Below, piece by piece: positions 1 through 64,000 of a stretch of DNA of 64,000 nucleotides. Within the stretch, counting starts at the first letter, position 1. Each line of letters starts with the position of its first letter. Origin of the DNA: Terriglobales bacterium (GTDB lineage: Bacteria; Acidobacteriota; Terriglobia; Terriglobales; Acidobacteriaceae). The stretch is taken from contig JBHGAZ010000021.1 of the NCBI GenBank assembly GCA_041946765.1, positions 4,279 to 68,278 on the forward strand, read 5' to 3'. A model generated the notes under the pieces. That model did not search any database. It saw only the letters and a program-made list of their open reading frames with translations, and was not told where the DNA came from. Made by a program: the position numbers and the translations under genes.

Positions 1-1121
1 TCCAGTTCAGCCAGCTTCTGGTAGAGGTCGCGCGCGGAGGTCAGCGCCCCTTCCTGCACGTACGCGTGCGCCAGCAACTCGGTGACTTCCGCCAGGTGCG
101 TGGTGTTATCGGCCTTGCTGAACAGCTCGCGCAGGATTTCCAGCGCGCGGGAGTTTTCCTTCACCGCGCTAATGCAGCCATGCATAGCTTCGACGACTGC
201 AGTGGAATCGGCGGAAAGCAGGCGGTCGGAATGTTCGCGATAAAGGCGCAGCGCGTTTTCGTGTGCGCCGCTGGCCATCATGGCGTCCGCCAGAGCGGTA
301 ATGCCGCTGGGATCGTTGAATACGTTGAGAATCTTGCGCGCAATCGGCTCGGCTTCTTCGATCTTTCCGAGTTGCAGGTATGCCTGCAGTAGCAGCCGAA
401 GCGCATCCTGGCGCGAGTCAATGTCCGGCAGCATTTCCAAATACCGGATAGCGCCGTCGGCATCTTCAGCCTGTAGCCGCACCTGGCCGCGCAACAGGAC
501 AGCTTGCATAAATCCAGGATCCAGGCCGATGACATGCTCCAGAGCGTCATCACAAGCGTCCAGCGCGCCCTTCGCGTGCAGCGCCTGAGCGGAGCGGAAG
601 TAGAGATCGCGCGCCTCCGCTTTCTTGTTCACCCGGACATACAGTTCCGCTACGCGGTTCTGCATGCTCATGTTGTCCGGGTCGAGCTCAAGCACGCGCT
701 GAAAGACAATGACCGCCTGATCAAGGTCGTTCTTGCGCAGAAAGGCGTCGGCCACAACCATGTATTGCGCGCGCGCGTCGTTATAAAGTCCCTGCTGGGT
801 GTAGAGTTCGGCCAGTTTCAGGATGGCGTCAGTGGCGTTGGGGTTCTGCTTGGTGAGCTTCTTGTACATGGCGATGGCTTTTACGGTGAAGCCGTCGCTG
901 GCGTAGGCGTCGCCGACACGTTTGAAGTAAGCGGTGGCCTGCTCGGTGTCCCCCACGCGCGCGTACAAGTCGCCAATGGTGTTGAGAACAGTCAGGTCCT
1001 TCGGGTCTTCTTTGGCGATCTTTTCGTAATCGGCGATGGCGTTTTGCAGTCTGCCCTGCTTAACGTTTTTTTCCGCCGAGGCGAGAACCTTCGCCTTGTT
1101 GAAGCCGAACCCAAATGCCAT
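1..1121 (-). CDS. TPR-repeat protein (C-terminus lies beyond the window edge)
   Basis: Own minus-strand translation from ATG (plus 1119-1121, GGAG 12 nt upstream): MAFGFGFNKAKVLASAEKNVKQGRLQNAIADYEKIAKEDPKDLTVLNTIGDLYARVGDTEQATAYFKRVGDAYASDGF... It stays open to position 1 and shows a recurring ~34-aa helical-pair pattern typical of TPR. It is missing from the ORF track because it runs off the edge. Track ORF 504..1751(+) is its antisense shadow. Confidence 0.7.
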   Translation of the reverse strand, partial: MAFGFGFNKAKVLASAEKNVKQGRLQNAIADYEKIAKEDPKDLTVLNTIGDLYARVGDTEQATAYFKRVGDAYASDGFTVKAIAMYKKLTKQNPNATDAILKLAELYTQQGLYNDARAQYMVVADAFLRKNDLDQAVIVFQRVLELDPDNMSMQNRVAELYVRVNKKAEARDLYFRSAQALHAKGALDACDDALEHVIGLDPGFMQAVLLRGQVRLQAEDADGAIRYLEMLPDIDSRQDALRLLLQAYLQLGKIEEAEPIARKILNVFNDPSGITALADAMMASGAHENALRLYREHSDRLLSADSTAVVEAMHGCISAVKENSRALEILRELFSKADNTTHLAEVTELLAHAYVQEGALTSARDLYQKLAEL

Positions 1122-1461
1122 AGTGTTGGAACTCCGCGGCAGCGTGCAACCTACAGCAGCCCGCCCCACGGAGCGAAGCGCTGGCGAAATACCGCCGGAG
1201 AAAGACCGCTGCTGCCGCACAGACGGTCCGCTGACAATTCAGCGGCTCCCTCCCTGGGGCAGACACCTCGGCGAGCCGCTCTGAATTTGAGTGTACAGTA
1301 CCACATCGCCAACCCCGGTTGCAGCACCCGAAAGACTCTGTACCACAGAAGTTTCGCATCGGGAAGCCCCGTTGGGACCGACAGGCTAGCGGGACAGCGG
1401 CAGGTATGGCGAAGGATGCGATGCCGAGCCAGTCGCTCCCTTTCATTGTTTTCGTTGATCA

Positions 1462-1482
1462 CGGCGGGAGAGGGATTCGAAC
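1462..1482 (-). repeat. 21-nt copy (1 mismatch) of the T-loop-to-acceptor 3' end of tRNA-Ser; not part of any foldable tRNA (att-scar candidate)
   Basis: Plus-strand cggcgggagagggattcgaac versus tRNA-Ser 1598-1618 cggagggagagggattcgaac. There is no complementary 5' acceptor strand, D arm or anticodon arm in the adjacent 110 nt. Confidence 0.6.
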
Positions 1483-1594
1483 TTGAGCCGCGTCGCGGGC
1501 GTGAGAAGCGAAGCGACGGGAGCCTGCAGGCGAATCCCGACCTGAGCGGAGCGAGACAGGGCACCCTTGGCAACAAAAATTTCCAGATAAAATC

Positions 1595-1684
1595 TGGCGG
1601 AGGGAGAGGGATTCGAACCCCCGGTACCCTTCCGGGTACAGCGGTTTTCAAGACCGCCCGTTTCGACCGCTCACGCATCCCTCC
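1595..1684 (-). tRNA. tRNA-Ser (anticodon UGA), class II, CCA encoded
   Basis: The minus-strand 90 nt GGAGGGATGCGTGAGCGGTCGAAACGGGCGGTCTTGAAAACCGCTGTACCCGGAAGGGTACCGGGGGTTCGAATCCCTCTCCCTCCGCCA folds by hand as follows. It has a 7-bp acceptor, a 3-bp D stem and an anticodon stem GCGGT/ACCGC with loop CTTGAAA. It also has a long variable arm GTACCC-GGAA-GGGTAC and a T arm GGGGG-TTCGAAT-CCCTC. Confidence 0.92.
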
Positions 1685-1688
1685 GCGG
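1644..1688. repeat. attL-type direct repeat (tRNA-Ser nt 1-41 plus 4 nt upstream)
   Basis: gttttcaagaccgcccgtttcgaccgctcacgcatccctccgcgg is identical to 17573-17617. Confidence 0.85.
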
Positions 1689-1730
1689 TCCGTTATCAAC
1701 AGTTTAGCAGGTGTTAGTGCGCCAAAACCC

Positions 1731-1746
1731 ACTGCACGCACTGCAC
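1731..1746 (+). promoter_or_regulatory. Two tandem ACTGCAC heptamers (candidate Int arm-type / Xis binding sites)
   Basis: actgcacgcactgcac lies between attL and the int stop codon. The same heptamer is clustered at 3137-3154 (inverted) and at 17443-17478. Confidence 0.35.
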
Positions 1747-1753
1747 AATAAGC

Positions 1754-2896
1754 TCAATTCACCGTAGCTGGCTGGTTCAGCGCACGCTCCAAGGTGTCGC
1801 GAAGCGCCGCTACGGTCTTCTCCTGCCGTGCCTTGATGTAGATGTTCGTGGTCGTCGCCAGTTGTTCATGCCTCAAGATCGCCTGAATGATCTTGTCCTG
1901 CACTCCCAACTCGTACAGATTCGTCGCCAGTCCACGCCGGAACGCGTGCCAACCGTGCCACTCAAGACCTGCTGTCTTCAGCGTCGGCGCAATGTAGGTG
2001 CGAGCAAGCGAGTCGAGATTCAGACCGCGGTCATCGTCGTAACGGAATATACGTCCGGTACTCGGATTCCCCTGTAACAGCCGATGCTCTTCCAGGATTC
2101 CCGCGAGCTGAGCGATGACTGGTACGGGGGCCTTACTCCGTGGCGTCTTCGGCTCGTACACATGCTTTTCCCACACTGACCGGCTTACGTGCAGCGCACC
2201 ATCGTGATAGTCAGCCCAGTCGAGACCGCGCAGTTCACCTCGACGAAGCCCCGTAAATGCCGCAGTTGCTACCACCGCCCGCGCTGAGCCGCGCAGCACC
2301 ATTAGCATTTTCGTGATCTCGTCGAGTGAATAGGCATAGGTCTCCTCGCCTGTGCGCCCGCCGGGAATCGACACGCCATGCATCGGGTTTCCTGTATTCA
2401 GAAACCCGTACCGCCGCGCGTGCGTAAAAACCCCTGACAGAAATGCCTTGATGTGTCTCAGCGACATCTTTGTCAGCTTTGTCACCCGCGCCAGTGTGTG
2501 CATCAGAAGCTCGCCATCTGAGGGCTTGAAGTCCCGCAGCAGCTTCCTCCTAATGCGAGACTGCAAGTGGTTCTCATAGATGTGCCGATATCCTTTGTGC
2601 GTGGAGGCGCGTTTGTTCTCCTTCACGAACGGCAGATACTTGGTCTCGACAAACTGCCCGATGGTCATCGGGGGCTCATCTTTCGAGGCTCCAGCGTTTA
2701 CATCCGCCAGGAAATCCTGCGCCAACGGTTTCACCGAGCTTTCTGTTCTGTGCTGGTCATCCCGCGGTGCAAGTCTCCGAGCGATCTGCGCCCGCTTGAT
2801 GGAACCGTCAGCTTGCACGACATGATCGCGATAGCGTACGTACCACCAACCGTTTTCAGCGTAAATGTACCCGTGTTGGTAGCGAGTCCTTCTCAT
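1754..2896 (-). CDS. int: Tyrosine-type site-specific integrase
   Basis: 380 aa from the ATG at 2896 (MRRTRYQHGYIYAENGWWYVRYRD...). The C-terminal recombinase signature is ...LRRGELRGLDW...HGWHAFRRGLATNLYELGV...LRHEQLATTTNIYI (R...HxxR...Y). The track ORF extends to 3064, but that part overlaps xis. Confidence 0.88.
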   Translation of the reverse strand: MRRTRYQHGYIYAENGWWYVRYRDHVVQADGSIKRAQIARRLAPRDDQHRTESSVKPLAQDFLADVNAGASKDEPPMTIGQFVETKYLPFVKENKRASTHKGYRHIYENHLQSRIRRKLLRDFKPSDGELLMHTLARVTKLTKMSLRHIKAFLSGVFTHARRYGFLNTGNPMHGVSIPGGRTGEETYAYSLDEITKMLMVLRGSARAVVATAAFTGLRRGELRGLDWADYHDGALHVSRSVWEKHVYEPKTPRSKAPVPVIAQLAGILEEHRLLQGNPSTGRIFRYDDDRGLNLDSLARTYIAPTLKTAGLEWHGWHAFRRGLATNLYELGVQDKIIQAILRHEQLATTTNIYIKARQEKTVAALRDTLERALNQPATVN

Positions 2897-3123
2897 TTCT
2901 GCTCCTTTCTTGCGGACTCGCCCTCTACCGTTTTGGACCCTTGTCGCTGCCGTGCGAACCAGTCGTCTAGATCGGGGCAGCCAAACTCGAATCGAACATA
3001 GCGGCCAAGCCGGACGTGGGGAATGGGGTCCTTTGCACGGGAGCGGACATAATCGCGTATCCACGATGCAGGCACCTTCCAGCGCCGCGCCAACTCAACC
3101 GAATCAATGATCTCGCAAGCCAT
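2893..3123 (-). CDS. Excisionase / AlpA-like HTH DNA-binding protein
   Basis: 76 aa, MACEIIDSVELARRWKVPASWIRDYVRSRAKDPIPHVRLGRYVRFE..., the pattern of small excisionase-family HTH proteins. Its stop overlaps the int start (ATGA at 2893-2896). Confidence 0.7.
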   Translation of the reverse strand: MACEIIDSVELARRWKVPASWIRDYVRSRAKDPIPHVRLGRYVRFEFGCPDLDDWFARQRQGSKTVEGESARKEQK

Positions 3124-3136
3124 ATTACTGGGTAAC

Positions 3137-3154
3137 GTGCAGTAACTGTGCAGT
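3137..3154 (-). promoter_or_regulatory. Two ACTGCAC heptamers (inverted orientation) just upstream of xis
   Basis: Plus strand gtgcagtaactgtgcagt, 14-31 nt upstream of the xis ATG (3123). Confidence 0.35.
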
Positions 3155-3217
3155 AGCCTTTCTAAGTCTTTGATTTCACGCGGCCAGAACTCGACCGGCG
3201 GTTAGGGAGACCGCTGG

Positions 3218-3706
3218 TCAAAGTGATTCCATCCGCGTCTTCAGTCCGGCGACAACCGCGCGAAGACTCAACGCGTAATAAACGCCGTTTCCCTCCGTGA
3301 TTTGGGGCGGCTGCCTTGAGAAATCGACCTTTGGGCCCTCTTTGCCACGCTTAAGCAGGACCCACCACCAGTGCGCCTTCCTGCCCTGCTCGTCGATGCC
3401 CAGGAGATCGCGATCTTCGACTTCGCTTAGCACGGTAACAATCAGCTCGGGCGTGAAGCCGTCTTTCCACATGCGTACGGCGACTCCTAACCGGTACACG
3501 TCAGTCTCACTGAACAGTCGTCGCGACCCACGCCGCCCCTCCGGACCGAGCCGTCCTGACGCCGCAAGCGGATAGCTCTTCACGTCTAAGAATTTTTGTA
3601 AGCGCCAAACGGGTATCTGAAGAATGTCGGCGACTTCTCCGGTACCAAATTGACGGACAGGCAAGGCCGCGGTTTCGAGCACGTCTTTGTATGTTCTGCG
3701 CTGCAT
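3218..3706 (-). CDS. Putative HTH DNA-binding regulator (MerR/excisionase-like fold), island-encoded
   Basis: 162 aa from the ATG at 3706: MQRRTYKDVLETAALPVRQFGTGEVADILQIPVWRLQKFL...RLFSETDVYRLGVAVRMWKDGF. It is divergent from the 3791 gene across an AT-rich spacer. Confidence 0.5.
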   Translation of the reverse strand: MQRRTYKDVLETAALPVRQFGTGEVADILQIPVWRLQKFLDVKSYPLAASGRLGPEGRRGSRRLFSETDVYRLGVAVRMWKDGFTPELIVTVLSEVEDRDLLGIDEQGRKAHWWWVLLKRGKEGPKVDFSRQPPQITEGNGVYYALSLRAVVAGLKTRMESL

Positions 3707-3734
3707 AACTCCCTGAGCATTACACATTATGATT

Positions 3735-3743
3735 TGATATAAT
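3735..3743 (+). promoter_or_regulatory. Extended -10 element TGATATAAT in the divergent island regulatory region
   Basis: tgatataat lies within the AT-rich stretch ttacacattatgatttgatataataataac, about 48 nt upstream of the ATG at 3791. Confidence 0.4.
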
Positions 3744-3790
3744 AATAACGGTTTGGGGGTTGCTCCCGCAACTCTGTGGGAAGGGAAAAT

Positions 3791-4018
3791 ATGACGGACA
3801 AAAAGGCCACTGAATCCATGCTGAGCCCACGAAGCGCGGCTCAACGGCTTGGCACAACGCTTGTCTGGATTTACCACGAACTTTGGGCTGGGCGGCTGCC
3901 GGGTGCGCGCAAGGTGGGCAGCACGTGGCGAATACCGACGGAAGTAATCGAAGCACGGCTAAAGGCGAAGAACGAGCACGCCACTCGGCGCGTTACTCGC
4001 CGTGAGCATGGAAGATGA
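3791..4018 (+). CDS. Excisionase-family HTH DNA-binding protein
   Basis: MTDKKATESMLSPRSAAQRLGTTLVWIYHELWAGRLPGARKVGSTWRIPTEVIEARL. GGGAAGGGA lies upstream of the ATG. The stop overlaps the next start (ATGA). Confidence 0.6.
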   Translation: MTDKKATESMLSPRSAAQRLGTTLVWIYHELWAGRLPGARKVGSTWRIPTEVIEARLKAKNEHATRRVTRREHGR

Positions 4019-4320
4019 CTTCGGCAACTCATGCGTTGAACACACCTACCATTTACGACGAGCACGAACTCGCTTTAGCCGCGTTCCTTTGGGCTAAAGG
4101 CCACCGTCTCCTGGAGGTAATCCCGGACCGCCAGCGCCGAGTGCACAAGGTTTTCCGATTCGCTGCGGACGAGCGGATCGGGAAGGACATTGAGGACTAC
4201 TGGAACGGCGCAACGGTGCACGCGCGGGACTTCGCGCGCTGTATCGCGGAACTGAAGTCGTTGGTTCATCGACCCCAGAGTGTAAGAAGTACTCCGCGGG
4301 CGATTGCACCGCGACTGTGA
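4015..4320 (+). CDS. Small hypothetical protein, translationally coupled between the HTH and rep-like genes
   Basis: 101 aa with ATGA/GTGA overlaps on both sides. I have a faint memory of DUF5659-type small phage/plasmid proteins (LAAFLWAKGHRLLEV...FRF), but this is not verifiable here. Confidence 0.45.
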   Translation: MTSATHALNTPTIYDEHELALAAFLWAKGHRLLEVIPDRQRRVHKVFRFAADERIGKDIEDYWNGATVHARDFARCIAELKSLVHRPQSVRSTPRAIAPRL

Positions 4321-5861
4321 GCTGCAATGACACGGCTCACATACGAGAACGAGACATGCATACGCAGGACATACAGAGCGGCGCTGTGACTGACAGCGCT
4401 GGAACCACAACGACTCAGCTTGAGAACGCGAAAACGCTAGTTACACAGACCACACCGCAACAACCCGAACATACGAAGAAGCAGAGTAACGCTCCACCGA
4501 GGACTTCCCCAACCGCCGTGGTCTCTGCTCCCGCGCGAGCCCTCAGCGAATCTCGAAACGGCAGTACTCACCGGAATGCATCGCTTGCTTTTCCTGAGAC
4601 TGGCTACGTAGGGGTTGCGGCGAAGCTAGCCGAGTTACTGAGTCAGCACTACGAGTCTCCCAAGGAGTTCATCTACATCGACATTCTGGCGCTAGTGGGT
4701 CTGGCAATGAGTGGACGTGTGAGGATGGATTTCGGCGACGTACTTACCCAACCGCGACTGTACATCATAAAGGTCGCCCTGTCGGGCTGGGGACGTAAAA
4801 GTTCTTCCACAAAGCTTGCGCGGAACTATATTTCCGAAGCGATGGAGCGGGCGAACGAGCTTAGGCTTAAGGCAGCGCAGCACCAGGATGCGCTCGCAAC
4901 GGCGGAGGACATCGAATACTTCCGCGTTGTGCCGGGTGTTGGCAGCGCAGAGGGACTCGTCAACGCATTTGCACTCTGCGGACGATGTGGAAAGCCAGAA
5001 CATCACGGCGGTGGCCATGCCTATACTCCTCAGCAGCGCATCGCGCTGAGCTACGACGAACTGCGGCGGTTTGAAAAGAAAGCAGGGATTCAGAACGCGG
5101 CGCTGCTACCAATGGTTCAAGAGCTGTACGACAGCAACGAGTATGCGAATTATACGAAGGAGTCTCAGCTAGAGGTTAAGAACGCGCATCTGGTATTTAT
5201 TTCCAACACGACTACTGAGAACTTTGAAAACCTCGTCGACGGATCAGAACTGGCGGATGGCGGCTTTCTCAACCGCAACTTCTTTATGACCGGCGAGCGG
5301 ACGAAGAGAATTTCACGTCCGAAAGCGCCGCCAAAGCCCGTGGTTCAGCCGATCATTGATGAGTTAGCAAGACAGCTCGCAAAGGTACCCACTGACGGCA
5401 CGGAGCTTGTCGTCGGGATGACGGCAGAAGCGGAGCGAATGTGGGATGCGTACTATGAGACTTTGGAAGAGACCGAGGAAAACGCGCGCTTGGACAGCAT
5501 CGGCATACGGCTCATGCCTTTGCTCGCGTTTACTTCCGGCAAAACCGAAGTGGACGCTGACCTGATGCAGTCGATCCTTGTGATCCTCGACTTCCAGGCC
5601 CGCGTACGTGAGATACTTCGTCCGAACCTAGGCGAAAATCCACAAGCGAAATTGGAGAACAAGATTCTGACCGTGTTGCGCAGACGCGGGGCGTTAACAG
5701 AGAGCGAGTTGAAGCAATATACGAACGCTCGACGCGTCGGGAGCGGGGTGTTCGAGAACGTCTTCCGGCACCTCCGCACGTCGAGACAGGTTATTGGCAA
5801 ACAGGTGCGAAGCGGGAACCGGACAGTGAACAAGTACGAGTTGAATCCCGAAAGCATTTAA
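4317..5861 (+). CDS. DUF3987-like replication (primase/helicase-associated) protein
   Basis: 514 aa. The segment FIYIDILALVGLAMSGRVRMDFGDVLTQPRLYIIKVALSGWGRKSSSTKLARNYI matches the recalled DUF3987 core with a degenerate P-loop. An alternative ATG start is at 4356. The iteron array follows immediately. Confidence 0.55.
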   Translation: MSCNDTAHIRERDMHTQDIQSGAVTDSAGTTTTQLENAKTLVTQTTPQQPEHTKKQSNAPPRTSPTAVVSAPARALSESRNGSTHRNASLAFPETGYVGVAAKLAELLSQHYESPKEFIYIDILALVGLAMSGRVRMDFGDVLTQPRLYIIKVALSGWGRKSSSTKLARNYISEAMERANELRLKAAQHQDALATAEDIEYFRVVPGVGSAEGLVNAFALCGRCGKPEHHGGGHAYTPQQRIALSYDELRRFEKKAGIQNAALLPMVQELYDSNEYANYTKESQLEVKNAHLVFISNTTTENFENLVDGSELADGGFLNRNFFMTGERTKRISRPKAPPKPVVQPIIDELARQLAKVPTDGTELVVGMTAEAERMWDAYYETLEETEENARLDSIGIRLMPLLAFTSGKTEVDADLMQSILVILDFQARVREILRPNLGENPQAKLENKILTVLRRRGALTESELKQYTNARRVGSGVFENVFRHLRTSRQVIGKQVRSGNRTVNKYELNPESI

Positions 5862-5866
5862 GACCC

Positions 5867-6133
5867 GTAGTCACGTAGTCAGTGCCGTAGTCGCGCCTTG
5901 ACTACGGTGCAAGTGCATGAAAAAGCAAAACATAAGAGCAACTGTAGTCATGTAGTCAGCCTCCGCATAACTGCGAGGGCGGAAGGCTGATGGTCTCGTC
6001 CGCGCGGCACAGGCCGAAGAAAATCCGGGGCTCAAGGACAATATGACTACATGACTACGCTTTTAGCTAAGCGCCTCTGTTGCATGTGGTTATAGCGTAG
6101 TCACGCTCTGACTACATTTGACTACGTGACTAC
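5867..6133. repeat. Iteron array: 12 copies of GTAGTC(A)/(T)GACTAC, candidate replication origin
   Basis: Forward copies are at 5867, 5875, 5887, 5944, 5952 and 6097. Inverted copies are at 5900, 6045, 6053, 6110, 6120 and 6128. Four pairs have 8-bp spacing. About 0.13 hexamer hits are expected by chance in 267 bp. Confidence 0.8.
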
Positions 6134-6830
6134 GGATTCCCGATCCACCCGCGGTACAAGACCGACCGTGGTCTTGCGTGGTCTTGTTGGTCTTGCTGGT
6201 CCGGCTGTCACGTGCTGCGCAACCGTCCGCGCGCGAGGCTGGCGCAGGACGCATCCTCTGGTACCCGCGTAACGTCTCTCATATGCGATCCGTTTGTATG
6301 TATCGCAGCACGACCTGTCCCCTCCGCCCGCACACAAAAACGGGGCGCGAGAGCGCGGCGGGGACGTTCTCCCGCCTCAGCGAAGCGGTGCATTTCGCGA
6401 CGCTGCAGATGGCGAAGTCAAAGAGAAATTGGCGGCGTCTGTGCTGAATCCGCGGGCAGAGAAGCTCCATGAAGTGGGACCAAGTCGCTTTGCGCTGCGT
6501 GCCCCACGGGGTCACGAGCAGCCCGCCCCGAAGCATGGGATCGGTGGGGGGCAGAACGGTGGGCGTAAAGGAGAAAAGGCGTACGAGGAGGTTGAATCGA
6601 CGGGAAGAAAAGCTCGATTAAGGAGACAGTCCGCATGGGTGCGCTCGCGCCCGCGGCGCTACAAAAGTATGCTCAAAAAGCGACCCCCGGTCGGCCAGGA
6701 GGCCCCAGACGCCCAGGACGCCCGACGCCACAGTGCGGTGGCGCATGTTGGGACGTTTCTTCAGCCCGACTACCTCCCGACGAGGTGCCGCCGTGGGATA
6801 TACGATGATGGCAGAAGACGGCAGCTATGA

Positions 6831-7286
6831 GTGGTGCATTCCATGAATACACGGCATGAATTTGTTTGGGGCATTGAACCGCCCGTCCCTGGACACTGGC
6901 ACAGGCGCTATGACTTGGGCGGATTTGAGGTGGAGGTAACGGCGAACAAGGTGGAGGCGCGTGGCGCAGCCGAACCGGATCAGAAAACGCAGCGGCTTCG
7001 GGCGGAGGCCGTCGTCCAGAACCTGATCCGGGAGATCGGGTATAGGGAGAAGACGCGCTATGCCGTCAGCTTCGGCGCATTCGCCCGATTTGATCCGGCG
7101 ACGAACAGGCGAGATATAGACGTGTATGCCGAACCACTCTCGGTGAAGTTTGGCTTCGGCGATAATCTGGAGACTACCCTTACCGCCCCAGACGGCACTG
7201 TCGTTGCCGATTCTCGGCAGCAGCGGGTCCAACGCACCTTAACTCGGGCGGAGTTGATGGGGAAGGATGGACACTGCATCGCATAA
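6831..7286 (+). CDS. Hypothetical protein; coding signal continues in shifted frames to 7595
   Basis: 151-aa ORF (GTG at 6831, or ATG at 6843). Protein-like translation resumes in another frame at 7286-7519 and returns to the first frame at 7446-7595. Confidence 0.4.
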   Translation: MVHSMNTRHEFVWGIEPPVPGHWHRRYDLGGFEVEVTANKVEARGAAEPDQKTQRLRAEAVVQNLIREIGYREKTRYAVSFGAFARFDPATNRRDIDVYAEPLSVKFGFGDNLETTLTAPDGTVVADSRQQRVQRTLTRAELMGKDGHCIA

Positions 7287-7661
7287 TCGACTTCCGTCTA
7301 GCGTACTACGCCGATCCTGAGAAGAACCTGGATCACCTGTTCAACATCGTTGAACTTGCGGAAGAGAGGTTTGGCGGCGAGAAGAACGCGGCGGCGGCGC
7401 TCGGTGTTAGCCGCAACGATCTGGAGAGGCTAGCAAAGATCGCCAATGATTCCAGTATACGCACCGGCAGGCATCCGGGACAGATCCTACTTCCTCAGCG
7501 TGATCCGACCGCCCGGTGAAATCAGCGACTGTGAGCGCGTGGCAGAGGCGATCATCGAAGGGTATGCACAGTATCTTCAGGCTCGTCAGCCGTGATTCCG
7601 GCGAGTCCCAATTGCTCACTTACTGGGAGAGGCATAGAATTGCCGCTCTCAGGATAACTGA

Positions 7662-8060
7662 ATGAATGCAACCTATCTTGATTTTGCTCAGTGCAGATGC
7701 GGATACCGTACTCCAATCCGACCCTCCAAGCCTGTGATACCAAATGAAGATCAAGAATGGACAGGAACGGATGACGAGTTTCTATTTGTCGCATGTAGCG
7801 AATGTAAGTGGGTGTATAGCGTCGAGACCAAAAATCTGGTAGAGGCTCAATCGCTGTGGGGGTTGGAGCCGTATAACCCCGGCGCTCCCATGCGGCTATT
7901 TCCAGTATCACTGCCATGCGATGAGGCAGGTTGCGGCACTCAGCTACCAGTAATCGCAGTGCGGAAGTCCAATACCAGCGCCGCAGCCTTGCAAGCAGAG
8001 ATCGCGAACTGGCACACGGAAGGGCTGAGGTGTCCACAACACCCGATTTCAAAGCCATGA
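7662..8060 (+). CDS. Cys-rich hypothetical protein (possible zinc-ribbon)
   Basis: 132 aa with CxC, CxxC and CxxxxC spacing (CRC, CSEC, CDEAGC) and a late Cys-x2-His (CPQH). The stop overlaps the next start. Confidence 0.5.
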   Translation: MNATYLDFAQCRCGYRTPIRPSKPVIPNEDQEWTGTDDEFLFVACSECKWVYSVETKNLVEAQSLWGLEPYNPGAPMRLFPVSLPCDEAGCGTQLPVIAVRKSNTSAAALQAEIANWHTEGLRCPQHPISKP

Positions 8061-8308
8061 GACAAATTCTGAAAGTTGTCGCTATTGTCGGTCTGCTGTT
8101 TTGGGGTTACTGCATCTGGCGAATTAACGCTACCTGGCAGCATCGCGATACCCTCAACAAGACTATCTGGTGGGTATTCCTCGGTCTGCTCGGTGGTCTA
8201 TGCATTGGCCTGCTGGGCCGCTGGAGTTGGATTCCTATCGCGGGGCTGTTGCTGGTTATCCTGACCATCAGTGGCGCGTGGCTCGTTCGACTCCTTTTTC
8301 GACCTTAG
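8057..8308 (+). CDS. Small membrane protein (2-3 TM)
   Basis: MRQILKVVAIVGLLFWGYCIWRINATWQHRDTLNKTIWWVFLGLLGGLCIGLLGRWSWIPIAGLLLVILTISGAWLVRLLFRP. ATGA coupling to the upstream gene. Confidence 0.55.
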   Translation: MRQILKVVAIVGLLFWGYCIWRINATWQHRDTLNKTIWWVFLGLLGGLCIGLLGRWSWIPIAGLLLVILTISGAWLVRLLFRP

Positions 8309-8719
8309 TTCAGTATCAACACGGAATTAGACGCATGAACGACGACAAACAAGTACGGCAACTCACACAGGCGTTGAATGCTGCCTTTGACCTAATTCCG
8401 ATCTAACCGAAGACATAGACGATCTCGGTCTTCGGCTCGCAGTGTTGCAAACCATTGTGCAAGAGAAGATTCCAAATCCTGCCGAAGCATTCGAGCCGTT
8501 GTACACTCTCGCCAAAAACGACGCCGCAAAACGTGATCGCGAATTTGTCGCGCACGTCCAACAAGCAGTTCATAATCTACGAAAGAAGTCTGTGCAGTAG
8601 CACTATCAGGGGCGCTCACTCAGCACCCTCGGCGCCAGCAACACACTTTTGCCCCAGTGCCGGACATCCTGCTCCATTGATTCAGAGTTGCAAGTGAACT
8701 AACATTGCTGCTCTTCTGA

Positions 8720-9370
8720 ATGACCTACTTACTCATCACCTTGACCGCGCTGGTCGTCCTCATCCTTGCGATCTACTTCCGCTGGATGCGGATCGTTTTG
8801 GCCGTCCTAGCTGCCGTCGTGGCCGTCTTTGCCATCTATTTCTTCTACGTCGAACCGAAGGCGCGGGAGAGTGAACGGGAAGCGTCGAAGCATCGCGTTC
8901 CCGTCAGCGAGGTGGATTTTGGAGACTTGAACCTGGCGAAGGAGGAATACGGTTCTGACTACCGACTGAAGGGGCGGATCAGGAATCGGTCTGGGCATGA
9001 ACTGTTGGGTGCGGAAATTCTGGTGAAGTTGGAGGATTGTCTCCATCATCCTTCCGCGAAATACAAACGCATACCGGCGCATGAGGAAGTCCAACTCCCG
9101 GACGGAAAGGTCGTGCGGTTCCCGAAGGGTTCCACCGAAGCGGAGATCATCGCTGCGATCTCCCGTGATTTCCCGTTGGTTGGTTCTGCGCTCGACTCTG
9201 ATGTGAAGTGTGAAACGGTCGGTCAGTCCTCGGTGGAAGTAGTTGTGGAGGTCCCGCCCAACCAAACCCGCGCCTTGGACGCATCCGTCCATTTCGCTTC
9301 CTTGCCTTCCCCACGCGGGTTCTACGTCTGGCGATACGTGCCGGTGAATGTACGGGCGAAGCAGCGTTGA
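8720..9370 (+). CDS. Membrane-anchored hypothetical protein
   Basis: 216 aa with two N-terminal hydrophobic helices followed by a charged soluble domain. Confidence 0.5.
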   Translation: MTYLLITLTALVVLILAIYFRWMRIVLAVLAAVVAVFAIYFFYVEPKARESEREASKHRVPVSEVDFGDLNLAKEEYGSDYRLKGRIRNRSGHELLGAEILVKLEDCLHHPSAKYKRIPAHEEVQLPDGKVVRFPKGSTEAEIIAAISRDFPLVGSALDSDVKCETVGQSSVEVVVEVPPNQTRALDASVHFASLPSPRGFYVWRYVPVNVRAKQR

Positions 9371-9551
9371 AGTTCGCACTATCGTTGATAACAGTTTCCC
9401 ATGACCGTTCCCGTTGACAACAACGAAGCATGAACACTTCTCGCTAGCAGGCCCGCTCGCCGCATAAGTCACTTTACTTTATCGAACTACCTTAGACGCG
9501 GCTATACTGGAAACAACAGACACATCCCCTCTGCTCCCTGCTATCACCCCG

Positions 9552-9711
9552 ATGCCGCTACAGCGCAGCCCCATGTCCTTCGACGGCCCGGACTGGCTGT
9601 TCGAGTTCGAAGTACGATGGCTTCTGCGCGCTGGCTGAAATTACCGCTTTCCACCTGCTTCGTTCCGTTTTCGGAACATCAATCGAATCCTCTTGCAACG
9701 TGCCATTGTGA
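9552..9711 (+). pseudogene. Remnant of an ATP-dependent DNA ligase (LigD-type) N-terminus, frameshifted and truncated
   Basis: MPLQRSPMSFDGPDWLFEFE, then one frame over KYDGFCALAEITAFHLL... This matches the recalled ligase motif-I context (dWlfE.KyDGyRa). No further ligase sequence follows. Confidence 0.5.
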
Positions 9712-9754
9712 GTAGCAGAATGCAGACCTACTTCCAACAATAGAGGGGTGCTGC

Positions 9755-10219
9755 ATGAGGAAGCCTGCGTCAATCGTGCTGCTAATCGCCCTTGCAGTCG
9801 AAGTTTGCTGGGCAGGATTGGGTAGCGACAAAACAATGTACAAAGGTGGAACCGTCAATACGATCAAAGAAGGTACTGAAGGCAAATCCTCAGCGAAGGA
9901 TGAGAAGAATTTTGTATTTGAATACAAAAAAGGAAAACTGGTTATTCCTTACGAGCGTATTGACAGCTTAGAGTACGGCCAAAAAGCAGGACGGCGCGTT
10001 GGTACCGCGTTCCTCGTCAGCCCTGTTTTCATCTTTTCGAAAAAACGGAAGCACTATCTGACCATTGGTTATACCGACGAAAAGGACAAGCAGCAAGCTG
10101 TGGTACTTGAGTTGGGCAAAGACGTGATCCGTGTGACGCTCGCAAGCCTTGAAGCACGCACCGGTCGCAAGATTGATTATCAGGACGAAGAAGCGCGTAA
10201 GAATGGCCACGGCAACTGA
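9755..10219 (+). CDS. Secreted/lipoprotein-like hypothetical protein
   Basis: 154 aa with the signal peptide MRKPASIVLLIALAVEVCWA. Confidence 0.55.
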   Translation: MRKPASIVLLIALAVEVCWAGLGSDKTMYKGGTVNTIKEGTEGKSSAKDEKNFVFEYKKGKLVIPYERIDSLEYGQKAGRRVGTAFLVSPVFIFSKKRKHYLTIGYTDEKDKQQAVVLELGKDVIRVTLASLEARTGRKIDYQDEEARKNGHGN

Positions 10220-10237
10220 GTAGCGACAGGAGGACTG

Positions 10238-10927
10238 ATGCCAATCATAACCTTGCTGACCCTTGTGTTGGCTCTGCAGGCCGGACAGCCGCAGTCGCCC
10301 GCTCCCATTCAGAGTCAACCCCCCTCATTGCCAACGGCGCAAGTCTCGAAAGAAAGCAGAAAAGATGATGTGGATGTTCGGCAAAAGTTGGTCACGGCCA
10401 AACGGATCTACGTCGATTCGTTCGGAGACGATGCAATTTCCAAGCAAACGCACGCAATGGTGATTACCGCTTTGATGGAGAGCAAGAGGTTCATAGTTAC
10501 CGAGAACAAAGACAAAGCTGACGCCGTTCTCCGTGGCACTGCGGTTGAGAAAACTTCTCAGGAGCTTCACGCGCTGAATGATAAAGCTGCCGCGGGAACA
10601 GCCGTAGGAGGACACAGCGGTTCGCTTAGCGGTTCATGGCACAATGGCACAGGTAGTATATCCGGCAGCTCCAGCGGCGGTTTCGCAGCACACTCCATGG
10701 CAGCCGATGACTCGACCGCCTCGACTGAAACGATTGACCATGCCCGTCTTGCAGTTCGCCTGGTATCCGCTGATGGCGACGTGATCTGGGCTTCTACGCA
10801 GGAGAGCAAAGGCGCAAAATACAAGGGTGCCAGTGCCGATGTCGCGGCGAGGATTGTCAAGCAACTCTTGCGCGACATCGAGAAAATAGAGAAGCAGCCC
10901 GCGGGAGCTGCACCGCAACTGAAGTAA
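10238..10927 (+). CDS. Secreted hypothetical protein with a Gly/Ser-rich insert
   Basis: 229 aa with an N-terminal signal-like helix. KRIYVDSFGDD...ITALMESKRFIVTEN is loosely reminiscent of the CsgG/LpoB-type lipoprotein fold. Confidence 0.5.
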   Translation: MPIITLLTLVLALQAGQPQSPAPIQSQPPSLPTAQVSKESRKDDVDVRQKLVTAKRIYVDSFGDDAISKQTHAMVITALMESKRFIVTENKDKADAVLRGTAVEKTSQELHALNDKAAAGTAVGGHSGSLSGSWHNGTGSISGSSSGGFAAHSMAADDSTASTETIDHARLAVRLVSADGDVIWASTQESKGAKYKGASADVAARIVKQLLRDIEKIEKQPAGAAPQLK

Positions 10928-11002
10928 GCGTTGCGCCGGGTTCATGCCTTAGTTCAGGCGTGCTGCATGCAGTTGCTGTCAACCAGATTTGGTGTTCTTC
11001 GA

Positions 11003-11503
11003 TTATTCCACGCTCCGGCGTGCTTCAGCTAGGAACTCCCGCAGCGCGTTGTCTAGTTCTGCCTTGTCCTTGATCGCGAAACTTCGCATTAGCTTTTCGT
11101 ACCGTTTCTCCAGGAGCGGCAGGTTTTGGAACGGATGTGGACGCTGCTTGGGGTCGTCTTCCGGAGCGGGTTCGAGCGGAAACCGGAACTGGCGCTCGCT
11201 ACCGCAGCCCTTACACATCGCAGTGATGCAGTCGTGCTCGCCTATCTGCGCGTCGCAGGCGAGTGTCTGCCGGATGATTTCGTACCCGCCACCGCAAACG
11301 CAGGTGGAGGCGCGGACTGTTTCGTATTGCTTGGCAATGGACCCGACCGGCGGCTGGGCGTCCGCGAGGCCGGTGTTTTCTTCCATTGTTGAGGTCCATT
11401 TTTGCCCAACAAGTAGGGTCTCCAGATATTTTGCGATTAACTTTTCCTGCTCCTCACGGGACAGAGCATCTTTGCTCGAACCCTTTGACTTTGAGGAACT
11501 CAT
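11003..11503 (-). CDS. Cys-rich hypothetical protein
   Basis: 166 aa from the ATG at 11503, with GGAGG 7 nt upstream. The central cluster is CVCGGG...C...C...CKGC. Confidence 0.5.
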   Translation of the reverse strand: MSSSKSKGSSKDALSREEQEKLIAKYLETLLVGQKWTSTMEENTGLADAQPPVGSIAKQYETVRASTCVCGGGYEIIRQTLACDAQIGEHDCITAMCKGCGSERQFRFPLEPAPEDDPKQRPHPFQNLPLLEKRYEKLMRSFAIKDKAELDNALREFLAEARRSVE

Positions 11504-11538
11504 TCCGGCACCTCCAGAAAATGTAGGTCGGCACAACA

Positions 11539-12024
11539 TCAAAGACCTCTCGCCCGGTATCTCCTCTCGATTTCGGCTTCAAATTCGCTAAGTCGCTGGT
11601 GCTGCTCGGCCCTGGTGTCTTCGGGGCCATAGTAGGCATACGCCATGTCAGACATAATTTCCATTTCTTTGCGTTCTTCCGGAGAGAACGCCCGCTCAAA
11701 GACTCGCTTGTCGTGGGCGTCCATTGCTTCGGTCGTCCAGCAGCCGATCATCGCCCAGCAGAATAGTGTCCAAAGCACAAAGCCGAGAACGTTCGCTGAG
11801 GCTGAAAGCCAGGAAGGCGACACCATGTCGGTGTCCAGCTTGGTTAAGAATTGGCGAACATGGCTTCCGACAAAAGGCCGGACCCATAGGAGCCAAGAAA
11901 GCACGCCAACCGCGATGCCGACGCAATCGGCAATCCTTGTGATCCGGGTGTACCATTTCGTCCGTCTTAGCAGAATGGGCATGGTTCCTGTCGCCTCCCG
12001 AGACTGCGCCGACACATGTTCCAT
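11539..12024 (-). CDS. Membrane hypothetical protein
   Basis: Starts at MEHVSAQ (alternative MPILLRR at 11982). It has hydrophobic helices IADCVGIAVGVLSWLLWV and VLGFVLWTLFCWAMIGCW and lies upstream of 11003..11503 on the same strand. Confidence 0.45.
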   Translation of the reverse strand: MEHVSAQSREATGTMPILLRRTKWYTRITRIADCVGIAVGVLSWLLWVRPFVGSHVRQFLTKLDTDMVSPSWLSASANVLGFVLWTLFCWAMIGCWTTEAMDAHDKRVFERAFSPEERKEMEIMSDMAYAYYGPEDTRAEQHQRLSEFEAEIERRYRARGL

Positions 12025-12087
12025 CGTGGTACGAAGAGTAGCATTAGTATCATTGCGAATTAAAGAATTAACGTCGATACACAAGGT

Positions 12088-12285
12088 ATGCAGCCAATCG
12101 GCAAGCGTACCCTGCAAGTAAACGTCAAAATGAGTGCGGACGATTTTGAGCTACTGAAACGTGCAGCAGCCGCTCTCTGGCCTGACGCAATTCTGAGCAA
12201 TTCCGGTATCGTTTTGGGCTTGGCAAAGATCGCCGCAAGAGACGTATTGCGAGAAAAGCGCGCCAAACCCAAGACTATGCGTTAG
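12088..12285 (+). CDS. Ribbon-helix-helix-like small DNA-binding protein
   Basis: 65 aa: KRTLQVNVKMSADDFELLKRAAAALWPDAILSNSGIVLGLAKIAARDVL. This reads as a beta-strand plus two helices, the RHH pattern. Confidence 0.45.
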   Translation: MQPIGKRTLQVNVKMSADDFELLKRAAAALWPDAILSNSGIVLGLAKIAARDVLREKRAKPKTMR

Positions 12286-12340
12286 TCCTCGGTCGATTCC
12301 TCAAACCTTCCGAATTGCTTCTGCGAGTGCCCTTGTGTTG

Positions 12341-12862
12341 CTACGCGGCCTGCCGCCGCGCTTTCTGTTCCGTCTTGCTCAGAACCGTCGCATCCACGTA
12401 CACGCCGATAGTCACAGCGAATTGGTAGCCGCCGTCGAGGATCAGCAGAGCGCGTTTGTGTCCTGCGTCCATGGCTTGGGTGAGCGTCGCGCGCAACGCC
12501 GCCACGCCATTGTCCGGGGTAGGGTCAGCATACGCCGCGCCGTGTACTTGCCCACCGGTTGAGCTGTCCATTACCACGCCCTCGCCGAACTCGTGGATTG
12601 TTTTGGGAACTGGCATCGAGACGCCGATCACGTGCTTGGCCTGCCGCACGCGGTCGAAGTTGAGCGCCGCGATATTCTCCGGGCTCAGCTCGATCCAGTT
12701 CCCCGCGTCCGCGATGTACTCATTCGCGGCACAGGGGAGGCACATCGGGCCGTTGTCGGTGTTGATGTAGTACAGCTCCCAGGTGTAGTTCTCGACCATC
12801 GTGCGCTCGCTTCGACTCCGGGCTTCGGAGTTCAGGCGGTTGATTTCAGGCAGGGACCACAT
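12341..12862 (-). CDS. Hypothetical protein
   Basis: 173 aa from the ATG at 12862 (MWSLPEINRLN...), with AAAGGAG 11 nt upstream. No recognisable motif. Confidence 0.5.
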   Translation of the reverse strand: MWSLPEINRLNSEARSRSERTMVENYTWELYYINTDNGPMCLPCAANEYIADAGNWIELSPENIAALNFDRVRQAKHVIGVSMPVPKTIHEFGEGVVMDSSTGGQVHGAAYADPTPDNGVAALRATLTQAMDAGHKRALLILDGGYQFAVTIGVYVDATVLSKTEQKARRQAA

Positions 12863-12907
12863 GGTGATGCGCGCTCCTTTCAAGGTTCAACGCGCACCAG
12901 GAGGGCT

Positions 12908-12935
12908 GAAAAGAAAACTCGCCGATCAGGCGAGT
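12908..12935 (-). terminator. Intrinsic-terminator-like hairpin on the minus strand (ACTCGCC-TGATC-GGCGAGT followed by TTTTCTTTTC)
   Basis: 7-bp GC-rich stem at 12917-12935 with a T-run (read on the minus strand) at 12908-12917. It sits in the gap between the RT remnant and the start of gene 12341..12862. Confidence 0.4.
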
Positions 12936-13081
12936 GTGGAGAGTTGGTTCGGAACTACGTTCCGCACATCGAGCCCTTTCTGGGCTCAAGCACCGCTCGC
13001 TCTCCGCGTCGGTTGCTGTGCTCGGGGGATAGGCCGAGCCGCTCCTGATGCTGAAATGAAAGATGCTGCTGGACGACAACT

Positions 13082-13978
13082 TTGTTGCTTGCGGGCCAGT
13101 GTCGTGAGAGTTTAGGGTCACAAGGCAGGCTGCGACGACACTATCTGTGTGGCGGTGTTAAAGGACGCACAGTCATTGACAACGTGTCCATGCATATCGG
13201 CACGCCCGTTTTGGTTACGCTGGACATCAGGAATTTCTTTCCAACAATCACGCCTACTGCGGTTTATCGCGTCTGGTCGGAAATTTTGGGGTGCTCCCCT
13301 TCTGTTTCTAGTGTGCTGACACGGCTAACCACATTCAAGCGGCACTTGCCACAGGGATCGGCAACCAGCACCTTGCTCGCAAATTTAGTGCTCTACTCGG
13401 TTGATGCTCCTATACGTGAGGCGTGCCGTGCTAACGGCGTTCAATATTCCACATGGGTTGATGACATCGCGTTGTCGGGGAAACGCGCGCCAGAAATTAT
13501 CCAGACGGCTGTAGATGCATTACGAAAAGCAGGGTTCAGCGTTCCTCACCGCAAGCTGAAGGTCATGGGCACAGGCGGCAGAATGATCCTCAATAAGGTT
13601 CTCCTCGGGCGATTTCCAGGGGTTGTTCGCGAGCGCGTGGCTCAACTGAGGTCAGGGATTCACAAGCTGCGGACTGGTGCAGTTCCGGGCTGTGAGCTGG
13701 GCAGGTACTGTCTAAGCCTGCAAGGGGCCATTCACCACTTATCGTCAATAGTGCCTCGACGCGCTCAACACCTCCAGGCGGAATACGACGAAGTGTGCGA
13801 ATCGGTTTTCGCGACGGCTCGCAGATTCGCTGCCGCGTCGAGGTACCTCTCAACCGTTTTAATTTCTTGGCTCCCAGCAATGTGTTTGCTAACCTGTGCG
13901 CACTTTCAGAGTTCAACGTCGGAGATGCCGGAATGCCGCCTGACGCTGGCGTGCGTGCATATGGGACCGCGCCGCTGA
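13082..13978 (+). pseudogene. Retron-type reverse transcriptase lacking the N-terminal ~90 aa (RT motifs 1-2)
   Basis: GGVKGRTVIDNVSMHIG (NAxxH-like), LDIRNFFPTIT, LPQGSATSTLLANLVL, YSTWVDDIALSG (YxDD box), KLKVMG. It is colinear with my recollection of retron Ec86 RT from its NAxxH region onward. None of the three forward frames in 12884-13081 encodes the IPKK..G..R fingers region. The tail after ...AEYDEV looks non-genuine. Confidence 0.6.
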
Positions 13979-16263
13979 GTGAATCCGATACGCGCTCGAA
14001 GCTGATAGACCCCGCGATCCATGCGCGCGGATGGACGGAGGATTTGATCCGCCGCGAAGAGACGGCAGGCGCGATCCAGATGATCGGCGGCAAGCCGCGC
14101 CGTCAGGCCAAGGGCCGCCTTGATTACACGCTGCGCATCAAGATCAATCCCGACACGCAGCCAGTTGCCGTGGCGCTGATCGAGGCAAAAGCAGCGCACC
14201 TCCCACCGAATCACGGTCTGGAGCAGGCGAAGGCGTATGCCGCCTGCAAGCGGCTGAACGTGCCGTTCGTGTTCTCCAGCAACGGCCATCAATTCCTTGA
14301 GTTTGACCGCCTTACCGGGCTGACCTCCGCCCCGCGCTTCATGGCGGAGTTTCCGACGCCCGCTGACCTCCGCGCGCGATACGAGCAGCACATTGGCTTC
14401 AGCCTCAATGATCCTGCCGCCAAGCCGATGCTCACGCGCTACTACGGAGGCGAGGCGACGCGGCGCTATTACCAGGACGCCGCCATCCGTGCGGTGCTGG
14501 AGAAGATCGCGCGGTGCGAGCAGACGGGCGAACCGAAACGCGCCCTGCTGTCGCTGGCCACGGGTTCGGGCAAGACGTTTATCGCGGTCAACCTGCTGCG
14601 CCGCATTGCTGACGCGGGCCGGCTTCGCCGCGCGCTGTTCGTCTGTGACCGCGATGAGCTGCGAACTCAAGCTGCCGCGGCCTTCCAGAATCTCTTCGGC
14701 GCAGATGCGGCAACAGTGTCCAGCGGCAAGCCGCAGAAGAACGCTCGAATCCTGATTGCGACCTACCAGACGCTCGACGTGGACAACGAGGAGGCGACCG
14801 CCAATTTTCTCACGGAGAATTACCCGGAGGACTACTTCTCCCACATCGTCATTGACGAGTGCCATCGCAGCGCGTGGGGCAAATGGTCGCAAGTGTTGAC
14901 GCGCAATCCGAAGGCGGTGCAGATCGGGCTTACCGCTACACCGCGCAAGCTACACGTCTCAGAGCAGACGCGAGAAGCGCAGGCGGACGAGCAGATCAAC
15001 GCCGACAACATCCGGCACTTTGGTGAGCCGGTTTACGAGTATGACGTGGCGCAAGGGATTGAGGACGGCTATCTCGCGCTGTGTGAAATCCTCAAGGGCC
15101 GCGTAAATCTGGATCAAACCGGAATCACGATTGAGGATGTGCTGGCACGCAATCCGAAGGACGCCAACACCGGCCAGCCCGTCACCCGCGCGCAGCTCAA
15201 GCAGCTATACGAAAAAACAACCTTCGAGGACCGCATCCTGCTCCCGGATCGCGTGCTGGCGATGTGCCAGGATTTATTCGCATACCTGCTGCAAAGCGGC
15301 AGGCCGGAGCAGAAAACGATTATCTTCTGCGCCCGTGATCGCCATGCCGATGATGTGGCAGCCACGATGAACAATCTTTATGCCGAATGGTGCGCCCGCA
15401 ATGGACGCCCGCGCCAGGAGCCTTACGCTTTCAAATGCACGGCAGCTTCCGGCGGAGGCGAACACCTCGCTGATCTGGGGGGCGCGTCACGCTCCCACTT
15501 CATCGCCACGACCGTTGATCTGCTGACAACCGGCGTAGACGTGCCATGCGTGCGGAACATCGTGTTCTTCAAGTACGTGCGCTCGCCAATCGCGTTTTAC
15601 CAGATGATTGGTCGCGGCACTCGCCTTGACCCGCCCACCGGCAAGCTGATGTTCCGCGTGTACGACTACACGGACGCGACACGGTTGTTCGGCGAAGAGT
15701 TCATCACGAAGGTCGCAGGGCCGCGTAAACCGAAAGATGATGATGTGCCGGAACCGCCTCCGCCCCCGCCGGAACCGCAAATTATTGTCGAAGGCTTCGA
15801 GGTCCAGGTTACGCCCGCGGGCCGCTATATCGTCACGGAAGTGGATGGGAAGGCGATGCCGGTCACGGTCGAGGAGTACAAGCAGCGGCTCGCGCGGCGG
15901 CTGGTCGCTGAGGCCGCAAGCCTGGACGACTTCCGTGCGCGCTGGATTCATCCGGCAATGCGCCGCGAGCTGATGGGTCGCTTGCCCGATGCGGGTCGCT
16001 CCCCGCTGGTGCTGCGCGAGCTGGAGCAGATGAACGATTACGACCTCTACGACGTGCTGGCCGATATTGGTTATGGCGCTGCGCCGCGCACCCGCATGGA
16101 ACGCGCTGAGGCGTTCACTACTACATCGGAAGAGCCGAACGTCTCGCCAAACGGATTTTCGATCACGCCAACCACACCGCTGACCGGTACTACAATTTCT
16201 GGAATCTTTTTTCAGCATTCGTGGTCAGCAAGAAGTACGTTCCAGAGATCGAAAGAGTCCTAA
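13933..16263 (+). CDS. Orphan HsdR-like protein (PD-(D/E)xK nuclease N-domain + SF2 helicase + EcoEI_R_C-like tail)
   Basis: 776 aa from the ATG at 13933 (GGAGA upstream). Motifs: SESDTRSKLIDPAIHARGW, D..IEAK nuclease motif, SLATGSGKTF (I), VIDECHRS (II), GLTATP (III), TTGVDVPCVRNIVFF (V), QMIGRGTRL (VI), then ...DLYDVLADIGYGAAPRTRMERAEAF. No hsdM or hsdS is present in the window. Confidence 0.8.
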   Translation: MPPDAGVRAYGTAPLSESDTRSKLIDPAIHARGWTEDLIRREETAGAIQMIGGKPRRQAKGRLDYTLRIKINPDTQPVAVALIEAKAAHLPPNHGLEQAKAYAACKRLNVPFVFSSNGHQFLEFDRLTGLTSAPRFMAEFPTPADLRARYEQHIGFSLNDPAAKPMLTRYYGGEATRRYYQDAAIRAVLEKIARCEQTGEPKRALLSLATGSGKTFIAVNLLRRIADAGRLRRALFVCDRDELRTQAAAAFQNLFGADAATVSSGKPQKNARILIATYQTLDVDNEEATANFLTENYPEDYFSHIVIDECHRSAWGKWSQVLTRNPKAVQIGLTATPRKLHVSEQTREAQADEQINADNIRHFGEPVYEYDVAQGIEDGYLALCEILKGRVNLDQTGITIEDVLARNPKDANTGQPVTRAQLKQLYEKTTFEDRILLPDRVLAMCQDLFAYLLQSGRPEQKTIIFCARDRHADDVAATMNNLYAEWCARNGRPRQEPYAFKCTAASGGGEHLADLGGASRSHFIATTVDLLTTGVDVPCVRNIVFFKYVRSPIAFYQMIGRGTRLDPPTGKLMFRVYDYTDATRLFGEEFITKVAGPRKPKDDDVPEPPPPPPEPQIIVEGFEVQVTPAGRYIVTEVDGKAMPVTVEEYKQRLARRLVAEAASLDDFRARWIHPAMRRELMGRLPDAGRSPLVLRELEQMNDYDLYDVLADIGYGAAPRTRMERAEAFTTTSEEPNVSPNGFSITPTTPLTGTTISGIFFQHSWSARSTFQRSKES

Positions 16264-16536
16264 TCGCATCAATGCCGACCGCAGTCAACAGCTCCACGCC
16301 GCGAATGCAAAAGGTTAAGCTACCCCGTAACGTCGCAGCGCAGCTAAGACGCATACGAAAGAATCAGGCTAACCCTATCACTCAAGTTGATGTAGAAAAA
16401 ATGCTCAAAACTATAGCGGCCTATGCGGGATAATCATACGAGTCAAAACGTCCCGAACCACAATTGTTCAGACTCAAGCGCCGCGCCGCGTGATTTTTAG
16501 CAGATAGAAGCGATGAGATGCATATAATTCCGTCGT

Positions 16537-17331
16537 ATGTACCTGCTGGCGTGCGACGAATCAAATCGTAATCCATCAGACCGGAGAAGATTTTTCATTT
16601 ACGGTGGCATCATCGTGGATGGGGATAATTGCCTCACAATCCACCAGTTCTTCGAGCGTCTGCGCATTCAGTACGGCATCACCTCTGGATGGAATTTGAA
16701 GTTTGACGCCGCAGCGCGCCCAGCGACTCTTAGCGCCGAACGCTTTGCAGAGGTCAAGAACCGCGTGCTCGAAGCTGCGCCAGGTTGGGGCGTCCGCTTC
16801 ATCGCCTATGTTGTCCACCACCGAATTGCGGACACGCGGGCAAAACAGGAGCGAGCCTTTCGGTCGGCGATGAACACTATTCTGTATCAGTTCAATGGAT
16901 TCTTACGACAACATGACGATCATGGCGTGTTCCTAATTGACCGCTTCGACGGCGGTGCCTGTCTTGACTTGCTCAAGTCCATCTTCACCAGAGGACTCGA
17001 TCTCCCGGCGCAAAATGCCAGAAGGGCCATTGACCGCGTCACGATGATGGGCGCGAGTTGTCTGGGCGCGAGCCATTTGATGTCGTTGCTGGATATCGTC
17101 CTTGGAGCATTTCGCTACTGTGTTAACGCCCGTGCAGAGAAATTCGAGGTGGCACGCCTGCTTTATTCAAAGCTGCAGCCGCTGCTTGTCACTGCTCCGG
17201 GTAATCCACGGGTTGAAGAATGGGGACTCTTCCTGCGACCACAGGAGGTGCGGGCCGCAGATATTCAGGCTGAGTACACCCAGCTTCGTCAGCACCTCGC
17301 GCGTTTGGGGCAGCCAGAGCGGGCAGTGTAA
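16537..17331 (+). CDS. DUF3800 domain protein
   Basis: 264 aa. The N-terminal MYLLACDESN matches the recalled DUF3800 signature (yiDESG). Confidence 0.6.
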   Translation: MYLLACDESNRNPSDRRRFFIYGGIIVDGDNCLTIHQFFERLRIQYGITSGWNLKFDAAARPATLSAERFAEVKNRVLEAAPGWGVRFIAYVVHHRIADTRAKQERAFRSAMNTILYQFNGFLRQHDDHGVFLIDRFDGGACLDLLKSIFTRGLDLPAQNARRAIDRVTMMGASCLGASHLMSLLDIVLGAFRYCVNARAEKFEVARLLYSKLQPLLVTAPGNPRVEEWGLFLRPQEVRAADIQAEYTQLRQHLARLGQPERAV

Positions 17332-17442
17332 GCCCACAAAAATTCCATATCTCCGCGTCATAGAGAAATTGAAATCCACCCAGCGCGGTACACCGACGTT
17401 CGGTTTGGCCGAAGCGGAGGGGGTCTTCTGGCTTGTGCCCCC

Positions 17443-17478
17443 ACTGCACATTAAGAGTTTACTGCACAGTAGCTGCAC
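17443..17478 (+). promoter_or_regulatory. Cluster of ACTGCAC-type heptamers next to attR
   Basis: ccACTGCACattaagagtttACTGCACagtagCTGCACatta: two exact copies and one 6/7 copy, 95-130 nt inside the right island end. Confidence 0.35.
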
Positions 17479-17572
17479 ATTACTGCCCAAATGCGGGCGA
17501 TTTGCCCGAATTAGGGAACTTGATTCCGACTGTAAATACTTGAGCCCGAACGGTAGAGGGTGAGTCACCTTT

Positions 17573-17617
17573 GTTTTCAAGACCGCCCGTTTCGACCGCT
17601 CACGCATCCCTCCGCGG
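17573..17617. repeat. attR-type direct repeat: orphan 5' half of tRNA-Ser(UGA)
   Basis: Identical to 1644-1688. Read on the minus strand, the sequence after nt 41 is AAAGG... instead of CGCTG, so no anticodon stem or 3' half can form. Confidence 0.85.
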
Positions 17618-17990
17618 GAAAAGAAGCGATTTGCTCTTCAGTTTACAGCAATGCCGAGCTACCGGCGTGTGACCGGAGTTACATGTTGCTTTCACACAGC
17701 TGTTTCTAACGCCCGCATTGCCGCCACACTGCGCCGATCAACGGCCTTCTTGTTGTACGCCTGCCTTGTTCGTAACTACTGAGCGGGTCGTAACGGCTGG
17801 CTTGCGTCATCCGACAACCCCGCCCAGAATTTCTGCATTGCAGAGCTGCGGGCCGATAACTCGCTTGACGGGTAGTCCTGAGTTGTTGAATAATCCGCCC
17901 CATTCAGCTCGCCTTTATATAGCTCGTCGTTTTAGTCATTCCGCTAGTTGGCACTTTTAGCACGTATCTGACCAACGAAGGACGGCGACC

Positions 17991-20900
17991 ATGAGCCCTA
18001 CGCGAAGAGACTTCCTGAAAACCAGTACCATTACTGGCGTTGCTGCATCCGTCCTGGGGTTCGATCTTACCCCGGCGTACGCCGATGTGCGCGAAATGAA
18101 AATTGCGCGCACCACGGAGACCCGCTCCACCTGTCCTTATTGTTCGGCGAGTTGCGGCGTGATCATCCACACGCTGGGCGACAAGTCGAACAATGTACAA
18201 CCCACGGTCGTACACGTCGAAGGCGATCCCGACCATCCCATTAACCGCGGCACGCTATGTCCGAAGGGCACAACCCTGAAGCAGGACATTGTCAACGAGC
18301 GGCGCTTGACCAAGGTGCTGTATCGCGCGCCCGGCGGCACCAAGTGGGAGGAGAAGTCGTGGGACTTCGCCATTGACCGCATCGCGCGGCTGATCAAGGA
18401 CACCCGTGACGCCAAGCTGATCGAAAGAGACGCGACCGGACACGAGGTCAACGCGCTTACGGCGATGGGCGTGGTGGGTGGTTGCACCGACACAAACGAG
18501 ATCAATTACCTCCTGGTGAAGGCGTTCCGTGCGGGGATGGGCGTCATCCCCATGGAACAGCAGGCGCGAATATGACACGGCCCAACGGTGGCCAGTTTGG
18601 CCGCAACATTCGGGCGCGGCGCCATGACCAACGGCTGGACCGACATCCAGAATGCCGACGTCATTCTGGCTATGGGCGGCAATCCGGCTGAGAACCATCC
18701 TGTGGGCTTCCGCTTCGTCATGGAAGCCAAACGCAACCGAAACGCCAAGCTGGTCGCGGTGGATCCGCGTTTTCAGCGCACCGCCGCGGTGGCCGATTGC
18801 TTCGTGCAGATCCGCGCAGGAACAGACATTGCGTTTCTTGGCGGGTTGATCAATTACTGCTTCACCAAGGGCCGCATTCAGCAGGATTACGTGCGCCTTT
18901 ACACCAATGCGCCTTTCCTGGTGAAAGAAGGGTACAGCTTCAACGAGCAGGACGGTGTTTTCTCCGGCTGGGACGCAGGCAAAAAGGCATACACCGATAA
19001 GTCCACATGGGCCTATGAAGTGGATCAAAAGGGGTTCGCCAAAGCGGATGACACGCTGCAGCATCCGCGTTGCGTGTTCCAGTTGATGAAGCAGTTCTAC
19101 TCGCGCTACACGCCGGAGATGGTGGCGAAAATCTGCGGCTGCAAGCCTGAGGACTTCAACAAAGCCGCTGAGATCATGACCTCCACCTATACACCCGACC
19201 GCGTGGGCACCATCATGTACGCCCTCGGCTGGACGCATCACAGCTTCTCCGTGCAGTTGATTCACGCCGCGGCCATGCTGCAATTGCTGCTCGGAAACGT
19301 GGGTATGCCGGGCGGCGGCGTCAACGCCCTGCGCGGGCACGCGAACATCCAGGGCGGCACCGACTGCGGCATGGGTTATCACAACCTGCCCGGCTATATC
19401 GCCATTCAGAAGGCCGACCACGCTACGCTGAAGGACTACATCGCCGCAGTTACGCCCAAGCCCCTGCGCCCGAACTCCATGAACTTCTGGAGCAACACTG
19501 ACCGCTTTGTGGTCAGCCAGTTGAAGGCGTATTACGGCAAAAATGCGACTCCGCAGAACGAGTTCGGTTATCACTGGCATCCCAAGCTGCCGCAGGGAGC
19601 AGCGCCGGGCACATACGAAAACTGGAGCTGGGCCTTCATCTTCGACCACATGTACAACGGCAAGATGGAAGGGCTGATGAGCTTCGGCATGAACCCGGTG
19701 AACAACGGGCCGCACTCGAGAAAGGTGATCAGCGCACTCACGAAGCTGAAATGGCTGGTGGTCGCCGAGAACTTCGAAACGGAAACCGCGGCGTTCTGGA
19801 AGCAGGACATCCTGGCGCTGGACGAAGACGGCACCAAGGCGGAAGGAGTTCCCACGGAGGTCTTCCTCCTGCCGGCTGCTAACTTCGCGGAGAAAGACGG
19901 CGCCTTCACCAACTCAGGCCGGTGGATCCAGTGGAAGTGGAAGGCGGTAGACCCGCCGGGCCAAGCCAAGCCGGATAACGAGATCATTGCCCGCATTTTC
20001 CTGAAAGTCCGCGAGCTTTATCAGAAGGAAGGCGGCAAGTTCCCGGATCCGGTTCTCAATCTGAACTGGTGGTACAGCAACGCCGCCAAGCCCGACCAGA
20101 CGGAGGTGTGCAGGGAAATCAACGGCTTTGCCGTGTCGGACGTCACCGACGAGAAAGACCCCAAGACGATTGTCCTCAAGGCCGGGCAGCAGCTCGGTAA
20201 ATTCCTTGATGCGCGCGCCAATGGCTCTACCTGCTGCGGAAACTGGCTTTACATAGGGAGCTTCACCGAAGCCGGCAACATGACCCAACGGCGCAACGCG
20301 GCTGATCCCAGCGGCATGGCGCGGTTCTCAGAATGGGGGTTTAACTGGCCGGCGAACCGCCGCGTGATGTACAACCGCTGCTCCGCCGATGCCAGCGGCA
20401 AGCCCTGGGACCCGAAGCGTCCCGGAATCAAGTGGAATGGCGAGAAGTGGGTCGGCGATGTTCCCGACTATAAGCCCGACAGCCCGCCGGAAGCCGGACT
20501 GGGTCCGTTCATCATGCTTCCGGAAGGCGTCGCTCGGCTGTTTGTGCCCGGACAGTTTGCTGACGGTCCATTCACCGAGTTCTACGAACCGATGGAAGCG
20601 CCGGTGCCAAATTCGTTGCACCCCAACCAGAGCACGAATCCGGCGGTCAAACCGTTCAAGTCGCAATGGGACAAGCTGGGGAAAGCCGACGAGTATCCCA
20701 TCGTCGCAACCACGTATCGGCTGACCGAGCATTTTCATTACTGGACCAAGAACAACGCCTATAACCTGCAACTGCAGCCTGAGTTTTTCGTGGAAATCCC
20801 TGAAGACCTCGCGAAGGAAAAGGGAATTGGCAATGGCCAGAAAGTGCGAGTAACTTCCGCACGCGGCAACATCGTTGGGAAGGCGATGGTGACCAAACGG

Positions 20901-21083
20901 ATCAAGCCAATGACGGTCGCGGGGAAGAAGGTTTACCAGATCGGGTTCCCCATCCACTGGGGATTGATTGGATACAGTGGCCAGGAGGGCGGCATGGCCA
21001 ACCTCGTCACGCCAACGATTCTTGATCCCAATTCGTTCGCTCCGGAATACAAGGGGTTCCTTGTAAAGCTGGAGAAGGCATAG
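17991..21083 (+). CDS. fdnG: Formate dehydrogenase-N/O type catalytic alpha subunit, selenocysteine-containing, Tat-exported
   Basis: Track ORFs 17991..18575 and 18588..21083 are in the same frame, separated only by TGA 18573-18575. The context QQARI-U-HGPTVASLAATFGRGAMTNGW matches the E. coli FdnG Sec site. Twin-arginine signal: MSPTRRDFLKTS. Confidence 0.9.
18580..18615 (+). promoter_or_regulatory. SECIS-like stem-loop downstream of the fdnG UGA
   Basis: Upper stem GTGGCC/GGCCGC (one G-U pair) with loop AGTTT. Lower stem GCCC/GGGC. The apical loop starts 18 nt after the UGA. Confidence 0.55.
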
Positions 21084-21096
21084 GAGGAGGTGCGCC

Positions 21097-21999
21097 ATGG
21101 CATTCAAAGTTCTTGAGCTGAAAGCGGTCTCGGCAAGCACCTCCCCGGCGCCGGGCGTGCGCAGCGCGCCAACCGTATGCAAGCTGGTGGATACCAGCAC
21201 TTGTATCGGTTGCAAAGCCTGCGAGGTAGCTTGCCAGGAATGGAACGATCTGCCCCCCGAGGCCACGGTGCAGATCGGAAGCTATCAGACACTGCCCCAC
21301 ATGACCCCGAGCTTCTGGAACCTTATCCGGTTCAATGAAGTTGAGAACAGCAACGGGGACTTGCAGTGGCTGATGCGCAAGGACCAGTGCATGCATTGCG
21401 CCGATCCCGGTTGCCTGAGAGCGTGCCCGGCGCCCGGCGCGATCGTGCAGTACAACAACGGGGTGGTCGACTTCCAGCAGGACCAGTGCATCGGTTGCGG
21501 CTACTGCATCACGGGCTGTCCCTTCAACGTGCCCAAGCTAAGCGCAACGACGAAGAAGGTCTACAAATGTACGCTGTGCGTGGACCGCGTCTCGGTTGGC
21601 CTGGAGCCCGCCTGCATCAAGGCGTGTCCGACGAACTGTTTGGCGTTCGGCACGAAGGAGCAGATGCTGCAGAAGGCGAATACCCGGGTGGCGCAATTGA
21701 AGACGACCGGTTTCACCCAGGCCGCTGTATACGATCCGGGCGGGGTTGGCGGTACCGGCGTTGTCACGGTGCTTGCGCACGGCGACAAGCCGGACCGCTA
21801 CGGTCTGCCGAGAGATCCTTCTGTGCCTCTGGCCGTGGAGGCCTGGAAGTATCCCCTGCATTGGCTGGGCATGTTCGCCATGGTGGCCGGCGTGATCGGC
21901 ACGGCGCTGCACTACCTGCGCTTCGGCCCGAAACACGTACGACCAGTTGAACCAGAGCCGGCAAAGAAAGAAGCTACTGGCTCGGGCAGCACAGATTAG
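21097..21999 (+). CDS. fdnH: Formate dehydrogenase beta (4Fe-4S) subunit with C-terminal TM anchor
   Basis: 300 aa. Ferredoxin Cys motifs CIGCKACEVAC, CMHCADPGC, CIGCGYCITGC, CTLC. C-terminal helix WLGMFAMVAGVIGTALHYL. Confidence 0.88.
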   Translation: MAFKVLELKAVSASTSPAPGVRSAPTVCKLVDTSTCIGCKACEVACQEWNDLPPEATVQIGSYQTLPHMTPSFWNLIRFNEVENSNGDLQWLMRKDQCMHCADPGCLRACPAPGAIVQYNNGVVDFQQDQCIGCGYCITGCPFNVPKLSATTKKVYKCTLCVDRVSVGLEPACIKACPTNCLAFGTKEQMLQKANTRVAQLKTTGFTQAAVYDPGGVGGTGVVTVLAHGDKPDRYGLPRDPSVPLAVEAWKYPLHWLGMFAMVAGVIGTALHYLRFGPKHVRPVEPEPAKKEATGSGSTD

Positions 22000-22011
22000 G
22001 AGGGAACAGAC

Positions 22012-22677
22012 ATGGCAACGAAGCCTATCCAGCGGCTTTTGCCCAACCAACGCATTCTGCGCTACACCTATAAAGAACGCATCATGCACTGGGTCGCCGG
22101 TCTGAGCTACATCTATTTGCTGCTGACCGGTCTGGCGTTTTACACCCCACACCTGTACTGGATTGCCCTGGTGCTCGGCGGTGGTTCGATTTCGCGATTG
22201 TGGCACGCGATCATTGGTCTCGTGTTCAGCGCCGCAGTGGTATGGATGTACGTGGACTGGGGCAGCGACATGAAGACCACCGAAGTGGACCTCGCCTGGC
22301 GCAAGACGATCCGGCAATACATCCGCAACGAGGATGAGCTGGTTGCCCCCGCGTGCCGCTTCAACTCGGGACAGAAGAGTTTCTTCTGGATCATGTTCTG
22401 GGGTGGGCTGGCGTTGCTGCTCTCGGGGGTCGCTCTCTGGTTCACGGAATATATTCCGTGGAGCTTGCGGTTCCTGCGGTATGTTGCGGTGCTGGTTCAC
22501 GTGATCGCGGCGCTGTTCACCATTGGCGCGTTCATCATTCACGTGTACATGGGAGCAGCGGTTGTGCGCGAAGGCTTCAGCTCTGTAATCCGCGGTGAGG
22601 TATCGGAGCAATGGGCGAAGACGCATCATCCGTTATGGCTGCGCCAGGTCCAGAGAGATTCGAGGGCCGACAACTGA
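22012..22677 (+). CDS. fdnI: Formate dehydrogenase gamma subunit (cytochrome b556)
   Basis: 221 aa with four TM helices, conserved His residues (HW..., LWH, VHV) and its position after fdnH. Confidence 0.8.
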   Translation: MATKPIQRLLPNQRILRYTYKERIMHWVAGLSYIYLLLTGLAFYTPHLYWIALVLGGGSISRLWHAIIGLVFSAAVVWMYVDWGSDMKTTEVDLAWRKTIRQYIRNEDELVAPACRFNSGQKSFFWIMFWGGLALLLSGVALWFTEYIPWSLRFLRYVAVLVHVIAALFTIGAFIIHVYMGAAVVREGFSSVIRGEVSEQWAKTHHPLWLRQVQRDSRADN

Positions 22678-23486
22678 GCCGCTTCACCTGGGACCAGCGC
22701 ATTGAGCGCGCCCGGCAACTCGCACAGACGTGTGCCTCTGCCAGCGAGCTGCTGCGCTTCTACGAGCAGCTCGCCGGTTTTCAGAAGTCCCTTTACGAGA
22801 AGTGCCAAACGGGCGACCCAGCGTTTTCGCGAAGCGAAGCGCTGGGGAACTTTGCTGATTTGCTGGCGGATTCCGCCCAGACCGAATTTCTGTTGACGCA
22901 CTACCCGGATTTTCTTCGCCTGGTCGCCTCCGCTGCTCCCGAACCACTTGCTGCTGCCGCGCAGGAGCTCCTGCCTGGCGACCGCGAACATTGGAGAGCG
23001 TTGCTGATCAAATTTTGCCACCGCACCCACTCTTCTGAAGCGGAACTGTTCCTCGGACTGGCCTACTTGCAGCCCTGCGCCGAATGGGCCATTGAGCGGG
23101 TGCCAATTTCGCCCCGACCAGCCAGTCCTGTGTGTCCTGGGTGCGGCGCCGAAGCGGTTTGCGGCGTGTTGCGGCCGGAAGGTCACGGTGCGCGCCGGTC
23201 ACTGATTTGTTCGCTCTGCGCGAACGAGTGGCACTTCCCTCGCGTGGTCTGTTTCGCATGTAATGAGAAACGTGCGGACGCGCTGCCGGCGTTCACTGCT
23301 GAGCAGGAATTCGAGCATGTGCGCATCGAGGCCTGCGACACCTGCAAGCACTACATCAAAACCGTTGATCTGACGAAGAACGGCCTCGCTGTACCAGTTG
23401 TGGATGAAGTCGCGTCCATCTCGCTGAGTCTGTGGGCCCAGGAGAAGGGCTACAGGAAGGTGCAGCCTAACCTTTTCGGGCTGTAA
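22611..23486 (+). CDS. fdhE: Formate dehydrogenase accessory protein FdhE
   Basis: CPGCG...CSLCANEWHFPRVVCFACNE...CDTCKHYIKTVD, the rubredoxin-like Cys pairs typical of FdhE. An alternative start is at 22632. It overlaps the fdnI end. Confidence 0.8.
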   Translation: MGEDASSVMAAPGPERFEGRQLSRFTWDQRIERARQLAQTCASASELLRFYEQLAGFQKSLYEKCQTGDPAFSRSEALGNFADLLADSAQTEFLLTHYPDFLRLVASAAPEPLAAAAQELLPGDREHWRALLIKFCHRTHSSEAELFLGLAYLQPCAEWAIERVPISPRPASPVCPGCGAEAVCGVLRPEGHGARRSLICSLCANEWHFPRVVCFACNEKRADALPAFTAEQEFEHVRIEACDTCKHYIKTVDLTKNGLAVPVVDEVASISLSLWAQEKGYRKVQPNLFGL

Positions 23487-23631
23487 CTCCTGGGCGGGAT
23501 GGGGAGCCTTAGTCCTCCTGGGTAATGCTGTTTGATCCACGACCGGAACCCACCCGTACCCTGGTCAGAAATGCTGATTTCTCCCTCAAAGTCGAAACCA
23601 TAGGCCGCCAGGGGCCATCTAAGTTACTGTA

Positions 23632-23657
23632 GCGGCTCACATTATGACGTGAGCCGC
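23632..23657 (+). terminator. Strong 9-bp hairpin GCGGCTCAC-N8-GTGAGCCGC between fdhE and rpoD (no U-run)
   Basis: Perfect inverted repeat seen directly. It lies 146 nt after the fdhE stop. Confidence 0.3.
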
Positions 23658-23706
23658 AGTGTGTAACTGGAGTTTTGCTTCGGCGACTGCGCGTGACAAG
23701 AATTTT

Positions 23707-23735
23707 TTGCCTTGGACTGTGGCGCAGACTATGCT
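23707..23735 (+). promoter_or_regulatory. Sigma70-like promoter candidate for rpoD (TTGCCT-17 nt-TATGCT)
   Basis: -35 at 23707-23712, 17-nt spacer, -10 at 23730-23735, about 110 nt upstream of the rpoD start. Confidence 0.35.
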
Positions 23736-23843
23736 AAACTCCGCAAGTTTCGGCTTGCGAATTCCCAAGCAAAATTTCCTGCCGCACTGGTAACAAGGTT
23801 GCCGTCCGTTGTCCGCGGACGACCTGGATGAGGTATTGCCACT

Positions 23844-25541
23844 TTGGCTCTTGATGACAAGTTCGACGACATTAAAAAACTGATTGATGCCGGCAAGGAA
23901 AAGGGTTACCTGACTTACAGCGAGGTAAACGACCTGATCCCCAACGACGTCCACTCGCCCGAGGACCTGGATGACCTCCTGACCACCATTGGCACACAGG
24001 GCATTGACGTCCTGGAAGGCCCGGCGAAGCTGCCTTCCTCGGCCCTCGAAAAGAAGTTCGACCAGGAAATCGAAGCCGGCGAAGACGTCGAGTTGGACCT
24101 GACGCCCGGCGCACTGGAAAAGACCAACGATCCCGTCCGCATGTATCTGCGCGAGATGGGTACTGTGCCACTGCTGACGCGCGAAGGCGAGGTCGAAATC
24201 GCCAAGCGCATCGAGCGCGGCCAGTTGCGCGTGCTGAAGGCGCTTTCGCGCTCCCCTATCGTCATTCGCGAGATCCTCGCCACCGGCGAAGACTTGAAGA
24301 AAGGCCTGCGCTCGATCAAGGAGATCGTCGTTTTCGACGAGGAAGAAATTACCGAGGAAATCCTCCAGAACCGGCTGAAGGACATCACCGGCCGCATTGA
24401 CGAACTGAGCAAGCACTACAAGAAGTCGGTGCAGCTCGCCGAGAAGCTGGCCAACATTCCTGCAAAGAAAAAGGCCCGTGAATTCCGCCGTTGCCGCTGG
24501 TCGCTGGGCCGCGCCCAGGTGGAAATTTCCAAGATCATTCGCAAGCTGGGCTTCACCAACAAGGAAAGAGACCGGCTTATCGAGCGCGTCAACAAGACCG
24601 TGGATTCCATGCGCGCGCTCGACCGCCAGGCCCAGGGACTGGAAAAGAAGGCCGAGATCACCCGCAGCGAGGACCAGAAGAAGGAATACCGCCGCCAGGC
24701 CCGCCAGTTACGTTCCGACCTCGAGCAGATGGAAGCCGAGGCGGGCGTTCCCTTCGCCGAGTTGAAGCGCACCCAGCGCGAAATTATTCAGGGCGACATG
24801 GACGCCGAGCAGGCCAAGCGCGAGCTGATTGAGGCTAACCTGCGCCTGGTGGTCTCCATTGCCAAGAAGTACACCAATCGCGGCCTGCAGTTCCTCGACC
24901 TGATTCAGGAGGGCAACATCGGACTGATGAAGGCGGTGGACAAGTTCGAATATCGCCGTGGATATAAGTTCTCCACCTACGCCACCTGGTGGATCCGCCA
25001 GGCGATTACGCGCGCCATTGCCGATCAGGCCCGCACCATTCGCATTCCGGTGCACATGATCGAGACCATCAACAAACTGATCCGCACTTCGCGCCAGCTT
25101 GTGCAGGAACTGGGCCGCGAGCCGACGTCCGAAGAAATCGCCAAGCGGATGGACATCCCGGTTGCCAAGGTGCGCAAGGTCCTGAAGATCGCGCAGGAAC
25201 CGATCTCGTTGGAAACCCCGATCGGCGAAGAGGAAGATTCTCATCTGGGCGACTTCATCGAGGACCGCGCGGTGGTCTCGCCCGCCGAGGCGGTGATCAA
25301 CGTCAACCTGAAGGAGCAGACGGCGCAGGTGCTACGGACGCTAACGCCTCGCGAGGAAAAAGTCATCAAGATGCGTTTCGGCCTGGAAGATGGCTCCGAG
25401 CATACGCTGGAGGAAGTCGGCCAGTCGTTTGCAGTGACCCGCGAGCGTATCCGCCAAATCGAAGCCAAGGCGCTGCGGAAGCTGCGCCACCCTTCACGCT
25501 CGCGCAAACTGCGCGCCTTCATGGACGGCGTGCACGATTAA
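23844..25541 (+). CDS. rpoD: Primary RNA polymerase sigma factor
   Basis: 565 aa. [70 protein letters not shown] and region 4 [30 protein letters not shown]. The start is TTG (there is an in-frame TGA at 23829). Confidence 0.93.
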
Positions 25542-25547
25542 CGAAGA

Positions 25548-25573
25548 TGTAGAGACGTAGCTTGCTACGTCTC
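25548..25573. repeat. REP-like palindromic element, copy 1 (tgtaGAGACGTAGcttgCTACGTCTC)
   Basis: The 26-nt sequence is identical to 51532-51557. 9-bp perfect stem. Lies just after the rpoD stop. Confidence 0.7.
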
Positions 25574-25725
25574 GCGACATTGTTCACAACGCCCTCCGCT
25601 CCGGAGGGTGTTCTTCTTGGGGATTGAATGTGTGGCACAGCCGCCTCGGCTGTGCATAGCGCATGGCCTCTGGCCGTTGTCTGGCCCACCCTTTCGCCCG
25701 GTTTTGGCGAAGGGTGGGGAATATT

Positions 25726-26415
25726 CTAGATCGCAGATTGCGGGCCAAAATCATCCGGGGTATAGTTCCCGGACTTCAGTCGTTTGATCCGATCCTCTTC
25801 CGCCTTCAATCCATCCCGAAGCACATAGAGCAGCGACACAGCGTTGCCGTGCGGGGTGAGCTCGTACATCGACTCCGAGCGCAGATAATGCACCTGTACC
25901 GCATTGAGCACGGCGACGATGGCAGCAAGCGCATCGTTTACGTGTTTGCGGCTCGCGGATGCGAGCGGCTCTGCGGTCCTATGATCTAACGCAAGCGCAA
26001 GGTCACTGTGGGCAATCCGCCGATTTCGCCAGTCCCGGGCGAATGCGGACCTGGCGGCACACCCCTGAAATAATGCCTCAACTTTTTGTCGAAGTGGGAG
26101 GGCCACTAGCTCTGTCAACCTTGCAAGGGTCAGGTTGTACTTGCCACGCGACTGTGGCGGGTCGGTGAGGCGTGCGATGCGCAGAAGAACGTCATCCCAG
26201 AGGGTATCTTGAACAACCCAGAAGAACGCTCCCGCTGCTCTGTTGAGAAGTTCAATGCGCTCGGGGCGGGTTCCGAACAGCGCAACGAACTCTTCCCATT
26301 TCCAGTGCAACATCACGCATTCGTTTCGCAACCTGAAAAATACGTTGCCGAGCTCGGAACCCATTCCGGCGACGTAGTCGTGGTGCACCTGTTGTTCTGT
26401 TTGATCGCTGGACAT
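25726..26415 (-). CDS. Hypothetical protein, possible HEPN (AbiU2-like) domain
   Basis: 229 aa, all-helical-looking, with WRNRRIAHSD (an R-x4-6-H type motif). The family assignment is from memory only. Confidence 0.45.
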   Translation of the reverse strand: MSSDQTEQQVHHDYVAGMGSELGNVFFRLRNECVMLHWKWEEFVALFGTRPERIELLNRAAGAFFWVVQDTLWDDVLLRIARLTDPPQSRGKYNLTLARLTELVALPLRQKVEALFQGCAARSAFARDWRNRRIAHSDLALALDHRTAEPLASASRKHVNDALAAIVAVLNAVQVHYLRSESMYELTPHGNAVSLLYVLRDGLKAEEDRIKRLKSGNYTPDDFGPQSAI

Positions 26416-26556
26416 GATTATCGAATTCTAGACAAATTCGGAACCGGCCCGCCGGTTTTTCCTCAGGAAAGATGTTTCTGCACAGGGTTTTGACAGGTTA
26501 AGGCCAATTTCGGAATTGAACACTCCGCCTTCTTCGTTCAACATACTGCCAACCTC

Positions 26557-27960
26557 ATGGCCACCACGGACTACAGCGCCGCAACCGAGCAGCTCCTGCC
26601 CGTCAACATCGAAGCGGAGCGGTCCATCCTGGGCGCCATCCTGCTCGACAATTTCTGCTACACGCAGGCGACGCTTCAGGCAGACGATTTTTCGCTCGAC
26701 TCGCACCGGCGCATCTTCACCCGCATGCGGGAGCTGGGCGAAAGCGGCCGCGCCATTGACTACGTCACCCTTTCCGAGGAACTCAGCCGCCACAAGGAAC
26801 TGGAAGCGATCGGCGGCTTCAGTTACCTGGCGTCGCTGACGGACGGGCTGCCGCGCGTCCAGAACATCGAGCACTACGTCAAGATCGTCAAAGACAAGTC
26901 GCTGTTGCGCGGCTTGATTCACGCCGCCAACAACGCCATTGCCCGCGCCATCGAGCAGAGCGAGCCGGCCGAGGACATTCTGGCATCTGCGGAAGCTTTG
27001 CTGTTCCAGCTTTCCGACACGCGCCTGGGAAACGACTTTCGCGCCATCCCGCAGATTGTGCAGGAGTCGTTCGGCTCGATTGACGCTCTGTACGCGCGCG
27101 GGCGGCGCATCACCGGCCTGGCCACTCACTTCGACAAGCTCGACGAGATGACCAGCGGCTTGCAGCCATCCGACCTGGTCATCATCGCTGCGCGTCCTTC
27201 CATGGGCAAAACCGCGTTTGCCATGAACATCGCCGAAGAGGCGGCGGTGAAGGACAAGAAGATCATCTGCATCTTTTCGCTGGAAATGTCGCGCGAGTCG
27301 TTGCTGCTGCGCATGCTGTGCTCCAATGCGCGCGTGGACTCTCACCGCCTGCGCACGGGAACGCTGTTCCGTGAAGACCGCGAGAAGCTGACCAAAGCAC
27401 TGGGGCGTCTGGCGGAGTCGAAGATCTTTATTGACGATACCCCCAGCATCTCCGTCAGCGAGATGCGCGCCAAGGCGCGCCGACTGCAACATGCGCAGGG
27501 CGGACTGGACCTGGTGATCGTGGATTACCTGCAACTCATGGCGGCCACGCCCACCGGCGGCAAGCGTTACGAGAACCGCACGCAGGAAGTCTCGGCGATC
27601 TCGCGCGGGCTGAAGATGCTGGCCAAGGAATTGCGCGTCCCGGTGGTGGCGCTGTCGCAGTTGAGCCGCGCTCCGGAGAGCCGCGCCGGCGACCATCGCC
27701 CGCAGCTTTCCGACCTGCGCGAGTCCGGCTCCATTGAGCAGGATGCCGACGTGGTGGCCTTCATCTTTCGCGAAGAGGTTTACAAGAGCGACCCGGACGA
27801 GCGCGAAGAGGTCAAAGGCCAAGCCGAGATCATCATCGCCAAACAGCGTAACGGCCCGACCGGCACGGTCCGGCTCGCGTTCACCCATAAGTCCACGCGC
27901 TTTGATAACCCTGCCGACGACGCAGATGGCCCGATTCCGGCGAACACAGATTTTGAGTAG
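26557..27960 (+). CDS. dnaB: Replicative DNA helicase
   Basis: 467 aa. PVNIEAERSILGAILLDN, Walker A IIAARPSMGKTAF, LVIVDYLQLM, SQLSRAPE, RESGSIEQDADVV. Confidence 0.93.
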   Translation: MATTDYSAATEQLLPVNIEAERSILGAILLDNFCYTQATLQADDFSLDSHRRIFTRMRELGESGRAIDYVTLSEELSRHKELEAIGGFSYLASLTDGLPRVQNIEHYVKIVKDKSLLRGLIHAANNAIARAIEQSEPAEDILASAEALLFQLSDTRLGNDFRAIPQIVQESFGSIDALYARGRRITGLATHFDKLDEMTSGLQPSDLVIIAARPSMGKTAFAMNIAEEAAVKDKKIICIFSLEMSRESLLLRMLCSNARVDSHRLRTGTLFREDREKLTKALGRLAESKIFIDDTPSISVSEMRAKARRLQHAQGGLDLVIVDYLQLMAATPTGGKRYENRTQEVSAISRGLKMLAKELRVPVVALSQLSRAPESRAGDHRPQLSDLRESGSIEQDADVVAFIFREEVYKSDPDEREEVKGQAEIIIAKQRNGPTGTVRLAFTHKSTRFDNPADDADGPIPANTDFE

Positions 27961-28101
27961 CCGCTGGTCGAGGCTCAAAGGTTCATCAGAAGAGGCCAGC
28001 ACTTCGGGAGGTGAACCCGTCCCGCCGTCACTGGGTGAGAACCCTAAACTCACAAATTGCAAAATTCTGATGTATGCTTTGTATGCGTCAAGGAGGGTTG
28101 A

Positions 28102-28698
28102 ATGCGACACGTGGCCCTGCTTGTGTTCCTCTGCATAGCCGGCTTAGCCATGGCGCAAACGTCGCAGGCTCCCCCGGCAAACCCCTCCCAATATCCGCCA
28201 ACAGGAATCATCTCGACAGAAAAACCCAAGTCAGGTGTGGAGTCGAAGCCAAGATCTATGCTGCAAGCGCCAGAGCCGGGACATCCGCTTGATCCTAACG
28301 ACGTAATGGTCCTGACCGGGAAGGACAAGCAGCGCTCGCCCTATGCGCTGCCAATGACGTATTACGGCGGCGCTCAGGGCTACTACGTCGGCCCCAATTC
28401 GCAAAGCTCGCTACCCATGCTTTCAGGTGATTTGGGGGGCACCTATGTCGCGCCTGGCTACAGCTATGGATATGGCTATTCCAACAGCCCTCTGCCTCTG
28501 CTGGGAGGGAACGCCGCCCCGCTGGATGCCACGCCGATCCTGAAGTTTCCGGTTTTTGTTCGGCGCCATGTGTTTACGCCCCTGCCCTTTGGTGCATTTT
28601 CACCCTTTACGCCTTTCGGCGTAGTGGGGCCGCCGGTGTTGTTTGGACCCGGAGCGCGTTCTTTCGGTCCATTTTTCGCCAGCGGGGGCAGATTCTAA
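28102..28698 (+). CDS. Secreted Gly/Pro/Tyr-rich hypothetical protein
   Basis: 198 aa with the signal peptide MRHVALLVFLCIAGLAMAQ. Confidence 0.5.
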   Translation: MRHVALLVFLCIAGLAMAQTSQAPPANPSQYPPTGIISTEKPKSGVESKPRSMLQAPEPGHPLDPNDVMVLTGKDKQRSPYALPMTYYGGAQGYYVGPNSQSSLPMLSGDLGGTYVAPGYSYGYGYSNSPLPLLGGNAAPLDATPILKFPVFVRRHVFTPLPFGAFSPFTPFGVVGPPVLFGPGARSFGPFFASGGRF

Positions 28699-28774
28699 AC
28701 CGATGCAGATGCAAAACCCCCATCATGCCAGAGCATGATAGGGGTTCTTGTGCGGGTGCTGCGCGCCAGACCCA

Positions 28775-29749
28775 CTACTTCATTGTAGTTCTGGCGAGGT
28801 CGCCGACTCTAAATCCCATGCCGCTGACGATCTTGGCAGTGGCCGACACTTCGTCCACTTCACTTACCTGAACGGTGCCGATGGGCTTGGTCAGCCGTTT
28901 CAATACCTGTCCGGTCGCGGGATCTTTAATTTCCTGGCTGACACGCTCCACGCTAAGCTGGTCGCCTACCTTCAGGCCGACCTTTGCGCCTTGGTTCAGC
29001 ACCACCTGGCCACTGTCCACATAGGCCAGCAGCGCCTGCACCACCACCGTGCGCGTCTGCAGCTTTTCGGCGCTGCCGATGATGCCGGCACTGAGCTGCT
29101 GCATGCAGGCCTTCACCGCTTCGCCGATGATCGTATTTTCGAAATCACTGCTGCCGAAATCCACGTTGCCGCCGCCCCAGCCGTGCCAACCTCCGCCGCC
29201 GCCCAGGAGGGAGGTGCTGGAGCGGGAAGACTCGCCCTTGCCATCGGCCACAGCGATGATCTCGCCGGTATCAATGTCCACCAGGCGGGCATCCACGGTA
29301 ACAATCGCCTTCGACTTCTTATGGCCGAATCCGCCCAGGCCAAAGCCGCCCCAGCCGCCTCCGCCGCCGCCGACATTGGTGTTTTTCGTTTCGCCACCAA
29401 ACTGCGTAATGCTGCCCACGATAATGGCATCAACGCCCAGCAACTTTCCGATCTTCGCGGCGCTCGCGGGGTTGGCACGGTCGCTGGTAGAAAAGTTCTG
29501 CTCCGCCAGGATCTTGTCCAGGGCGCGGCGCTCAATTACCGAGTAGGTCCCGTCCTGCACCAGATGCTTCACCAGGAGGTCCGACATGCCCTTGCCCACG
29601 TCCACGTCGCCCCCGAACAGCGCCGCAACTGATGAGCGCACGGTACCGTACTCCATATCCATTACAGCAACGCGCTTCTTGCGCTCCGCGGCCTGCAGCG
29701 CAAGGCTCGCCACTAAAACCAATGCACACACTGGTACCAGCTTTTTCAT
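28775..29749 (-). CDS. CsgG-family lipoprotein (curli-type secretion channel homolog) with poly-Gly/Trp inserts
   Basis: 324 aa from the ATG at 29749 (AGGAGGAG upstream). KKRVAVMDMEYG...GKGMSDLLVKHLVQDGTYSVIERRALDKILAEQNF...KLLGVDAIIVGSITQFG. The track ORF extends spuriously to 30130. Confidence 0.75.
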   Translation of the reverse strand: MKKLVPVCALVLVASLALQAAERKKRVAVMDMEYGTVRSSVAALFGGDVDVGKGMSDLLVKHLVQDGTYSVIERRALDKILAEQNFSTSDRANPASAAKIGKLLGVDAIIVGSITQFGGETKNTNVGGGGGGWGGFGLGGFGHKKSKAIVTVDARLVDIDTGEIIAVADGKGESSRSSTSLLGGGGGWHGWGGGNVDFGSSDFENTIIGEAVKACMQQLSAGIIGSAEKLQTRTVVVQALLAYVDSGQVVLNQGAKVGLKVGDQLSVERVSQEIKDPATGQVLKRLTKPIGTVQVSEVDEVSATAKIVSGMGFRVGDLARTTMK

Positions 29750-30098
29750 CGCGGTCTCCTCCTGATCTCTTGCACCCCAGTAGCTTCCGCGAGCCGTGAC
29801 CGGCGGGGAATACATGGGCCAAGTTTTGCGGAAGTGAACAGCGGGATTGTAAGCCGGATTTATGTCTGTTGTCACCAGAGCAGTTTGTTCTTGCAATTTG
29901 CAACAGCAAAGACACCGGCTCGTCTTCCCGTTCCGGATGCCACATTCCGATTTGAAATGCAGCAATGCCCCGGCCTGCATGTGACAGGTTCTGGCGCTCT
30001 GGCCGGTGCTACCGTACTTCTGGCTACGGCAGTTCCAGCGCGACTTGATCCGCATTGATTGCACAACCGTGTCATGCAGCCGGGGAAGGATCATTCCG

Positions 30099-32126
30099 AT
30101 GCAGAGTGAGGAGAACGATCCCGAAGCCACGGTGCGGGATACCTTCCCGGCTGCCGGTCACTGGAGCAGGCGGGCTGGCCTTCTCGCGTCTTTGTGCGTG
30201 CTCTTGGGGATGATCGCGCTGGTCCTGGCCGAGCGTTGCGCCCTGAATTTGCGACTATCTGGGACCCTTCTGCTAGGCGCGGCATTTTGCTCACTTCTGC
30301 TGCTGACCTCACACCTGGTGCGACGGGGACAGCAGCGAGCCCACAAACTCCAAGCAGTTAACCGTAGCCTGGAGCATGAAATTGTGCGACGCCAGCGCAT
30401 CGAGTTGGAACAGGCGCGCTTGACGGCAATCGTGGAAGCCAGCCCCGATTTCATCTGCACCACCGATAATAGCGGGCAAGTTCTCTACTACAACGGCAGC
30501 GCTCGGCGCTTGCTCGGCCTTGCCGCCGATGCTGACATTTCCCAGCGTCGTGTCCCCTGCAATCATCCCGAATGGGCCGCCGACATTGTCCTGAACGAAG
30601 CCTTGCCGACGGCGGCGCGTGAGGGGTGGTGGCGCGGCGAGAGCGCTCTGGTAACGGTGGACGGGCGCGAGATTCCCGTCTCACACCTTGTCCTGGCGCA
30701 CAAGTCTGGCGGGAACACGGTTGAGTCTTATTCCAACATCTGCCGCGATATTTCGCGGGAAAAGCGCGCCGAAGCCGAATTGCGCCGCCTGAATCGCGCC
30801 CTGAGCACCTTGACCAAATGCACCCAGACGTTGATTCACACCAGCGAAGAACATTGCCTGCTCAAGGAAGTGTGCAACCTCATTATCGAGGTAGGCGGGT
30901 ATCGCTGCGCTTGGGTGGGATTTGCCGAGCAGGACGAGAACAAGACCGTCCGTCCTGTCGTGTGGGCGGGATACGACCAGGGCTACGTGGAGAGCGCAAA
31001 TGTCGTGTGGGCCGATGTGGAGTGCGGCCGCGATCCCACAGGCACGTGCATTCGCACGGGCAAACCTGTGGTGACACGTTTTACCGAAACCGAAGCGACC
31101 AACCAGCCCTGGCGCGAAGAAGCGCTGAAGCGCGGATACATGTCTGCCATCGGCTTGCCGCTGATCGTCGAAAAAAAGGCTTTCGGCGCGCTTACGATCT
31201 ACGCGAACGAATGCGACGCCTTTGATGCGACCGAAGGGGAGTTATTGATGGAATTGGCCAATGACTTGGCCTTCGGTATTAGCATGCTGCGTACCCGGGC
31301 AGAACGGGAACGCTATGCCGCCGAACTGGAGCGCAGTAACCGCGATCTGCAGGATTTCGCTTCCATTGCTTCTCACGATTTGCAGGAGCCTTTGCGCAAG
31401 ATCACTGCTTTTGGCGACCGCTTGCGAGCGCATTGCGGGCCGCAACTGGACGCCACCGGACGCGATTTTCTCGCGCGCATGGAGAATGCCGCCACGCGCA
31501 TGTGCACTCTGATCGAGCGTCTGCTGGAATTCTCGCGCGTTTCTACCCGGGCGCAGCCCTTCGAGCCGGTGGATTTGTCCTATCTCGTCCTCGGGGTCGT
31601 GGCCGATCTGGAAGCGCGCATCCGCGAGATTCACGCCCGCGTCAGCGTTGGCGCCATGCCAGTCGTAATGGCCGACCGCATGCAGATTCGCGAACTGCTC
31701 CAAAACTTGATTGCTAACGCATTGAAGTTTCACCGGCCCGGCGAAACCCCGCGGGTCGAAATCGAAGGCGCCGTCGAGGAAGACATGGTCCGCATCGTGG
31801 TCCGGGACAACGGCATCGGGTTCGACGAGAAACACGCGGACCGAATCTTCCGTCCTTTTCAGCGGCTGCACAGCCGTAGCGAATATGAGGGCACCGGCAT
31901 GGGGCTGGCCATCTGCCGAAAGATTGTGCGCCGCCACGGCGGCGAGATCACTGCGCGCAGCCAGCCGGGACATGGCAGCGAGTTCATTGTCTATCTGCCT
32001 AAAGTCCAGCGATCAGAGGAGATTTCATGCTCAACCCAGGACAACCCGTCAGTATCCTGCTCGCCGAAGATGACGACGACGATTACCTCCTCACGGCGTA
32101 CGCACTTCGTGAAGCGCGCCTCCTGA
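30099..32126 (+). CDS. Membrane sensor histidine kinase (PAS-GAF-HisKA-HATPase)
   Basis: H-box FASIASHDLQEPLRKI. N and G boxes LLQNLIANALKF, VRDNGIGFD, GTGMGLAICRKIV. The likely start is the ATG at 30099. Confidence 0.85.
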   Translation: MQSEENDPEATVRDTFPAAGHWSRRAGLLASLCVLLGMIALVLAERCALNLRLSGTLLLGAAFCSLLLLTSHLVRRGQQRAHKLQAVNRSLEHEIVRRQRIELEQARLTAIVEASPDFICTTDNSGQVLYYNGSARRLLGLAADADISQRRVPCNHPEWAADIVLNEALPTAAREGWWRGESALVTVDGREIPVSHLVLAHKSGGNTVESYSNICRDISREKRAEAELRRLNRALSTLTKCTQTLIHTSEEHCLLKEVCNLIIEVGGYRCAWVGFAEQDENKTVRPVVWAGYDQGYVESANVVWADVECGRDPTGTCIRTGKPVVTRFTETEATNQPWREEALKRGYMSAIGLPLIVEKKAFGALTIYANECDAFDATEGELLMELANDLAFGISMLRTRAERERYAAELERSNRDLQDFASIASHDLQEPLRKITAFGDRLRAHCGPQLDATGRDFLARMENAATRMCTLIERLLEFSRVSTRAQPFEPVDLSYLVLGVVADLEARIREIHARVSVGAMPVVMADRMQIRELLQNLIANALKFHRPGETPRVEIEGAVEEDMVRIVVRDNGIGFDEKHADRIFRPFQRLHSRSEYEGTGMGLAICRKIVRRHGGEITARSQPGHGSEFIVYLPKVQRSEEISCSTQDNPSVSCSPKMTTTITSSRRTHFVKRAS

Positions 32127-32476
32127 ATCAGCTCTACCGTGTGCGGGACGGTGAGGAGCTTATGAATTACCTGTATCGGCGCGGCCAGTATCAGGACGCT
32201 GACTCCTGGCCCCTGCCCGGACTCATTCTGCTCGACCTCAACATGCCCCGGAAAGACGGCCGAGATGCGCTCGCCGAAATCAAGTCCGATGCCAAGCTCC
32301 GGGGCCGCCCGGTAGTCGTGCTGACCACCTCTCGCGCCGAAGAAGATATCGTCCGCTCTTACGAACTGGGCGTGAACTCGTTCATCAGCAAACCCATTAC
32401 GTTCGAGGCGCTGGTGGATGCAATAAGGGTCCTGGGGCGCTATTGGTTCGAAATTGTGCAACTGCCGCTCAGCTAG
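32027..32476 (+). CDS. Stand-alone response-regulator receiver protein
   Basis: 149 aa. ILLAEDDDDD...LILLDLNMPRKDG...VVVLTTS...SFISKP. It overlaps the kinase 3' end by 100 nt. Confidence 0.8.
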   Translation: MLNPGQPVSILLAEDDDDDYLLTAYALREARLLNQLYRVRDGEELMNYLYRRGQYQDADSWPLPGLILLDLNMPRKDGRDALAEIKSDAKLRGRPVVVLTTSRAEEDIVRSYELGVNSFISKPITFEALVDAIRVLGRYWFEIVQLPLS

Positions 32477-32515
32477 AACGCTGCCGGGCGAGGGTTGGAT
32501 GCAACAAGACCCGCT

Positions 32516-35500
32516 ATGGCTGAAGAACAGAAGCTGCACCTGCTGATTGTTGAGGACGACGCCGACGACTTCCTTCTACTGCAGCACATGCTGTGGGCCA
32601 TCATGCCGGAGTCCTCCGTCCAGCTTCACCATGCCACTTCGATGGCCGGCGCTCTCGCCCAGATGCAGGAGACCGCATATGACCTGCTCATCATCGATTA
32701 CATGCTTGGTGATGGAACAGGTTTGGATCTGCTGCGGCAGGCCAAGCTCCGAAACCTGGATGCACCTGCCATTTTTCTTACGGGCCATGGAAACGAGGAT
32801 GTCGCCGTTGAAGCCATGAAAGCGGGCGCGGCAGACTATCTGCTGAAATCGCGACTCACCGAATCTTCCCTGCGGCTCACAATCCGCTACGCTATCAACC
32901 TGCACAAGAAAGAGAAGCTGCTCCGCCAGGCGCGCCAGACGATCCGCAAGAGTGAGGAGCGCTTTCGCGCGCTGGTCGAAAACAGCTCTGATATCGTCAG
33001 CGTTCTTGACGCACAGGGGACAGTGACCTATGTGAGCCCGTCAATCCAGCAAGTGCTGGGCCACGCTCCGTCCGATGTCATCGGGAAACATGCCTTCCAC
33101 CTATTGCACCCGGACGACACCGCGGCAGCCCAGCAGGTGATCGCGGAATGTCTTCGCCAGCCCGGAGTGCCGGTGCAGTTCGAATATCGGTATAAGCACC
33201 GCAACGGCGGCTGGCGCTGGCTGGAGGCCACCGGTGTCAATCGGCTCGATGTTGTGGGCGTGGGGGGTATCGTAGTCAATTCCCGCGACGTTACCGACCG
33301 CTGGAAAGCCGAGGTTGCTTTACGCAGCGCTCACGACCGGTTGCAGCAAGCGCATCAGGCGCTGCATGCGCTATTCCATGCATCCCCCTTGTCCATCGTC
33401 GAATTCGACCGGCACTCGAATATCGTCCGGCGCAATCCGGCCGCACGCCAGATGTTCGGCTGGGAAGACCGGGAACTCGCAGGGAAGCCGATAGCCGCAA
33501 ACGGCGAAATCGGCGGCCCATTGCTGGCGCTGGTTGAGCGCGTGCGCCAGGGAGAGCGCATCTTCGGCGCAGAAATGACATGTCGCCGGAAGGATGGCGC
33601 CACAATCGACATTAACGTGTACATGGCTCCCCTCGTCAGCCCTACGGGAGAGACAACCGGAGCCGTTGCCCTGATTGCCGATACCTCCGAGCACAAGCGA
33701 ACCGAACAGGAAATTCGTCGTCTCAATCGCGCCTTGCGCGCACTGAGCCGATGCAACCAGGCCCTGATCCATGCCGCCGGCAAAGAGGAATTGCTCCAGG
33801 TGATTTGTCGCATCCTGGTGGAGGAAGGCGGCTACCAGATGGCCTGGGTGGGTTGTGCCGAATCCGACCCGGCCAAAAGTGTGCGTCCGATTGCAAGTGC
33901 CGGTGTTGGCAGTGAAGAGTACGTGGCCGCGGCCAACGTAACCTGGGATGAGAGTGATCGCGGGTGTGGCCCTATGGGCACGGCCATCCGCACGGGCGGC
34001 CTCTGCGTAGTTCGCGACATCTGGAGCGCGGCCTGTTTCGCCCCCTGGCGCGAGCAGGCTTCCCGACATGGCTACACTTCGACTGCCGCCTTGCCTCTGA
34101 CCATCGGCCCGGAACGCTGGGGCGCGCTCGCCATCTACTCCGCTGACCCCGAAGCTTTCGATGCTCGCGAAATGGAGCTGCTGACGGAACTGGCGGCCAA
34201 CGTCAGTTATGGCTTGCGCTCTCTACGGGAACAAAAGGAGCGGCAGCTAGCCGAAATCGCACTTCGCAAGCTCAGCCGCCAGAACGAATTGCTGCTGAAC
34301 TCCGCCGGTGAAGGCATCGTTGGTCTCGACCCGGAGGGCCGCATCACCTTCATCAATGCTGCTGCGGCCAACTTGCTCGGCTGGAAACCTGAAGAGTTGA
34401 TCGGCCGCAGCAGTCACCAGACTTTCCATTCCAAAGATCGCGAGGGGCGTGCATACCCGGAGGCGCAATGCCCAGTGTGTGCGGCTTTTCACGACGGCGT
34501 TGTGCATCAATCCGCTTCCGAGGGCTTTTGGCGGCGGGATGGGACCTGGTTTCCAATCGAAGTGGTGAGCACGCCGGTGTCAGAGAATGGCGGAGTGGTG
34601 GGTGCGGTACTCGTCTTCAAGGACATCACCGAGCGGCAACTGCTTCAGGAACAACTCCTGCAGGCGCAGAAGATGGAGGCTATCGGCCAGCTCGCAGGCG
34701 GCGTGGCGCATGACTTCAATAACCTGCTGATGGTGATCGGCAGCTATTCCGAGCTGTTAATGGATAAGCTCACCGATGAGCAGCTGCGCCGCCAGACCGA
34801 ACAGATTCGCAAAGCGGCCAAGCGTGCCTCCGCACTCACCAGCCAACTGCTCGCGTTCAGCCGCAAGCAGGTCCTCGCTCCTCAGTTCCTGAACCTGAAC
34901 GACATCGTCCACGAAAGCGCCAAAATGCTGCCGCGTCTGATTGGCGAGAACATTCAGGTGAAGCTGTCGCTGGCGCCGCAATTGACGACCGTCAAAGCCG
35001 ATCCTGTGCAAGTGGAACAGGTAATCATGAACCTCGTCATCAACGCCCGCGACGCAATGCCCAAAGGGGGCAAGCTCGTCATTGAGACCGCTGATGTCGA
35101 AGTCGGGGAACCCTACTCACGCCTCCATACCTCCGTCACCCCGGGAAAATACGTGATGCTGGCGATCAGCGACACCGGCTTGGGCATTGATCCCGCCTTG
35201 CAGGCGCGCGTCTTTGAACCTTTCTTTACGACCAAAGAGCGCGGCAAAGGTACCGGACTGGGGCTTTCCACGGTGTACGGCATTATCAAACAGAGCGGCG
35301 GCCATATCTTCTTATACAGCGAGGTCGGACGCGGCACCACCTTCAAGATTTACCTGCCCGCAGCCGCTGCAGAACCCAGGTCCTTGGCCGCTGAAAGCCC
35401 GCCCGAAGCCGAATTGCAGGGTACCGGGACCATTCTTGTCGTGGAGGATGAAGAGGCCGTCCGGCGCGCCACCGTTGAGTTTCTGGAGAGTCGCGGCTAC

Positions 35501-35809
35501 CACATACTGGAAGCGGAAAATGGAGAGCACGGTCTGCGTGTGGCCGGTGAACATCGAGGCGAAATAGACTTGCTGCTGACCGACGTCGTTCTGCCTGCCA
35601 TGAGCGGTCCGGATCTGGCCCAGAAACTGCTCGACAGCCACCCCGCCATAAAAGTGCTCTACATGTCCGGTTACACGGAAACCGCCATCCTGGAACAGGC
35701 GGGCGAGAACATGGCCGCCATATTCTTGCAGAAACCATTCACATTTGCGGCGCTAAGCGAAAAAATCCGGAAGGTTCTCCCCCCGAAAGGAGTGGCGCCG
35801 GCAGCGTGA
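32516..35809 (+). CDS. Hybrid sensor histidine kinase (REC-PAS x3-GAF-PAS-HisKA-HATPase-REC)
   Basis: N-terminal [13 protein letters not shown]...[14 protein letters not shown]-box [14 protein letters not shown] boxes [22 protein letters not shown]-terminal [11 protein letters not shown]...[13 protein letters not shown]. An alternative TTG start is at 32495. Confidence 0.85.
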
Positions 35810-36098
35810 GTCGCTCTTGCCGGCAAGGAATAGCGCTGGTGATAGCGCGGTGTTTCGTTGTAAGTTGCTACTGATGCGATGGAAATGGCGATGGTTGAAC
35901 TCGCGAGTGCAGCGAATCGCCATTCGAATACTCAATGACCAACGACTCAATGGCCCAATGACTCAATAGTTCACCGCCATGTCTGAAACCGGCACAGCAC
36001 CGGCCCCAGGCACGCCCGCGAGAAGTGCCCAGCCCACCCGGGGTATCCCCCTGCAGTCTCCGGCAAGCTCTCGCCGAACCAGAAGCGGTGGCAGCATT

Positions 36099-37847
36099 AT
36101 GTTGCGCCGCCTGCTTCCGTTAGTGGTTGGGTTCCCAGGCCTGCTCACGTGGTTGTGCATCAACGGCGCCCGTAAAGGGCTGTACATGCCCGAGGTCGGG
36201 GTTCTGCTCTTTGCCACTGTTCTGACGTTGGTCCTGACTGGAGTGATCCTCTGGAATGCCCGTGCACTAAACCAATCGGACAGCGAGCGGCAACGCGTGG
36301 AGGCCGCCCTGCGGCACAGCCGCGACCAGTGGGAGCTCACTTTCAACTGCATGTCGGAAGGTCTCAGCTACCACGATCCGGAATACAACCTAGTCGGCGC
36401 CAATGAGGCCTTCTACAGGATGCTGGGGCGCGAGACCCTGTCCGGCTGCAAGTGCTATGAAGTCGTTCACCAAACAACTGAGCCGCCGGATTATTGCCCC
36501 ATGCGCCGCACGCTGGTCAGCAAGCAAACTGAATCGGGGGAGTTTTTCGAGCCTCGGTTGCGACGCTATCTCTCGGTCCGCACCGATCCCGTGCGCGACG
36601 GCAACGGAAACATCGTTCGCGTCGTGCACGTCGTCAACGACATTACCGAACGCAAGCAGGCGGAAGATGCTGTCCGCCGCCTGGCCGCAGTCGTCGAAAG
36701 CTCTCACGACGCCATCATCGGCAAGGACTTGCAAGGGCGCATCGTAAGTTGGAACCACGGCGCCGAAAAAATTTACGGATATACCGCCGCTGAAGTGCTC
36801 GGTAAGCCGGTCACCATTCTGTGTCCTTCGGGAACGGAAAACGACGAAGACGAATTGTTGACGTACATCCACGCGGGACAACGGATTGAAAGCCTGGAGC
36901 GGTTGCGCGTGCGCAGGGATGGCGTCCGCATCTACATCTCCGCCACGATTTCTCCTATTCTCGGCCCCGACGGCAAAATCGTAGGCGTCTCCACTATTGA
37001 TCGCGATATCAGTGATCGCAAGCGCGCGGAGCAGGAACGCTCCGGGCTGCTGCGCCGGGAACAGCAGGTCCGGCGCGAACTGGAGGCCAAGACCCGGGAA
37101 ATTGAAAAACTCAACGCTGATCTGGAACGGCGTGTGCGGCTGCGCACTATTGAACTGGAGGTCGCGAATAAGGAACTGGAAGCGTTCAGCTACTCGGTCT
37201 CTCACGACTTGCGCGCCCCTTTGCGCAGCATTGACGGCTTCAGCCAGATTTTGCTGGACGAATACGGGGACAAGTTCGCGGATGAGGGGCGCGACTTCTT
37301 GCGTCGCGTGCGCGCCGCCAGCCAGCACATGGGGCAACTGATTGATTCGCTGCTGCAATTGTCGCGCATGTCGCGTTTTGAGATGCGTTGCGGGCTCGTA
37401 AATATCTCCGCCATGGCGCGCGAGGTCGCCACCGAACTGCAGAACACCAATGCCGACCGGCAGGTGGAATGGGTGATCACGGACGCTCTGCTGGCTCAGG
37501 CCGACCCCAAGCTGCTGCATATCGCGATGCAAAACTTATTGAGCAATGCCTGGAAGTTCACCTCCAAAATGGCGGCGGCGAAGATTGAGGTGGGCAAGGT
37601 CGAGCAGGACGGGGATGTCGTTTATTTCGTCCGCGATAACGGCGCCGGATTCGATATGGCGTATGCCAACAAACTATTCGGCGCATTCCAACGGCTGCAT
37701 AGCACCAGCGAATTCGAAGGCAGTGGCATCGGACTGGCTACGGTGCAGCGCATAATCCATCGTCACGGCGGCCGCGTGTGGGCCGATAGCGCCCCCGGCC
37801 GCGGTGCCACCTTTTATTTCACCCTGACAGTCGGAGAACGATTTTGA
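36099..37847 (+). CDS. Membrane sensor histidine kinase (PAS x2-HisKA-HATPase)
   Basis: H-box FSYSVSHDLRAPLRSI. NLLSNAWKF, VRDNGAGFD, GSGIGLATVQRII. The track ORF begins at 35979; the ATG at 36099 precedes the TM segment. Confidence 0.85.
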   Translation: MLRRLLPLVVGFPGLLTWLCINGARKGLYMPEVGVLLFATVLTLVLTGVILWNARALNQSDSERQRVEAALRHSRDQWELTFNCMSEGLSYHDPEYNLVGANEAFYRMLGRETLSGCKCYEVVHQTTEPPDYCPMRRTLVSKQTESGEFFEPRLRRYLSVRTDPVRDGNGNIVRVVHVVNDITERKQAEDAVRRLAAVVESSHDAIIGKDLQGRIVSWNHGAEKIYGYTAAEVLGKPVTILCPSGTENDEDELLTYIHAGQRIESLERLRVRRDGVRIYISATISPILGPDGKIVGVSTIDRDISDRKRAEQERSGLLRREQQVRRELEAKTREIEKLNADLERRVRLRTIELEVANKELEAFSYSVSHDLRAPLRSIDGFSQILLDEYGDKFADEGRDFLRRVRAASQHMGQLIDSLLQLSRMSRFEMRCGLVNISAMAREVATELQNTNADRQVEWVITDALLAQADPKLLHIAMQNLLSNAWKFTSKMAAAKIEVGKVEQDGDVVYFVRDNGAGFDMAYANKLFGAFQRLHSTSEFEGSGIGLATVQRIIHRHGGRVWADSAPGRGATFYFTLTVGERF

Positions 37848-38063
37848 ATCAACCGGCGCACACCGGCTGCTGAACGCGTCGCGCGCGCTGTGCTGCGCCA
37901 CAACTGTTGCCTTCCCCGAAGCTGTTGCTAGTTCGTTTTCCCCAAAGCTGTTTTAGCGTGGAAACGGCGGTTTGCCGTCGGATTGCCGCGCGCTGAAGAA
38001 CTGCTCCAGAGTCCTCCGGTAGCGGTTTTCGTTCCACCGCAGTAGCCCATTTCGGACCCGGCA

Positions 38064-38103
38064 GCGTTCTGCCCGGCGGGGAATATTGCGTTCTGCCGGG
38101 CGG
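38064..38103 (+). promoter_or_regulatory. Two 16-nt direct repeats GCGTTCTGCC(C/G)GGCGG with 24-nt period, upstream of the M50 protease gene
   Basis: 38064-38079 and 38088-38103 differ at one position. They lie 100-140 nt upstream of the 38203 start. Confidence 0.3.
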
Positions 38104-38202
38104 TGACTAACATCCAAACTGTCAGAAATCGGGGCAGGCGGGCTATCCCGCAGGACGCACACGTGCAGGAGCCGACTGCCGCTTTGGACAAAGGAGTCCG
38201 TC

Positions 38203-39333
38203 TTGCGAGCCAGCATCAAGCTTGGGCGGGTTTGGGGCATTGAACTCGGCCTTCACTTCAGTTGGATCCTCATTGCCATCTTGATCACCTTCTCTCTGGC
38301 GGCCCAGTTCGGCCATACCAACCCTGAATGGGGAACGGGAGTCATCTGGCTTTCCGCCATCGTCACCGGCGTACTCTTTTTCGCGGCGATTTTTGCTCAC
38401 GAACTTTCGCACGCATTCGTTGCCAAGCTGCGAGGGCTCCCCATCCACAAGATCACGCTCTTTTTTCTCGGCGGCGTAGCTCAGATCGAACGCGAGGCTA
38501 ACGACGCCAAGACGGAATTCTGGATGGGCATTGCTGGCCCCATCATGAGCGTACTGGTGGGGCTCGTCTGCCTGGGCATTGCGATCCTGGGAGGCTGGAC
38601 CATGGGCGCAATCCCAGCGTCCCCCGTCCTCGCCGTCCTGGTCTGGCTGGGATACATCAACCTGCTCTTGGCCGCGTTCAACATGATCCCCGGCTTCCCT
38701 CTGGATGGCGGACGCGTGTTACGCGCTATCATCTGGTGGGTTACGAAAAACGAAGTCCGCTCCACCCGTATCGCCGCGCGCGTGGGCCAAGTGGTGGCTG
38801 TCGTCTTCATTACCTGGGGAATCTGGCGGTTCTTCACGGGCGCGGGGCTGGGTGGGCTGTGGCTGGCATTTATCGGATGGTTTCTGATGCAGGCAGCCAG
38901 CGCCAGCTATCTGCAGGTGCAGGCTGCGTCCGTGCTGCAGGACCTGCGCGTTGGCGATGTCATGTCGCGCGATTGCGTTTCCGTGGACGGCAACTCCGAT
39001 TTGCAGACGTTCGTCCATCAATACCTGTTGCGCACCGGCCGGCGTTGCTTTGTAGTACTTGAGGATGGCCGAATGACGGGTCTGGTGACGCCGCACGAGG
39101 TCAAAGAGGTCAATCCGGACCTCTGGCGCACTACCCGCATCCGCGATGTCATGCGTCCGGTGGATCGCGTGCACGTGGTCAGTCCAAGCACGCCTCTATT
39201 TGAAGCCCTGCAATTGATGGGCCGCGAAGACATTAACCAGCTTCCTGTGCTCTCGAATGGCAGGCTGGAAGGCATTCTGTCTCGCAGCCACGTGCTTCAG
39301 GTTCTGCAGTCGCGGGCCGAACTCGCGGCCTGA
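38203..39333 (+). CDS. Site-2 (M50 family) metalloprotease with C-terminal CBS pair
   Basis: 376 aa. HELSHAFVA (HExxH), FNMIPGFPLDGGRV, then two CBS-like repeats. Confidence 0.85.
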   Translation: MRASIKLGRVWGIELGLHFSWILIAILITFSLAAQFGHTNPEWGTGVIWLSAIVTGVLFFAAIFAHELSHAFVAKLRGLPIHKITLFFLGGVAQIEREANDAKTEFWMGIAGPIMSVLVGLVCLGIAILGGWTMGAIPASPVLAVLVWLGYINLLLAAFNMIPGFPLDGGRVLRAIIWWVTKNEVRSTRIAARVGQVVAVVFITWGIWRFFTGAGLGGLWLAFIGWFLMQAASASYLQVQAASVLQDLRVGDVMSRDCVSVDGNSDLQTFVHQYLLRTGRRCFVVLEDGRMTGLVTPHEVKEVNPDLWRTTRIRDVMRPVDRVHVVSPSTPLFEALQLMGREDINQLPVLSNGRLEGILSRSHVLQVLQSRAELAA

Positions 39334-39352
39334 CCCCGCATCTAAACGCGGA

Positions 39353-40201
39353 ATGGCTACACAACGCTGGGAACCACCACACGAGCAGGAACCTGAGAAA
39401 CAGGAACAAAGTCGCGAGGCTCTTCAGCTCGACACCTCGCGGATGACCGCCCACGAAATTCTGGAAGGCGCCGCTGAGCTGGGCCGCAACGAACTGAAGC
39501 GATCTTCCAAGGCGCTGGCGATTTCAGGACTTGCCGGCGGTCTAACCATGGGTCTCACCGGCATGGCAGTTGCTATCGCTCAGGTCACGCTGGGAGCCGG
39601 ACAAATGCAGGAGTTTGTTTCTTACATTTTTTATCCGGTGGGCTTCATTGCGGTAATCATCGGCCGAGCTCAGTTATTTACCGAAAACACTCTCTTCCCG
39701 GTGGTGCTGATCCTGAGTGAACGCCGCCATGTGCTGAGCACGCTCCGGCTCTGGATCGTAGTGTTTCTCTCAAATAGCATCGGCGCAGCCGCCTTTGCCG
39801 TTCTCGCGGTCTTGACCGGCGCATTGCGCAGCGACTTTGCATCCGAGCTGGTCACGCTCGGAGTGCAGTCTGCCAATCAGGAGATGGCCCACATTTTCTG
39901 GACCGGCGTGATTGGCGGCTGGCTCATTGCCCTGGTGGCCTGGTTGGTAACCGCCAGCCACTGGACCGTGGGACAAATCGTGGTTGTCTGGTTGTTGACT
40001 TTCATCGTTGGATTGGGGCGTTTCGCCCACTGCATCGCTACCAGCGGAGAAATTTTTGCGTCGGTGTTCGCCGGAGCTATTCCGTTCGGCTCGTACGTCC
40101 GTTGGATCATACCGGCAACCGCGGGCAACATCGTCGGCGGAGTGACGATCGTCAGCCTGCTGAACTACGGCCAGGTCAAAGCAGGCGAGACCCTGGAGTA
40201 A
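39353..40201 (+). CDS. Formate/nitrite transporter (FNT) family channel
   Basis: 282 aa from the ATG at 39353. IIGRAQLFTENT, GNIVGG at the C-terminus, six TM segments. Confidence 0.75.
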   Translation: MATQRWEPPHEQEPEKQEQSREALQLDTSRMTAHEILEGAAELGRNELKRSSKALAISGLAGGLTMGLTGMAVAIAQVTLGAGQMQEFVSYIFYPVGFIAVIIGRAQLFTENTLFPVVLILSERRHVLSTLRLWIVVFLSNSIGAAAFAVLAVLTGALRSDFASELVTLGVQSANQEMAHIFWTGVIGGWLIALVAWLVTASHWTVGQIVVVWLLTFIVGLGRFAHCIATSGEIFASVFAGAIPFGSYVRWIIPATAGNIVGGVTIVSLLNYGQVKAGETLE

Positions 40202-40353
40202 ACGGGCATCAAGCACTGGCCGGGCTTCACAGCGCTCGCGCCGTGAAAGCGTTACAATGTGCCGTCTCGTTGGGGGGCTTAATGGAAGTCCCGGATTCTC
40301 ACATCGGTCTAGTCTGATCGCTACGTCCTGAATCTCCAATCCGGAGGTGTAGT

Positions 40354-41478
40354 ATGCGGATCCCCCGAATGAAAACCCTGAGGAACCTCGCCCTGCTCGG
40401 AGCCGCAGGGACAGCAGCGGCCGGCGTCGGTATCGGCTTGGCCGGATTTGCGCTCTGGCGCAAGCTGGGCATGCGCGGGGAAGATGTGAGCGGCCAAGTG
40501 GTGTTGATCACCGGCAGCTCGCGCGGTCTCGGCCTCGCCATGGCACAGGACTTTGCGCAGCTTGGCGCTCGCCTGGTAATTTGCGCCCGCGACCAGCGCG
40601 AACTGGAATGGGCGCGCGCCGAACTGGAGCGAATGGGCGCCGAAGTCCTTGCCGTCCGCTGCGATGTCAGCAGCGCCGAGGACGTGAAGGGGATGATTGA
40701 AGCCGCCGTAGCGCGGTTCGGCCGAATTGACATCCTCATCAACAATGCCGGCATCATCAGTGTCGGCCCGCTGGCAACCCAGACTCTCGCGGACTTCCAG
40801 GAAGCCATGAATGTGATGTTTTGGGGAGTGGTGTATCCCACTCTGGCGGTGCTGCCGCAGATGCTGAGGCGGCGGCGCGGACGGATCGCCAATGTCACTT
40901 CTATCGGCGGCAAGGTCAGCGTACCGCACCTGTTGCCTTACAACTGCGCCAAGTTTGCAGCCGTGGGTTTTTCCGAGGGATTGCGCTCGGAACTGGCCAA
41001 GGACGGCATCAAAGTCACCACCGTCGTGCCCGGCCTGATGCGCACCGGCTCGCATGTAAACGCGTTTTTCAAAGGCGACAATCGCGCCGAGTTCTCCTGG
41101 TTCAGCGTCAGCGCCAGCAGTCCTGTTACTGCAATGAGCGGCCGCCGTGCCGCCAGAAGCATCGTCAATGCCGTGCGCCGTGGACGATCGGAGATCATTC
41201 TGACGCCGCAGGCTCAACTGCTGGCTGCCTTCCATGGCCTTTTCCCCGGGCTGACTTGTGACATTCTGGGCGTGGTTAATCGGATCCTGCCTGGGACCGG
41301 CAGCACCTCGCAGGAACGCCATACGGGAAAAGAAAGCGAATCCGCCGTGAGCAATTCCTTGTTGACCAAGCTGGGCCGCAAGGCGGGAGAAGAGCTGCAT
41401 CAGTATCCGGAGCGGGGCGAACCTGCGCAGCGGGCAACCGGCACTTTGGGGCAGCCGCGTCCCGCCCCGGCGACGTAA
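40354..41478 (+). CDS. Short-chain dehydrogenase/reductase with N-terminal TM anchor
   Basis: VVLITGSSRGLGLAMA (TGxxxGxG), NNAGI, YNCAKFA (YxxxK). Confidence 0.85.
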   Translation: MRIPRMKTLRNLALLGAAGTAAAGVGIGLAGFALWRKLGMRGEDVSGQVVLITGSSRGLGLAMAQDFAQLGARLVICARDQRELEWARAELERMGAEVLAVRCDVSSAEDVKGMIEAAVARFGRIDILINNAGIISVGPLATQTLADFQEAMNVMFWGVVYPTLAVLPQMLRRRRGRIANVTSIGGKVSVPHLLPYNCAKFAAVGFSEGLRSELAKDGIKVTTVVPGLMRTGSHVNAFFKGDNRAEFSWFSVSASSPVTAMSGRRAARSIVNAVRRGRSEIILTPQAQLLAAFHGLFPGLTCDILGVVNRILPGTGSTSQERHTGKESESAVSNSLLTKLGRKAGEELHQYPERGEPAQRATGTLGQPRPAPAT

Positions 41479-41691
41479 AGAGATTTTAGAGAAAAGAAGA
41501 GGAGTAGTAGCGCGGGTGCCTCGCCCGCGACCGGTAAACGAAAAGCGGGGAAGCAACAGCACAACTCGGGCTGGTTGTTACCGCTTGCTGCTTGCTGCTC
41601 GTTGCTTGCTGCTTCGGACAACCTGCGCTTCCCACCCGCGCTCTACCCGTAGAGAGCTTGGCCTCTGGAATTTTCGACAATCTGAGCTAAC

Positions 41692-42189
41692 GTGCCGGTC
41701 TCGCGGACAAAGTTGGCGATTTTCTGGCTGGCGAACTGGGCTATTTTTCTCGGCCTCTGGTTTCTTTACACCAACACGCCAAAATTGCCTGAGCTGCTGG
41801 CCGGAGCAGGAGCTGCGGCCCTGGCCGCCACCGGTTCTGCGATCGTGCAGGGGCAGCACTTTGCTCGCTTTGCACCCAAGCCGAAGTGGTTGGCGCTCTT
41901 CCTCACCGAACCGTGGTACGTGATAACCGGCAGTAAGGCAATCGTCTGGGCGATGTTCAAGAAGCTGGCCGGCAAGGGATCCGAAGCTCAACTCAAAGCC
42001 GTTGCTTTCCAGGCCGGCGGCGAGGATCCCGAATCAGCCGCACGTCGCGCGCTTGCCATCGCGCTGACCACGATCCCGCCAAATTTTGTCGTCATCGGCA
42101 TCGATAAACAGCAGAACACGATGCTTATCCACCAGGTAGCCCCAAGCGGCACACCATGGGTCACAAAGCAACTGGGAGCAACCGGATGA
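41692..42189 (+). CDS. mrpE: Mrp/Mnh antiporter subunit E-like
   Basis: 165 aa. N-terminal TM helices and LTTIPPNFVVIGIDKQQNTMLIHQV, resembling the MnhE TLTPGT...H motif. It is the first gene of a coupled seven-gene set. Confidence 0.5.
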   Translation: MPVSRTKLAIFWLANWAIFLGLWFLYTNTPKLPELLAGAGAAALAATGSAIVQGQHFARFAPKPKWLALFLTEPWYVITGSKAIVWAMFKKLAGKGSEAQLKAVAFQAGGEDPESAARRALAIALTTIPPNFVVIGIDKQQNTMLIHQVAPSGTPWVTKQLGATG

Positions 42190-42437
42190 ACCCATGGCTG
42201 CTCTGCGCCACCGTCATGCTGTTCTGCCTCGTTCCCTGCGGCATCATCGTCTTTCGTAGCACGCCCATGGACCGTTTAGTGGGACTGGAAATGGCAGGCA
42301 TGGTCGAAGCCCTGTTGCTCATCCTGCTCGCACAAGGTTTCCACCGCATTCCGTTTTACGACCTCGCGCTCGCCCTGGCGCTGCTGGCCTTCGGCGGCGG
42401 ACTTGTCTTTTCCCGGTTCCTGGAGCGCTGGCTATGA
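42186..42437 (+). CDS. mrpF: Mrp/Mnh antiporter subunit F-like
   Basis: 83 aa, three TM helices, ATGA overlap with mrpE. Confidence 0.6.
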   Translation: MNPWLLCATVMLFCLVPCGIIVFRSTPMDRLVGLEMAGMVEALLLILLAQGFHRIPFYDLALALALLAFGGGLVFSRFLERWL

Positions 42438-42808
42438 GCAATCGGCAGACAGCTATCGACGTGCTGCTGTGGATCGGCACTATGACCACAGTGATCTGCT
42501 GCCTGGGCATGTTGGTCATGAAAGACTTTTTCGAAAAGCTCCACTATATGGCGACTGTGGCCACCATCAGCGCTTTTGCCATCCTAGCAGCCGTGCTTTT
42601 GCAGGAAGGGTGGGGACAGGCCGGTGTTAAAGCGATCCTTGTTTGTGGCGTTCTGCTTTTGATGAATTCCGTGCTGACGCATGCCACTGCGCGCGCCGCC
42701 CGTGTACGGAAACTCGGCCATTGGACCCCACAGCCAGGCGAGCAAATTGAGGGCACAAAAGGACGCGGCGGTTCTGAGCGCCAGGGGGAGCGCAAAAGCA
42801 ACGAATGA
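42434..42808 (+). CDS. mrpG: Mrp/Mnh antiporter subunit G-like
   Basis: 124 aa. FEKLHYMATVATISAFAILAAV...NSVLTHATARAA. Confidence 0.6.
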   Translation: MSNRQTAIDVLLWIGTMTTVICCLGMLVMKDFFEKLHYMATVATISAFAILAAVLLQEGWGQAGVKAILVCGVLLLMNSVLTHATARAARVRKLGHWTPQPGEQIEGTKGRGGSERQGERKSNE

Positions 42809-43158
42809 TCAACTCTGTTACCCGCCACCGGAGTCAGCCCATGCTGGTCATGCAAGTGACGATTTTGGTGTTCGTTGCCATTGCTGGCACGGGCGTCGTG
42901 CTCACACGCGATCCCGCCAGCCAGAGTATAGCCGTCAGCTTCTATGGACTGCTGCTCGCACTGCTGTTCTTCATTTATCAGGCGCCGGACGTGGCACTGT
43001 CGCAGATCGTGACCGGCGCCGTTGCCCTCCCCTTGATGATCATGCTGGCACTCGCAAAGATCCGCCGCACGACCGAAGACCAGCAGCGCGAAAAGGAGAG
43101 GACCGGCAAAGCACGCAGAGCCGAGCGGCCGGTCAAAAGAGAAAAGGAGGCTGCATGA
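42805..43158 (+). CDS. DUF4040 (MrpA C-terminal / MbhD-like) membrane protein
   Basis: 117 aa. FFIYQAPDVALSQIVTGAV matches the recalled DUF4040 core (APDVALTQ). Confidence 0.6.
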   Translation: MINSVTRHRSQPMLVMQVTILVFVAIAGTGVVLTRDPASQSIAVSFYGLLLALLFFIYQAPDVALSQIVTGAVALPLMIMLALAKIRRTTEDQQREKERTGKARRAERPVKREKEAA

Positions 43159-44003
43159 GCCTCCGGGTGCGCCTGCCGTTCTTTATCATCTCGGGGCTTG
43201 GCTTTCTTGCCTTTTATATCTGGGGCCTTCGTGGACTTCCCGCGTTCGGCCATTATCGCGGCCCGTACGGAGATTTCATCAACGCCATAACGGTCTTTGA
43301 GCGGCACGTGACGGACACCGTAACCGCCGTCAATTTCGATTTCCGCGGCTTGGATACGCTTGGGGAAGAATTCATCCTGTTCATCTCGGTGGTGGGGGTC
43401 ACGCTGCTGCTGCGCAAAGAAGAGCACAGCGAAATCCAGGGTTCTGAGCGTGACCAGAGCCACGGCCGCATGCCTACAAAATCCGAACCACGCGCAGCCG
43501 GGCGGGCGGACGATGAGCAGGCGAGCGACCAGCGCGACCAAGCGACCGAGCGCAACGCGCCATCTCCCAGCGATGCTACCCGCGTGCTGACCCTCGGGCT
43601 TGTTGGCCCGCTCGTGTTATTCGGCATCTACATCGTCACACACGGCCAATTGACTCCCGGCGGTGGATTTCAAGGCGGCGTCATTCTGGCTACCGCGCCG
43701 CTGCTGGTGTATCTGGCGGGTAGTCTCCCTACTTTCAAACATATCGTTTCCCACACGCTCGTGGAAATTACGGACGCCATGGGAGCCGGCGGGTACGTGC
43801 TGATCGGGTTGGCAGCGCCATTTCTGGGCGCCAACTTTCTGGCCAACATTGTTCCTCTGGGGACGACCGGGAACGTGAATTCTGGCGGTACCATTCCCTT
43901 AATCAACCTCGCGGTCGGCCTGGAAGTCGCATCCGCATTTGTGCTGTTGCTGTACGCCTTCCTGGAAGAGACCCTGGAGAGAATGGAAGAACGGGAGGAT
44001 TGA
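43155..44003 (+). CDS. mrpB: Fusion of an MrpA-C-terminal-like segment and MrpB, joined by a ~55-aa acidic low-complexity linker
   Basis: 282 aa. TAVNFDFRGLDTLGEEFILF, then KEEHSEIQGSERDQSHGRMPTKSEPRAAGRADDEQASDQRDQATERNAPSPSDA, then HGQLTPGGGFQGGVILA (MrpB motif). Confidence 0.65.
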   Translation: MSLRVRLPFFIISGLGFLAFYIWGLRGLPAFGHYRGPYGDFINAITVFERHVTDTVTAVNFDFRGLDTLGEEFILFISVVGVTLLLRKEEHSEIQGSERDQSHGRMPTKSEPRAAGRADDEQASDQRDQATERNAPSPSDATRVLTLGLVGPLVLFGIYIVTHGQLTPGGGFQGGVILATAPLLVYLAGSLPTFKHIVSHTLVEITDAMGAGGYVLIGLAAPFLGANFLANIVPLGTTGNVNSGGTIPLINLAVGLEVASAFVLLLYAFLEETLERMEERED

Positions 44004-44362
44004 GTTTGGGTGCGGTCATCAGCTTCCTGCCATTCGCCATCGCTGCCTGGCTCTTTGTTGCGGGTCTTTATGGAGTTGCGACCAGCCGAAATCTGGTGCA
44101 CCTGATCATCTGTCTGGCCGTGCTCCAATCCTCTACTTATGTTCTGCTGCTCTCGATCGGATATCGTGTCGGCGGCGTTGCGCCCGTTTTCGCCGATATT
44201 CCGGTAGGTACTCCAGCAGTGGATCCGATTATGCAGGCGCTCATGCTAACCGACATTGTGGTGGAAGCAACCGTGATGGCACTGCTGCTGGCTCTTGCCG
44301 TGCAGACGCATAAGCGCACCGGTACGCTCGATCCCGACAAGCTGAAGGAGCTGCGCGGCTGA
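44000..44362 (+). CDS. mrpC: Mrp subunit C (NuoK-like)
   Basis: 120 aa, three TM helices. LFVAGLYGVATSRNLVHLIICLAVLQSS. TTG start overlapping the upstream stop. Confidence 0.7.
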   Translation: MSLGAVISFLPFAIAAWLFVAGLYGVATSRNLVHLIICLAVLQSSTYVLLLSIGYRVGGVAPVFADIPVGTPAVDPIMQALMLTDIVVEATVMALLLALAVQTHKRTGTLDPDKLKELRG

Positions 44363-46185
44363 TGAGCGCCGATGTTCTGGTCCCGCTCCCGGTCGCGCTC
44401 CCGATGGTCATGGCGGCGTTCCTCGCCGGCGCGAAACAATTTATTCCGCGCCGGGCCGCCGATCTTCTGACCATCTTCACCACCATCGCTGTCGGGCTGA
44501 TTTGCGGCGCGCTGATCTATTACACCGTGCCGGAGCCGATTGTTTACTGGTTTGGAGGATGGACACCACGTTGGGGAGTCGCACTGGGGATCTGCTTCGT
44601 TGCAACTCCCATTGCCTGCGGGTTTGCTGCGCTGGTGAGCACGCTGATGCTTGCCGCGCTGGTTTTTTCCTGGCGCTATTTCGACACCATCAAGACACTT
44701 TTCCACGTGCTCATGCTTGTCTTCCTGGGCGCGATGTGCGGTTTCTGCCTTACCGGCGATCTCTTCAATTTCTTCGTCTTTTTCGAGCTCATGAGCGCAT
44801 CGGCGTTCGCGCTCTGCGGCTACAAAATCGAGGAAGCCGGACCCTTGCAGGGCGCATTCAATTTCGCCGTCACCAACACGATTGCCGCGTTCTTGGTCTT
44901 GTCGGGAATCGGCCTGCTCTACGGACGCACCGGCGCGCTCAACATGGCGCAGATCGGACGCGCGCTCGGCAGTCAGCCGGACAGCCTGGTGATTACTGCG
45001 TTCGTCTTCATCATGGCCGGTTTCTTTGTCAAAGCCGCTGTTGTTCCCTTTCATTTCTGGCTGGCAGACGCGCATGCGGTCGCGCCTACCCCCGTGTGCG
45101 TGCTGTTTTCCGGAGTGATGGTGGAACTGGGCATTTACGCTGTCGCGCGCGTGTATTGGTCGGTAATGGATGGCGCGTTCGCCTCCCATCATTCGGCTCT
45201 GCGAGGTCTGCTCCTAGGGATCGGAGTGATCACTGCGTTGCTTGGCGCCATCATGTGCTACAGCCAGCGGCATTTGAAGCGACTGCTGGCATTCTCGACT
45301 GTCAGCCACGTGGGCCTGCTCGTGATCGGATTTGCATTGCTGGAACCGGGCGCACTGGCGGGAGCCGCGAGTTACGTTGTCGGGCACGGTCTCGTGAAAT
45401 CAGCGCTGTTTCTCTGTTCGGGCATTCTGTTACATCGCCTCGGCAGCGTGGATGAACTGGAATTACGTGGCCGCGGCCGTCACATGCGCGGCACTGCCGT
45501 GATGTGGGTGCTCGGCGGACTCGGGTTGGCCGGCATGCCCGGTTTCGCCACCTTCCTCGGAGAGCTCGAGATTGATCACGGTGCTGAGAAACTCGGCCAG
45601 GGCTGGCTGGCCTGGATTTTTTTCGTATCGGGTGCTTTGACAGCAGGAGCGGTGCTGCGTGTTGCCGGACGCGTGTTCGCGGGCTACGGCGGCAAGAAAA
45701 AAGACGCAATCACCGGGTCGCAAAAAATCGAAGAGCGTCGCGAAACTAAAGGCCCGCACAGGCGCGTCCCGTTGTCCATGGCACTTCCTGCCGCCGTGCT
45801 GATGTTGCTGGCAGTCTTAGTTGGTCTCATTGGCAATCGCATCCACCATGCCACCAGCTTCGCGGCTGCGGAATTGGCCGACCACGCCGGCTACCAGGCG
45901 CGCGTACTCGACGACGCCAGAATTCCTGTAAACATCTCCGGCGAGGAACACGAGACTGCCACTGCTATGGCGCGTAGCTATGGCGCGACGGCGGCCGCAT
46001 TTCTGCTTGCCTGGTTATCGTTGTGGCAAGGCGGCATGAAAAAGCACCGTGATGCTCTGCTCGGCATGGCTCTGCACCCGCTTCGCAGCATCCACAGCGG
46101 GCACATCTGCGATTATGTTGCTTTCCTAACCTTCGGCGTTGCCGCGTTTGGCGCAGTTCTCGTCGTCCTGTTTCGAATCTTGTAA
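44362..46185 (+). CDS. mrpD: Mrp subunit D (NuoM/N-like antiporter subunit)
   Basis: 607 aa. FFELMSASAFALCGY, FFVKAAVVPFHFWLADAHAVAPTPV, KRLLAFSTVSHVG. Confidence 0.8.
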   Translation: MSADVLVPLPVALPMVMAAFLAGAKQFIPRRAADLLTIFTTIAVGLICGALIYYTVPEPIVYWFGGWTPRWGVALGICFVATPIACGFAALVSTLMLAALVFSWRYFDTIKTLFHVLMLVFLGAMCGFCLTGDLFNFFVFFELMSASAFALCGYKIEEAGPLQGAFNFAVTNTIAAFLVLSGIGLLYGRTGALNMAQIGRALGSQPDSLVITAFVFIMAGFFVKAAVVPFHFWLADAHAVAPTPVCVLFSGVMVELGIYAVARVYWSVMDGAFASHHSALRGLLLGIGVITALLGAIMCYSQRHLKRLLAFSTVSHVGLLVIGFALLEPGALAGAASYVVGHGLVKSALFLCSGILLHRLGSVDELELRGRGRHMRGTAVMWVLGGLGLAGMPGFATFLGELEIDHGAEKLGQGWLAWIFFVSGALTAGAVLRVAGRVFAGYGGKKKDAITGSQKIEERRETKGPHRRVPLSMALPAAVLMLLAVLVGLIGNRIHHATSFAAAELADHAGYQARVLDDARIPVNISGEEHETATAMARSYGATAAAFLLAWLSLWQGGMKKHRDALLGMALHPLRSIHSGHICDYVAFLTFGVAAFGAVLVVLFRIL

Positions 46186-46310
46186 GGGGCTCCTCTTGTC
46201 AGTTGCGCCACTCGCGCCAGCACAGCTGCTTCCCCACCGCAGAGTCACTCAACGGGGACTGCTGAATCCGAGTCCCTGCCTTATAATTCTTCCTTCCGGA
46301 CAAATTCTTC

Positions 46311-48164
46311 ATGAACTCATCCGTAGCAGGGCAAGAACGCCTCAGGACCGTCCTTATCCCGGACACAACGGCGCCGCCTTCCACTCGCAACCGATTCTTC
46401 ATGGCGGCGATCCTGTTTCTGTGGCTCGTCATCTACGTGCCCGGCCTTTTCCGGCCGCCGCTGCTCGACGATGCGGATTCCGTCCACGCCGAAGCCGCGC
46501 GCGAGATGGTGTTGCGCGGCGACTGGGTCACGCTCAACGCCAACGGCATCCGCTACCTGGAAAAAGCGCCTTTGATGTACTGGTCCATGGCGGCCAGTTT
46601 CAAATTGTTTGGCGTCCATGATTGGTCGGCGCGCCTGCCGCTCGCGCTCGGCACGCTGGCTTTGCTGTTCGTGACTTACATTCTGGGCCGTCGCTCGTTC
46701 GGTGAGGAAGGCGGCTTCTGGGCGGCCACGATCCTCGCCACGGGATTCGGCCCTTACATCTTTACTCGCATTCTGATTCCCGACATTCTCGTGGGACTTT
46801 GGCTGGCGCTCGGCTTCCTGTTTTTTCTGCGCACCCTTGAGCAGCAACAGCCTTCGCGTCTCGACTGCTGGGGATTCGCCGTCGTTTCCGCGTTGAACGT
46901 GCTCACCAAAGGTCTGATCGGGATGGTATTTCCGGTCGGCGTCATTTGTCTCTACCTGCTCCTGACCCGCAATCTGAAGCATCTGTTGCGTCTTCGCCTG
47001 CTCTCCAGCACGCTGGTGTTCCTCGCTGTGGCGGCTCCGTGGCACATTCTGGCGGGACTGCGCAATCCCGCCGCGGGTCAGGCCCCGCACGGCTTCTTCT
47101 GGTTTTACTTCGTTAACGAACACTTCCTGCGATACCTGAACAAGCGCTTCCCGCGCGATTACGATACCGTTCCCCTGCTCGTCTTCTGGGGACTGGTGCT
47201 CGCCTGGGTGCTGCCCTGGAGCGCATTCGTCATCCAGGCTGCCGGCCAAATTCCACGCCGGCTGCGCGACTATGCCTCTGGCCTCGACCGTCGTCAGCGC
47301 GCCAATTTAGTATTTGCGCTCTGGGTGCTGGTAGTCGTGATCTTCTTCAGCTTCTCGACCCGGCAGGAGTACTACACAATTCCGGCATTGCCGGGGCTGG
47401 CGCTGCTGCTCGGAGGCTGGCTGGCACGTGAAGCCGAGTCGCCTGCCGGCAGCTGCCTGCGCCGCAGCGGCCGCCTCAGTTCGACATTTCTGCTCATGCT
47501 TGGTGTGATGGTGTTTGCCGGCGCTATGCTGGTTTTGCGCGAATCCAAGCTGCCGCCCGCCGGCTACGATCTTGCCGACTTGCTGAAGAAGAATCCCGAA
47601 GAGTACGCGCTCTCCTTCGGCCACATCTTCGACCTGACACCGCAAGCGATGGGCGCGTTTCGGGTCCCGTTAATGGGGTTTGCGCTCGCCCTGCTCATCG
47701 GCGCCGCTGTGAACTGGGTACTGCGCCGTCGTGATCTGCCTCGTATTGGCAATGTTGCCATGACCGCGATGATGATTGTCGTCCTCTACTGCGCACACCT
47801 GGGCTTGGTCATCTTCAGCCCGATCCTGACCTCCAAAGTGCTCGCCCAGAAAGTGCTCGCCGTCTATCGTCCCGGCAATGTCATCGTGATTGATGGCGAA
47901 TACGAGCCCGGCTCGACCATGAACTACTACACCGGCGTCCAGTGTCACATTCTGAACGGCCGCTCCGCCAACCTGTGGTACGGATCGCTGTTCCCAGACT
48001 CGCCCCAAATTTTTGAGGACGATGCCTCTTTCGCAAAGCTGTGGGACAGCGCCACTCGTGTGTTCCTGTGGACTGACAAGCCAATGCCGAAGCAGTTGCA
48101 AGGAAAGCAAGCCTTTGTTCTGGCCCGTAATGGAGGGAAAACCATCTTTACCAACCGGCAGTAA
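46311..48164 (+). CDS. GT39/ArnT-like membrane glycosyltransferase
   Basis: 617 aa, polytopic. PPLLDDADSVHAEAAREMVLRGDWVTLNANGIRYLEKAPLMYW is typical of the PMT_2/ArnT family. Confidence 0.75.
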   Translation: MNSSVAGQERLRTVLIPDTTAPPSTRNRFFMAAILFLWLVIYVPGLFRPPLLDDADSVHAEAAREMVLRGDWVTLNANGIRYLEKAPLMYWSMAASFKLFGVHDWSARLPLALGTLALLFVTYILGRRSFGEEGGFWAATILATGFGPYIFTRILIPDILVGLWLALGFLFFLRTLEQQQPSRLDCWGFAVVSALNVLTKGLIGMVFPVGVICLYLLLTRNLKHLLRLRLLSSTLVFLAVAAPWHILAGLRNPAAGQAPHGFFWFYFVNEHFLRYLNKRFPRDYDTVPLLVFWGLVLAWVLPWSAFVIQAAGQIPRRLRDYASGLDRRQRANLVFALWVLVVVIFFSFSTRQEYYTIPALPGLALLLGGWLAREAESPAGSCLRRSGRLSSTFLLMLGVMVFAGAMLVLRESKLPPAGYDLADLLKKNPEEYALSFGHIFDLTPQAMGAFRVPLMGFALALLIGAAVNWVLRRRDLPRIGNVAMTAMMIVVLYCAHLGLVIFSPILTSKVLAQKVLAVYRPGNVIVIDGEYEPGSTMNYYTGVQCHILNGRSANLWYGSLFPDSPQIFEDDASFAKLWDSATRVFLWTDKPMPKQLQGKQAFVLARNGGKTIFTNRQ

Positions 48165-48177
48165 GAAGGTGCGAAAG

Positions 48178-49347
48178 TTACTCCGCTTGGGTTACCGGCC
48201 GCAGCTTTCCGTTTTCCAGAATGAACTCGTCGCCGCGCCACGCGACGGTGTGTCCGGTATAGGACACAATCCAGATCAGCAGCGCCAGGACATCGCGCAG
48301 CGGCAGCAGCCACAGATCACCGGGAATTTGCGGATCGCGCAGCACGCGCTGTCCCACCACGATTGCCATGGTGTAGCGGATGGCCGCGGTGGCGCCCAGC
48401 AGCGCAAGCGTCCAGCCCGCGCCGCCGGCGAGCAATACCGCAACCAAGGCCCAAGGCAGGCCGAACGTCAGCGCCACTCCGAGATAGCCCCAACGTCGCG
48501 AGTCGCGCGTGCTGCGGGCCCAGCGCAATTGATGATCCCAGTAGGCGCGGAAGGAATAGTCCGGCAGGAATGTGTCCACCACCACGTCTGACATGATGAC
48601 TTCGAGGTGGGCGGCGGCAATACGCGCGCCCAGTTCGAAGTCATCGGCCAGATAATCCAGCAGCGGCTCGAATCCCCCGATCGCGGCCAGCGAGCGACGC
48701 GTGAATGCCAGCGTGGAACCGAGGGCAAACCGGATGCCTTCCAGTTGCCGCGCGGCGAGCACCCCGGCGGCAAAGTCGGTGCTAATGCCAACCGCTTCCA
48801 GCTTCGATCCCAGCGTGCTACCCGCCATGCCACGGTACATGGTTGTGACCATCCCGACACGCTCGTCCGAAAATGGCGCGAGAATGCGCCGCAGGTAATC
48901 GTGGCCGACGCGGATGTCACTATCGTTTACGATCAGGTGCTCGTAGCGCGCGTGCGGCAGCATCTGTACCAGGTTACTGACTTTGATGTTGGCACCCAGC
49001 AGGCCGGAGCAGACAACAAGTTCGATGCGGCGCTCGGGGAATTCCTGCCGCAACCGCTCCACCAGGGCAATTGCCGGGTCTTTTGGATCGCTGACGCCAA
49101 AAATGAGCTGGTACTCGGGGTAGTCCTGGAGACAATGACTGCGGAAGCTTTCATACATCTGGCGGTCGGCGCCGCGCAGCGGCTTGAGGATGGAAACGGG
49201 AGGCGTGAAGCCGTTGTCCAGTTTAGTTCGCGACCAGTCGCGCAGGAAATTGCGCGCGCTCCACAAGCATAGGACATAGTATCCGATGCCGCATAGCGCG
49301 AGCACCGCCAAAACTGCTTCGCCAAACCTGACAAAATTATGGGCCAT
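48178..49347 (-). CDS. GT2/GT21 glycosyltransferase (ceramide glucosyltransferase / HpnI-like)
   Basis: 389 aa. PPVSILKPLRGADRQMYESFRSHCLQDYPEYQLIFGV...VNDSDIRV...QLRWARSTR. Confidence 0.75.
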   Translation of the reverse strand: MAHNFVRFGEAVLAVLALCGIGYYVLCLWSARNFLRDWSRTKLDNGFTPPVSILKPLRGADRQMYESFRSHCLQDYPEYQLIFGVSDPKDPAIALVERLRQEFPERRIELVVCSGLLGANIKVSNLVQMLPHARYEHLIVNDSDIRVGHDYLRRILAPFSDERVGMVTTMYRGMAGSTLGSKLEAVGISTDFAAGVLAARQLEGIRFALGSTLAFTRRSLAAIGGFEPLLDYLADDFELGARIAAAHLEVIMSDVVVDTFLPDYSFRAYWDHQLRWARSTRDSRRWGYLGVALTFGLPWALVAVLLAGGAGWTLALLGATAAIRYTMAIVVGQRVLRDPQIPGDLWLLPLRDVLALLIWIVSYTGHTVAWRGDEFILENGKLRPVTQAE

Positions 49348-49468
49348 GTGTCAGGTTCAGCTTACCAAAGCGGCCGGACAAGGTCAGCTTCGTAAACACG
49401 AGCACAGTGTCGCAGCGGAGCACAAAGATCTCCCTGCGTGCTCAGAAGATAAAATATGTCACTGAAGA

Positions 49469-49909
49469 TTAAGCTGCTGCCGCAGTCGCTTCCCCAAAAG
49501 TGTCGGGCAGGATGCCGCCCGGTTTCTCCAGCGATGACGCGCCGCTCGCGACGTCCACGCCGCGCAAGAGTACGCCGGCGGGTGTGATGAAGGGGAGCAC
49601 GGCGATCTCAGCCGGCACTCGTGCTGCCGTCTTGACCTGCTCCAACATTAGCGACGCCATGCTGGTTTGCAGCTCAAACAACTCAGCGAAAATCGGCCCG
49701 AGGCTTTCGAAAACAAAGAGGCTGGGAACCAGCCAGAAAGCCTGCCGATACACGTCCAGCGCGTCGTAGTGGGATTGGACGGCAGCGTCCAGATATGCAC
49801 TGTGAAGCTTAGTGAGTCCCTGCATGCCACGGTCCCACAGGTTCACACAGTCGAACGCCAGGCTGGGGTCGGCAGCCTTGTCATTGACAATGAAAGGCCC
49901 GTATTCCAT
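49469..49909 (-). CDS. Hypothetical protein
   Basis: 146 aa from the ATG at 49909 (GGAGG upstream): MEYGPFIVNDKAADPSLAFD... Confidence 0.5.
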   Translation of the reverse strand: MEYGPFIVNDKAADPSLAFDCVNLWDRGMQGLTKLHSAYLDAAVQSHYDALDVYRQAFWLVPSLFVFESLGPIFAELFELQTSMASLMLEQVKTAARVPAEIAVLPFITPAGVLLRGVDVASGASSLEKPGGILPDTFGEATAAAA

Positions 49910-50130
49910 TGTGTCCTCCATCGAGCAGTTCGTTCTTCTGGTCACATTTTGTGGCCTAAGATTCTCTCAGTGACCATTCTGGAAGTGTGCGCAAGATCAC
50001 AGCAATAGATGCAAACAACTGCCGAAGGGAATCCCAATGACGCAAATCGGCGCACCATTTAATCAATCTGTCCGATAAATTTTTTCATTGCGGCAGTTGC
50101 ACAATGCTGTGGTTACAAAATCTCAATTGC

Positions 50131-50199
50131 TGTCATGCTGAGCGAGCCCCTCTTTTGCCGAGGCGCCGAAAAGCGTGGCGCGCTCGCTCAAGGATGACA
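50131..50199. repeat. Imperfect 17-18-nt inverted repeat (TGTCATGCTGAGCGAGC ... GCTCGCTCAAGGATGACA), REP/terminator-like
   Basis: Arms at 50131-50147 and 50182-50199, directly downstream of the permease stop at 50221 on the minus strand. Confidence 0.45.
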
Positions 50200-50220
50200 A
50201 ATCGGATAAACTGACAACAC

Positions 50221-51483
50221 TCACTCGTACCGCAACGCTTCGATGGGATCCAGATTGGCGGCCTTCCACGCCGGATAAATCCCAAACACGAGACCGATGG
50301 CTGCCGAACCGCAGAATGCGACCAGCGTCCAGAACAGTGACATCGTTGCCGGGAGCACTGACCAGGTCAGACGGATGACGTAGGTCAGCAGCCCGCCCGC
50401 AGCAATTCCCAATAAGCCGCCAATGAGAGTCAGTGTGACCGCCTCCAGCGTGAATTGCAGCAGAACATCGCGCTTGCGCGCGCCGATGGCTTTGCGTACG
50501 CCGATCTCGCGTGTCCGTTCCGTCACCGAAACCAGCATGATGTTCATCACGCCCACGCCGCCCACGATCAGGCCCACGCTCGATACGGAAAACATGAAGA
50601 TGAACACCGCCCCGGTGATCTGGTTCCAGATGTCGGCCAGCGAATCCTGGGTAAAGATCGAAAAATCGGCGGGCTCATCGAACGGCACTTTGCGGCGGCG
50701 GCGCAGCAGTTCGCGCATTTCGTCCATCGCGCGGGGCATGTCCCCGTGCGACGTGGGCTTCACGGTGATCCAGTGGGCCTTCTGCTCGGGATGCAGTTTG
50801 CGGAACGTGGTCAGAGGGAAATAGACCTTATTGTCTTCGGGATTTCTCCCGCCCCCACCGAGTACACTCTTCGAGGGTTCGGCAACTCCCACCACCGTGA
50901 ACGATTGACCTTCGATGCTGATTTCCTTGCCGACGGGATCCAAACTTCCGAAAAGTGTGTCGGCGGTTTCAGAGCCCAGCACGATCACGGGCGCGTGCCG
51001 CTCATCGTCCACTTCGCTGAACCAGCGGCCGGAACGCATCACGATGTCGTAGACATCTTTAGCCGAAGCGGTATCGCCTTCCAGGATGGTGTTCTTGGCG
51101 CGGCGGCCTTCGTACTTGACGACAAAGCTGCCCACACCCAGTTCGGGGCGAAAGTAGCGCACACCCGCGGTGACAGCTTTCACATGCGGCAGGGTTTTCA
51201 TCGCCTCCGCATCCTCGAACGTCAGTTCCTTGCGCTTGCGGATCTCTTCCGGAACATGCCCGAAATTCACCGGCGGACGATGAAAGGCGAAGATAAGGTC
51301 CGATCCCAAGCTGGAGATTACTGCCGAAACATTGCTGTTCAGCCCACGCACCACCGAGGAGATCCCGATCACCACAGACACGCCGATGACAATGCCGAGG
51401 ATGGTCAAGCCGGAGCGCAGTTTGTTTTTCACAATCGTCTCCAGCGCCATGCGCACGATTTCGGCAAAGTCGCGTCGTTGCAT
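50221..51483 (-). CDS. ABC transporter permease, MacB-periplasmic-core + FtsX type
   Basis: 420 aa. [18 protein letters not shown]...[14 protein letters not shown]...[20 protein letters not shown]. Confidence 0.85.
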
Positions 51484-51531
51484 AAAGCAGTTGTCAGTGG
51501 CCGGTGGCCAGCAACTATGATCTGAATAATG

Positions 51532-51557
51532 TGTAGAGACGTAGCTTGCTACGTCTC
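51532..51557. repeat. REP-like palindromic element, copy 2
   Basis: Identical 26 nt to 25548-25573. It lies between the two permease genes. Confidence 0.7.
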
Positions 51558-51568
51558 TAATTGCGTCG

Positions 51569-52798
51569 CTACAATTCGAATCTCAGCGCCGCTATGGGAT
51601 CCAGCGATGCAGCCCGTCGCGCAGGATAAACGCCAAAGAAAATGCCCACGCTGGCGGAAACCACCAGCCCCGCCAGAACCGCCCAGAGTTTGATCGCCGA
51701 CGGCATGCCGACCAGAATAGTCACGGTCTTTGCCAAGGTAATTCCGCCGACAACGCCTATCAGCCCTCCAACCAGGGCCATCGTGCTGGACTCAATCAGA
51801 AACTGTCGCGCTATGTCCGACCCGCGCGCGCCCATGGCTTTGCGAATACCGATCTCGCGCGTGCGCTCGGTCACGGAGACCAGCATGATATTCATGATCA
51901 CAATTCCGCCCACGATCAGCGCGATAGCAGCAATGGCGATCATGGCAATAAAGAAGCTGCTGCTGATGTTCTTCCAGATCCCCAGGAAGGTCTCGTTCGT
52001 CTCCAGGGAGAAACTGTCGGGTTTGCCCGGCCAGTCGTGGCGGCGTGCGCGCAGAATCACGCGGGCTTCATCCATTGCCGTTTCCAGGTTCGCGCCCACC
52101 CCGTACGCCTTACCGGCGATACGGATGCTCTGGTGCGAACCGTACTGCCGCAGCCAGGCAGTAATCGGAATCACCACCCAGTTGTCGCGGCTCTGGCCCA
52201 GCGTCTTGCCTTCCTTCTTGCCGACCCCGATCACGCGATAGGCGCGTCCGTCCACGCGGATTTCACGGCCAATAGGGTCCAGGCCCACCAGCAGCTTGTC
52301 GAAGACGTCGTAACCAATAATGGCCACGTCCGACGCGTTCCGCACATCCGAGTCGCTGATGCTGCGCCCGCTGATGAGGTCCAGATCGTAGATCGGGGCG
52401 TAGTCTGCAGTCCACCCACGTACCCAAGTGTCACTGCTCGATTGGTCCCCATACTTGACGTTACCGTTCGGCCAGAATCCCGATGCGCCCACGTACTGGC
52501 AGTGCTTGCAAGCTTCCGCAATGGCGCGGTAGTCATCCAAGGTGATGTCCTTGCGCTTCTCGCCTTCCAGGAAGTCGTCGGCTTTCGTCACTACGGGAGA
52601 AACTTTGCTGATCAGGAAGACATCGGCGCCCAGCCGGAAAATACGTTGGGCCACATATGCATTGATTCCGTTGACGAAGGTGACCACCGCAATGACAGCC
52701 GCCACCCCGATCACCACGCCCAGCAGCGTCAGGATCGAACGGAGCTTGTTGGCCCAGAGGGACTGGAGGGCAATACGAATGGCCTCAGAAGTATTCAT
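51569..52798 (-). CDS. ABC transporter permease, MacB-periplasmic-core + FtsX type (paralog)
   Basis: 409 aa from the ATG at 52798 ([21 protein letters not shown]...). [14 protein letters not shown]...[21 protein letters not shown]. Confidence 0.85.
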
Positions 52799-52962
52799 GC
52801 GGAGATCCTGATTAAGTTTAGCATTCACAGGCGCAGCCATTCGTAATCTGCACGGGAGCCCGTGCGCGCAAGAACAAGAAGGAACCACAGTCTGTCCCGT
52901 CCAATGGCGGCACGGCTCCAGCTTTCCCTGGCTGCAAACGTCAATTAAGAGTACGGAATCTT

Positions 52963-53348
52963 TCATCCCAGCAGGTGCGAACTGACGTACAAAGATGCGT
53001 AAGCCTTGTCCCCTGGGTTCTGCAGCTTTCGGTGGACATGCCAGCCCTTGAATCCTCCCTCCGGGGATACACTTCTGAAAACCCGTGCTCTTTCAACTGC
53101 CGCGCCACACTGGCGCCGGTCTTCTCGCCGCTTCAAGTGCAATAGGTGACGAGGGTTCGATTCCGCGGCAAGTGCTTCAGGGCTCTCCCGACCTCTTTCG
53201 CGGGCACATGGATGGCGCCCGGCACCTGCTCCGGGTTGCGCGCCAGCGCCGTGGCGCTGCGCGCATCCACGAAGACAACGTCGTTCATGTGTTTCTTGAC
53301 ATCATCAATGCTGATCCTGCTGATCTTCGTCTTGCCATCCGTTGTCAT
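52963..53348 (-). CDS. Rhodanese-like protein with in-frame TGA (candidate selenocysteine, motif C-T-U) and a 1-nt frameshift; alternatively a pseudogene
   Basis: ...VFVDARS...RTLVTYCT-TGA-SGEKTGASVARQLKEHGFSEVYP. After a -1 nt shift in the CCCC run at 53061-53064 it continues PEGGFKGWHVHRKL... to a stop at 52963. Track ORF 53133..53438 is only the part before the TGA. Confidence 0.5.
53100..53119 (-). promoter_or_regulatory. SECIS-like hairpin 13 nt downstream of the rhodanese TGA
   Basis: Minus strand CCgGCGCC-AGUGU-GGCGCGG: 7 bp with one bulge. The apical loop starts 21 nt after the UGA and contains GU. Confidence 0.35.
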
Positions 53349-53437
53349 GCTTACGCTTCCTTCCGAATCTCGGCATTGCAAATCGGGCCTACTTGCATCT
53401 TCGATTTCTATTGTCGGAGCCGGTCCGAGCCCAGACA

Positions 53438-53788
53438 ATGAACCATCCGTACTGCTCGCATGTAGGCCATAATGAAAGCGCTCCTTGCCCTGGCGCAGCT
53501 CTCAGGGGCGCGGTCGCCTTCGTTTCTGCCTCCGCATCACAGTTATTTGGTGAAGGTGTGTACGCCCGGAAATCTCTCCAATCCAAGTTTACTTCGCCCA
53601 CAGAAACCTGCCACATTTGCGTACAGACCATCTTCGGCCACATTCGCATGCAGGCCGATGACAAGCTGTTCGACTTGCCGCAGGGCAAGATGCTGGTGCT
53701 GGACCGTGCCGTCACTCAGGACGTGGAAGCGGTCGAGGAGAGTGCGTTCCTGCTTACTGTGGCCTATCCCGAAAATGCAGGGCCGTAG
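53438..53788 (+). CDS. Cupin-like small protein
   Basis: 116 aa from the ATG at 53438. ...ICVQTIFGHIRMQADDKLFDLPQGKMLVLDRAVTQDVEAVEESAFLLTV resembles the two-strand cupin core. Divergent from the rhodanese gene. Confidence 0.45.
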   Translation: MNHPYCSHVGHNESAPCPGAALRGAVAFVSASASQLFGEGVYARKSLQSKFTSPTETCHICVQTIFGHIRMQADDKLFDLPQGKMLVLDRAVTQDVEAVEESAFLLTVAYPENAGP

Positions 53789-53796
53789 GGTCTGCC

Positions 53797-55227
53797 CTAC
53801 ATGGGCACAACTGTACGGATGAACCGCAGCAGCGGCTCGGGATAAATTCCCAGCCATACCAGGAGCACGGTAAGCGCGCCCAGCACGCCACCGGCGAAGG
53901 AAGAAGCGCGTAATCCAGTGTCCGTCGCGCCCGACTCCGGAGACGCGTACATGGCTGCGACAATTCGCAGGTAATAGAACAGACCGATGATGCTGCTGAC
54001 GACGAGAATAATAATCAGCGCCCAGATCGCAGACGACGCACCGGCGGCGACAATGTAGAACTTGCCGATAAACCCGGCCGTCACCGGAATGCCGGCCAAG
54101 GAGAGCAGCATCACGGTGAAAACCCCGGCCACCGCCGGGCGATGCCAGAACAACGCACGGTAGTCTTCGATGCTTTCGGCTTCTCGCTCATTCGTCGATA
54201 GAGCGCTGATAACCCCGAAGGCACCGAGTGTGGTGACGAAGTATGCGACCAGGTAGAACGTGACCGCCTCGACTGCCAGTTCGCCGCTGGCCAGAAATGC
54301 CACGAGCAAATAGCCCATATGGGCAATAGACGAATACGCCAGGATGCGTTTGACGTTGCTTTGCAACAGCGCCAGCAGGTTTCCCGCGAGCATCGAGGCG
54401 ATCGCGATGATGGCAAAGACAAGCAGAACCTGGCGACTGCTCGCGGCGCCGGATCGATAGAAATATGGCAGCAACAGGGCGAACATCGCGCCCTTGGAAA
54501 CCGTGGCGATGAACGCCGTCACGGGCGCGGGGGCACCTTCGTAGACATCGGGCGTCCAGAGGTGGAATGGCACTACAGCCAGCTTGAAACCGATGCCAGT
54601 AATGATCAGCGCCAACCCGGAAACCAGGAGCACATCGGTGCCATGTCCGGCGGACAGCAATTGCGCCATGCGGCCGAACTCCATTGTGCCCAGGCCGGTG
54701 TACACCAGTGCCATTCCGAACAGCAGGAAAGCCGCCGAAGCCGCAGCCAGGACCAGGTACTTGATTCCGGCTTCCAACGGTCCTCGACGCAAGCGAAGAT
54801 ACGAGACCATGGCATAGAGCGAGATGCTGAGCATCTCCAGTCCGAGAAAGAAGGAGGCGAAGTGGCTGCTGGCCACGAGCATCGCACCGCCCAGGGTGGC
54901 GATCAGCAGCAGGATGTAGAATTCCTCGCGATTGACATCCTGCTTTCGGAGGTAGTCGTAGGCAAAAATCGCAACGGCGACGTCGGCGGCGATGAGCAAG
55001 CCGAAATAAAACAAAGAATACTTGTCAATGACCAGCAAGGAGGTGACCTGGCGTGGGCTGAGAGGCGCCGCGATCCAGATCGCGCCGAACGCTACCGCCA
55101 GTCCTGCCAGCGTTAACCCCAACGTCAAGCCATGGCTGCGGCGCACCGCGATCGTCAGCATGACCAGCACCGAGGTGCCGGCAAGCACGAGGAGCGGCAG
55201 CAGAGCGATGACATCTCTTGCGTTCAT
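53797..55227 (-). CDS. nuoN: NADH-quinone oxidoreductase subunit N
   Basis: 476 aa, polytopic. FKLAVVPFHLWTPDVYEGAPAPVTAF, KRILAYSSIAHMGY. Confidence 0.88.
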   Translation of the reverse strand: MNARDVIALLPLLVLAGTSVLVMLTIAVRRSHGLTLGLTLAGLAVAFGAIWIAAPLSPRQVTSLLVIDKYSLFYFGLLIAADVAVAIFAYDYLRKQDVNREEFYILLLIATLGGAMLVASSHFASFFLGLEMLSISLYAMVSYLRLRRGPLEAGIKYLVLAAASAAFLLFGMALVYTGLGTMEFGRMAQLLSAGHGTDVLLVSGLALIITGIGFKLAVVPFHLWTPDVYEGAPAPVTAFIATVSKGAMFALLLPYFYRSGAASSRQVLLVFAIIAIASMLAGNLLALLQSNVKRILAYSSIAHMGYLLVAFLASGELAVEAVTFYLVAYFVTTLGAFGVISALSTNEREAESIEDYRALFWHRPAVAGVFTVMLLSLAGIPVTAGFIGKFYIVAAGASSAIWALIIILVVSSIIGLFYYLRIVAAMYASPESGATDTGLRASSFAGGVLGALTVLLVWLGIYPEPLLRFIRTVVPM

Positions 55228-55228
55228 A

Positions 55229-56734
55229 TCACCTCCGTACCGCCGCCACAGGCCTGCTGACAGACTGTTGCAGGCTGCTCATCGACGACTTAAAGGTGTT
55301 CAGCACCGGCAGCGGGTACAAGCCCAGCCACAACAGGACAACAATCATGGGCGCGAGAATGATCGCCTCGCGCTTCGTCAGGTCAGCCAGCTTCCACTCT
55401 GCAGGTTAGGGCCATGGAAAGCGCGCTGCACCAGGCGCAGCGCATAGAAGGTCGCAACCAGCACTCCGACGGTCGCTAGAACGGTGAGCACCAGGCTTAC
55501 ACGGACGTCCCGAGGAGAACGAGAAATTCGCCCACGAAGTCGCCCAGTCCTGGCAGACCCAGCGACCCCAAGGCGAAGAAGAGAGCGATACCGCTGAGGC
55601 GCGGGATGGTCACCCAGAGGCCGCTCATGCGATCCATCTCGCGCGTCTGCATACGTTCTTGCAGCAGCCCTGCAATGACAAACAAGGCGCCGGTGCTGAT
55701 GCCGTGGGCAATCATGGTGACCACAGCCCCCTGCAGCGCGAGTGTGTTCCACGCGAAAATCCCCAGCAGCACGAAGCCGAGGTGGCTGACACTGGTGTAG
55801 GCTACCAAGCGCTTGAAATCCGACTGTCCAAAAGCCAGCAATCCGCCGTAGAGGATGCCGATCACTGCCAGAATCATCGCAATGGGCGCAAACTGATGCG
55901 CCGTGCCTGGAAACAGCGGCACCACGAAGCGCAGCAGGCCGTAGGCGCCCGTCTTCAGCAGCAATCCGGCCAGCACAACGCTGCCCGCGGTGGGCGCTTC
56001 GGTGTGCGCATCGGGAAGCCAGGTGTGCACCGGTACCACCGGGAGTTTCACCGCAAAAGCGATGAAGAATCCCAGCATCATCCCCAGGCGGCCATGGACG
56101 ACAGCGGTGTGCCCAGCAACTGCTCGTACTCGAAGGTAAACACGCCGGTCGCGGTGTGGTGGGCAAAGTACAGGGCCAGGATGGCAACCAGCATCAGCAA
56201 GCCGCTGAGCTGGGTAAAGATGAAGAATTTCACCGAGGCATACTGCCGGCGCTCATGACCCCAGAGCGCGATCAGGAAGTACATCGGGACCAGCATCAGT
56301 TCCCAGGCGAAGTAGAAAAGAAACAGGTCCAGCGCCAGGAAGACGCCAGCGATGCCCGCCAGCACCCACAGCAGGTTGAGATGGAAGAAGCCGACGCGGT
56401 CTTGAATTTCTGTCCACGAAACCAGTACCGAGACGATGCCGAGAAAGAACGTGAGCATCAGCAACAGCAGACTGAGCCCATCCATCGCCAGGTGGAAGTG
56501 GATGCCGAAGCGCGGAATCCAGTTCCAGTCCACCTGCTCGATCCAGTTGTTGTGAGGCAGTAGCGAAAGCTGACCGTAGTAGCGAACCCAAAGCACGAGA
56601 CCGATGATGAAATCGGCGGCCGTGGCGAGCAGGGCGATCCAGCGCGCCGCAGCGGTGTTCCAGCGCGCTACCAGCCAGGCCGCTACGCCCGCTATCAAAA
56701 GAATCGCAATGAGCCAAATCAGGATCATGCCCAC
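55229..56734 (-). pseudogene. nuoM: NADH-quinone oxidoreductase subunit M interrupted by three frameshifts
   Basis: The NuoM sequence is spread over track ORFs 56078..56734, 55497..56081 (FAVKLPVVPVHTWLPDAHTEAPTAGSV...) and 55378..56187. The true C-terminus WKLADLTKREAIILAPMIVVLLWLGLYP... is in yet another frame and ends at TGA 55229-55231. Confidence 0.8.
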
Positions 56735-58617
56735 AACACAATGGCGATAAAAACGATTGTGCCTGCGGTAATCCAGGCCGCATACCAGCGCACGCGGCCG
56801 TTTTCCGTGGCGCGCAGCGCCTGCCAGCCGAATTGGTTGACACGCGCGACACCGGTGTAAAAGCTGTCGAGGAAATCGTTTCTGTCAATGTGCGCAAACC
56901 AGATCACCGGGCGCACAAAAACGTGCTCGTAAAGCCAGTCCATACCCCAATCGGCAAACCAGAAGCGGTGAATTGCCTGGCCAACCGCAGCGGCTGCCAG
57001 CTTTTCCGGCACCCTGCGGCGGCGCACGAACAGCAGGTACGCAAAGGCGAGTCCGAGGGCGAACACAATGGCCGCAACGCCTTCCGAGAGACCTTCGGTC
57101 AGGCCGGCAGTGTGTATCTCCGCGACCTCCGGCAGCGCCGAATGGAGCAGGTTCGTGAATGCCGGCACGTTTCCCAACGCCGCGGGAATGTTAACGAAAC
57201 CGCCGACAATCGAAAGCGCCGACAGCACTGCCACCGGCACTTTTATCTGCCAATGCGGCCGGTGCGCCACTTCCATCTTTTTTTCACCGTAGAACACCAG
57301 GAAAATCAGGCGATAGATATAGAGGGAGGTCAGCAGCACGCCGATGATGCCGGCGATCCATAATGCCTTGCTGCCCTGCGATGAACTCCAGGTCTGCCAC
57401 AGGATTAGGTCCTTGCTATAGAACCCAGCGGTGATCAGAGGCAGTCCGGCCAGGGCGGAGCCCCCAATAACGAATCCCCAAAAGGCATACGGCAGATACC
57501 TCCGCAAGCCGCCCATCTTGAAGACGTCATGTTCGTGATGCAGCGCCTGGATGACGACGCCCGCTGCCAAGAACAGCAGGGCTTTGAAGAAGGCATGTGT
57601 CATCAGGTGGAAAATGGCCGCCGACCAGGCGCCCACGCCTAGGGCAAGGAACATGTAGCCGATCTGGCTGATGGTGGAGTAGGCGAGGACGCGCTTGATG
57701 TCGCGCTGCACCAGCGCGCTGCACCCGGCCAGCAACAGCGTGGCCGCGCCGATCACCGCCACAGCAAATTGCGCGGGTGGTGCCAGCGAGAACAGCACAT
57801 GGGTGCGCGCAATCAAATAAACGCCCGCGGTGACCTTGGTGGCAGCGTGAATCAACGCGCTGGTCGGGGTCGGGCCGGCCATGGCGTCAGGAAGCCAGGT
57901 TTGCAGCGGCAGTTGCGCGGATTTTCCTACTGCGCCTCCCAACAGCAGCGCCGCGGCCGCAACCGCAAGGGCGGACCCGGTCGGCCACTGCTCTGTGGCA
58001 CGCTGCATTAACTGCTGGATGTCCAGGGTGCCAAGATGTGTGAACAGCAAGAACAGTCCCACGGCAAAGGCGGTATCGCCCACTCGGGTGACGATGAACG
58101 CCTTCTGCGCAGCCGTGCCATTCACCGGATCCTGGTACCAGAACCCAATCAGCAGATAACTGCACAGGCCCACGCCCTCCCAGCCGAGATAGAGCAGCAG
58201 CAGGTTGTTCGCCAGCACCAGGGTGATCATGGAGGCGACGAACAGGTTCATGTAGGCGAAGAACCGGCTGTAGCCCTCGTCTTCCTCCATGAATTCCGCC
58301 GAGTAGAGATTGATGACGAAGCTGACGAAGCTGACCACCAGCATCATGATCAGCGAGAGCGCGTCCAGGTAGAACGCGATCTGGGGAGTAAAGCCGTCAA
58401 CAGCGATCCAGGTCCACAGCACCTGGGTGTACGACTCACCCGGCGGAGGAGCGGCAAGGTATGCCCCGGTGATCAACAGCGAGAAGATGGTGCAGGCAGC
58501 GATAGAACCCACCCCTACCCACGCCACGGCCCGGCGGGAGGTGCGTGGTCCCACGGTTGCCAGCCACAGAAAGCTGACAAACGGGATGACGGGCACCAAA
58601 AAGAGGAGTTGGAACAA
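56725..58617 (-). CDS. nuoL: NADH-quinone oxidoreductase subunit L
   Basis: 630 aa. GWEGVGLCSYLLIGFWY, GKSAQLPLQTWLPDAMAGPTPTSALIHAATKVTAGVY. Confidence 0.9.
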   Translation of the reverse strand: MFQLLFLVPVIPFVSFLWLATVGPRTSRRAVAWVGVGSIAACTIFSLLITGAYLAAPPPGESYTQVLWTWIAVDGFTPQIAFYLDALSLIMMLVVSFVSFVINLYSAEFMEEDEGYSRFFAYMNLFVASMITLVLANNLLLLYLGWEGVGLCSYLLIGFWYQDPVNGTAAQKAFIVTRVGDTAFAVGLFLLFTHLGTLDIQQLMQRATEQWPTGSALAVAAAALLLGGAVGKSAQLPLQTWLPDAMAGPTPTSALIHAATKVTAGVYLIARTHVLFSLAPPAQFAVAVIGAATLLLAGCSALVQRDIKRVLAYSTISQIGYMFLALGVGAWSAAIFHLMTHAFFKALLFLAAGVVIQALHHEHDVFKMGGLRRYLPYAFWGFVIGGSALAGLPLITAGFYSKDLILWQTWSSSQGSKALWIAGIIGVLLTSLYIYRLIFLVFYGEKKMEVAHRPHWQIKVPVAVLSALSIVGGFVNIPAALGNVPAFTNLLHSALPEVAEIHTAGLTEGLSEGVAAIVFALGLAFAYLLFVRRRRVPEKLAAAAVGQAIHRFWFADWGMDWLYEHVFVRPVIWFAHIDRNDFLDSFYTGVARVNQFGWQALRATENGRVRWYAAWITAGTIVFIAIVLWA

Positions 58618-58618
58618 G

Positions 58619-58927
58619 CTAGCCTCTCATCTCACTGGCTTGGTCTACATCGAGCGACTGGTTCCGGTGATAAAGCTGCAGTACCAGCGCCAGGCCGACC
58701 GACACTTCCGATGCCGCCATGGCAAGAATGAAGATGAACATTACCTGGCCGTCTGCCTGCGCCCACCGGGCGCCCGCAGTCACAAATGCCAGACCGGCGG
58801 CGTTCAGCATGATCTCGATCGAGATCAGGATAAAAAGCAGATTACGCCGCACCAGCAGGCCGATCACTCCCAGCGCGAACAGTATCCCGGCCAGCATCAA
58901 CGCTTGCTGCGTACTCACGAGCGACAT
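58619..58927 (-). CDS. nuoK: NADH-quinone oxidoreductase subunit K
   Basis: 102 aa. [25 protein letters not shown]...[12 protein letters not shown]. Confidence 0.9.
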
Positions 58928-59438
58928 CTTGCGTCTCCGGTTTGGGCTGCCTATACCAGCCCAGGTGATAGGCCCCGACCAGGGCTGCCATCAGCAGCAG
59001 CGAGGCCAATTCCACCCCGATCAGATAAGGCCCATATAAGGCCAAGCCAACTTGCTTGGGAGAAACGACGTGGGCAGCGGGGGTTCCCGCGGGGCCGCGT
59101 GCCAGCAGGTAGCCTACCTCGCCGACCAGAATGGCAGCCAGAATCGTTGGCCCGATCCACATCCGCGGCTGGAGCAGTCTGCCTTCTGCAATGGTGGCGC
59201 GCTTGCCCAGATTCAGCATCATGACCACGAAAATGAAAAGCACGATGATTGAACCGGCATAAATGATGACTTCGAGTCCCGCAATAAACGGTGCTCCTAA
59301 GTCGTAAAAGATGACGGCGACAGAAATGAGCGAAATGGCGAGGTAGAGCAGTGCCTGGACAGCATTCTTACGGGTGATCACCAGAACTGTGGTGACAATC
59401 GCAATAGCGGCGGCGATGTAAAAAGCAATTACGTTCAT
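58842..59438 (-). CDS. nuoJ: NADH-quinone oxidoreductase subunit J (3' end uncertain: the ORF overlaps nuoK by 86 nt)
   Basis: From the ATG at 59438: [74 protein letters not shown]. Confidence 0.8.
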
Positions 59439-59448
59439 CGTCCTTGCT

Positions 59449-59964
59449 TCATGGCAGCAGTTGATGCAGATCGGTGGGCGCCTCTTCCCGTTCCGATTGT
59501 CCTTTGTCCTTGCCGCCAACCTGCACCCCGGCGACACGCCAGAAGTTGTAGTCCGGATACTTGCCCGGCCCATTGATCAGCAAGTCCTCTTTCTCATAGA
59601 CGAGGTTCTGCCGCTTGTACTCGCTCATCTCGAAGTCTGGGGTGAGCTGGATGGCGTAGGTCGGGCAGGCGTCCTCGCAATAGCCGCAGAAAATACAATG
59701 TGAAAAGTTGATGCGGAAAAAGTCCGGATAGCGGCGGCCGGTGGAATCTTCGGTCGCTTGCAGCGCAATACAGTCGACGGGACAGGCGATGGCGCACAAG
59801 TAGCACGCAACACAGCGCTCGCCACCGTCAGGATCGCGGGAGAGAATGATGCGCCCCCGCCAGCGTGGCGGCAGATAGGCCGGCTGCTCCGGATATTGCC
59901 GCGTGACGCGGCGTTGAAAGCTGTGCAGGAAAACATCCCAGAGTGTGCGAACGATACTGAACAT
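59449..59964 (-). CDS. nuoI: NADH-quinone oxidoreductase subunit I (2x[4Fe-4S])
   Basis: 171 aa. [12 protein letters not shown] and [12 protein letters not shown]. Confidence 0.9.
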
Positions 59965-59982
59965 ACCCTTGCCCCTTTGCCG

Positions 59983-60780
59983 CTAGCGGAACCACACCAG
60001 CAGCACCGCGCCGGTCACCAGCAGGTTCGCCAGCGCCAGCGGCAACATCAGCTTCCAGGCCCAAGCCATGAGTTGGTCAAAGCGCGGCCGCGGCAGCGAA
60101 GCACGCATGAGAATAAACAGGCCCAGGAAGAAGAACGTTTTGATGAGAAACCACAGAATCGGCGGCAGTCCCGGTCCCAGCCAGCCTCCGAAAAACAGAA
60201 CTGCGATCATGGCGGAGATCAGCGTGATCCCCAGGTACTCGCCGACGAAGAACATGCCGAACTTCATGCCGGAATATTCGGAGTGAAAGCCAGCCACCAG
60301 CTCACTTTCCGCTTCCGGCAAATCGAACGGCAGACGCCGGGTCTCGGCCAGACCGGCGATGAGGAACAGCACAAATCCGAGGAATTGCGGCACGATAAAC
60401 CAGATTTTTTGCTGTGCATGCACAATGTCCACGAGACTGAAGGAGCCGGCCAACAACACCACGCCCATCAGCGACAGGCCCATGAAGACTTCGTAGCTGA
60501 GCATCTGCGCGGCAGCGCGCAACCCGCCCAGCAGCGAATATTTATTGTCTGAGGCCCAGCCTGCCAGCACGATGCTGTAGACGCCCAGAGACGACATCGC
60601 CAGAAAGAACAGCAGGGCAATGTTCAGATCGCTGATGATGATTCCGGGCGCAATCGGCAGCACCGCAAAGGACATCAAGACCGTGATCATGATGATCAAT
60701 GACTTCGGCCTTGCCAATCGGCTGCAGTTTGCCATCACGTCGCAGGTGCGCCTGCCGAATCGTATCGAAGCCTGGATCAC
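59983..60780 (-). pseudogene. nuoH: NADH-quinone oxidoreductase subunit H lacking about 80-100 N-terminal residues
   Basis: 265 aa. It begins within the first loop/TM2 region (...[44 protein letters not shown]...[21 protein letters not shown]). The conserved ERK..Q.R.GP..G..GLLQP.AD segment is not encoded in any frame upstream. Confidence 0.6.
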
Positions 60781-60790
60781 GGGATCGTTT

Positions 60791-60799
60791 TGTTATAAT
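60791..60799 (+). promoter_or_regulatory. Extended -10 TGTTATAAT upstream of the tRNA-Glu fragment
   Basis: tgttataat lies 20 nt upstream of the predicted tRNA 5' end at 60819. Confidence 0.4.
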
Positions 60800-60818
60800 C
60801 CAAGTACTGTCGGCCAGT

Positions 60819-60877
60819 GGCGCTATCGTCTAGGGGTTAGGACGGAAGATTCTCAATCTTCAAACCCGGGTTCGAAC
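60819..60877 (+). pseudogene. tRNA-Glu(CUC) 5' portion, truncated within the T-loop
   Basis: GGCGCTA-TC-GTCTAGGGGTTAGGAC-G-GAAGA-TTCTCAA-TCTTC-AAAC-CCGGG-TTCGAAC. The D arm resembles E. coli tRNA-Glu and the anticodon is CTC. The next bases are GAGTT, not the CCCGG needed for the T stem, and no TAGCGCC acceptor 3' strand follows. Confidence 0.6.
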
Positions 60878-60899
60878 GAGTTTAGAGCCGAGCCCGCCC

Positions 60900-63107
60900 G
60901 TGTCTGTACCCCGAGCTGGAAACAAGCTGGTGGGCTGGCTGGTGTTCGGGTTACTGGTGTTGGCTGCAACCCTGGCGGGCACCTTCACCGGACTGCTGAT
61001 CGTTTACTCCACCGATCTGCCGCAGATAGACGAGCTGGAGCACTATCGTCCCAGCACCATAACGGAGCTCTACGACGACCAGGGCAGGGTAATCGGCTCG
61101 TTCGCGCTGCAGCGGCGCGTGATCGCCAGCTACAACGATTTCCCCAAGGTGCTGCGCGACGCGGTCACTTCTATCGAGGACAAGGATTTCGAGAAGCATT
61201 GGGGCGTCAATCTCTGGCGTATCCTGGGTGCGGCGTATCGCGACCTGGTCGCCGGGCAGCGGGCGCAAGGCGCGTCCACGCTGACCATGCAGCTTTCGCG
61301 CAACCTGTTTCTTTCCGCCGACCGCACCTTCCGCCGCAAGTTTCAGGAGATCATGCTCTCCATTCAGATTGAGCGGCGTTTTACCAAGCCGCAGATCTTC
61401 ACCATGTACGCCAACCAGATTTACCTCGGGCACGGCGTGTACGGTTTCGAGGCTGGTGCGCAATACTACTTCGGCAAGCGCGCCCGCGATCTGACGCTCG
61501 CCGAGGCCGCGCTGTTGGCAGGTCTTCCCAAGGCGCCCAACGGCTATTCGCCCATCAACAGCCCGGAGCGCGCGGTACAACGGCGCAACCTCGTAATTAA
61601 CGCGATGCTGGAGGATGGCAAGATCACCGCCGAGCAATCGGCTGCCGCCAAGAATTCCCCCTTGCGGCTGAACCTGCAAGCCTCACCCAATTCGCTGGCG
61701 CCGTATTTCGCGGAAGAGGTTCGGCAATACCTGGAGCGCAAATACGGGAGCGATGAAGTCCACCAGCGCGGCTTGCGCGTTTACACCTCACTGAACATGG
61801 ACCTGCAGGCAGCGGCGAACCAGGCGGTGCTGGACGGCCTGGCGGCGTACGAGCGGCGCCATGGTTGGAAGGGAAGCTTGCCCAACGTGATTGCCGACGG
61901 TGCTGACCTGGGCAGCTACACCCATCCCGACTGGAATGATTCCATCAGCGCAGGCAGCTACGTGCACGCCCTGGTGCTGAGCGTTTCTCCGGCATCGGCC
62001 ATGTTGAAGCTGGGCCGCTATACCGCCGTGCTCATCCCCGCTGATCTGGCCTGGACGCAACACAAGTCGCCGCCGGAGATTTTTACAACCGGAGACCTGG
62101 CCTACGTCAAAGTTCTGGCACTCTCCGGCAGCGAAGCCAAGGTCACTCTGGAACAGGATTCCGGAACGCAGGCTGCTCTCGTAGCTATTGAGAACAGCAC
62201 CGGCGACGTGCGTGCAATGGTGGGCGGACGCGACTTCGAAGTGTCCAAATTCAACCGCGCCACGCAGGCCTTGCGACAGGTGGGCTCCTCGTTCAAGCCC
62301 TACGTTTATACCGCTGCAATTGACAACGGGGCCACGCCCGACGACATTGTGGTGGACGCGCCTACTACCTTCACAACCTCATCCGGACCGTACACCCCAC
62401 ACAACTACGACGGCAAGTTCCAGGGCGCCATCACTCTTCGGCGCGCACTGGCGCAGTCGCGCAACATCCCTGCGCTGAAGCTTGCCAGCCAACTCTCGAT
62501 TCACAAGGTGATTGATTACGCGCACCGCTTCGGTGTAACCGCCAACATCCAACCGTACTTGCCGGTTGCTCTGGGTTCGGCGGAGATCACGGTGCTGGAG
62601 CACACGGCTGCCTTCACTGCCTTCCCCAACGACGGCGTGCGCGTTGTGCCGCGCTACATCCGCAAGGTGGTTGATTATGACGGGCCTGTGCTGGAGGAAA
62701 ACTATCCTGAGGTCCGTGATGTGGTCAGTGCCAAGACGGCACGTGTGATGACCGCCATGCTTCGCGAAGTGGTCTTGCACGGGACGGCATACCAAGCCAG
62801 CAAACTGAATCATCCCCTGGCAGGAAAGACCGGCACGACGAACGATTTCAGCGATGCCTGGTTCGTCGGCTTCTCGCCTTCGATCACCTGTGGGGTGTGG
62901 GTCGGTTTCGATGAAAAATCGCGTTCCCTAGGCAAGAAGGAAACCGGAGCGATGGCCGCACTGCCCATCTGGATGGATTTCATGAAGGCGACCTTCAGGG
63001 GCCATGAAGACGAAGACTTCACTCCACCGTCTGCTGCTGCCCAGGAAAGCCTGGTGACGAGGGTCGAGAAGTCCGTTGTTGCGACGAACGGCGCTGCCAG
63101 CCGCTGA
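60900..63107 (+). CDS. mrcA: Class A penicillin-binding protein (PBP1A; transglycosylase + transpeptidase)
   Basis: 735 aa, GTG start. GT51 motifs SIEDKDFEKHWGVN, GASTLTMQLSRN. Transpeptidase motifs SSFKP, SRN, KTGTTND. Confidence 0.9.
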   Translation: MSVPRAGNKLVGWLVFGLLVLAATLAGTFTGLLIVYSTDLPQIDELEHYRPSTITELYDDQGRVIGSFALQRRVIASYNDFPKVLRDAVTSIEDKDFEKHWGVNLWRILGAAYRDLVAGQRAQGASTLTMQLSRNLFLSADRTFRRKFQEIMLSIQIERRFTKPQIFTMYANQIYLGHGVYGFEAGAQYYFGKRARDLTLAEAALLAGLPKAPNGYSPINSPERAVQRRNLVINAMLEDGKITAEQSAAAKNSPLRLNLQASPNSLAPYFAEEVRQYLERKYGSDEVHQRGLRVYTSLNMDLQAAANQAVLDGLAAYERRHGWKGSLPNVIADGADLGSYTHPDWNDSISAGSYVHALVLSVSPASAMLKLGRYTAVLIPADLAWTQHKSPPEIFTTGDLAYVKVLALSGSEAKVTLEQDSGTQAALVAIENSTGDVRAMVGGRDFEVSKFNRATQALRQVGSSFKPYVYTAAIDNGATPDDIVVDAPTTFTTSSGPYTPHNYDGKFQGAITLRRALAQSRNIPALKLASQLSIHKVIDYAHRFGVTANIQPYLPVALGSAEITVLEHTAAFTAFPNDGVRVVPRYIRKVVDYDGPVLEENYPEVRDVVSAKTARVMTAMLREVVLHGTAYQASKLNHPLAGKTGTTNDFSDAWFVGFSPSITCGVWVGFDEKSRSLGKKETGAMAALPIWMDFMKATFRGHEDEDFTPPSAAAQESLVTRVEKSVVATNGAASR

Positions 63108-63184
63108 GACCCCGTCCTGAACACTACCTCTAGCTCACCGGCCGCATCTTAAGAGCAAGAATTTCCGTATGGAGAAGAGATCTT

Positions 63185-63880
63185 ATGAAGCGCTGCGGAC
63201 TTATTGTCGGCCTGCTCGTCATGTTGGCTGCCTTCGCGCTGACCCAGAACAGGGACCAGAACAGTACGACCACCACGACGCAGACCACTACCACAACAAC
63301 ACAGACAAAATCCGGGCAGAAAACTGCTCCGCCCAGCGCCGATGTGCCCGCCGGCACTGTGGTTACGCATGAGCGGACGGAAACCATCGTCCAGCCGGCC
63401 GCAAAGCCAGTAAAGGTGGATGCCTCCACGATTAAAGCTGCGCAAGAGGCGCTGGCGAACAAAGGATATAATCCCGGCCCGGCCGACGGAGTGTTAGGTC
63501 CGAAAACGCGCGCTGCGCTGCGCAAGTTTCAGGCAGACGAGGGCAATCCGGTAACCGGTCGCCTCGACCAGAAAACGCTGGCTGCCCTGAACGTTGCCGG
63601 CAAAGCCGAACTCGGCGCTGCGCCTTCCGATATTGGCCGAGGGGGTAAGGCTGCTGGTCACAACATCAAAGGAGGCCACCCGGTTGCTGCCGGCAAAGCA
63701 GTGGGCAAGGGTACTGCCAATGCCGCCAAGAAGGTGGGACAGGGGGTTGAGTCCGGAGCATCAACCATGAAGGACAAAATCGGCGGGGCTGTTTCCAGCG
63801 TGGGCGAGAAGATTACCGGGAACGAGAAGAACAAGAGCGAGCAGAACCAAAATAAGACGACCGAGACTGTGCCGAAGTAA
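63185..63880 (+). CDS. Secreted protein with poly-Thr linker and PG_binding_1 domain
   Basis: Signal peptide MKRCGLIVGLLVMLAAFA. TTTTTQTTTTTTQT. IKAAQEALANKGYNPGPADGVLGPKTRAALRKFQADEGNPVTGRLD. Confidence 0.75.
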   Translation: MKRCGLIVGLLVMLAAFALTQNRDQNSTTTTTQTTTTTTQTKSGQKTAPPSADVPAGTVVTHERTETIVQPAAKPVKVDASTIKAAQEALANKGYNPGPADGVLGPKTRAALRKFQADEGNPVTGRLDQKTLAALNVAGKAELGAAPSDIGRGGKAAGHNIKGGHPVAAGKAVGKGTANAAKKVGQGVESGASTMKDKIGGAVSSVGEKITGNEKNKSEQNQNKTTETVPK

Positions 63881-64000
63881 ACCCGCGCAGCTAAGGCCAG
63901 CCTGAACTGGGAAACTCTCCTCAAAGCTGAGCATGCCGCCTTTTTGGCCGCGATGCGAATGGCCTGCCTTCGTGCCCTCAATAAAAGCAGGTCCTTTCGC

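Follow-up and report, generated by a model that had tools for sequence, protein, structure and literature searches.

In the window analysed here, a 64,000-nucleotide stretch of a Terriglobales bacterium contig, a 15.9-kb integrative island lies 5′ of the tRNA-Ser(UGA) gene. With high probability, this arrangement results from site-specific insertion by a tyrosine integrase into the anticodon loop of the sole tRNA-Ser(UGA) gene, in which the island supplied the 5′ half of the gene together with a promoter-like box.

Structure of the tRNA-Ser(UGA) locus

tRNA-Ser(UGA) is the only tRNA gene that ARAGORN detected in the window, and a whole-genome ARAGORN search counted one Ser-UGA copy in the assembly. 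The features that define the ends of the island are as follows.

1583-1597, minus strand: terminator-like hairpin with a T-run at the 3′ end of the tRNA, on the chromosomal side
1595-1684, minus strand: intact tRNA-Ser(UGA) (ARAGORN; Rfam tRNA, 53.5 bits on 1598-1684, minus strand)
1644-1688: left copy of the 45-bp repeat, the integrase-proximal att core, which includes the anticodon loop
1689-17572: body of the island (15,884 bp), bounded by the two copies of direct repeat D1
17573-17617, minus-strand orientation: right copy of the repeat, the displaced orphan 5′ half of the tRNA, pointing into the island

The direct repeat D1, identified by a repeat search and by direct reading of the sequence, is 45 nt long with 100% identity between its copies (1644-1688 and 17573-17617, spacing 15,929), a perfect match of a length that rules out a chance origin. 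[quoted passage not shown] The sequences diverge right at the edges of the repeat, with 1643 g versus 17572 t on one side and 1689 tc versus 17618 ga on the other. The intact tRNA is thus composed of nt 1-41, which lie within the repeat, and nt 42-90, which are chromosomal.

The initial annotation had described the repeat as a perfect copy of the tRNA-Ser(UGA) 5′ half, and this is borne out by D1. Its further proposal that a 5′ half from the island and a 3′ half from the chromosome form the intact gene agrees with the geometry, as does the suggestion that the orphan 5′ half at 17573-17617 retains its native upstream DNA in the adjoining sequence and faces the island. The placement of the tRNA 69 nt past the int stop codon on the same strand was likewise confirmed (int TGA at 1754-1756, gap 1685-1753); a misreading of the tRNA strand was considered and rejected.

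Integrase, candidate att sites and island content

The G+C content drops to 0.51-0.55 within the island, compared with ~0.59-0.60 in the flanks. The following genes and repeats were recognized.

1731-1746, plus strand: ACTGCAC heptamer pair in the gap that separates the int stop from the tRNA, candidate arm-type sites
1754-2896, minus strand: tyrosine integrase, 380 aa from MRRTRYQ (Pfam PF00589, 9.5e-14; PHROG_1 integrase, 1.9e-48)
3137-3154, minus strand: inverted ACTGCAC heptamer pair upstream of int, candidate arm-type sites (forming inverted repeat I1 with 17460-17483)
3218-3877, minus strand: 219-aa ORF with a weak MerR-type HTH that does not reach the curated cut-off (Pfam MerR_1, 6.4e-4); a role in regulation or excision is possible but uncertain
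4015-4320: DUF5659 ORF just before the DUF3987 gene
4317-5861, plus strand: DUF3987/primase-helicase-like replication protein (Pfam PF13148, 2.3e-12; PHROG helicase, 3e-21, and primase, 2.7e-7)
13082-13978, plus strand: retron-type reverse transcriptase, cargo (Pfam RVT_1, 3.6e-13; PADLOC RT_VI, 1.3e-46)
13795-16263, plus strand: HsdR-like type I restriction helicase-nuclease subunit, cargo (Pfam ResIII, 3.9e-34; PADLOC REase_I, 1e-88); its true start is probably downstream of the reverse transcriptase stop
17443-17467, plus strand: ACTGCAC heptamer pair ~110 nt in from the right end, candidate arm-type sites

The integrase contains the catalytic residues R218, K250, H317, R320, H343 and Y353, all of which are invariant in a 22-sequence alignment. 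Of the 13 copies of ACTGCAC in the window, six form the three tight pairs at the ends of the island. Viewed in the terms of the Islander database, the island contains a tyrosine-recombinase integrase gene, and the intact tDNA is accompanied by a cognate fragment in the same orientation at a spacing of 15,929 bp, within the 2-200 kb of the Islander rule. Islander places a 5′ fragment upstream of the tDNA and a 3′ fragment downstream (PMC4383910); here, with a minus-strand tRNA, the higher coordinates of the 5′ fragment place it upstream.

The island may alternatively be fixed and no longer mobile, so that the repeat records a past integration and the capacity for excision has been lost. This reading is possible, although we consider it the less likely one: no clear excisionase was found in the island, where the sole candidate is the sub-threshold MerR-type HTH ORF, and the reverse transcriptase matches its PADLOC profile from position 72 onward only, which suggests some decay of the cargo. 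Against this stand the perfect state of the 45-bp repeats, an intact integrase ORF with every catalytic residue present and the retention of paired candidate arm-type repeats at both ends, from which we infer that the island may still be mobile at present.

Several searches were directed at the empty site. When the joined flanks were compared with 40 relatives, the tRNA alone was matched, and these relatives included no island-free relative and no genome of the same genus. A tblastn comparison of the flanking FdnG and TPR proteins with the tRNA-Ser loci of 11 relatives in other genera gave no match and no synteny, and searches of metagenome contigs for two exact patterns, the repeat plus the native flank and the repeat plus the island flank, gave 0 hits each. 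The matching Logan contigs are short, come from one sample and end at the tRNA or the repeat, and are uninformative on occupancy.

Polarity of insertion in the integrase family and the probable site of crossover

The integrase is a member of a large Terriglobia family. Of 81 homologous loci, 70 show a tRNA ~50-160 nt from the int stop, apart from one in which the distance is 575 nt. In 59 of these 70, int and the tRNA are on opposite strands (3′ side), and in 11 they share a strand (5′ side); both polarities therefore exist within one integrase family. In the integrase tree the members of the two sides are intermingled, and the tree needs six or more changes of polarity. The AU test rejected the hypothesis that the 5′-side integrases arose only once (p = 2.7e-6, for a group defined with the tree already in view).

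Five other loci, four in other genomes and one in the genome studied here, carry perfect 5′ fragments that end at the anticodon loop. Among the four same-strand loci that were extended, these are L021 (Lys, nt -2 to 38, 14.8 kb away), L024 (Arg, nt -5 to 39, 13.7 kb) and L084 (Thr, nt 1 to 40, 20 kb). L032 has a Ser-GCU fragment (nt -3 to 39); a second integrase of the family is encoded there on the same strand as the tRNA and stops 43 nt before the tRNA 5′ end. The case in the same genome is a second 5′-type island on contig C67 (Arg-CCU, nt 1 to 39, 16.4 kb), the int stop of which is located 7 nt before the tRNA. Locus L067 has a partial 5′ fragment of 20 nt only. At L024 and L032, islands are present on both sides of one tRNA gene.

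The limits of these identity blocks point to the site of crossover. The repeat described here ends 2 nt beyond the anticodon loop, and with the five other 5′-side cases included the 5′ blocks end 0-3 nt after the loop. In conventional members the 3′ block begins 1 nt ahead of the loop (L059, nt 32-90; L065, nt 30-76; L024, nt 32-78), so that the overlap of the 5′ and 3′ identity blocks is the loop alone. The att identity block is bounded at the loop and has the anticodon stem as its flanking symmetry, as in the anticodon-loop sublocation. This overlap suggests that strand exchange occurs within the 7-nt loop, and the anticodon stem-loop would then act as a symmetric core in which two inverted half-sites flank a 7-nt overlap.

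As the probable mechanism, attP would carry a copy of the tRNA from a few nucleotides upstream of +1 to just beyond the anticodon loop. Integration would move the chromosomal 5′ half and the native promoter 15.9 kb away, and in the working gene the 5′ half would come from the island and the 3′ half from the chromosome. Since the core is symmetric, an element of the family could include one tRNA half or the other, as long as it also supplied a promoter when on the 5′ side; the 5′ polarity may have arisen in this way.

Predicted promoter of the rebuilt tRNA gene

tRNA-Ser(UGA) is single-copy and must therefore be expressed. Two promoter-like boxes are relevant.

1701-1709, minus strand: island-supplied extended -10-like box TGcTAAACT, the predicted promoter of the rebuilt tRNA, ending 16 nt before the tRNA +1
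17640-17645, minus strand: native promoter-like TAAACT with TG before the box, 26 nt upstream of the orphan 5′ half

A motif of the TGcTAAACT type with the 16-nt spacing is also present upstream of the native tRNA-Ser(UGA) in the loci of relatives (L008-L011), and the island-supplied leader is identical to the leader of L036 at 20 of 22 positions. At the displaced end, the spacing of the box at 17640-17645 and the bases after it resemble the native Ser-UGA upstream sequence in L059 and L015. TAnnnT boxes 7-18 nt upstream are typical of the tRNAs of this genome. A strict σ70 two-hexamer scan upstream of both tRNA copies detected no -35/-10 pair, so that the -10-type box is the sole basis of the promoter prediction. 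In the proposed mechanism, this tRNA-type box, 16 nt before +1, would arrive with the island, and transcription of the rebuilt tRNA would therefore start in island DNA. The earlier view that tRNA-Ser expression depends on island DNA thus gains support from the box itself, from its native-like motif and spacing and from the leader match.

Read-through from int may add to the transcription of the rebuilt tRNA. It appears rather improbable that read-through is its chief source in place of the island-borne tRNA promoter. There is no terminator between the int stop and the tRNA, and the int stop is only 7-27 nt ahead of the tRNA in related 5′-side loci, so that any int transcript there must enter the tRNA; the lack of a detected full -35/-10 pair points in the same direction. 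However, the TGnTAAACT box is spaced as in native tRNA-Ser genes, and TAAACT overlaps the int stop in six of 11 5′-side loci compared with one of 61 3′-side loci, an enrichment confined to the 5′ side. Moreover, a single-copy tRNA needs steady transcription, whereas integrase genes usually have low expression. The promoter borne by the island is therefore retained as the preferred, predicted source of the tRNA transcript.

TAAACT at the int stop is also seen in one IMG/VR contig. In the 5′-side Arg loci, TAAACT doubles as the codons for the C-terminal V-N-stop, and in these loci the coding constraint and the promoter function are not fully separable.

Taken jointly, the data allow a more far-reaching and doubtful reading, which we put forward only tentatively. 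The side of the tRNA that is rebuilt would be evolutionarily labile, with at least six switches and occupancy of both sides, and the 5′-side elements would have fused a TAAACT tRNA promoter to the last codons and stop of int. An essential single-copy tRNA might then be transcribed from within or just after the int ORF, coupling tRNA supply, 3′-end formation of the int mRNA (by RNase P cleavage) and retention of the element. If this is true, such coupling is not known from other tRNA-integrating elements.

Discussion

The nature of the genome, a 70-contig draft from a metagenome, raised the possibility that the repeat stems from an error of assembly or from local segmental duplication of half a tRNA, without connection to the integrase. 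This was rejected as extremely improbable because each copy has its own unique flanks and the layout of an integrase abutting an intact tRNA recurs at 70 of 81 related loci, while equivalent perfect 5′ fragments occur at the five other loci and independent Logan contigs are concordant with both junction flanks. The Logan contigs, from one sample, break where k-mer sharing predicts, with L020 starting at 17588, one 31-mer from the end of the repeat.

The 5′ polarity is a rare mode of insertion of which earlier examples are documented. Of the 3919 islands in Islander, 159 have a 5′ tDNA fragment (PMC4383910), and the arg2 islands of Klebsiella enter their tDNA at its 5′ end (bioRxiv 10.1101/2020.11.02.365908). 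The initial annotation had called this polarity unusual, which holds in so far as it is the minority, also in the present family (11 of 70, ~1 in 6), but it belongs to a class that these two sources had already catalogued.

As in the 5′-fragment islands of Islander (Hudson, Lau & Williams, PMC4383910), a tyrosine integrase is present, and the intact tDNA that marks one end is matched at the other, upstream end by a tDNA fragment of like orientation; the anticodon-centred att site corresponds to Islander class A (PMC4383910). In contrast to that data set, the host is an uncultured member of the Terriglobia, outside the coverage of the 2015 database, and here the consequence for the promoter was traced and both polarities were observed in one integrase family. 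The Klebsiella pneumoniae arg2A islands also lie upstream of the tRNA with a repeat that is the 5′ part of the tRNA, and some Klebsiella strains have an island at each end of one tDNA, as in L024 and L032 (bioRxiv 10.1101/2020.11.02.365908). However, the arg2A repeat takes in the 5′ acceptor strand and the D-stem and goes no further than the D-loop, whereas the present repeat reaches the anticodon loop, and insertion at the 5′ end in Klebsiella is performed by a distinct integrase clade, I.d, whereas the 5′-side and 3′-side integrases are interleaved here. A further parallel is found in the dusA-specific integrases (PMC4482086), which also insert in the 5′ end of the target gene, so that the element must rebuild the start of the gene and its expression signals; the dusA target is protein-coding, unlike the tRNA target here.

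The island is a clean, well delimited example of the minority 5′ tRNA-gene polarity, from a soil phylum that has received little study. About 1 in 6 islands of this integrase family would escape annotation tools designed to recognize 3′ fragments only. Judged from its sequence, the locus also offers a testable case of what would be an essential tRNA expressed from mobile-element DNA, with the displaced native promoter facing the far end of the island.

Anticodon-loop-targeting integrases, reportedly described by Williams in 2002 as using a symmetric sublocation, resemble the present family in that the att block is bounded by the 7-nt loop, the stem provides inverted core half-sites and members of a single integrase family use several tRNA identities. 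ICEAfe1 is named as an anticodon-loop-targeting example in a passage of bioRxiv 10.1101/2020.11.02.365908 that cites it.

Phage satellites (P4-like or PICI-like) are defined by an integrase, a regulator and a primase-helicase replication module next to an origin, by the lack of structural genes and by a demonstrated helper phage. Compared with this set, the island has an integrase, an ORF with a weak HTH and a primase/helicase-like gene of the DUF3987 type, and no capsid, terminase or packaging genes were recognized in it. The inverted repeat I8 adjoins the DUF3987 gene. The content common to the related 5′-side islands is the integrase only, plus a weak DUF3987 match.

The repeat and the rebuilt tRNA gene

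The elements on which the analysis rests are as follows.

1595–1684, minus strand: tRNA-Ser(UGA), the sole tRNA of the window (ARAGORN; Rfam tRNA model, 53.5 bits)
1644–1688 and 17573–17617: 45-nt direct repeat, 100% identical, spacing 15,929 bp (repeat search and direct sequence reading)
1754–1756, minus strand: TGA stop of the integrase gene int; 69 nt separate it from the tRNA 5′ end
1689–17572, island interior: a weak HTH ORF
1689–17572, island interior: a DUF5659 ORF
1689–17572, island interior: a DUF3987 primase/helicase-like gene
1689–17572, island interior: several unknown ORFs
Within the island: a retron-type RT (PADLOC RT_VI, 1.3e-46)
Within the island: an HsdR-like protein (REase_I, 1e-88)
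Left flank: a long TPR protein gene
17991–21083, right flank: a selenocysteine formate dehydrogenase gene (SECIS 18570–18628)

In the tRNA orientation, the repeat begins 4 nt before position +1, ends at nt 41 and comprises the entire 5′ half of the tRNA, the 7-nt anticodon loop (raw nt 33–39) and 2 nt of the 3′ strand of the stem, and the sequences bordering its two copies differ from the first base outside it. The initial annotation had read the repeat as the 5′ half of tRNA-Ser(UGA) plus 4 nt upstream, and the sequence bears this out; its figures for the tRNA, the repeat, the spacing and the int stop distance were confirmed by ARAGORN, Rfam, the repeat search and the sequence itself. The 3.8-Mb assembly contains only this one Ser(UGA) tRNA gene, and the rebuilt gene therefore has to work.

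The int ORF, which lies on the strand of the tRNA, encodes a tyrosine integrase (PF00589, 9.5e-14; PHROG_1, 1.9e-48) of 380 amino acids counted from a conserved MRRTRYQ start, in which Arg218, Lys250, His317, Arg320, His343 and Tyr353 are all present and are invariant in 22 homologues. The G+C content of the island (0.51–0.55) is below that of its flanks (about 0.60), both of which are ordinary chromosome. Three tight pairs of ACTGCAC heptamers (1731/1740, 3137/3148 and 17443/17461) all adjoin the island ends, the position expected for arm-type integrase sites, for which they are candidates. Site-specific integration is a very probable origin of the island. No island-free relative was found in the collections searched and the junction patterns gave 0 matches in metagenome contigs; the exact flanking proteins occurred solely on short Logan contigs from a single sample, and these contigs end at the tRNA or at the repeat.

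Polarity across the integrase family

Homologues of the integrase at E ≤ 1e-20 number more than 2000, with labels mostly of Terriglobia or Acidobacteriota, and 81 genomic loci of such homologues in relatives (L numbers) were compared. A tRNA gene lies near the int stop at 70 of the 81 (about 50–160 nt; one at 575 nt). It is on the strand opposite int, the conventional arrangement in which the island lies 3′ of the tRNA, at 59 of these 70 loci, and on the strand of int, so that the island lies 5′ of the tRNA, at the remaining 11, which use Lys-UUU, Arg-CCU, Arg-UCU, Ser-UGA and Thr-CGU tRNAs. When four same-strand loci were extended by 20 kb, three contained perfect 5′ tRNA fragments and the fourth, L067, only a 20-nt partial match. 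The perfect fragments were as follows.

L021: tRNA nt −2 to 38
L024: tRNA nt −5 to 39
L084: tRNA nt 1 to 40

At L032, family integrases flank tRNA-Ser(GCU): a conventional one lies 3′ of it, and another, encoded on the tRNA's strand, lies 5′ of it and stops 43 nt short of it, with a perfect fragment (nt −3 to 39) 5.1 kb further on. At L024, 3′ fragments (nt 32–78) flank the opposite end of the tRNA, and L084 has a 92-residue integrase fragment just 3′ of its tRNA-Thr. Both sides of one tRNA are occupied by family islands or remnants at L032 (11208–16450), L024 (extended; 17382–36882) and L084 (extended; 31285–31557). An IMG/VR contig has int followed by tRNA-Ser(UGA), matching the layout of the window.

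The genome of the window itself holds a second 5′-side island (G000 contig C67:89047–105533). Its integrase is a family member, 42% identical to that of the window, and stops 7 nt before tRNA-Arg(CCU), with a TAAACT box overlapping the stop; a perfect 39-nt 5′ fragment of this tRNA (nt 1–39) lies 16.4 kb upstream.

The polarity, which the initial annotation called unusual, is indeed that of a rare minority, but one already documented and catalogued: in the statistics of Islander, 159 islands have a 5′ tDNA fragment and 3760 a 3′ one, and the configuration filter of that database explicitly permits a 5′ fragment upstream (PMC4383910). Klebsiella islands use the 5′ end of arg2A, and some share this tDNA with another island at its 3′ end; the repeat there extends to the D-loop, and the integrases concerned form a clade of their own (bioRxiv 10.1101/2020.11.02.365908). 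The points that may be novel are the interleaving of both polarities in one anticodon-loop integrase family, the fusion of a tRNA promoter box to the int stop and the abundance of these elements in Terriglobia.

Probable crossover position and evolution of polarity

The identity blocks of 5′-side islands end 0–3 nt past the anticodon loop (6/6 cases), and conventional blocks start 1 nt before it (L059 Ser-UGA, nt 32–90; L065 Thr, nt 30–76; L024, nt 32–78); the shared segment is therefore only the 7-nt loop, bordered by the inverted strands of the anticodon stem. We infer that strand exchange takes place inside this loop. Judged from these blocks, the att geometry of the family is that of the symmetric anticodon-loop sublocation, a class of tRNA-integrating integrases reportedly due to Williams in 2002.

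On a maximum-likelihood tree of 82 integrases, the tRNA-side label requires at least six changes, and the 5′-side Thr integrase of L084 falls inside a well-supported clade of integrases that lie 3′ of tRNA-Thr. A single clade of all 5′-side integrases, a group named after the tree was seen, was rejected by the AU test (p = 2.7e-6). The related 5′-side islands have the integrase alone in common with the window island, so that the integration module is the conserved part. A well-supported clade (L027, L037, L045, L051 and L052) occupies the tRNA-Sec gene (selC) with conventional 3′ polarity.

Expression of the rebuilt tRNA

The initial annotation proposed that the tRNA is now expressed from island DNA or by int read-through, and the sequence supports this. 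The island-supplied 69-nt spacer contains TGcTAAACT (1701–1709, minus strand), which ends 16 nt before the tRNA +1; the same box stands at equal distance before native tRNA-Ser(UGA) in four relatives (L008–L011), and from box to +1 the island is identical to the native L036 leader at 20/22 positions. From this match and the shared box, the island seems to carry a genuine tRNA-Ser promoter–leader of another host lineage; the 4-nt upstream identity, CCGC, lies where that leader and the host's own coincide. In this genome, tRNA genes as a rule have a TAnnnT box 7–18 nt upstream. The orphan half, the displaced 5′ half at 17573–17617, has its own TG-TAAACT 26 nt upstream (17640–17645), pointing into the island and resembling the native arrangement of L059 and L015. 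At related 5′-side loci only 7–27 nt separate the int stop from the tRNA, and TAAACT overlaps the last int codons (…V-V-N-stop, GTT GTA AAC TAA/TGA) at 6/11 5′-side loci versus 1/61 3′-side loci.

A strict two-hexamer σ70 scan found no promoter, and promoter activity is therefore deduced solely from the −10-type box and its conservation, on which basis an island-borne promoter probably drives the rebuilt tRNA. Transcription by read-through from int is also possible.

Other features of the island and its flanks

Immediately after the DUF3987 gene, a perfect 17-nt inverted repeat (CCGTAGTCACGTAGTCA / TGACTACGTGACTACGG) surrounds a 237-nt spacer (5865–6135), an arrangement compatible with an origin of replication for the island. 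The segment 12934–13056 (minus strand), a short way upstream of the retron-type RT gene, gives a weak, sub-threshold Rfam match to the SAM-I/IV riboswitch (34.5 bits, gathering score 41.1; E 0.031); a chance match or a structured noncoding RNA belonging to the RT system is likelier here than a riboswitch.

In the right flank, an in-frame TGA (18573–18575) divides the formate dehydrogenase α-subunit gene into separate entries of the ORF list. Since the Rfam SECIS_3 match there (68.2 bits) exceeds its gathering score and contig C45 carries a tRNA-Sec gene, this is one selenoprotein gene.

To the left, 1462–1555 is a copy of a palindromic repeat of ∼75–95 nt, and its first 21 nt nearly reproduce the tRNA-Ser 3′ end. 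The repeat is dispersed in related genomes and is also present there in tandem arrays at ∼103-nt spacing (for example G001:C5:128056–128335, G004:C136 and G017:C10). Its fold is a long, imperfect hairpin (GGGATTCG…CGAATCCC), no Rfam family matches it, and it may thus be a REP/MITE-like element instead of an old att scar.

Follow-up and report, generated by a model that had tools for sequence, protein, structure and literature searches.

A mirror-symmetric GTAGTCA array beside a DUF3987 gene as the probable replication origin of a tRNA-Ser island

A tRNA-Ser island that encodes a DUF3987 protein

The window, which is the whole 64-kb stretch of DNA analysed here, contains a 15.9-kb island in tRNA-Ser that is bounded by perfect 45-bp direct repeats and carries an integrase. 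The left repeat (1644–1688) consists of the 5′ half of tRNA-Ser(UGA) (1595–1684, minus strand) plus 4 nt, and its perfect copy at 17573–17617 marks the other boundary. Such repeats usually match the 3′ end of a tRNA gene; here it is the 5′ half that is duplicated, and the intact tRNA-Ser gene therefore owes its 5′ part to the island. From the left boundary inwards, we identified a tyrosine integrase (1754–3064, minus strand; Pfam Phage_integrase), a gene for a MerR-like protein (3218–3877, minus strand), a weak DUF5659-like open reading frame (ORF; 4015–4320, plus strand) and a DUF3987 gene of 514 codons (4317–5861, plus strand; Pfam DUF3987). Phage satellites (PICI, P4-like or PICMI) have a core of int, an alpA/xis-type regulator and pri-rep, together with functions for helper-dependent induction and packaging. 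The integrase, the MerR-like protein and the DUF3987 gene of the island may correspond to this core, and no interference gene of such satellites was recognised in it. Searches against Pfam and PHROG recognised no primase, terminase, capsid, relaxase or partition gene in the island. Reverse-transcriptase and HsdR-like genes lie at its far end (13082–16263).

The start of the DUF3987 ORF overlaps the stop of the upstream ORF by GTGA. Its stop codon occupies 5859–5861, and a repeat array begins 6 nt past this stop, with its first site at 5867. We found no convincing ORF in the stretch of about 430–970 bp that holds and follows the array ahead of the next genes. The annotated gene call is only 378 amino acids long, starts at residue 137 and loses about 45 conserved residues; the GTGA overlap favours the long form of the ORF. 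The first ~88 codons of this long form (4317–4580) are of low complexity and are modelled as disordered.

The product of 4317–5861 matched Pfam DUF3987 (E = 2.3e-12) and PHROG helicase/primase families. In an alignment of the window protein with six relatives, the conserved core started at about residue 90, and both the Walker A motif GWGRKSS (K161, S162) and the Walker B motif YDE (D247, E248) were invariant. An AlphaFold2 (AF2) model calculated from a shallow alignment of seven sequences (mean pLDDT 72, pTM 0.69) revealed an alpha/beta (AAA+) ATPase core, disorder over residues 1–88 and, at the C terminus, a canonical winged helix (residues ~440–510, nt ~5634–5846) made up of helices 442–457, 462–468 and 476–488 and a beta-hairpin at 492–509. 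The best matches to this model in a Foldseek search of the PDB were MCM2-7 subunits, ORC and ComM, and the best matches among viral models were phage DNA helicases, DUF3987 proteins and primase-helicases. We predict an MCM-like AAA+ ATPase that ends in a winged helix. Judged from the model, its likeness to the Rep protein of the Staphylococcus aureus pathogenicity islands (SaPIs) would be one of fold class only, and a profile search of PDB chains with the DUF3987 protein did not find SaPI Rep. An earlier study predicted that DUF3987 acts as a replicative helicase in mobile elements (PMC5862659). For a PriCT-DUF3987 protein assigned to superfamily 6, oligomerisation and ATP-dependent helicase activity have been shown (PMC11724360). 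DUF3987 also serves as a marker gene in the PICMI model (PMC10803314).

Twelve sites form a dyad with an off-centre A-rich tract

The array (5867–6133) contains 12 exact copies of GTAGTC, six per strand, located at 5867, 5875, 5887, 5944, 5952 and 6097 on the plus strand and at 5900, 6045, 6053, 6110, 6120 and 6128 on the minus strand. An earlier note on this DNA had called this number of hexamers in 267 bp far above chance, and our counts agree: the rate outside the array predicts 0.09 copies per 267 bp, or about 0.1 (Poisson P ~7e-22). The entire window holds 34 copies versus 11.5 expected from shuffles. Eleven of the 12 sites extend to GTAGTCA, and the preceding base is mostly C or T.

The four tight pairs that had been noted are present as tandem pairs with a pitch of 8 bp, and we also observed two convergent pairs with a pitch of 13 bp (5887+/5900− and 6097+/6110−). 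The left, gene-proximal arm (5867–5957) comprises sites 5867+, 5875+, 5887+, 5900−, 5944+ and 5952+, and is mirrored by the right arm (6044–6133) with sites 6045−, 6053−, 6097+, 6110−, 6120− and 6128−. Every site has a left–right mirror partner, so that the proposed dyad, with mostly forward copies on the left and mostly inverted copies on the right of a core of about 85 bp, resolves into six pairs with a common centre at 6000–6001 and an 85-bp spacer. Because the sites mirror each other, the array contains two long perfect inverted repeats of 17 nt (5865–5881/6119–6135) and 15 nt (5944–5958/6044–6058). The genome (3.8 Mb) has four copies of GTAGTCANGTAGTCA, the word formed by the tandem pairs, and every copy falls within the array.

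Within the left arm, the outer sites are separated from the inner ones by an A-rich tract of low stability (5911–5946, plus strand), the GC content of which (28–32%) is among the lowest 0.2–0.3% of the window. We regard this tract as the candidate unwinding element. By contrast, the central spacer (5959–6043), which occupies 85 bp at the dyad centre, is 62% GC versus a background of 57%. The A-rich stretch reported earlier is thus real, but it sits inside the left arm, and AT-richness is lacking at the core. A small GC-rich hairpin (5957–5990; CAGCCTCCGC ... GCGGAAGGCTG), located where the left arm meets the central spacer, is without a counterpart in related arrays.

No DnaA box was found in the array region within one mismatch, and a scan of the array for promoters and terminators found nothing. 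Rfam covariance models returned no match to a structured RNA at E ≤ 1 in 5500–6700. Arm-type integrase sites were rejected as the identity of the array, because attL is 4.2 kb away.

A second set of short repeats (6156–6196, plus strand) starts 23 bp to the right of the array and consists of ACAAGACC followed by three copies of TGGTCTTG, with pitches of 10 and 9 bp. TGGTCTTG is found only twice elsewhere in the 64-kb window, and the second set is absent from the related loci that were compared. These repeats could be extra sites for the initiator or a regulator, and whether they form part of an origin is uncertain.

The array follows the DUF3987 gene in related loci

The DUF3987 clade of the window protein is rare. 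We found no homologue of the helicase among 100 related genomes, and a search of the genome contig collection with back-translated peptides found no related loci. Relatives came from seven matches in a large protein collection, with L018 and L037 added from the pattern scan described below; most of the related contigs are short. The placement claimed in the earlier note, directly after the rep-like gene, was seen again in L006, L009, L010, L037, L049 and L008. GTAGTCA arrays were present in L006/L007/L018, L009, L010 and L037 (41–45% protein identity), where they start at the helicase stop codon or no more than a few bases from it.

The relatives with GTAGTCA arrays also shared the layout of the window array. 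It begins with outer sites, two or three forward and one inverted, and a purine/AT-rich tract; a forward tandem pair (8-bp pitch) and an inverted tandem pair follow, separated by a spacer of 55–85 bp, and a mirrored outer set ends the array. The relatives' arrays have four to six sites per arm, and in L006, L009 and L037 the off-centre purine/AT-rich tract is at the matching place. In most related arrays the centre is AT-rich, unlike the 62% GC of the window array. When the arrays were aligned, 37 of the 39 invariant columns were iteron bases and the other two belonged to the A-rich tract, and the spacers could not be aligned. Such iteron-only conservation is as expected from selection on protein-binding sites and their geometry.

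In sister lineages and more distant relatives, the word changed and the arrangement did not. L049 (protein P0002) has 12 copies of GTCGTCA and L008 (P0005) has GCCGTCA, both with position and layout kept. Among viral contigs that encode more diverged proteins, the layout is kept with ATAGTCA in L047 (~25% identical), GTAGCCA in L046 (~25%) and GCCGCCA in L048 (~27%). L050 (P0007) apparently has GTCACCA, in an array truncated where the contig stops. Maximum-likelihood analysis grouped the five proteins linked to GTAGTCA in one clade (support 91/92) and placed the GTCGTCA- and GCCGTCA-linked proteins outside it. The iteron word tracks the DUF3987 protein tree. The alignment gave no convincing pattern of winged-helix residues that determine the specificity for the iteron word, and the window protein and P0005 have a YTNARRVG/FTNARRVG motif in common, yet differ in their iteron words.

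Small ORFs precede the helicase gene, but they show no relationship from one locus to the next, and the genes downstream of the array differ at every locus, so that the array has the helicase gene as its sole constant partner. Convergent genes enclose the array in L009 and L008, which does not fit a promoter-operator role.

GTAGTCA arrays beside other replication genes

We also scanned contig collections with a pattern that described the inner module only, namely GTAGTCANGTAGTCA, a gap of 55–85 nt and then its inverse. The scan yielded three loci in the viral contig collection and 27 loci in the metagenome contig collection. Although the pattern required only the inner pairs, about 22 of the 27 metagenome loci had the full modular layout. 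Every neighbour of the viral and metagenome arrays that could be named was a replication gene, including members of the DUF3987 clade (L018 and L037). In L016, L020 and L032, the neighbour encodes a VapE-like protein with a DUF3854 domain, and the array (L016 5934–6103) starts where the gene ends. In L019 and L025, it encodes an 817-amino acid Toprim-D5_N-DUF5906-Pox_D5 protein, the last codons of which overlap the array (L019 9128–9392). In L041, the gene encodes a PriCT_2 primase and the array (1807–2080) lies 160 bp upstream. Most of these viral and metagenome arrays have an AT-rich central spacer, as in L019 (12% GC versus 50%). In the viral contig collection, GTAGTCA gave its three loci and four control words (GTCGTCA and words of equal composition) gave no match each, which weakly hints that GTAGTCA is over-represented and is more than one arbitrary word among many.

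The bases flanking the word are family-specific, with GGTAGTCAGG in L016, TGTAGTCACC in the GC-rich L014 group and CGTAGTCA in the DUF3987 clade. A family of 813-amino acid ORFs next to GC-rich arrays (L014 type) had no Pfam, PHROG or PDB match and may not represent a real gene. We further observed that many contigs end within about 10–140 bp of an array (L014 at its start, L015 at its end, and L038, L042, L034, L021, L028, L030, L033 and L039). These ends could be genuine molecule ends or could have arisen where assembly broke at a shared module; a circularity check of the viral contig L015 revealed no terminal overlap and no terminal inverted repeat.

The genome contig collection gave three matches of a different kind, each a plain 8-bp tandem run followed by inverted copies and located between housekeeping genes. 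These were from a Hydrogenophilaceae metagenome-assembled genome (L011; flanked by a histidine kinase and a ParA-like gene), Bacteroides salyersiae (flanked by an FGGY kinase and transketolase) and a Chloroflexota metagenome-assembled genome (adjoining sufB). The plain tandem runs are without a rep gene, outer site sets or the modular layout. The case that the earlier note had named as refuting an origin, a GTAGTCA array away from rep genes, does occur, but in the form of plain tandem runs that lack the modular layout, and it is therefore not counted against the window array. Plain runs of GTAGTCAN, with up to ten copies, were seen at L011 2879–3030, L012 756–895 and L013 7530–7665 and also in L027, L031 and L036.

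It is possible, but in our estimate rather doubtful, that the modular GTAGTCA arrays represent one widespread origin type that is used by at least four unrelated initiator families (DUF3987/MCM-like, VapE-like, P4-alpha/D5-like and PriCT_2). The elements that carry them differ greatly in G+C content. We detected no shared domain between the DUF3987 and the VapE-like or P4-alpha-like proteins with N-terminal, middle and C-terminal profiles (hmmsearch --max), and neither all-against-all blastp nor hhalign of the C termini revealed similarity between the DUF3987 clade and the other array-linked proteins. A literature search that linked the word GTAGTCA with ‘iteron’ returned no relevant paper. 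If there were one shared origin type, a portable reader domain, too diverged for detection by sequence, would have been swapped between helicase cores together with the origin; alternatively, a separate conserved protein would read the sites. In that case, the chromosomal (GTAGTCAN)n runs of Bacteroides, Hydrogenophilaceae and Chloroflexota might be remnants of this recognition system or decoys for it.

Comparison with known replication origins

The design of the array is already known from SaPI/PICI origins and is functionally like the origins of P4 and of polyomaviruses and papillomaviruses. In PMC9371898 (Qiao et al. 2022, citing Ubeda et al. 2007, 2012), the SaPI ori is described as 6–12 short iterons (5–7 nt) immediately downstream of rep, split equally by an AT-rich region, with two or more per side in opposite directions. 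The same source describes SaPI Rep as an MCM-like self-loading helicase, the C-terminal winged helix of which reads the iterons without ATP. The likeness that had been drawn to SaPI/PICI layouts holds for iteron number, placement and opposed sides, but not for the AT-rich centre. The 12 GTAGTC(A) sites of the window fall in the SaPI range of 6–12 and lie immediately 3′ of a rep-like DUF3987 ORF, and the pairs 5944+/5952+ and 5867+/5875+ face 6045−/6053− and 6120−/6128−, respectively. Further points of likeness are the candidate initiator of the window, predicted to be MCM-like AAA+ with a C-terminal winged helix, iteron words that differ between related elements, the absence of DnaA boxes and the setting in an integrase-bearing chromosomal island. 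By contrast, the window array has a GC-rich centre and an off-centre A-rich tract where the SaPI centre is AT-rich, and its sites are more elaborate, with outer 3+1 sets in addition to inner tandem pairs. The window helicase also belongs to the DUF3987 family and, in the profile search of PDB chains, did not match SaPI Rep by sequence; the island, which comes from an unrelated environmental host, has no recognisable primase, packaging or helper-interference genes.

Initiators that read short words are also found outside SaPIs. The P4 alpha protein is a primase-helicase with a C-terminal winged helix that binds short (8-bp) iterons in direct and inverted orientation, and a P4-alpha-like gene in L019 has a GTAGTCA array at its 3′ end. 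P4 differs in that ori and crr are two separate regions and in that its SF3 helicase is joined to a primase, whereas the window has one compact dyad array and an SF6/MCM-like ATPase without a primase domain. Polyomavirus and papillomavirus origins (large T GAGGC pentamers and E1 sites, respectively) combine mirrored short words, head-to-head hexamers and an adjacent tract that melts easily. By analogy, the window initiator would likewise be a replicative helicase acting on mirror-arranged words; the viral proteins are SF3 helicases with another DNA-binding domain and a eukaryotic host, and no homology is claimed. Iteron plasmids such as pPS10, RK2, pSC101 and P1 have direct iterons of 17–22 bp, non-helicase initiators of the WH1-WH2 RepA type and DnaA boxes. 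They resemble the window in having repeated initiator words by an AT-rich unwinding element near the rep gene, but the window words are 7–8 bp long and mirrored, with no DnaA box and with an adjacent AAA+ ATPase in place of an initiator of the RepA/TrfA/pi kind.

AgaPH, a PriCT-DUF3987 protein, shares its ATPase family with the window protein, and both are encoded in integrase-bearing, tRNA-linked elements. It is an oligomeric ATP-dependent helicase with a small C-terminal domain, from an integrase-bearing tRNA-linked pAgo element (PMC11724360). AgaPH has an N-terminal PriCT domain and a partner PrimPol, whereas the window protein lacks PriCT and has no primase gene beside it. A term search of PMC11724360 revealed no mention of a defined origin, and we found no experimentally defined origin for DUF3987 helicases in the literature.

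Proposed mechanism and alternative explanations

We consider it very probable that the array at 5867–6133 is the vegetative replication origin of the 15.9-kb tRNA-Ser island and that it is read by the DUF3987 protein, because relatives keep the position and layout of the array and the word tracks the protein. The earlier proposal of a candidate island origin gains support from the conserved position, word and layout, from the agreement between word and protein tree, from the predicted MCM-like winged-helix fold and from the occurrence of this array type beside other primase and helicase families. We infer that binding, melting, double-hexamer loading and replication would take place at the array as follows. 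After excision, the island would use 5867–6133 as its origin. The DUF3987 protein, encoded immediately upstream, would bind the YGTAGTCA sites through its C-terminal winged helix. Given the two mirrored arms with six sites each, the protein would take opposite orientations on them and would probably form a pair of opposed hexamers. The agreement of six sites per arm with one hexamer is no more than suggestive, because the arms of related arrays have four to six sites. The duplex would melt at the A-rich tract (5911–5946), at the centre or at both, and the helicase would load itself and unwind in both directions with no need for DnaA. Synthesis would fall to the primase and polymerase of the host or a helper, because no primase gene is recognisable in the island.

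One alternative is that the array is a packaging site of the pac or cos type, in which a small-terminase-like protein of the island or a helper phage would bind repeats that flank a cleavage site. Two-sided repeat sets around a central site are known from pac regions such as SPP1 pacL/pacR. The phage contigs L016 and L019 place the array between primase-helicase and terminase genes: a gp3-like packaging gene follows the L019 array at a distance of 124 bp, and a large terminase gene follows the L016 array at about 1.4 kb. Several metagenome and viral contigs also end at such arrays. This explanation keeps some weight because the L016 and L019 arrays adjoin terminase genes and many contigs end near arrays, but we judge it unlikely. 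In the DUF3987 clade, the array has no conserved neighbour other than the helicase gene, whose phylogeny is reflected in the word, and what lies downstream varies from locus to locus. Our searches of the island revealed nothing that resembles a terminase gene. The contig ends, moreover, fall outside the arrays and not at their centres. The array might instead be a set of operators through which an island-encoded transcription factor, such as the MerR-like or the DUF5659-like protein, controls downstream genes or autoregulates rep. Repeated short inverted words are typical of operators, and the array lies within the stretch of about 430–970 bp that has no convincing ORF before the next genes. 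However, the array contains no promoter-like site that we could find, lies between convergent genes in L009 and L008, and, with 12 sites over 267 bp and an internal A-rich tract, far exceeds the needs of an operator. Together with the lack of conservation of candidate regulators among loci that have the word in common, this makes a regulatory array highly improbable.

The chance that the array is a partition (centromere-like) or architectural maintenance site bound by a ParB- or ParR-like adaptor seems to us extremely small. Plasmid centromeres are arrays of short direct and inverted repeats, and the simple GTAGTCA tandem run in L011 adjoins a ParA-like gene. That run is purely tandem and sits in a housekeeping context, however, and neither the island nor the related DUF3987 loci yielded a gene of the ParA, ParB or ParM type. 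We give equally little credence to a non-functional repeat expansion or a generic hairpin-forming intergenic repeat of the (GTAGTCAN)n kind. Plain GTAGTCA tandem runs do exist between housekeeping genes in Hydrogenophilaceae, Bacteroides and Chloroflexota, but the window array is modular, is present once in the genome and has a layout that is kept across loci with fully diverged spacers.

With the array taken as the origin of the island, its distinctive features would be the near-perfect twelve-site dyad, the off-centre A-rich tract combined with a GC-rich centre, the natural word variants in close relatives and a word common to unrelated initiator families. Prophages, satellites and integrative islands often encode DUF3987 proteins, which have only recently been shown to be helicases. 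The GTAGTCA, GTCGTCA and GCCGTCA loci (42–47% protein identity) are natural specificity variants and make a clean test set, suited to questions of own-origin recognition by a bacterial MCM-like helicase, of double-hexamer self-loading and of the residues that read the word. The island is probably able to replicate after excision, which matters for the spread of islands that carry defence genes. Variable defence-type cargo lies beside the replication module: the reverse-transcriptase and HsdR-like genes in the window (13082–16263), a TIR-domain gene in L006/L007 (L006 4005–4919), and a HigB toxin and an HD-domain gene in L008 (3556–3861 and 7559–8914).

Follow-up and report, generated by a model that had tools for sequence, protein, structure and literature searches.

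A probably non-functional, 3'-truncated remnant of a C-x-U rhodanese selenoprotein gene in a Terriglobales genome

Introduction

A rhodanese gene on the minus strand of a 64,000-nt stretch of DNA from a Terriglobales bacterium (hereafter, the window) is interrupted by an in-frame TGA, which raises the questions of whether this codon stands for selenocysteine (Sec), whether the encoded protein is new as a selenoprotein and whether this particular copy is still a working gene. A preliminary description, made from the sequence, had proposed a new selenoprotein with a recoding hairpin, with the reservation that a nearby frameshift might make the locus a pseudogene. Here, the locus was compared with its orthologues in genomes and metagenomes, with protein family models and with a second assembly of the same region.

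Architecture of the rhodanese locus

The TGA lies exactly where it had been described, after ...LVTYCT in a rhodanese gene on the minus strand. The features of the locus, together with the second TGA-containing gene of the window, are as follows:

53348-53346, minus strand: ATG start codon of the rhodanese ORF, preceded by GGAAGGAAG
53136-53348, minus strand: N-terminal 71 codons (MTTDGK...RNRTLVTYCT), well preserved, including Cys70 (TGC, 53141-53139)
53133-53135, minus strand: in-frame TGA, the predicted Sec codon of the family, after ...LVTYCT, in the column that holds Cys in the Cys-form homologues and the canonical catalytic Cys of rhodaneses
53064-53132, minus strand: in-frame segment after the UGA, SGEKTGASVARQLKEHGFSEVYP, covering the active-site loop and the following helix (read-through translation)
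53100-53119, minus strand: SECIS-like hairpin with core stem and AGUGU loop (RNAalifold consensus, synonymous constraint)
53058-53063, minus strand: 1-nt deletion and two substitutions (DNA alignment to the orthologous loci L034, L035, L002 and L012)
53039-53057, minus strand: out-of-frame remnant encoding GGFKGW, the last conserved rhodanese helix (frame translations and orthologue alignment)
52963-53038, minus strand: non-homologous tail past the breakpoint at 53039/53038, in place of the conserved Q-x-AGLPVE...stop
17991-21083, plus strand: FdnG, the alpha subunit of formate dehydrogenase-N, with an in-frame TGA at 18573-18575

The ORF of 71 aa that ends at the TGA has exactly the sequence of the NCBI entry MFB3917123.1, which comes from a Terriglobales metagenome-assembled genome (MAG) and carries the annotation of a rhodanese-like protein of 71 aa. 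Its N-terminal part shares about 95% nucleotide identity with locus L001 and 92% amino acid identity with the 71-aa protein encoded there (P0005). The Pfam Rhodanese model PF00581 matches the window protein with an E-value of 2e-12 and 47.9 bits, above the gathering score of 22.2, and the Cys/Sec column opens the loop that leads into the helix. This is the sole domain of the protein, whose orthologues measure 113-120 aa.

The read-through sequence had been described as perfectly rhodanese-like. This holds for SGEKTGASVARQLKEHGFSEVYP, which differs from the corresponding segment of L034 at 2 of 72 nt. Only the first 23 codons after the UGA are still in frame; the frame is lost before GGF. Beyond SGEKTGASVARQLKEHGFSEVYP, the frame-1 translation degenerates to RREDSRAGMSTES..., and the (E)GGFKGW motif is found in another frame than the TGA read-through. 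In the tail, frame 2 meets a stop at 52965-52963 and frame 1 at 52943-52941.

Evidence that the UGA codon encodes selenocysteine

Of 169 relatives found among 5.8 billion proteins, 124 sequences were compared at the TGA column. Gene callers had rendered 116 of the 124 as fragments ending exactly at YCT, mostly of 71 aa, while seven carried Cys at the column (P0001-P0004, P0007, P0008 and P0102) and one carried Leu (P0006), giving a ratio of Sec to Cys forms of about 16 to 1. In the Cys forms, this region reads VTYCTCSGEKTSARVARELKERGFKEVYPLRGGFKTWQRAGLPVE, and the loci that encode such forms (L015 and L037-L041, five of them distinct) have TGT or TGC in place of the TGA. The placement of the TGA on a Sec/Cys column, proposed earlier from a family signature, is thereby borne out. 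The signature itself, YC(T/S)CPxE, was right as to the Cys at that column and wrong in its continuation, with the closest Cys homologues reading YCTCS[GDH]E[KR]TS...

The DNA of 28 loci in which a stop occupies this column was examined; their sources were GTDB genomes (Bryobacteraceae, Terriglobia, 'Acidobacteria' and Candidatus Binataceae), JGI soil metagenomes and NCBI metagenome assemblies. The stop codon was TGA in 28 of 28 and TAA or TAG in none. Nearly all of these loci continue in frame for about 43 conserved rhodanese codons before a proper stop, most of them as SGEKTSARVARELKERGFxEVYPLRGGFKAWQxAGLPVE followed by the stop codon. With TGA found in this column in 28 independent loci, a chance occurrence of the codon can be dismissed. 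Coding sequence is conserved on both sides of the UGA, and homologues carry Cys at the UGA column. A UGA with a Sec/Cys pair and conserved downstream coding is the standard comparative signature of a Sec codon. As judged from sequence comparison, the TGA marks a genuine selenocysteine-containing rhodanese family with a conserved recoding hairpin. Members of this family would be single-domain rhodaneses of about 115 aa in which the UGA is read as Sec at the canonical catalytic-Cys position of the active-site loop (U-S-G-E-K-T-S), and a second Cys two residues upstream would complete a C-x-U motif.

Some relatives depart from this pattern. P0006 (177 aa), in which Leu occupies the Sec/Cys column (VTYCTLSHEK), extends C-terminally into a long unrelated sequence, and its Leu could reflect a UGA-to-UUA change in a decaying copy. 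Two metagenome copies, L019 (3001-3450) and L028 (2284-2700), carry frameshifts downstream of the UGA, and L029 and L030 (both 3001-3400), from two different samples, represent a common early-degenerated copy. Recurrent decay of the selenoprotein gene may apply to these four damaged copies, or they may contain assembly errors.

The use of Sec in this organism had been argued from fdnG, and the gene supports that argument well. The Pfam domain Molybdop_Fe4S4 lies upstream of its TGA, and positions 196-1009 of TIGR01553 follow directly after it with 1133 bits (cutoff 814). Because both parts of FdnG flank the TGA, we conclude that the organism decodes UGA as Sec. Among the 10 window ORFs scanned, selA, selB, selC and selD were not found; the 64-kb window holds no tRNA-Sec, its sole tRNA being a tRNA-Ser (UGA anticodon) at 1595-1684 on the minus strand. 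The ORFs that follow fdnG (21097-23486) are presumed to be fdnH, fdnI and fdhE, and a gene for a formate/nitrite transporter lies at 39257-40201.

A short hairpin under synonymous constraint

The window does contain the hairpin proposed at 53100-53119, whose AGUGU loop was placed 21 nt after the UGA, and the Sec forms conserve it. Its core stem pairs GCGCC (53116-53112) with GGCGC (53106-53102) around the loop AGUGU (53111-53107), and a CC/GG pairing extends the core around a bulged G to 53119-53100. Counted from the UGA, the stem begins after 16 nt, the loop begins 21 nt after the A of the codon and the hairpin occupies +20 to +34. A distance of about 21 nt between UGA and loop falls in the usual bacterial range (bSECISearch model). 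The RNAalifold consensus of 21 non-redundant Sec forms consists of exactly this 5-bp stem and 5-nt loop, with no other conserved structure.

The main evidence for a function of this element comes from silent sites. Across the 21 Sec forms, the codons AGC, GCC, GTG and GCG at +6, +7, +9 and +10 after the UGA, which form the two arms of the hairpin, show zero synonymous variation, whereas other fourfold-degenerate codons of equally conserved residues show 1.5-1.9 bits of variation. Substitutions in the stem occur in three of the five distinct Cys-form loci (AGT in L015, GCA and GTA in L038 and ACC in L040), against none of the 21 Sec forms (one-sided Fisher p ~0.004, computed by hand from these counts). 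The stem is invariant in the Sec forms and therefore offers zero compensatory covariation; what supports it is the silent-site constraint together with its relaxation in the Cys forms. Just downstream of the UGA, the mRNA thus has a stem-loop that is constrained beyond what the protein needs.

Folding energy of the single sequence over the 71 nt after the UGA was no better than that of shuffled sequences (z=0.59), and, considering that a single-sequence fold is uninformative for so short a hairpin, the comparative analysis of synonymous sites was used instead. A longer structure was also considered, in which a long-range lower stem would pair GAAGC (+2 to +6) with GNUUY (+52 to +56). It appears in some single folds only, the third position of the Gly codon pairs in about half of the sequences and the stem is absent from the RNAalifold consensus; hence, it was dropped. 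An Rfam scan of 52700-53600 detected no SECIS or other family. A weak match to Flavi_CRE at 52803-52900 on the minus strand (28.7 bits against a gathering score of 42, E=0.006) is sub-threshold and was taken as chance; it sits in the leader of a MacB-like permease gene, a region that may be structured. Unique to the window copy is an A-to-G substitution at 53117, in the bulge position, by which Gly replaces Ser78, a residue invariant in the family.

In the mechanism that we propose, the short GC hairpin GCGCC-NGNGU-GGCGC would direct recoding by recruiting SelB-GTP-Sec-tRNA(Sec), as in other bacterial selenoprotein mRNAs.

The predicted active site

In an alignment with the solved rhodanese-like structure 6MXV, the Sec column coincides with the catalytic Cys of the CGGGFRS loop in both domains, and Cys70 aligns two residues upstream of that catalytic Cys. 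The spacing from Sec to the following helix and to the 'GF' motif matches the canonical loop. The TGA had been placed two codons after a catalytic-type Cys, an assignment that is probably reversed: the structural alignment puts Sec on the catalytic Cys and makes Cys70 the extra residue. The AF2 model of the Cys homologue P0001 (pLDDT 84.7) comprises the strand TLVTY, the loop CTCSGE, a helix, the strand VYPL, the helix GFKTWQR and a short final strand. The part lost from the window copy corresponds in this model to helix 98-104 and the terminal strand.

By analogy, the motif is probably a catalytic Sec with a vicinal, probably resolving, Cys. As in rhodaneses and in C-x-U and C-x-x-U selenoproteins, the Sec most likely carries a persulfide- or selenosulfide-type intermediate, which Cys70 would resolve through a selenenylsulfide.

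Lesions in the window copy

The nearest relatives, L034 and L035, share the 5' UTR with the window, are about 88% identical to it over roughly 510-570 aligned nt and are intact, ending ...EVYPLRGGFKSWQKAGLPVEPVP*; the normal gene end among orthologues is of the type ...CAAAAAGCAGGATTGCCAGTCGAG... The window copy differs from them in two ways. In the first lesion, CCCCTGCGTGGAGG of the orthologues has become CCCCGGAG-GGAGG, and the frame shifts at the Leu-Arg before GGF; the missing base can be placed anywhere within 53058-53063. The frameshift noted in the preliminary description is therefore a real 1-nt deletion, although the CCCC run to which it was assigned lies at 53063-53066 rather than at 53061-53064. 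The second lesion, overlooked at that time, is the end of homology at 53039. Similarity is lost after TGGCA, and the conserved domain end Q-x-AGLPVE, about 10 last codons, is absent; the blastn HSPs of L034, L035, L002, L012, L043, L044 and L045 (73-89% identity) all end at 53039. No reading frame of the window copy thus runs intact through the conserved C-terminus.

An 11-nt deletion that would restore frame 1, with 'AGMSTE' standing for 'AGLPVE', was also considered; the DNA alignment after TGGCA is poor and blastn ends at 53039, and a breakpoint was preferred. Neither direct repeats nor IS-like ends were found around the junction in a repeat search, and tblastn detected no second rhodanese copy in the 64-kb window. 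Over the 5' 285 nt, five changes are specific to this lineage, two synonymous and three non-synonymous; with so few changes, decay would be recent and is not demonstrable from the substitution pattern alone.

Gene order changes at the same place. Upstream, the window keeps the synteny seen in L043 and L044, with nuoL-nuoM-nuoN, a small opposite-strand ORF and the rhodanese. On the downstream side, the rhodanese is followed by HhH-GPD, Fer4 or NUDIX genes in relatives and by two MacB-like permease genes in the window. A rearrangement or deletion with its breakpoint at 53039 probably removed the last ~10 codons along with the ancestral downstream genes. The simplest course would be one event of illegitimate recombination or deletion that broke the gene within its last 30 nt. 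The small lesions cluster within 25 nt of the breakpoint and may belong to the same event. Start codon, UGA and hairpin are intact, and the product would be without the last helix and strand of the fold.

Other aspects of the gene neighbourhood were recorded as well. The neighbours of the rhodanese (nuoLMN, Thiamine_BP, HhH-GPD, Fer4, NUDIX, ComA and Sdh) are too variable to serve as a clue to function. In L035, L038 and L045, a Thiamine_BP (PF01910) gene that is missing in the window lies upstream of the rhodanese; in L035, it is contained in a stretch of about 635 nt (163-797, corresponding to window position ~53601/53602) beside the small opposite-strand ORF. The absence of this stretch from the window points to remodelling of the intergenic region upstream of the gene as well, among close relatives. 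Elsewhere, the window encodes an Mrp-type Na+/H+ antiporter cluster (MnhG and MnhB domains) at 41686-48164 on the plus strand, the hopanoid gene hpnI at 48178-49347 on the minus strand (TIGR03472, 383 bits) and a type I restriction enzyme R subunit (ResIII and EcoEI_R_C domains) at 13795-16263 on the plus strand. The ORF pair 13082-13978 and 13795-16263 was considered as a second split gene and proved to be this R subunit with an overlapping spurious ORF.

Pseudogene, assembly artefact or unusual protein

Whether the lesions belong to the organism or to its assembly can be addressed with a Logan contig (L042, 4086 nt, run SRR29307520) that is 100% identical, without gaps, to 51869-55954 and spans both lesions. 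The contig ends inside nuoM (55230-56737, minus strand), a gene 2-3.5 kb from the rhodanese. Compared with its orthologue in L043, which is intact and 500 aa long, nuoM is split over four frames by three 1-nt deletions near 56084, 55505 and 55400, and the contig shares two of these. The flanking nuoL (56725-58617) and nuoN (53797-55227) are intact, as are the long window ORFs of 1104, 831, 822, 735 and 706 aa. Considering that the other long genes are intact apart from nuoM, the window has no general indel problem, and the region is either locally decaying, with nuoM as a second pseudogene, or a poor stretch common to both assemblies. An organism with an intact and functional rhodanese, as in L034 and L035, would be compatible with the data if the deletion and the junction at 53039 had arisen from a consensus error or a chimeric join of strains. 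The source of the window is a MAG, its start codon, UGA, hairpin and first 95 codons are nearly unchanged relative to intact relatives, and the three deletions in nearby nuoM could mark a locally poor assembly; the end of L042 inside nuoM may reflect low coverage or strain branching, and this contig may stem from the same reads as the MAG, which would allow a systematic read-level error. Yet a second, k-mer-based assembly agrees with 51869-55954 at every base, the deletion, the junction and two nuoM deletions included, in a window whose other long genes are unbroken. A simple homopolymer error can account neither for the end of homology at 53039 nor for the altered gene order downstream. We consider an artefact unlikely, while keeping it in view.

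Should the sequence be correct, the gene might still produce a working protein with a divergent C-terminus, either by frame-1 read-through to 52941 or by ribosomal frameshifting, given that the promoter-proximal part, the UGA and the hairpin are intact and that frame 1 stays open for 64 codons past the UGA. Such a protein would lack the GGFxxW helix and the AGLPVE strand, core fold elements that are invariant or nearly so in all intact members; the new tail has no homologue in the comparisons with orthologous loci, and no frameshift-stimulating signal is evident on reading the sequence, all of which makes this reading improbable. Still further from the evidence, and in our view highly improbable, is an ordinary stop with the annotated 71-aa protein as its product. 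Gene callers annotate more than 100 records in this way, but the fragment would be without the active-site loop and half of the rhodanese fold, and almost every orthologue keeps the ~43 codons past the TGA conserved in frame. In addition, no stop other than TGA occurs at this column, some homologues have Cys there and silent sites in the hairpin downstream are constrained. The locus is most likely the remnant of a genuine selenoprotein gene, and the window copy a recent pseudogene. The reservation about a pseudogene expressed at the outset thus turns out to describe the locus best, with a frameshift and a 3' loss at 53039 that both recur in the Logan assembly.

Relation to known selenoproteins and comparison with known systems

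Rhodanese-related sulfurtransferases had been named as one of the reported bacterial selenoprotein families, and this was correct. The best NCBIfam model for the window protein and the intact orthologues is NF041203, 'rhodanese_LYCAU, rhodanese-related (seleno)protein', which gives 68.7 bits for the window read-through and 86.6-96.9 bits for Cys forms and intact orthologues, scores that all fall short of the curated 115-bit cutoff. The alignment covers almost the whole model (positions 16-125 of 126), and these single-domain rhodaneses, about 120 aa long, share its Y-C-x-U motif in the form TYCT-U. Rhodaneses with C-x-U are listed as predicted selenoproteins under 'form 3, NF041203, CxU' (PMC13188914) and 'COG0607 form 2, CxU' (PMC9312934) and have been on record since 2005, both papers crediting Zhang & Gladyshev 2005 (bSECISearch). 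The Sargasso Sea survey includes rhodanese-related sulfurtransferase selenoproteins as well. Other selenoproteins with a rhodanese domain are forms 1, 2 and 4 (UxxS or UxxG) and TsoB (NF045694, UxxxxU), all bioinformatic predictions (PMC13188914). The window clade is therefore not a new selenoprotein family, contrary to the original proposal, as the C-x-U kind is already catalogued as NF041203. Considering that kind and motif are common to both, while the scores stay below the NCBI membership cutoff, we place the clade as a sister of NF041203.

On balance, we lean towards the view that the T-Y-C-T-U rhodaneses form a distinct selenoprotein subfamily without a model of its own, falling below the NF041203 cutoff, which is widespread in soil Acidobacteriota (Terriglobia and Bryobacteraceae) and Binataceae, has the preponderance of Sec over Cys forms given above (~16:1), uses an unusually small invariant SECIS (5 bp and a 5-nt loop) and has more than 100 entries cut to 71 aa, the window representing a recent loss by 3' rearrangement in a Sec-decoding organism. 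These public entries, including the NCBI protein of the window, are annotated as 71-aa 'rhodanese-like' fragments but should be read as predicted selenoproteins with a length of about 115 aa. The truncated annotation would be mended by a subfamily model or by lowering the NF041203 cutoff. Set against natural Cys forms, the invariant 15-nt hairpin offers a compact case for the minimal requirements of a bacterial SECIS. The window copy itself, a 3'-truncated remnant of a known kind of selenoprotein and probably non-functional, should not be counted as a functional selenoprotein and rather illustrates the loss of such a gene in a soil acidobacterium that uses Sec. The understanding of Sec decoding and of rhodanese chemistry is unchanged.

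Compared with bacterial SECIS elements of the E. coli fdhF/fdnG type and with the bSECISearch model, the rhodanese hairpin likewise lies immediately downstream of the UGA, inside the coding sequence, has G and U in its apical loop and begins that loop about 21 nt after the UGA; it differs in that its conserved part is very short (5 bp and a 5-nt loop), with no conserved lower stem and no Rfam match. Its protein resembles NF041203 in consisting of one rhodanese domain (about 115-126 aa) in which a Cys precedes Sec by two residues, but reads T-Y-C-T-U instead of L-Y-C-A-U and scores below the cutoff, and the window copy is 3'-truncated. With forms 1, 2 and 4 and TsoB, it shares a Sec in the rhodanese active-site loop, whereas those proteins have other Sec-flanking motifs and no vicinal upstream Cys, and the TsoB model reaches ~24-27 bits here. 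GlpE was matched solely as the NCBIfam model NF001195, with 31-41 bits. Canonical Cys-containing rhodaneses of solved structure, such as the tandem protein 6MXV and the thiosulfate sulfurtransferase 1YT8, have the same fold and the same spacing of active-site loop and helix, while the family described here has Sec in place of Cys, an extra Cys at -2 and Thr, not Arg, before the helix.
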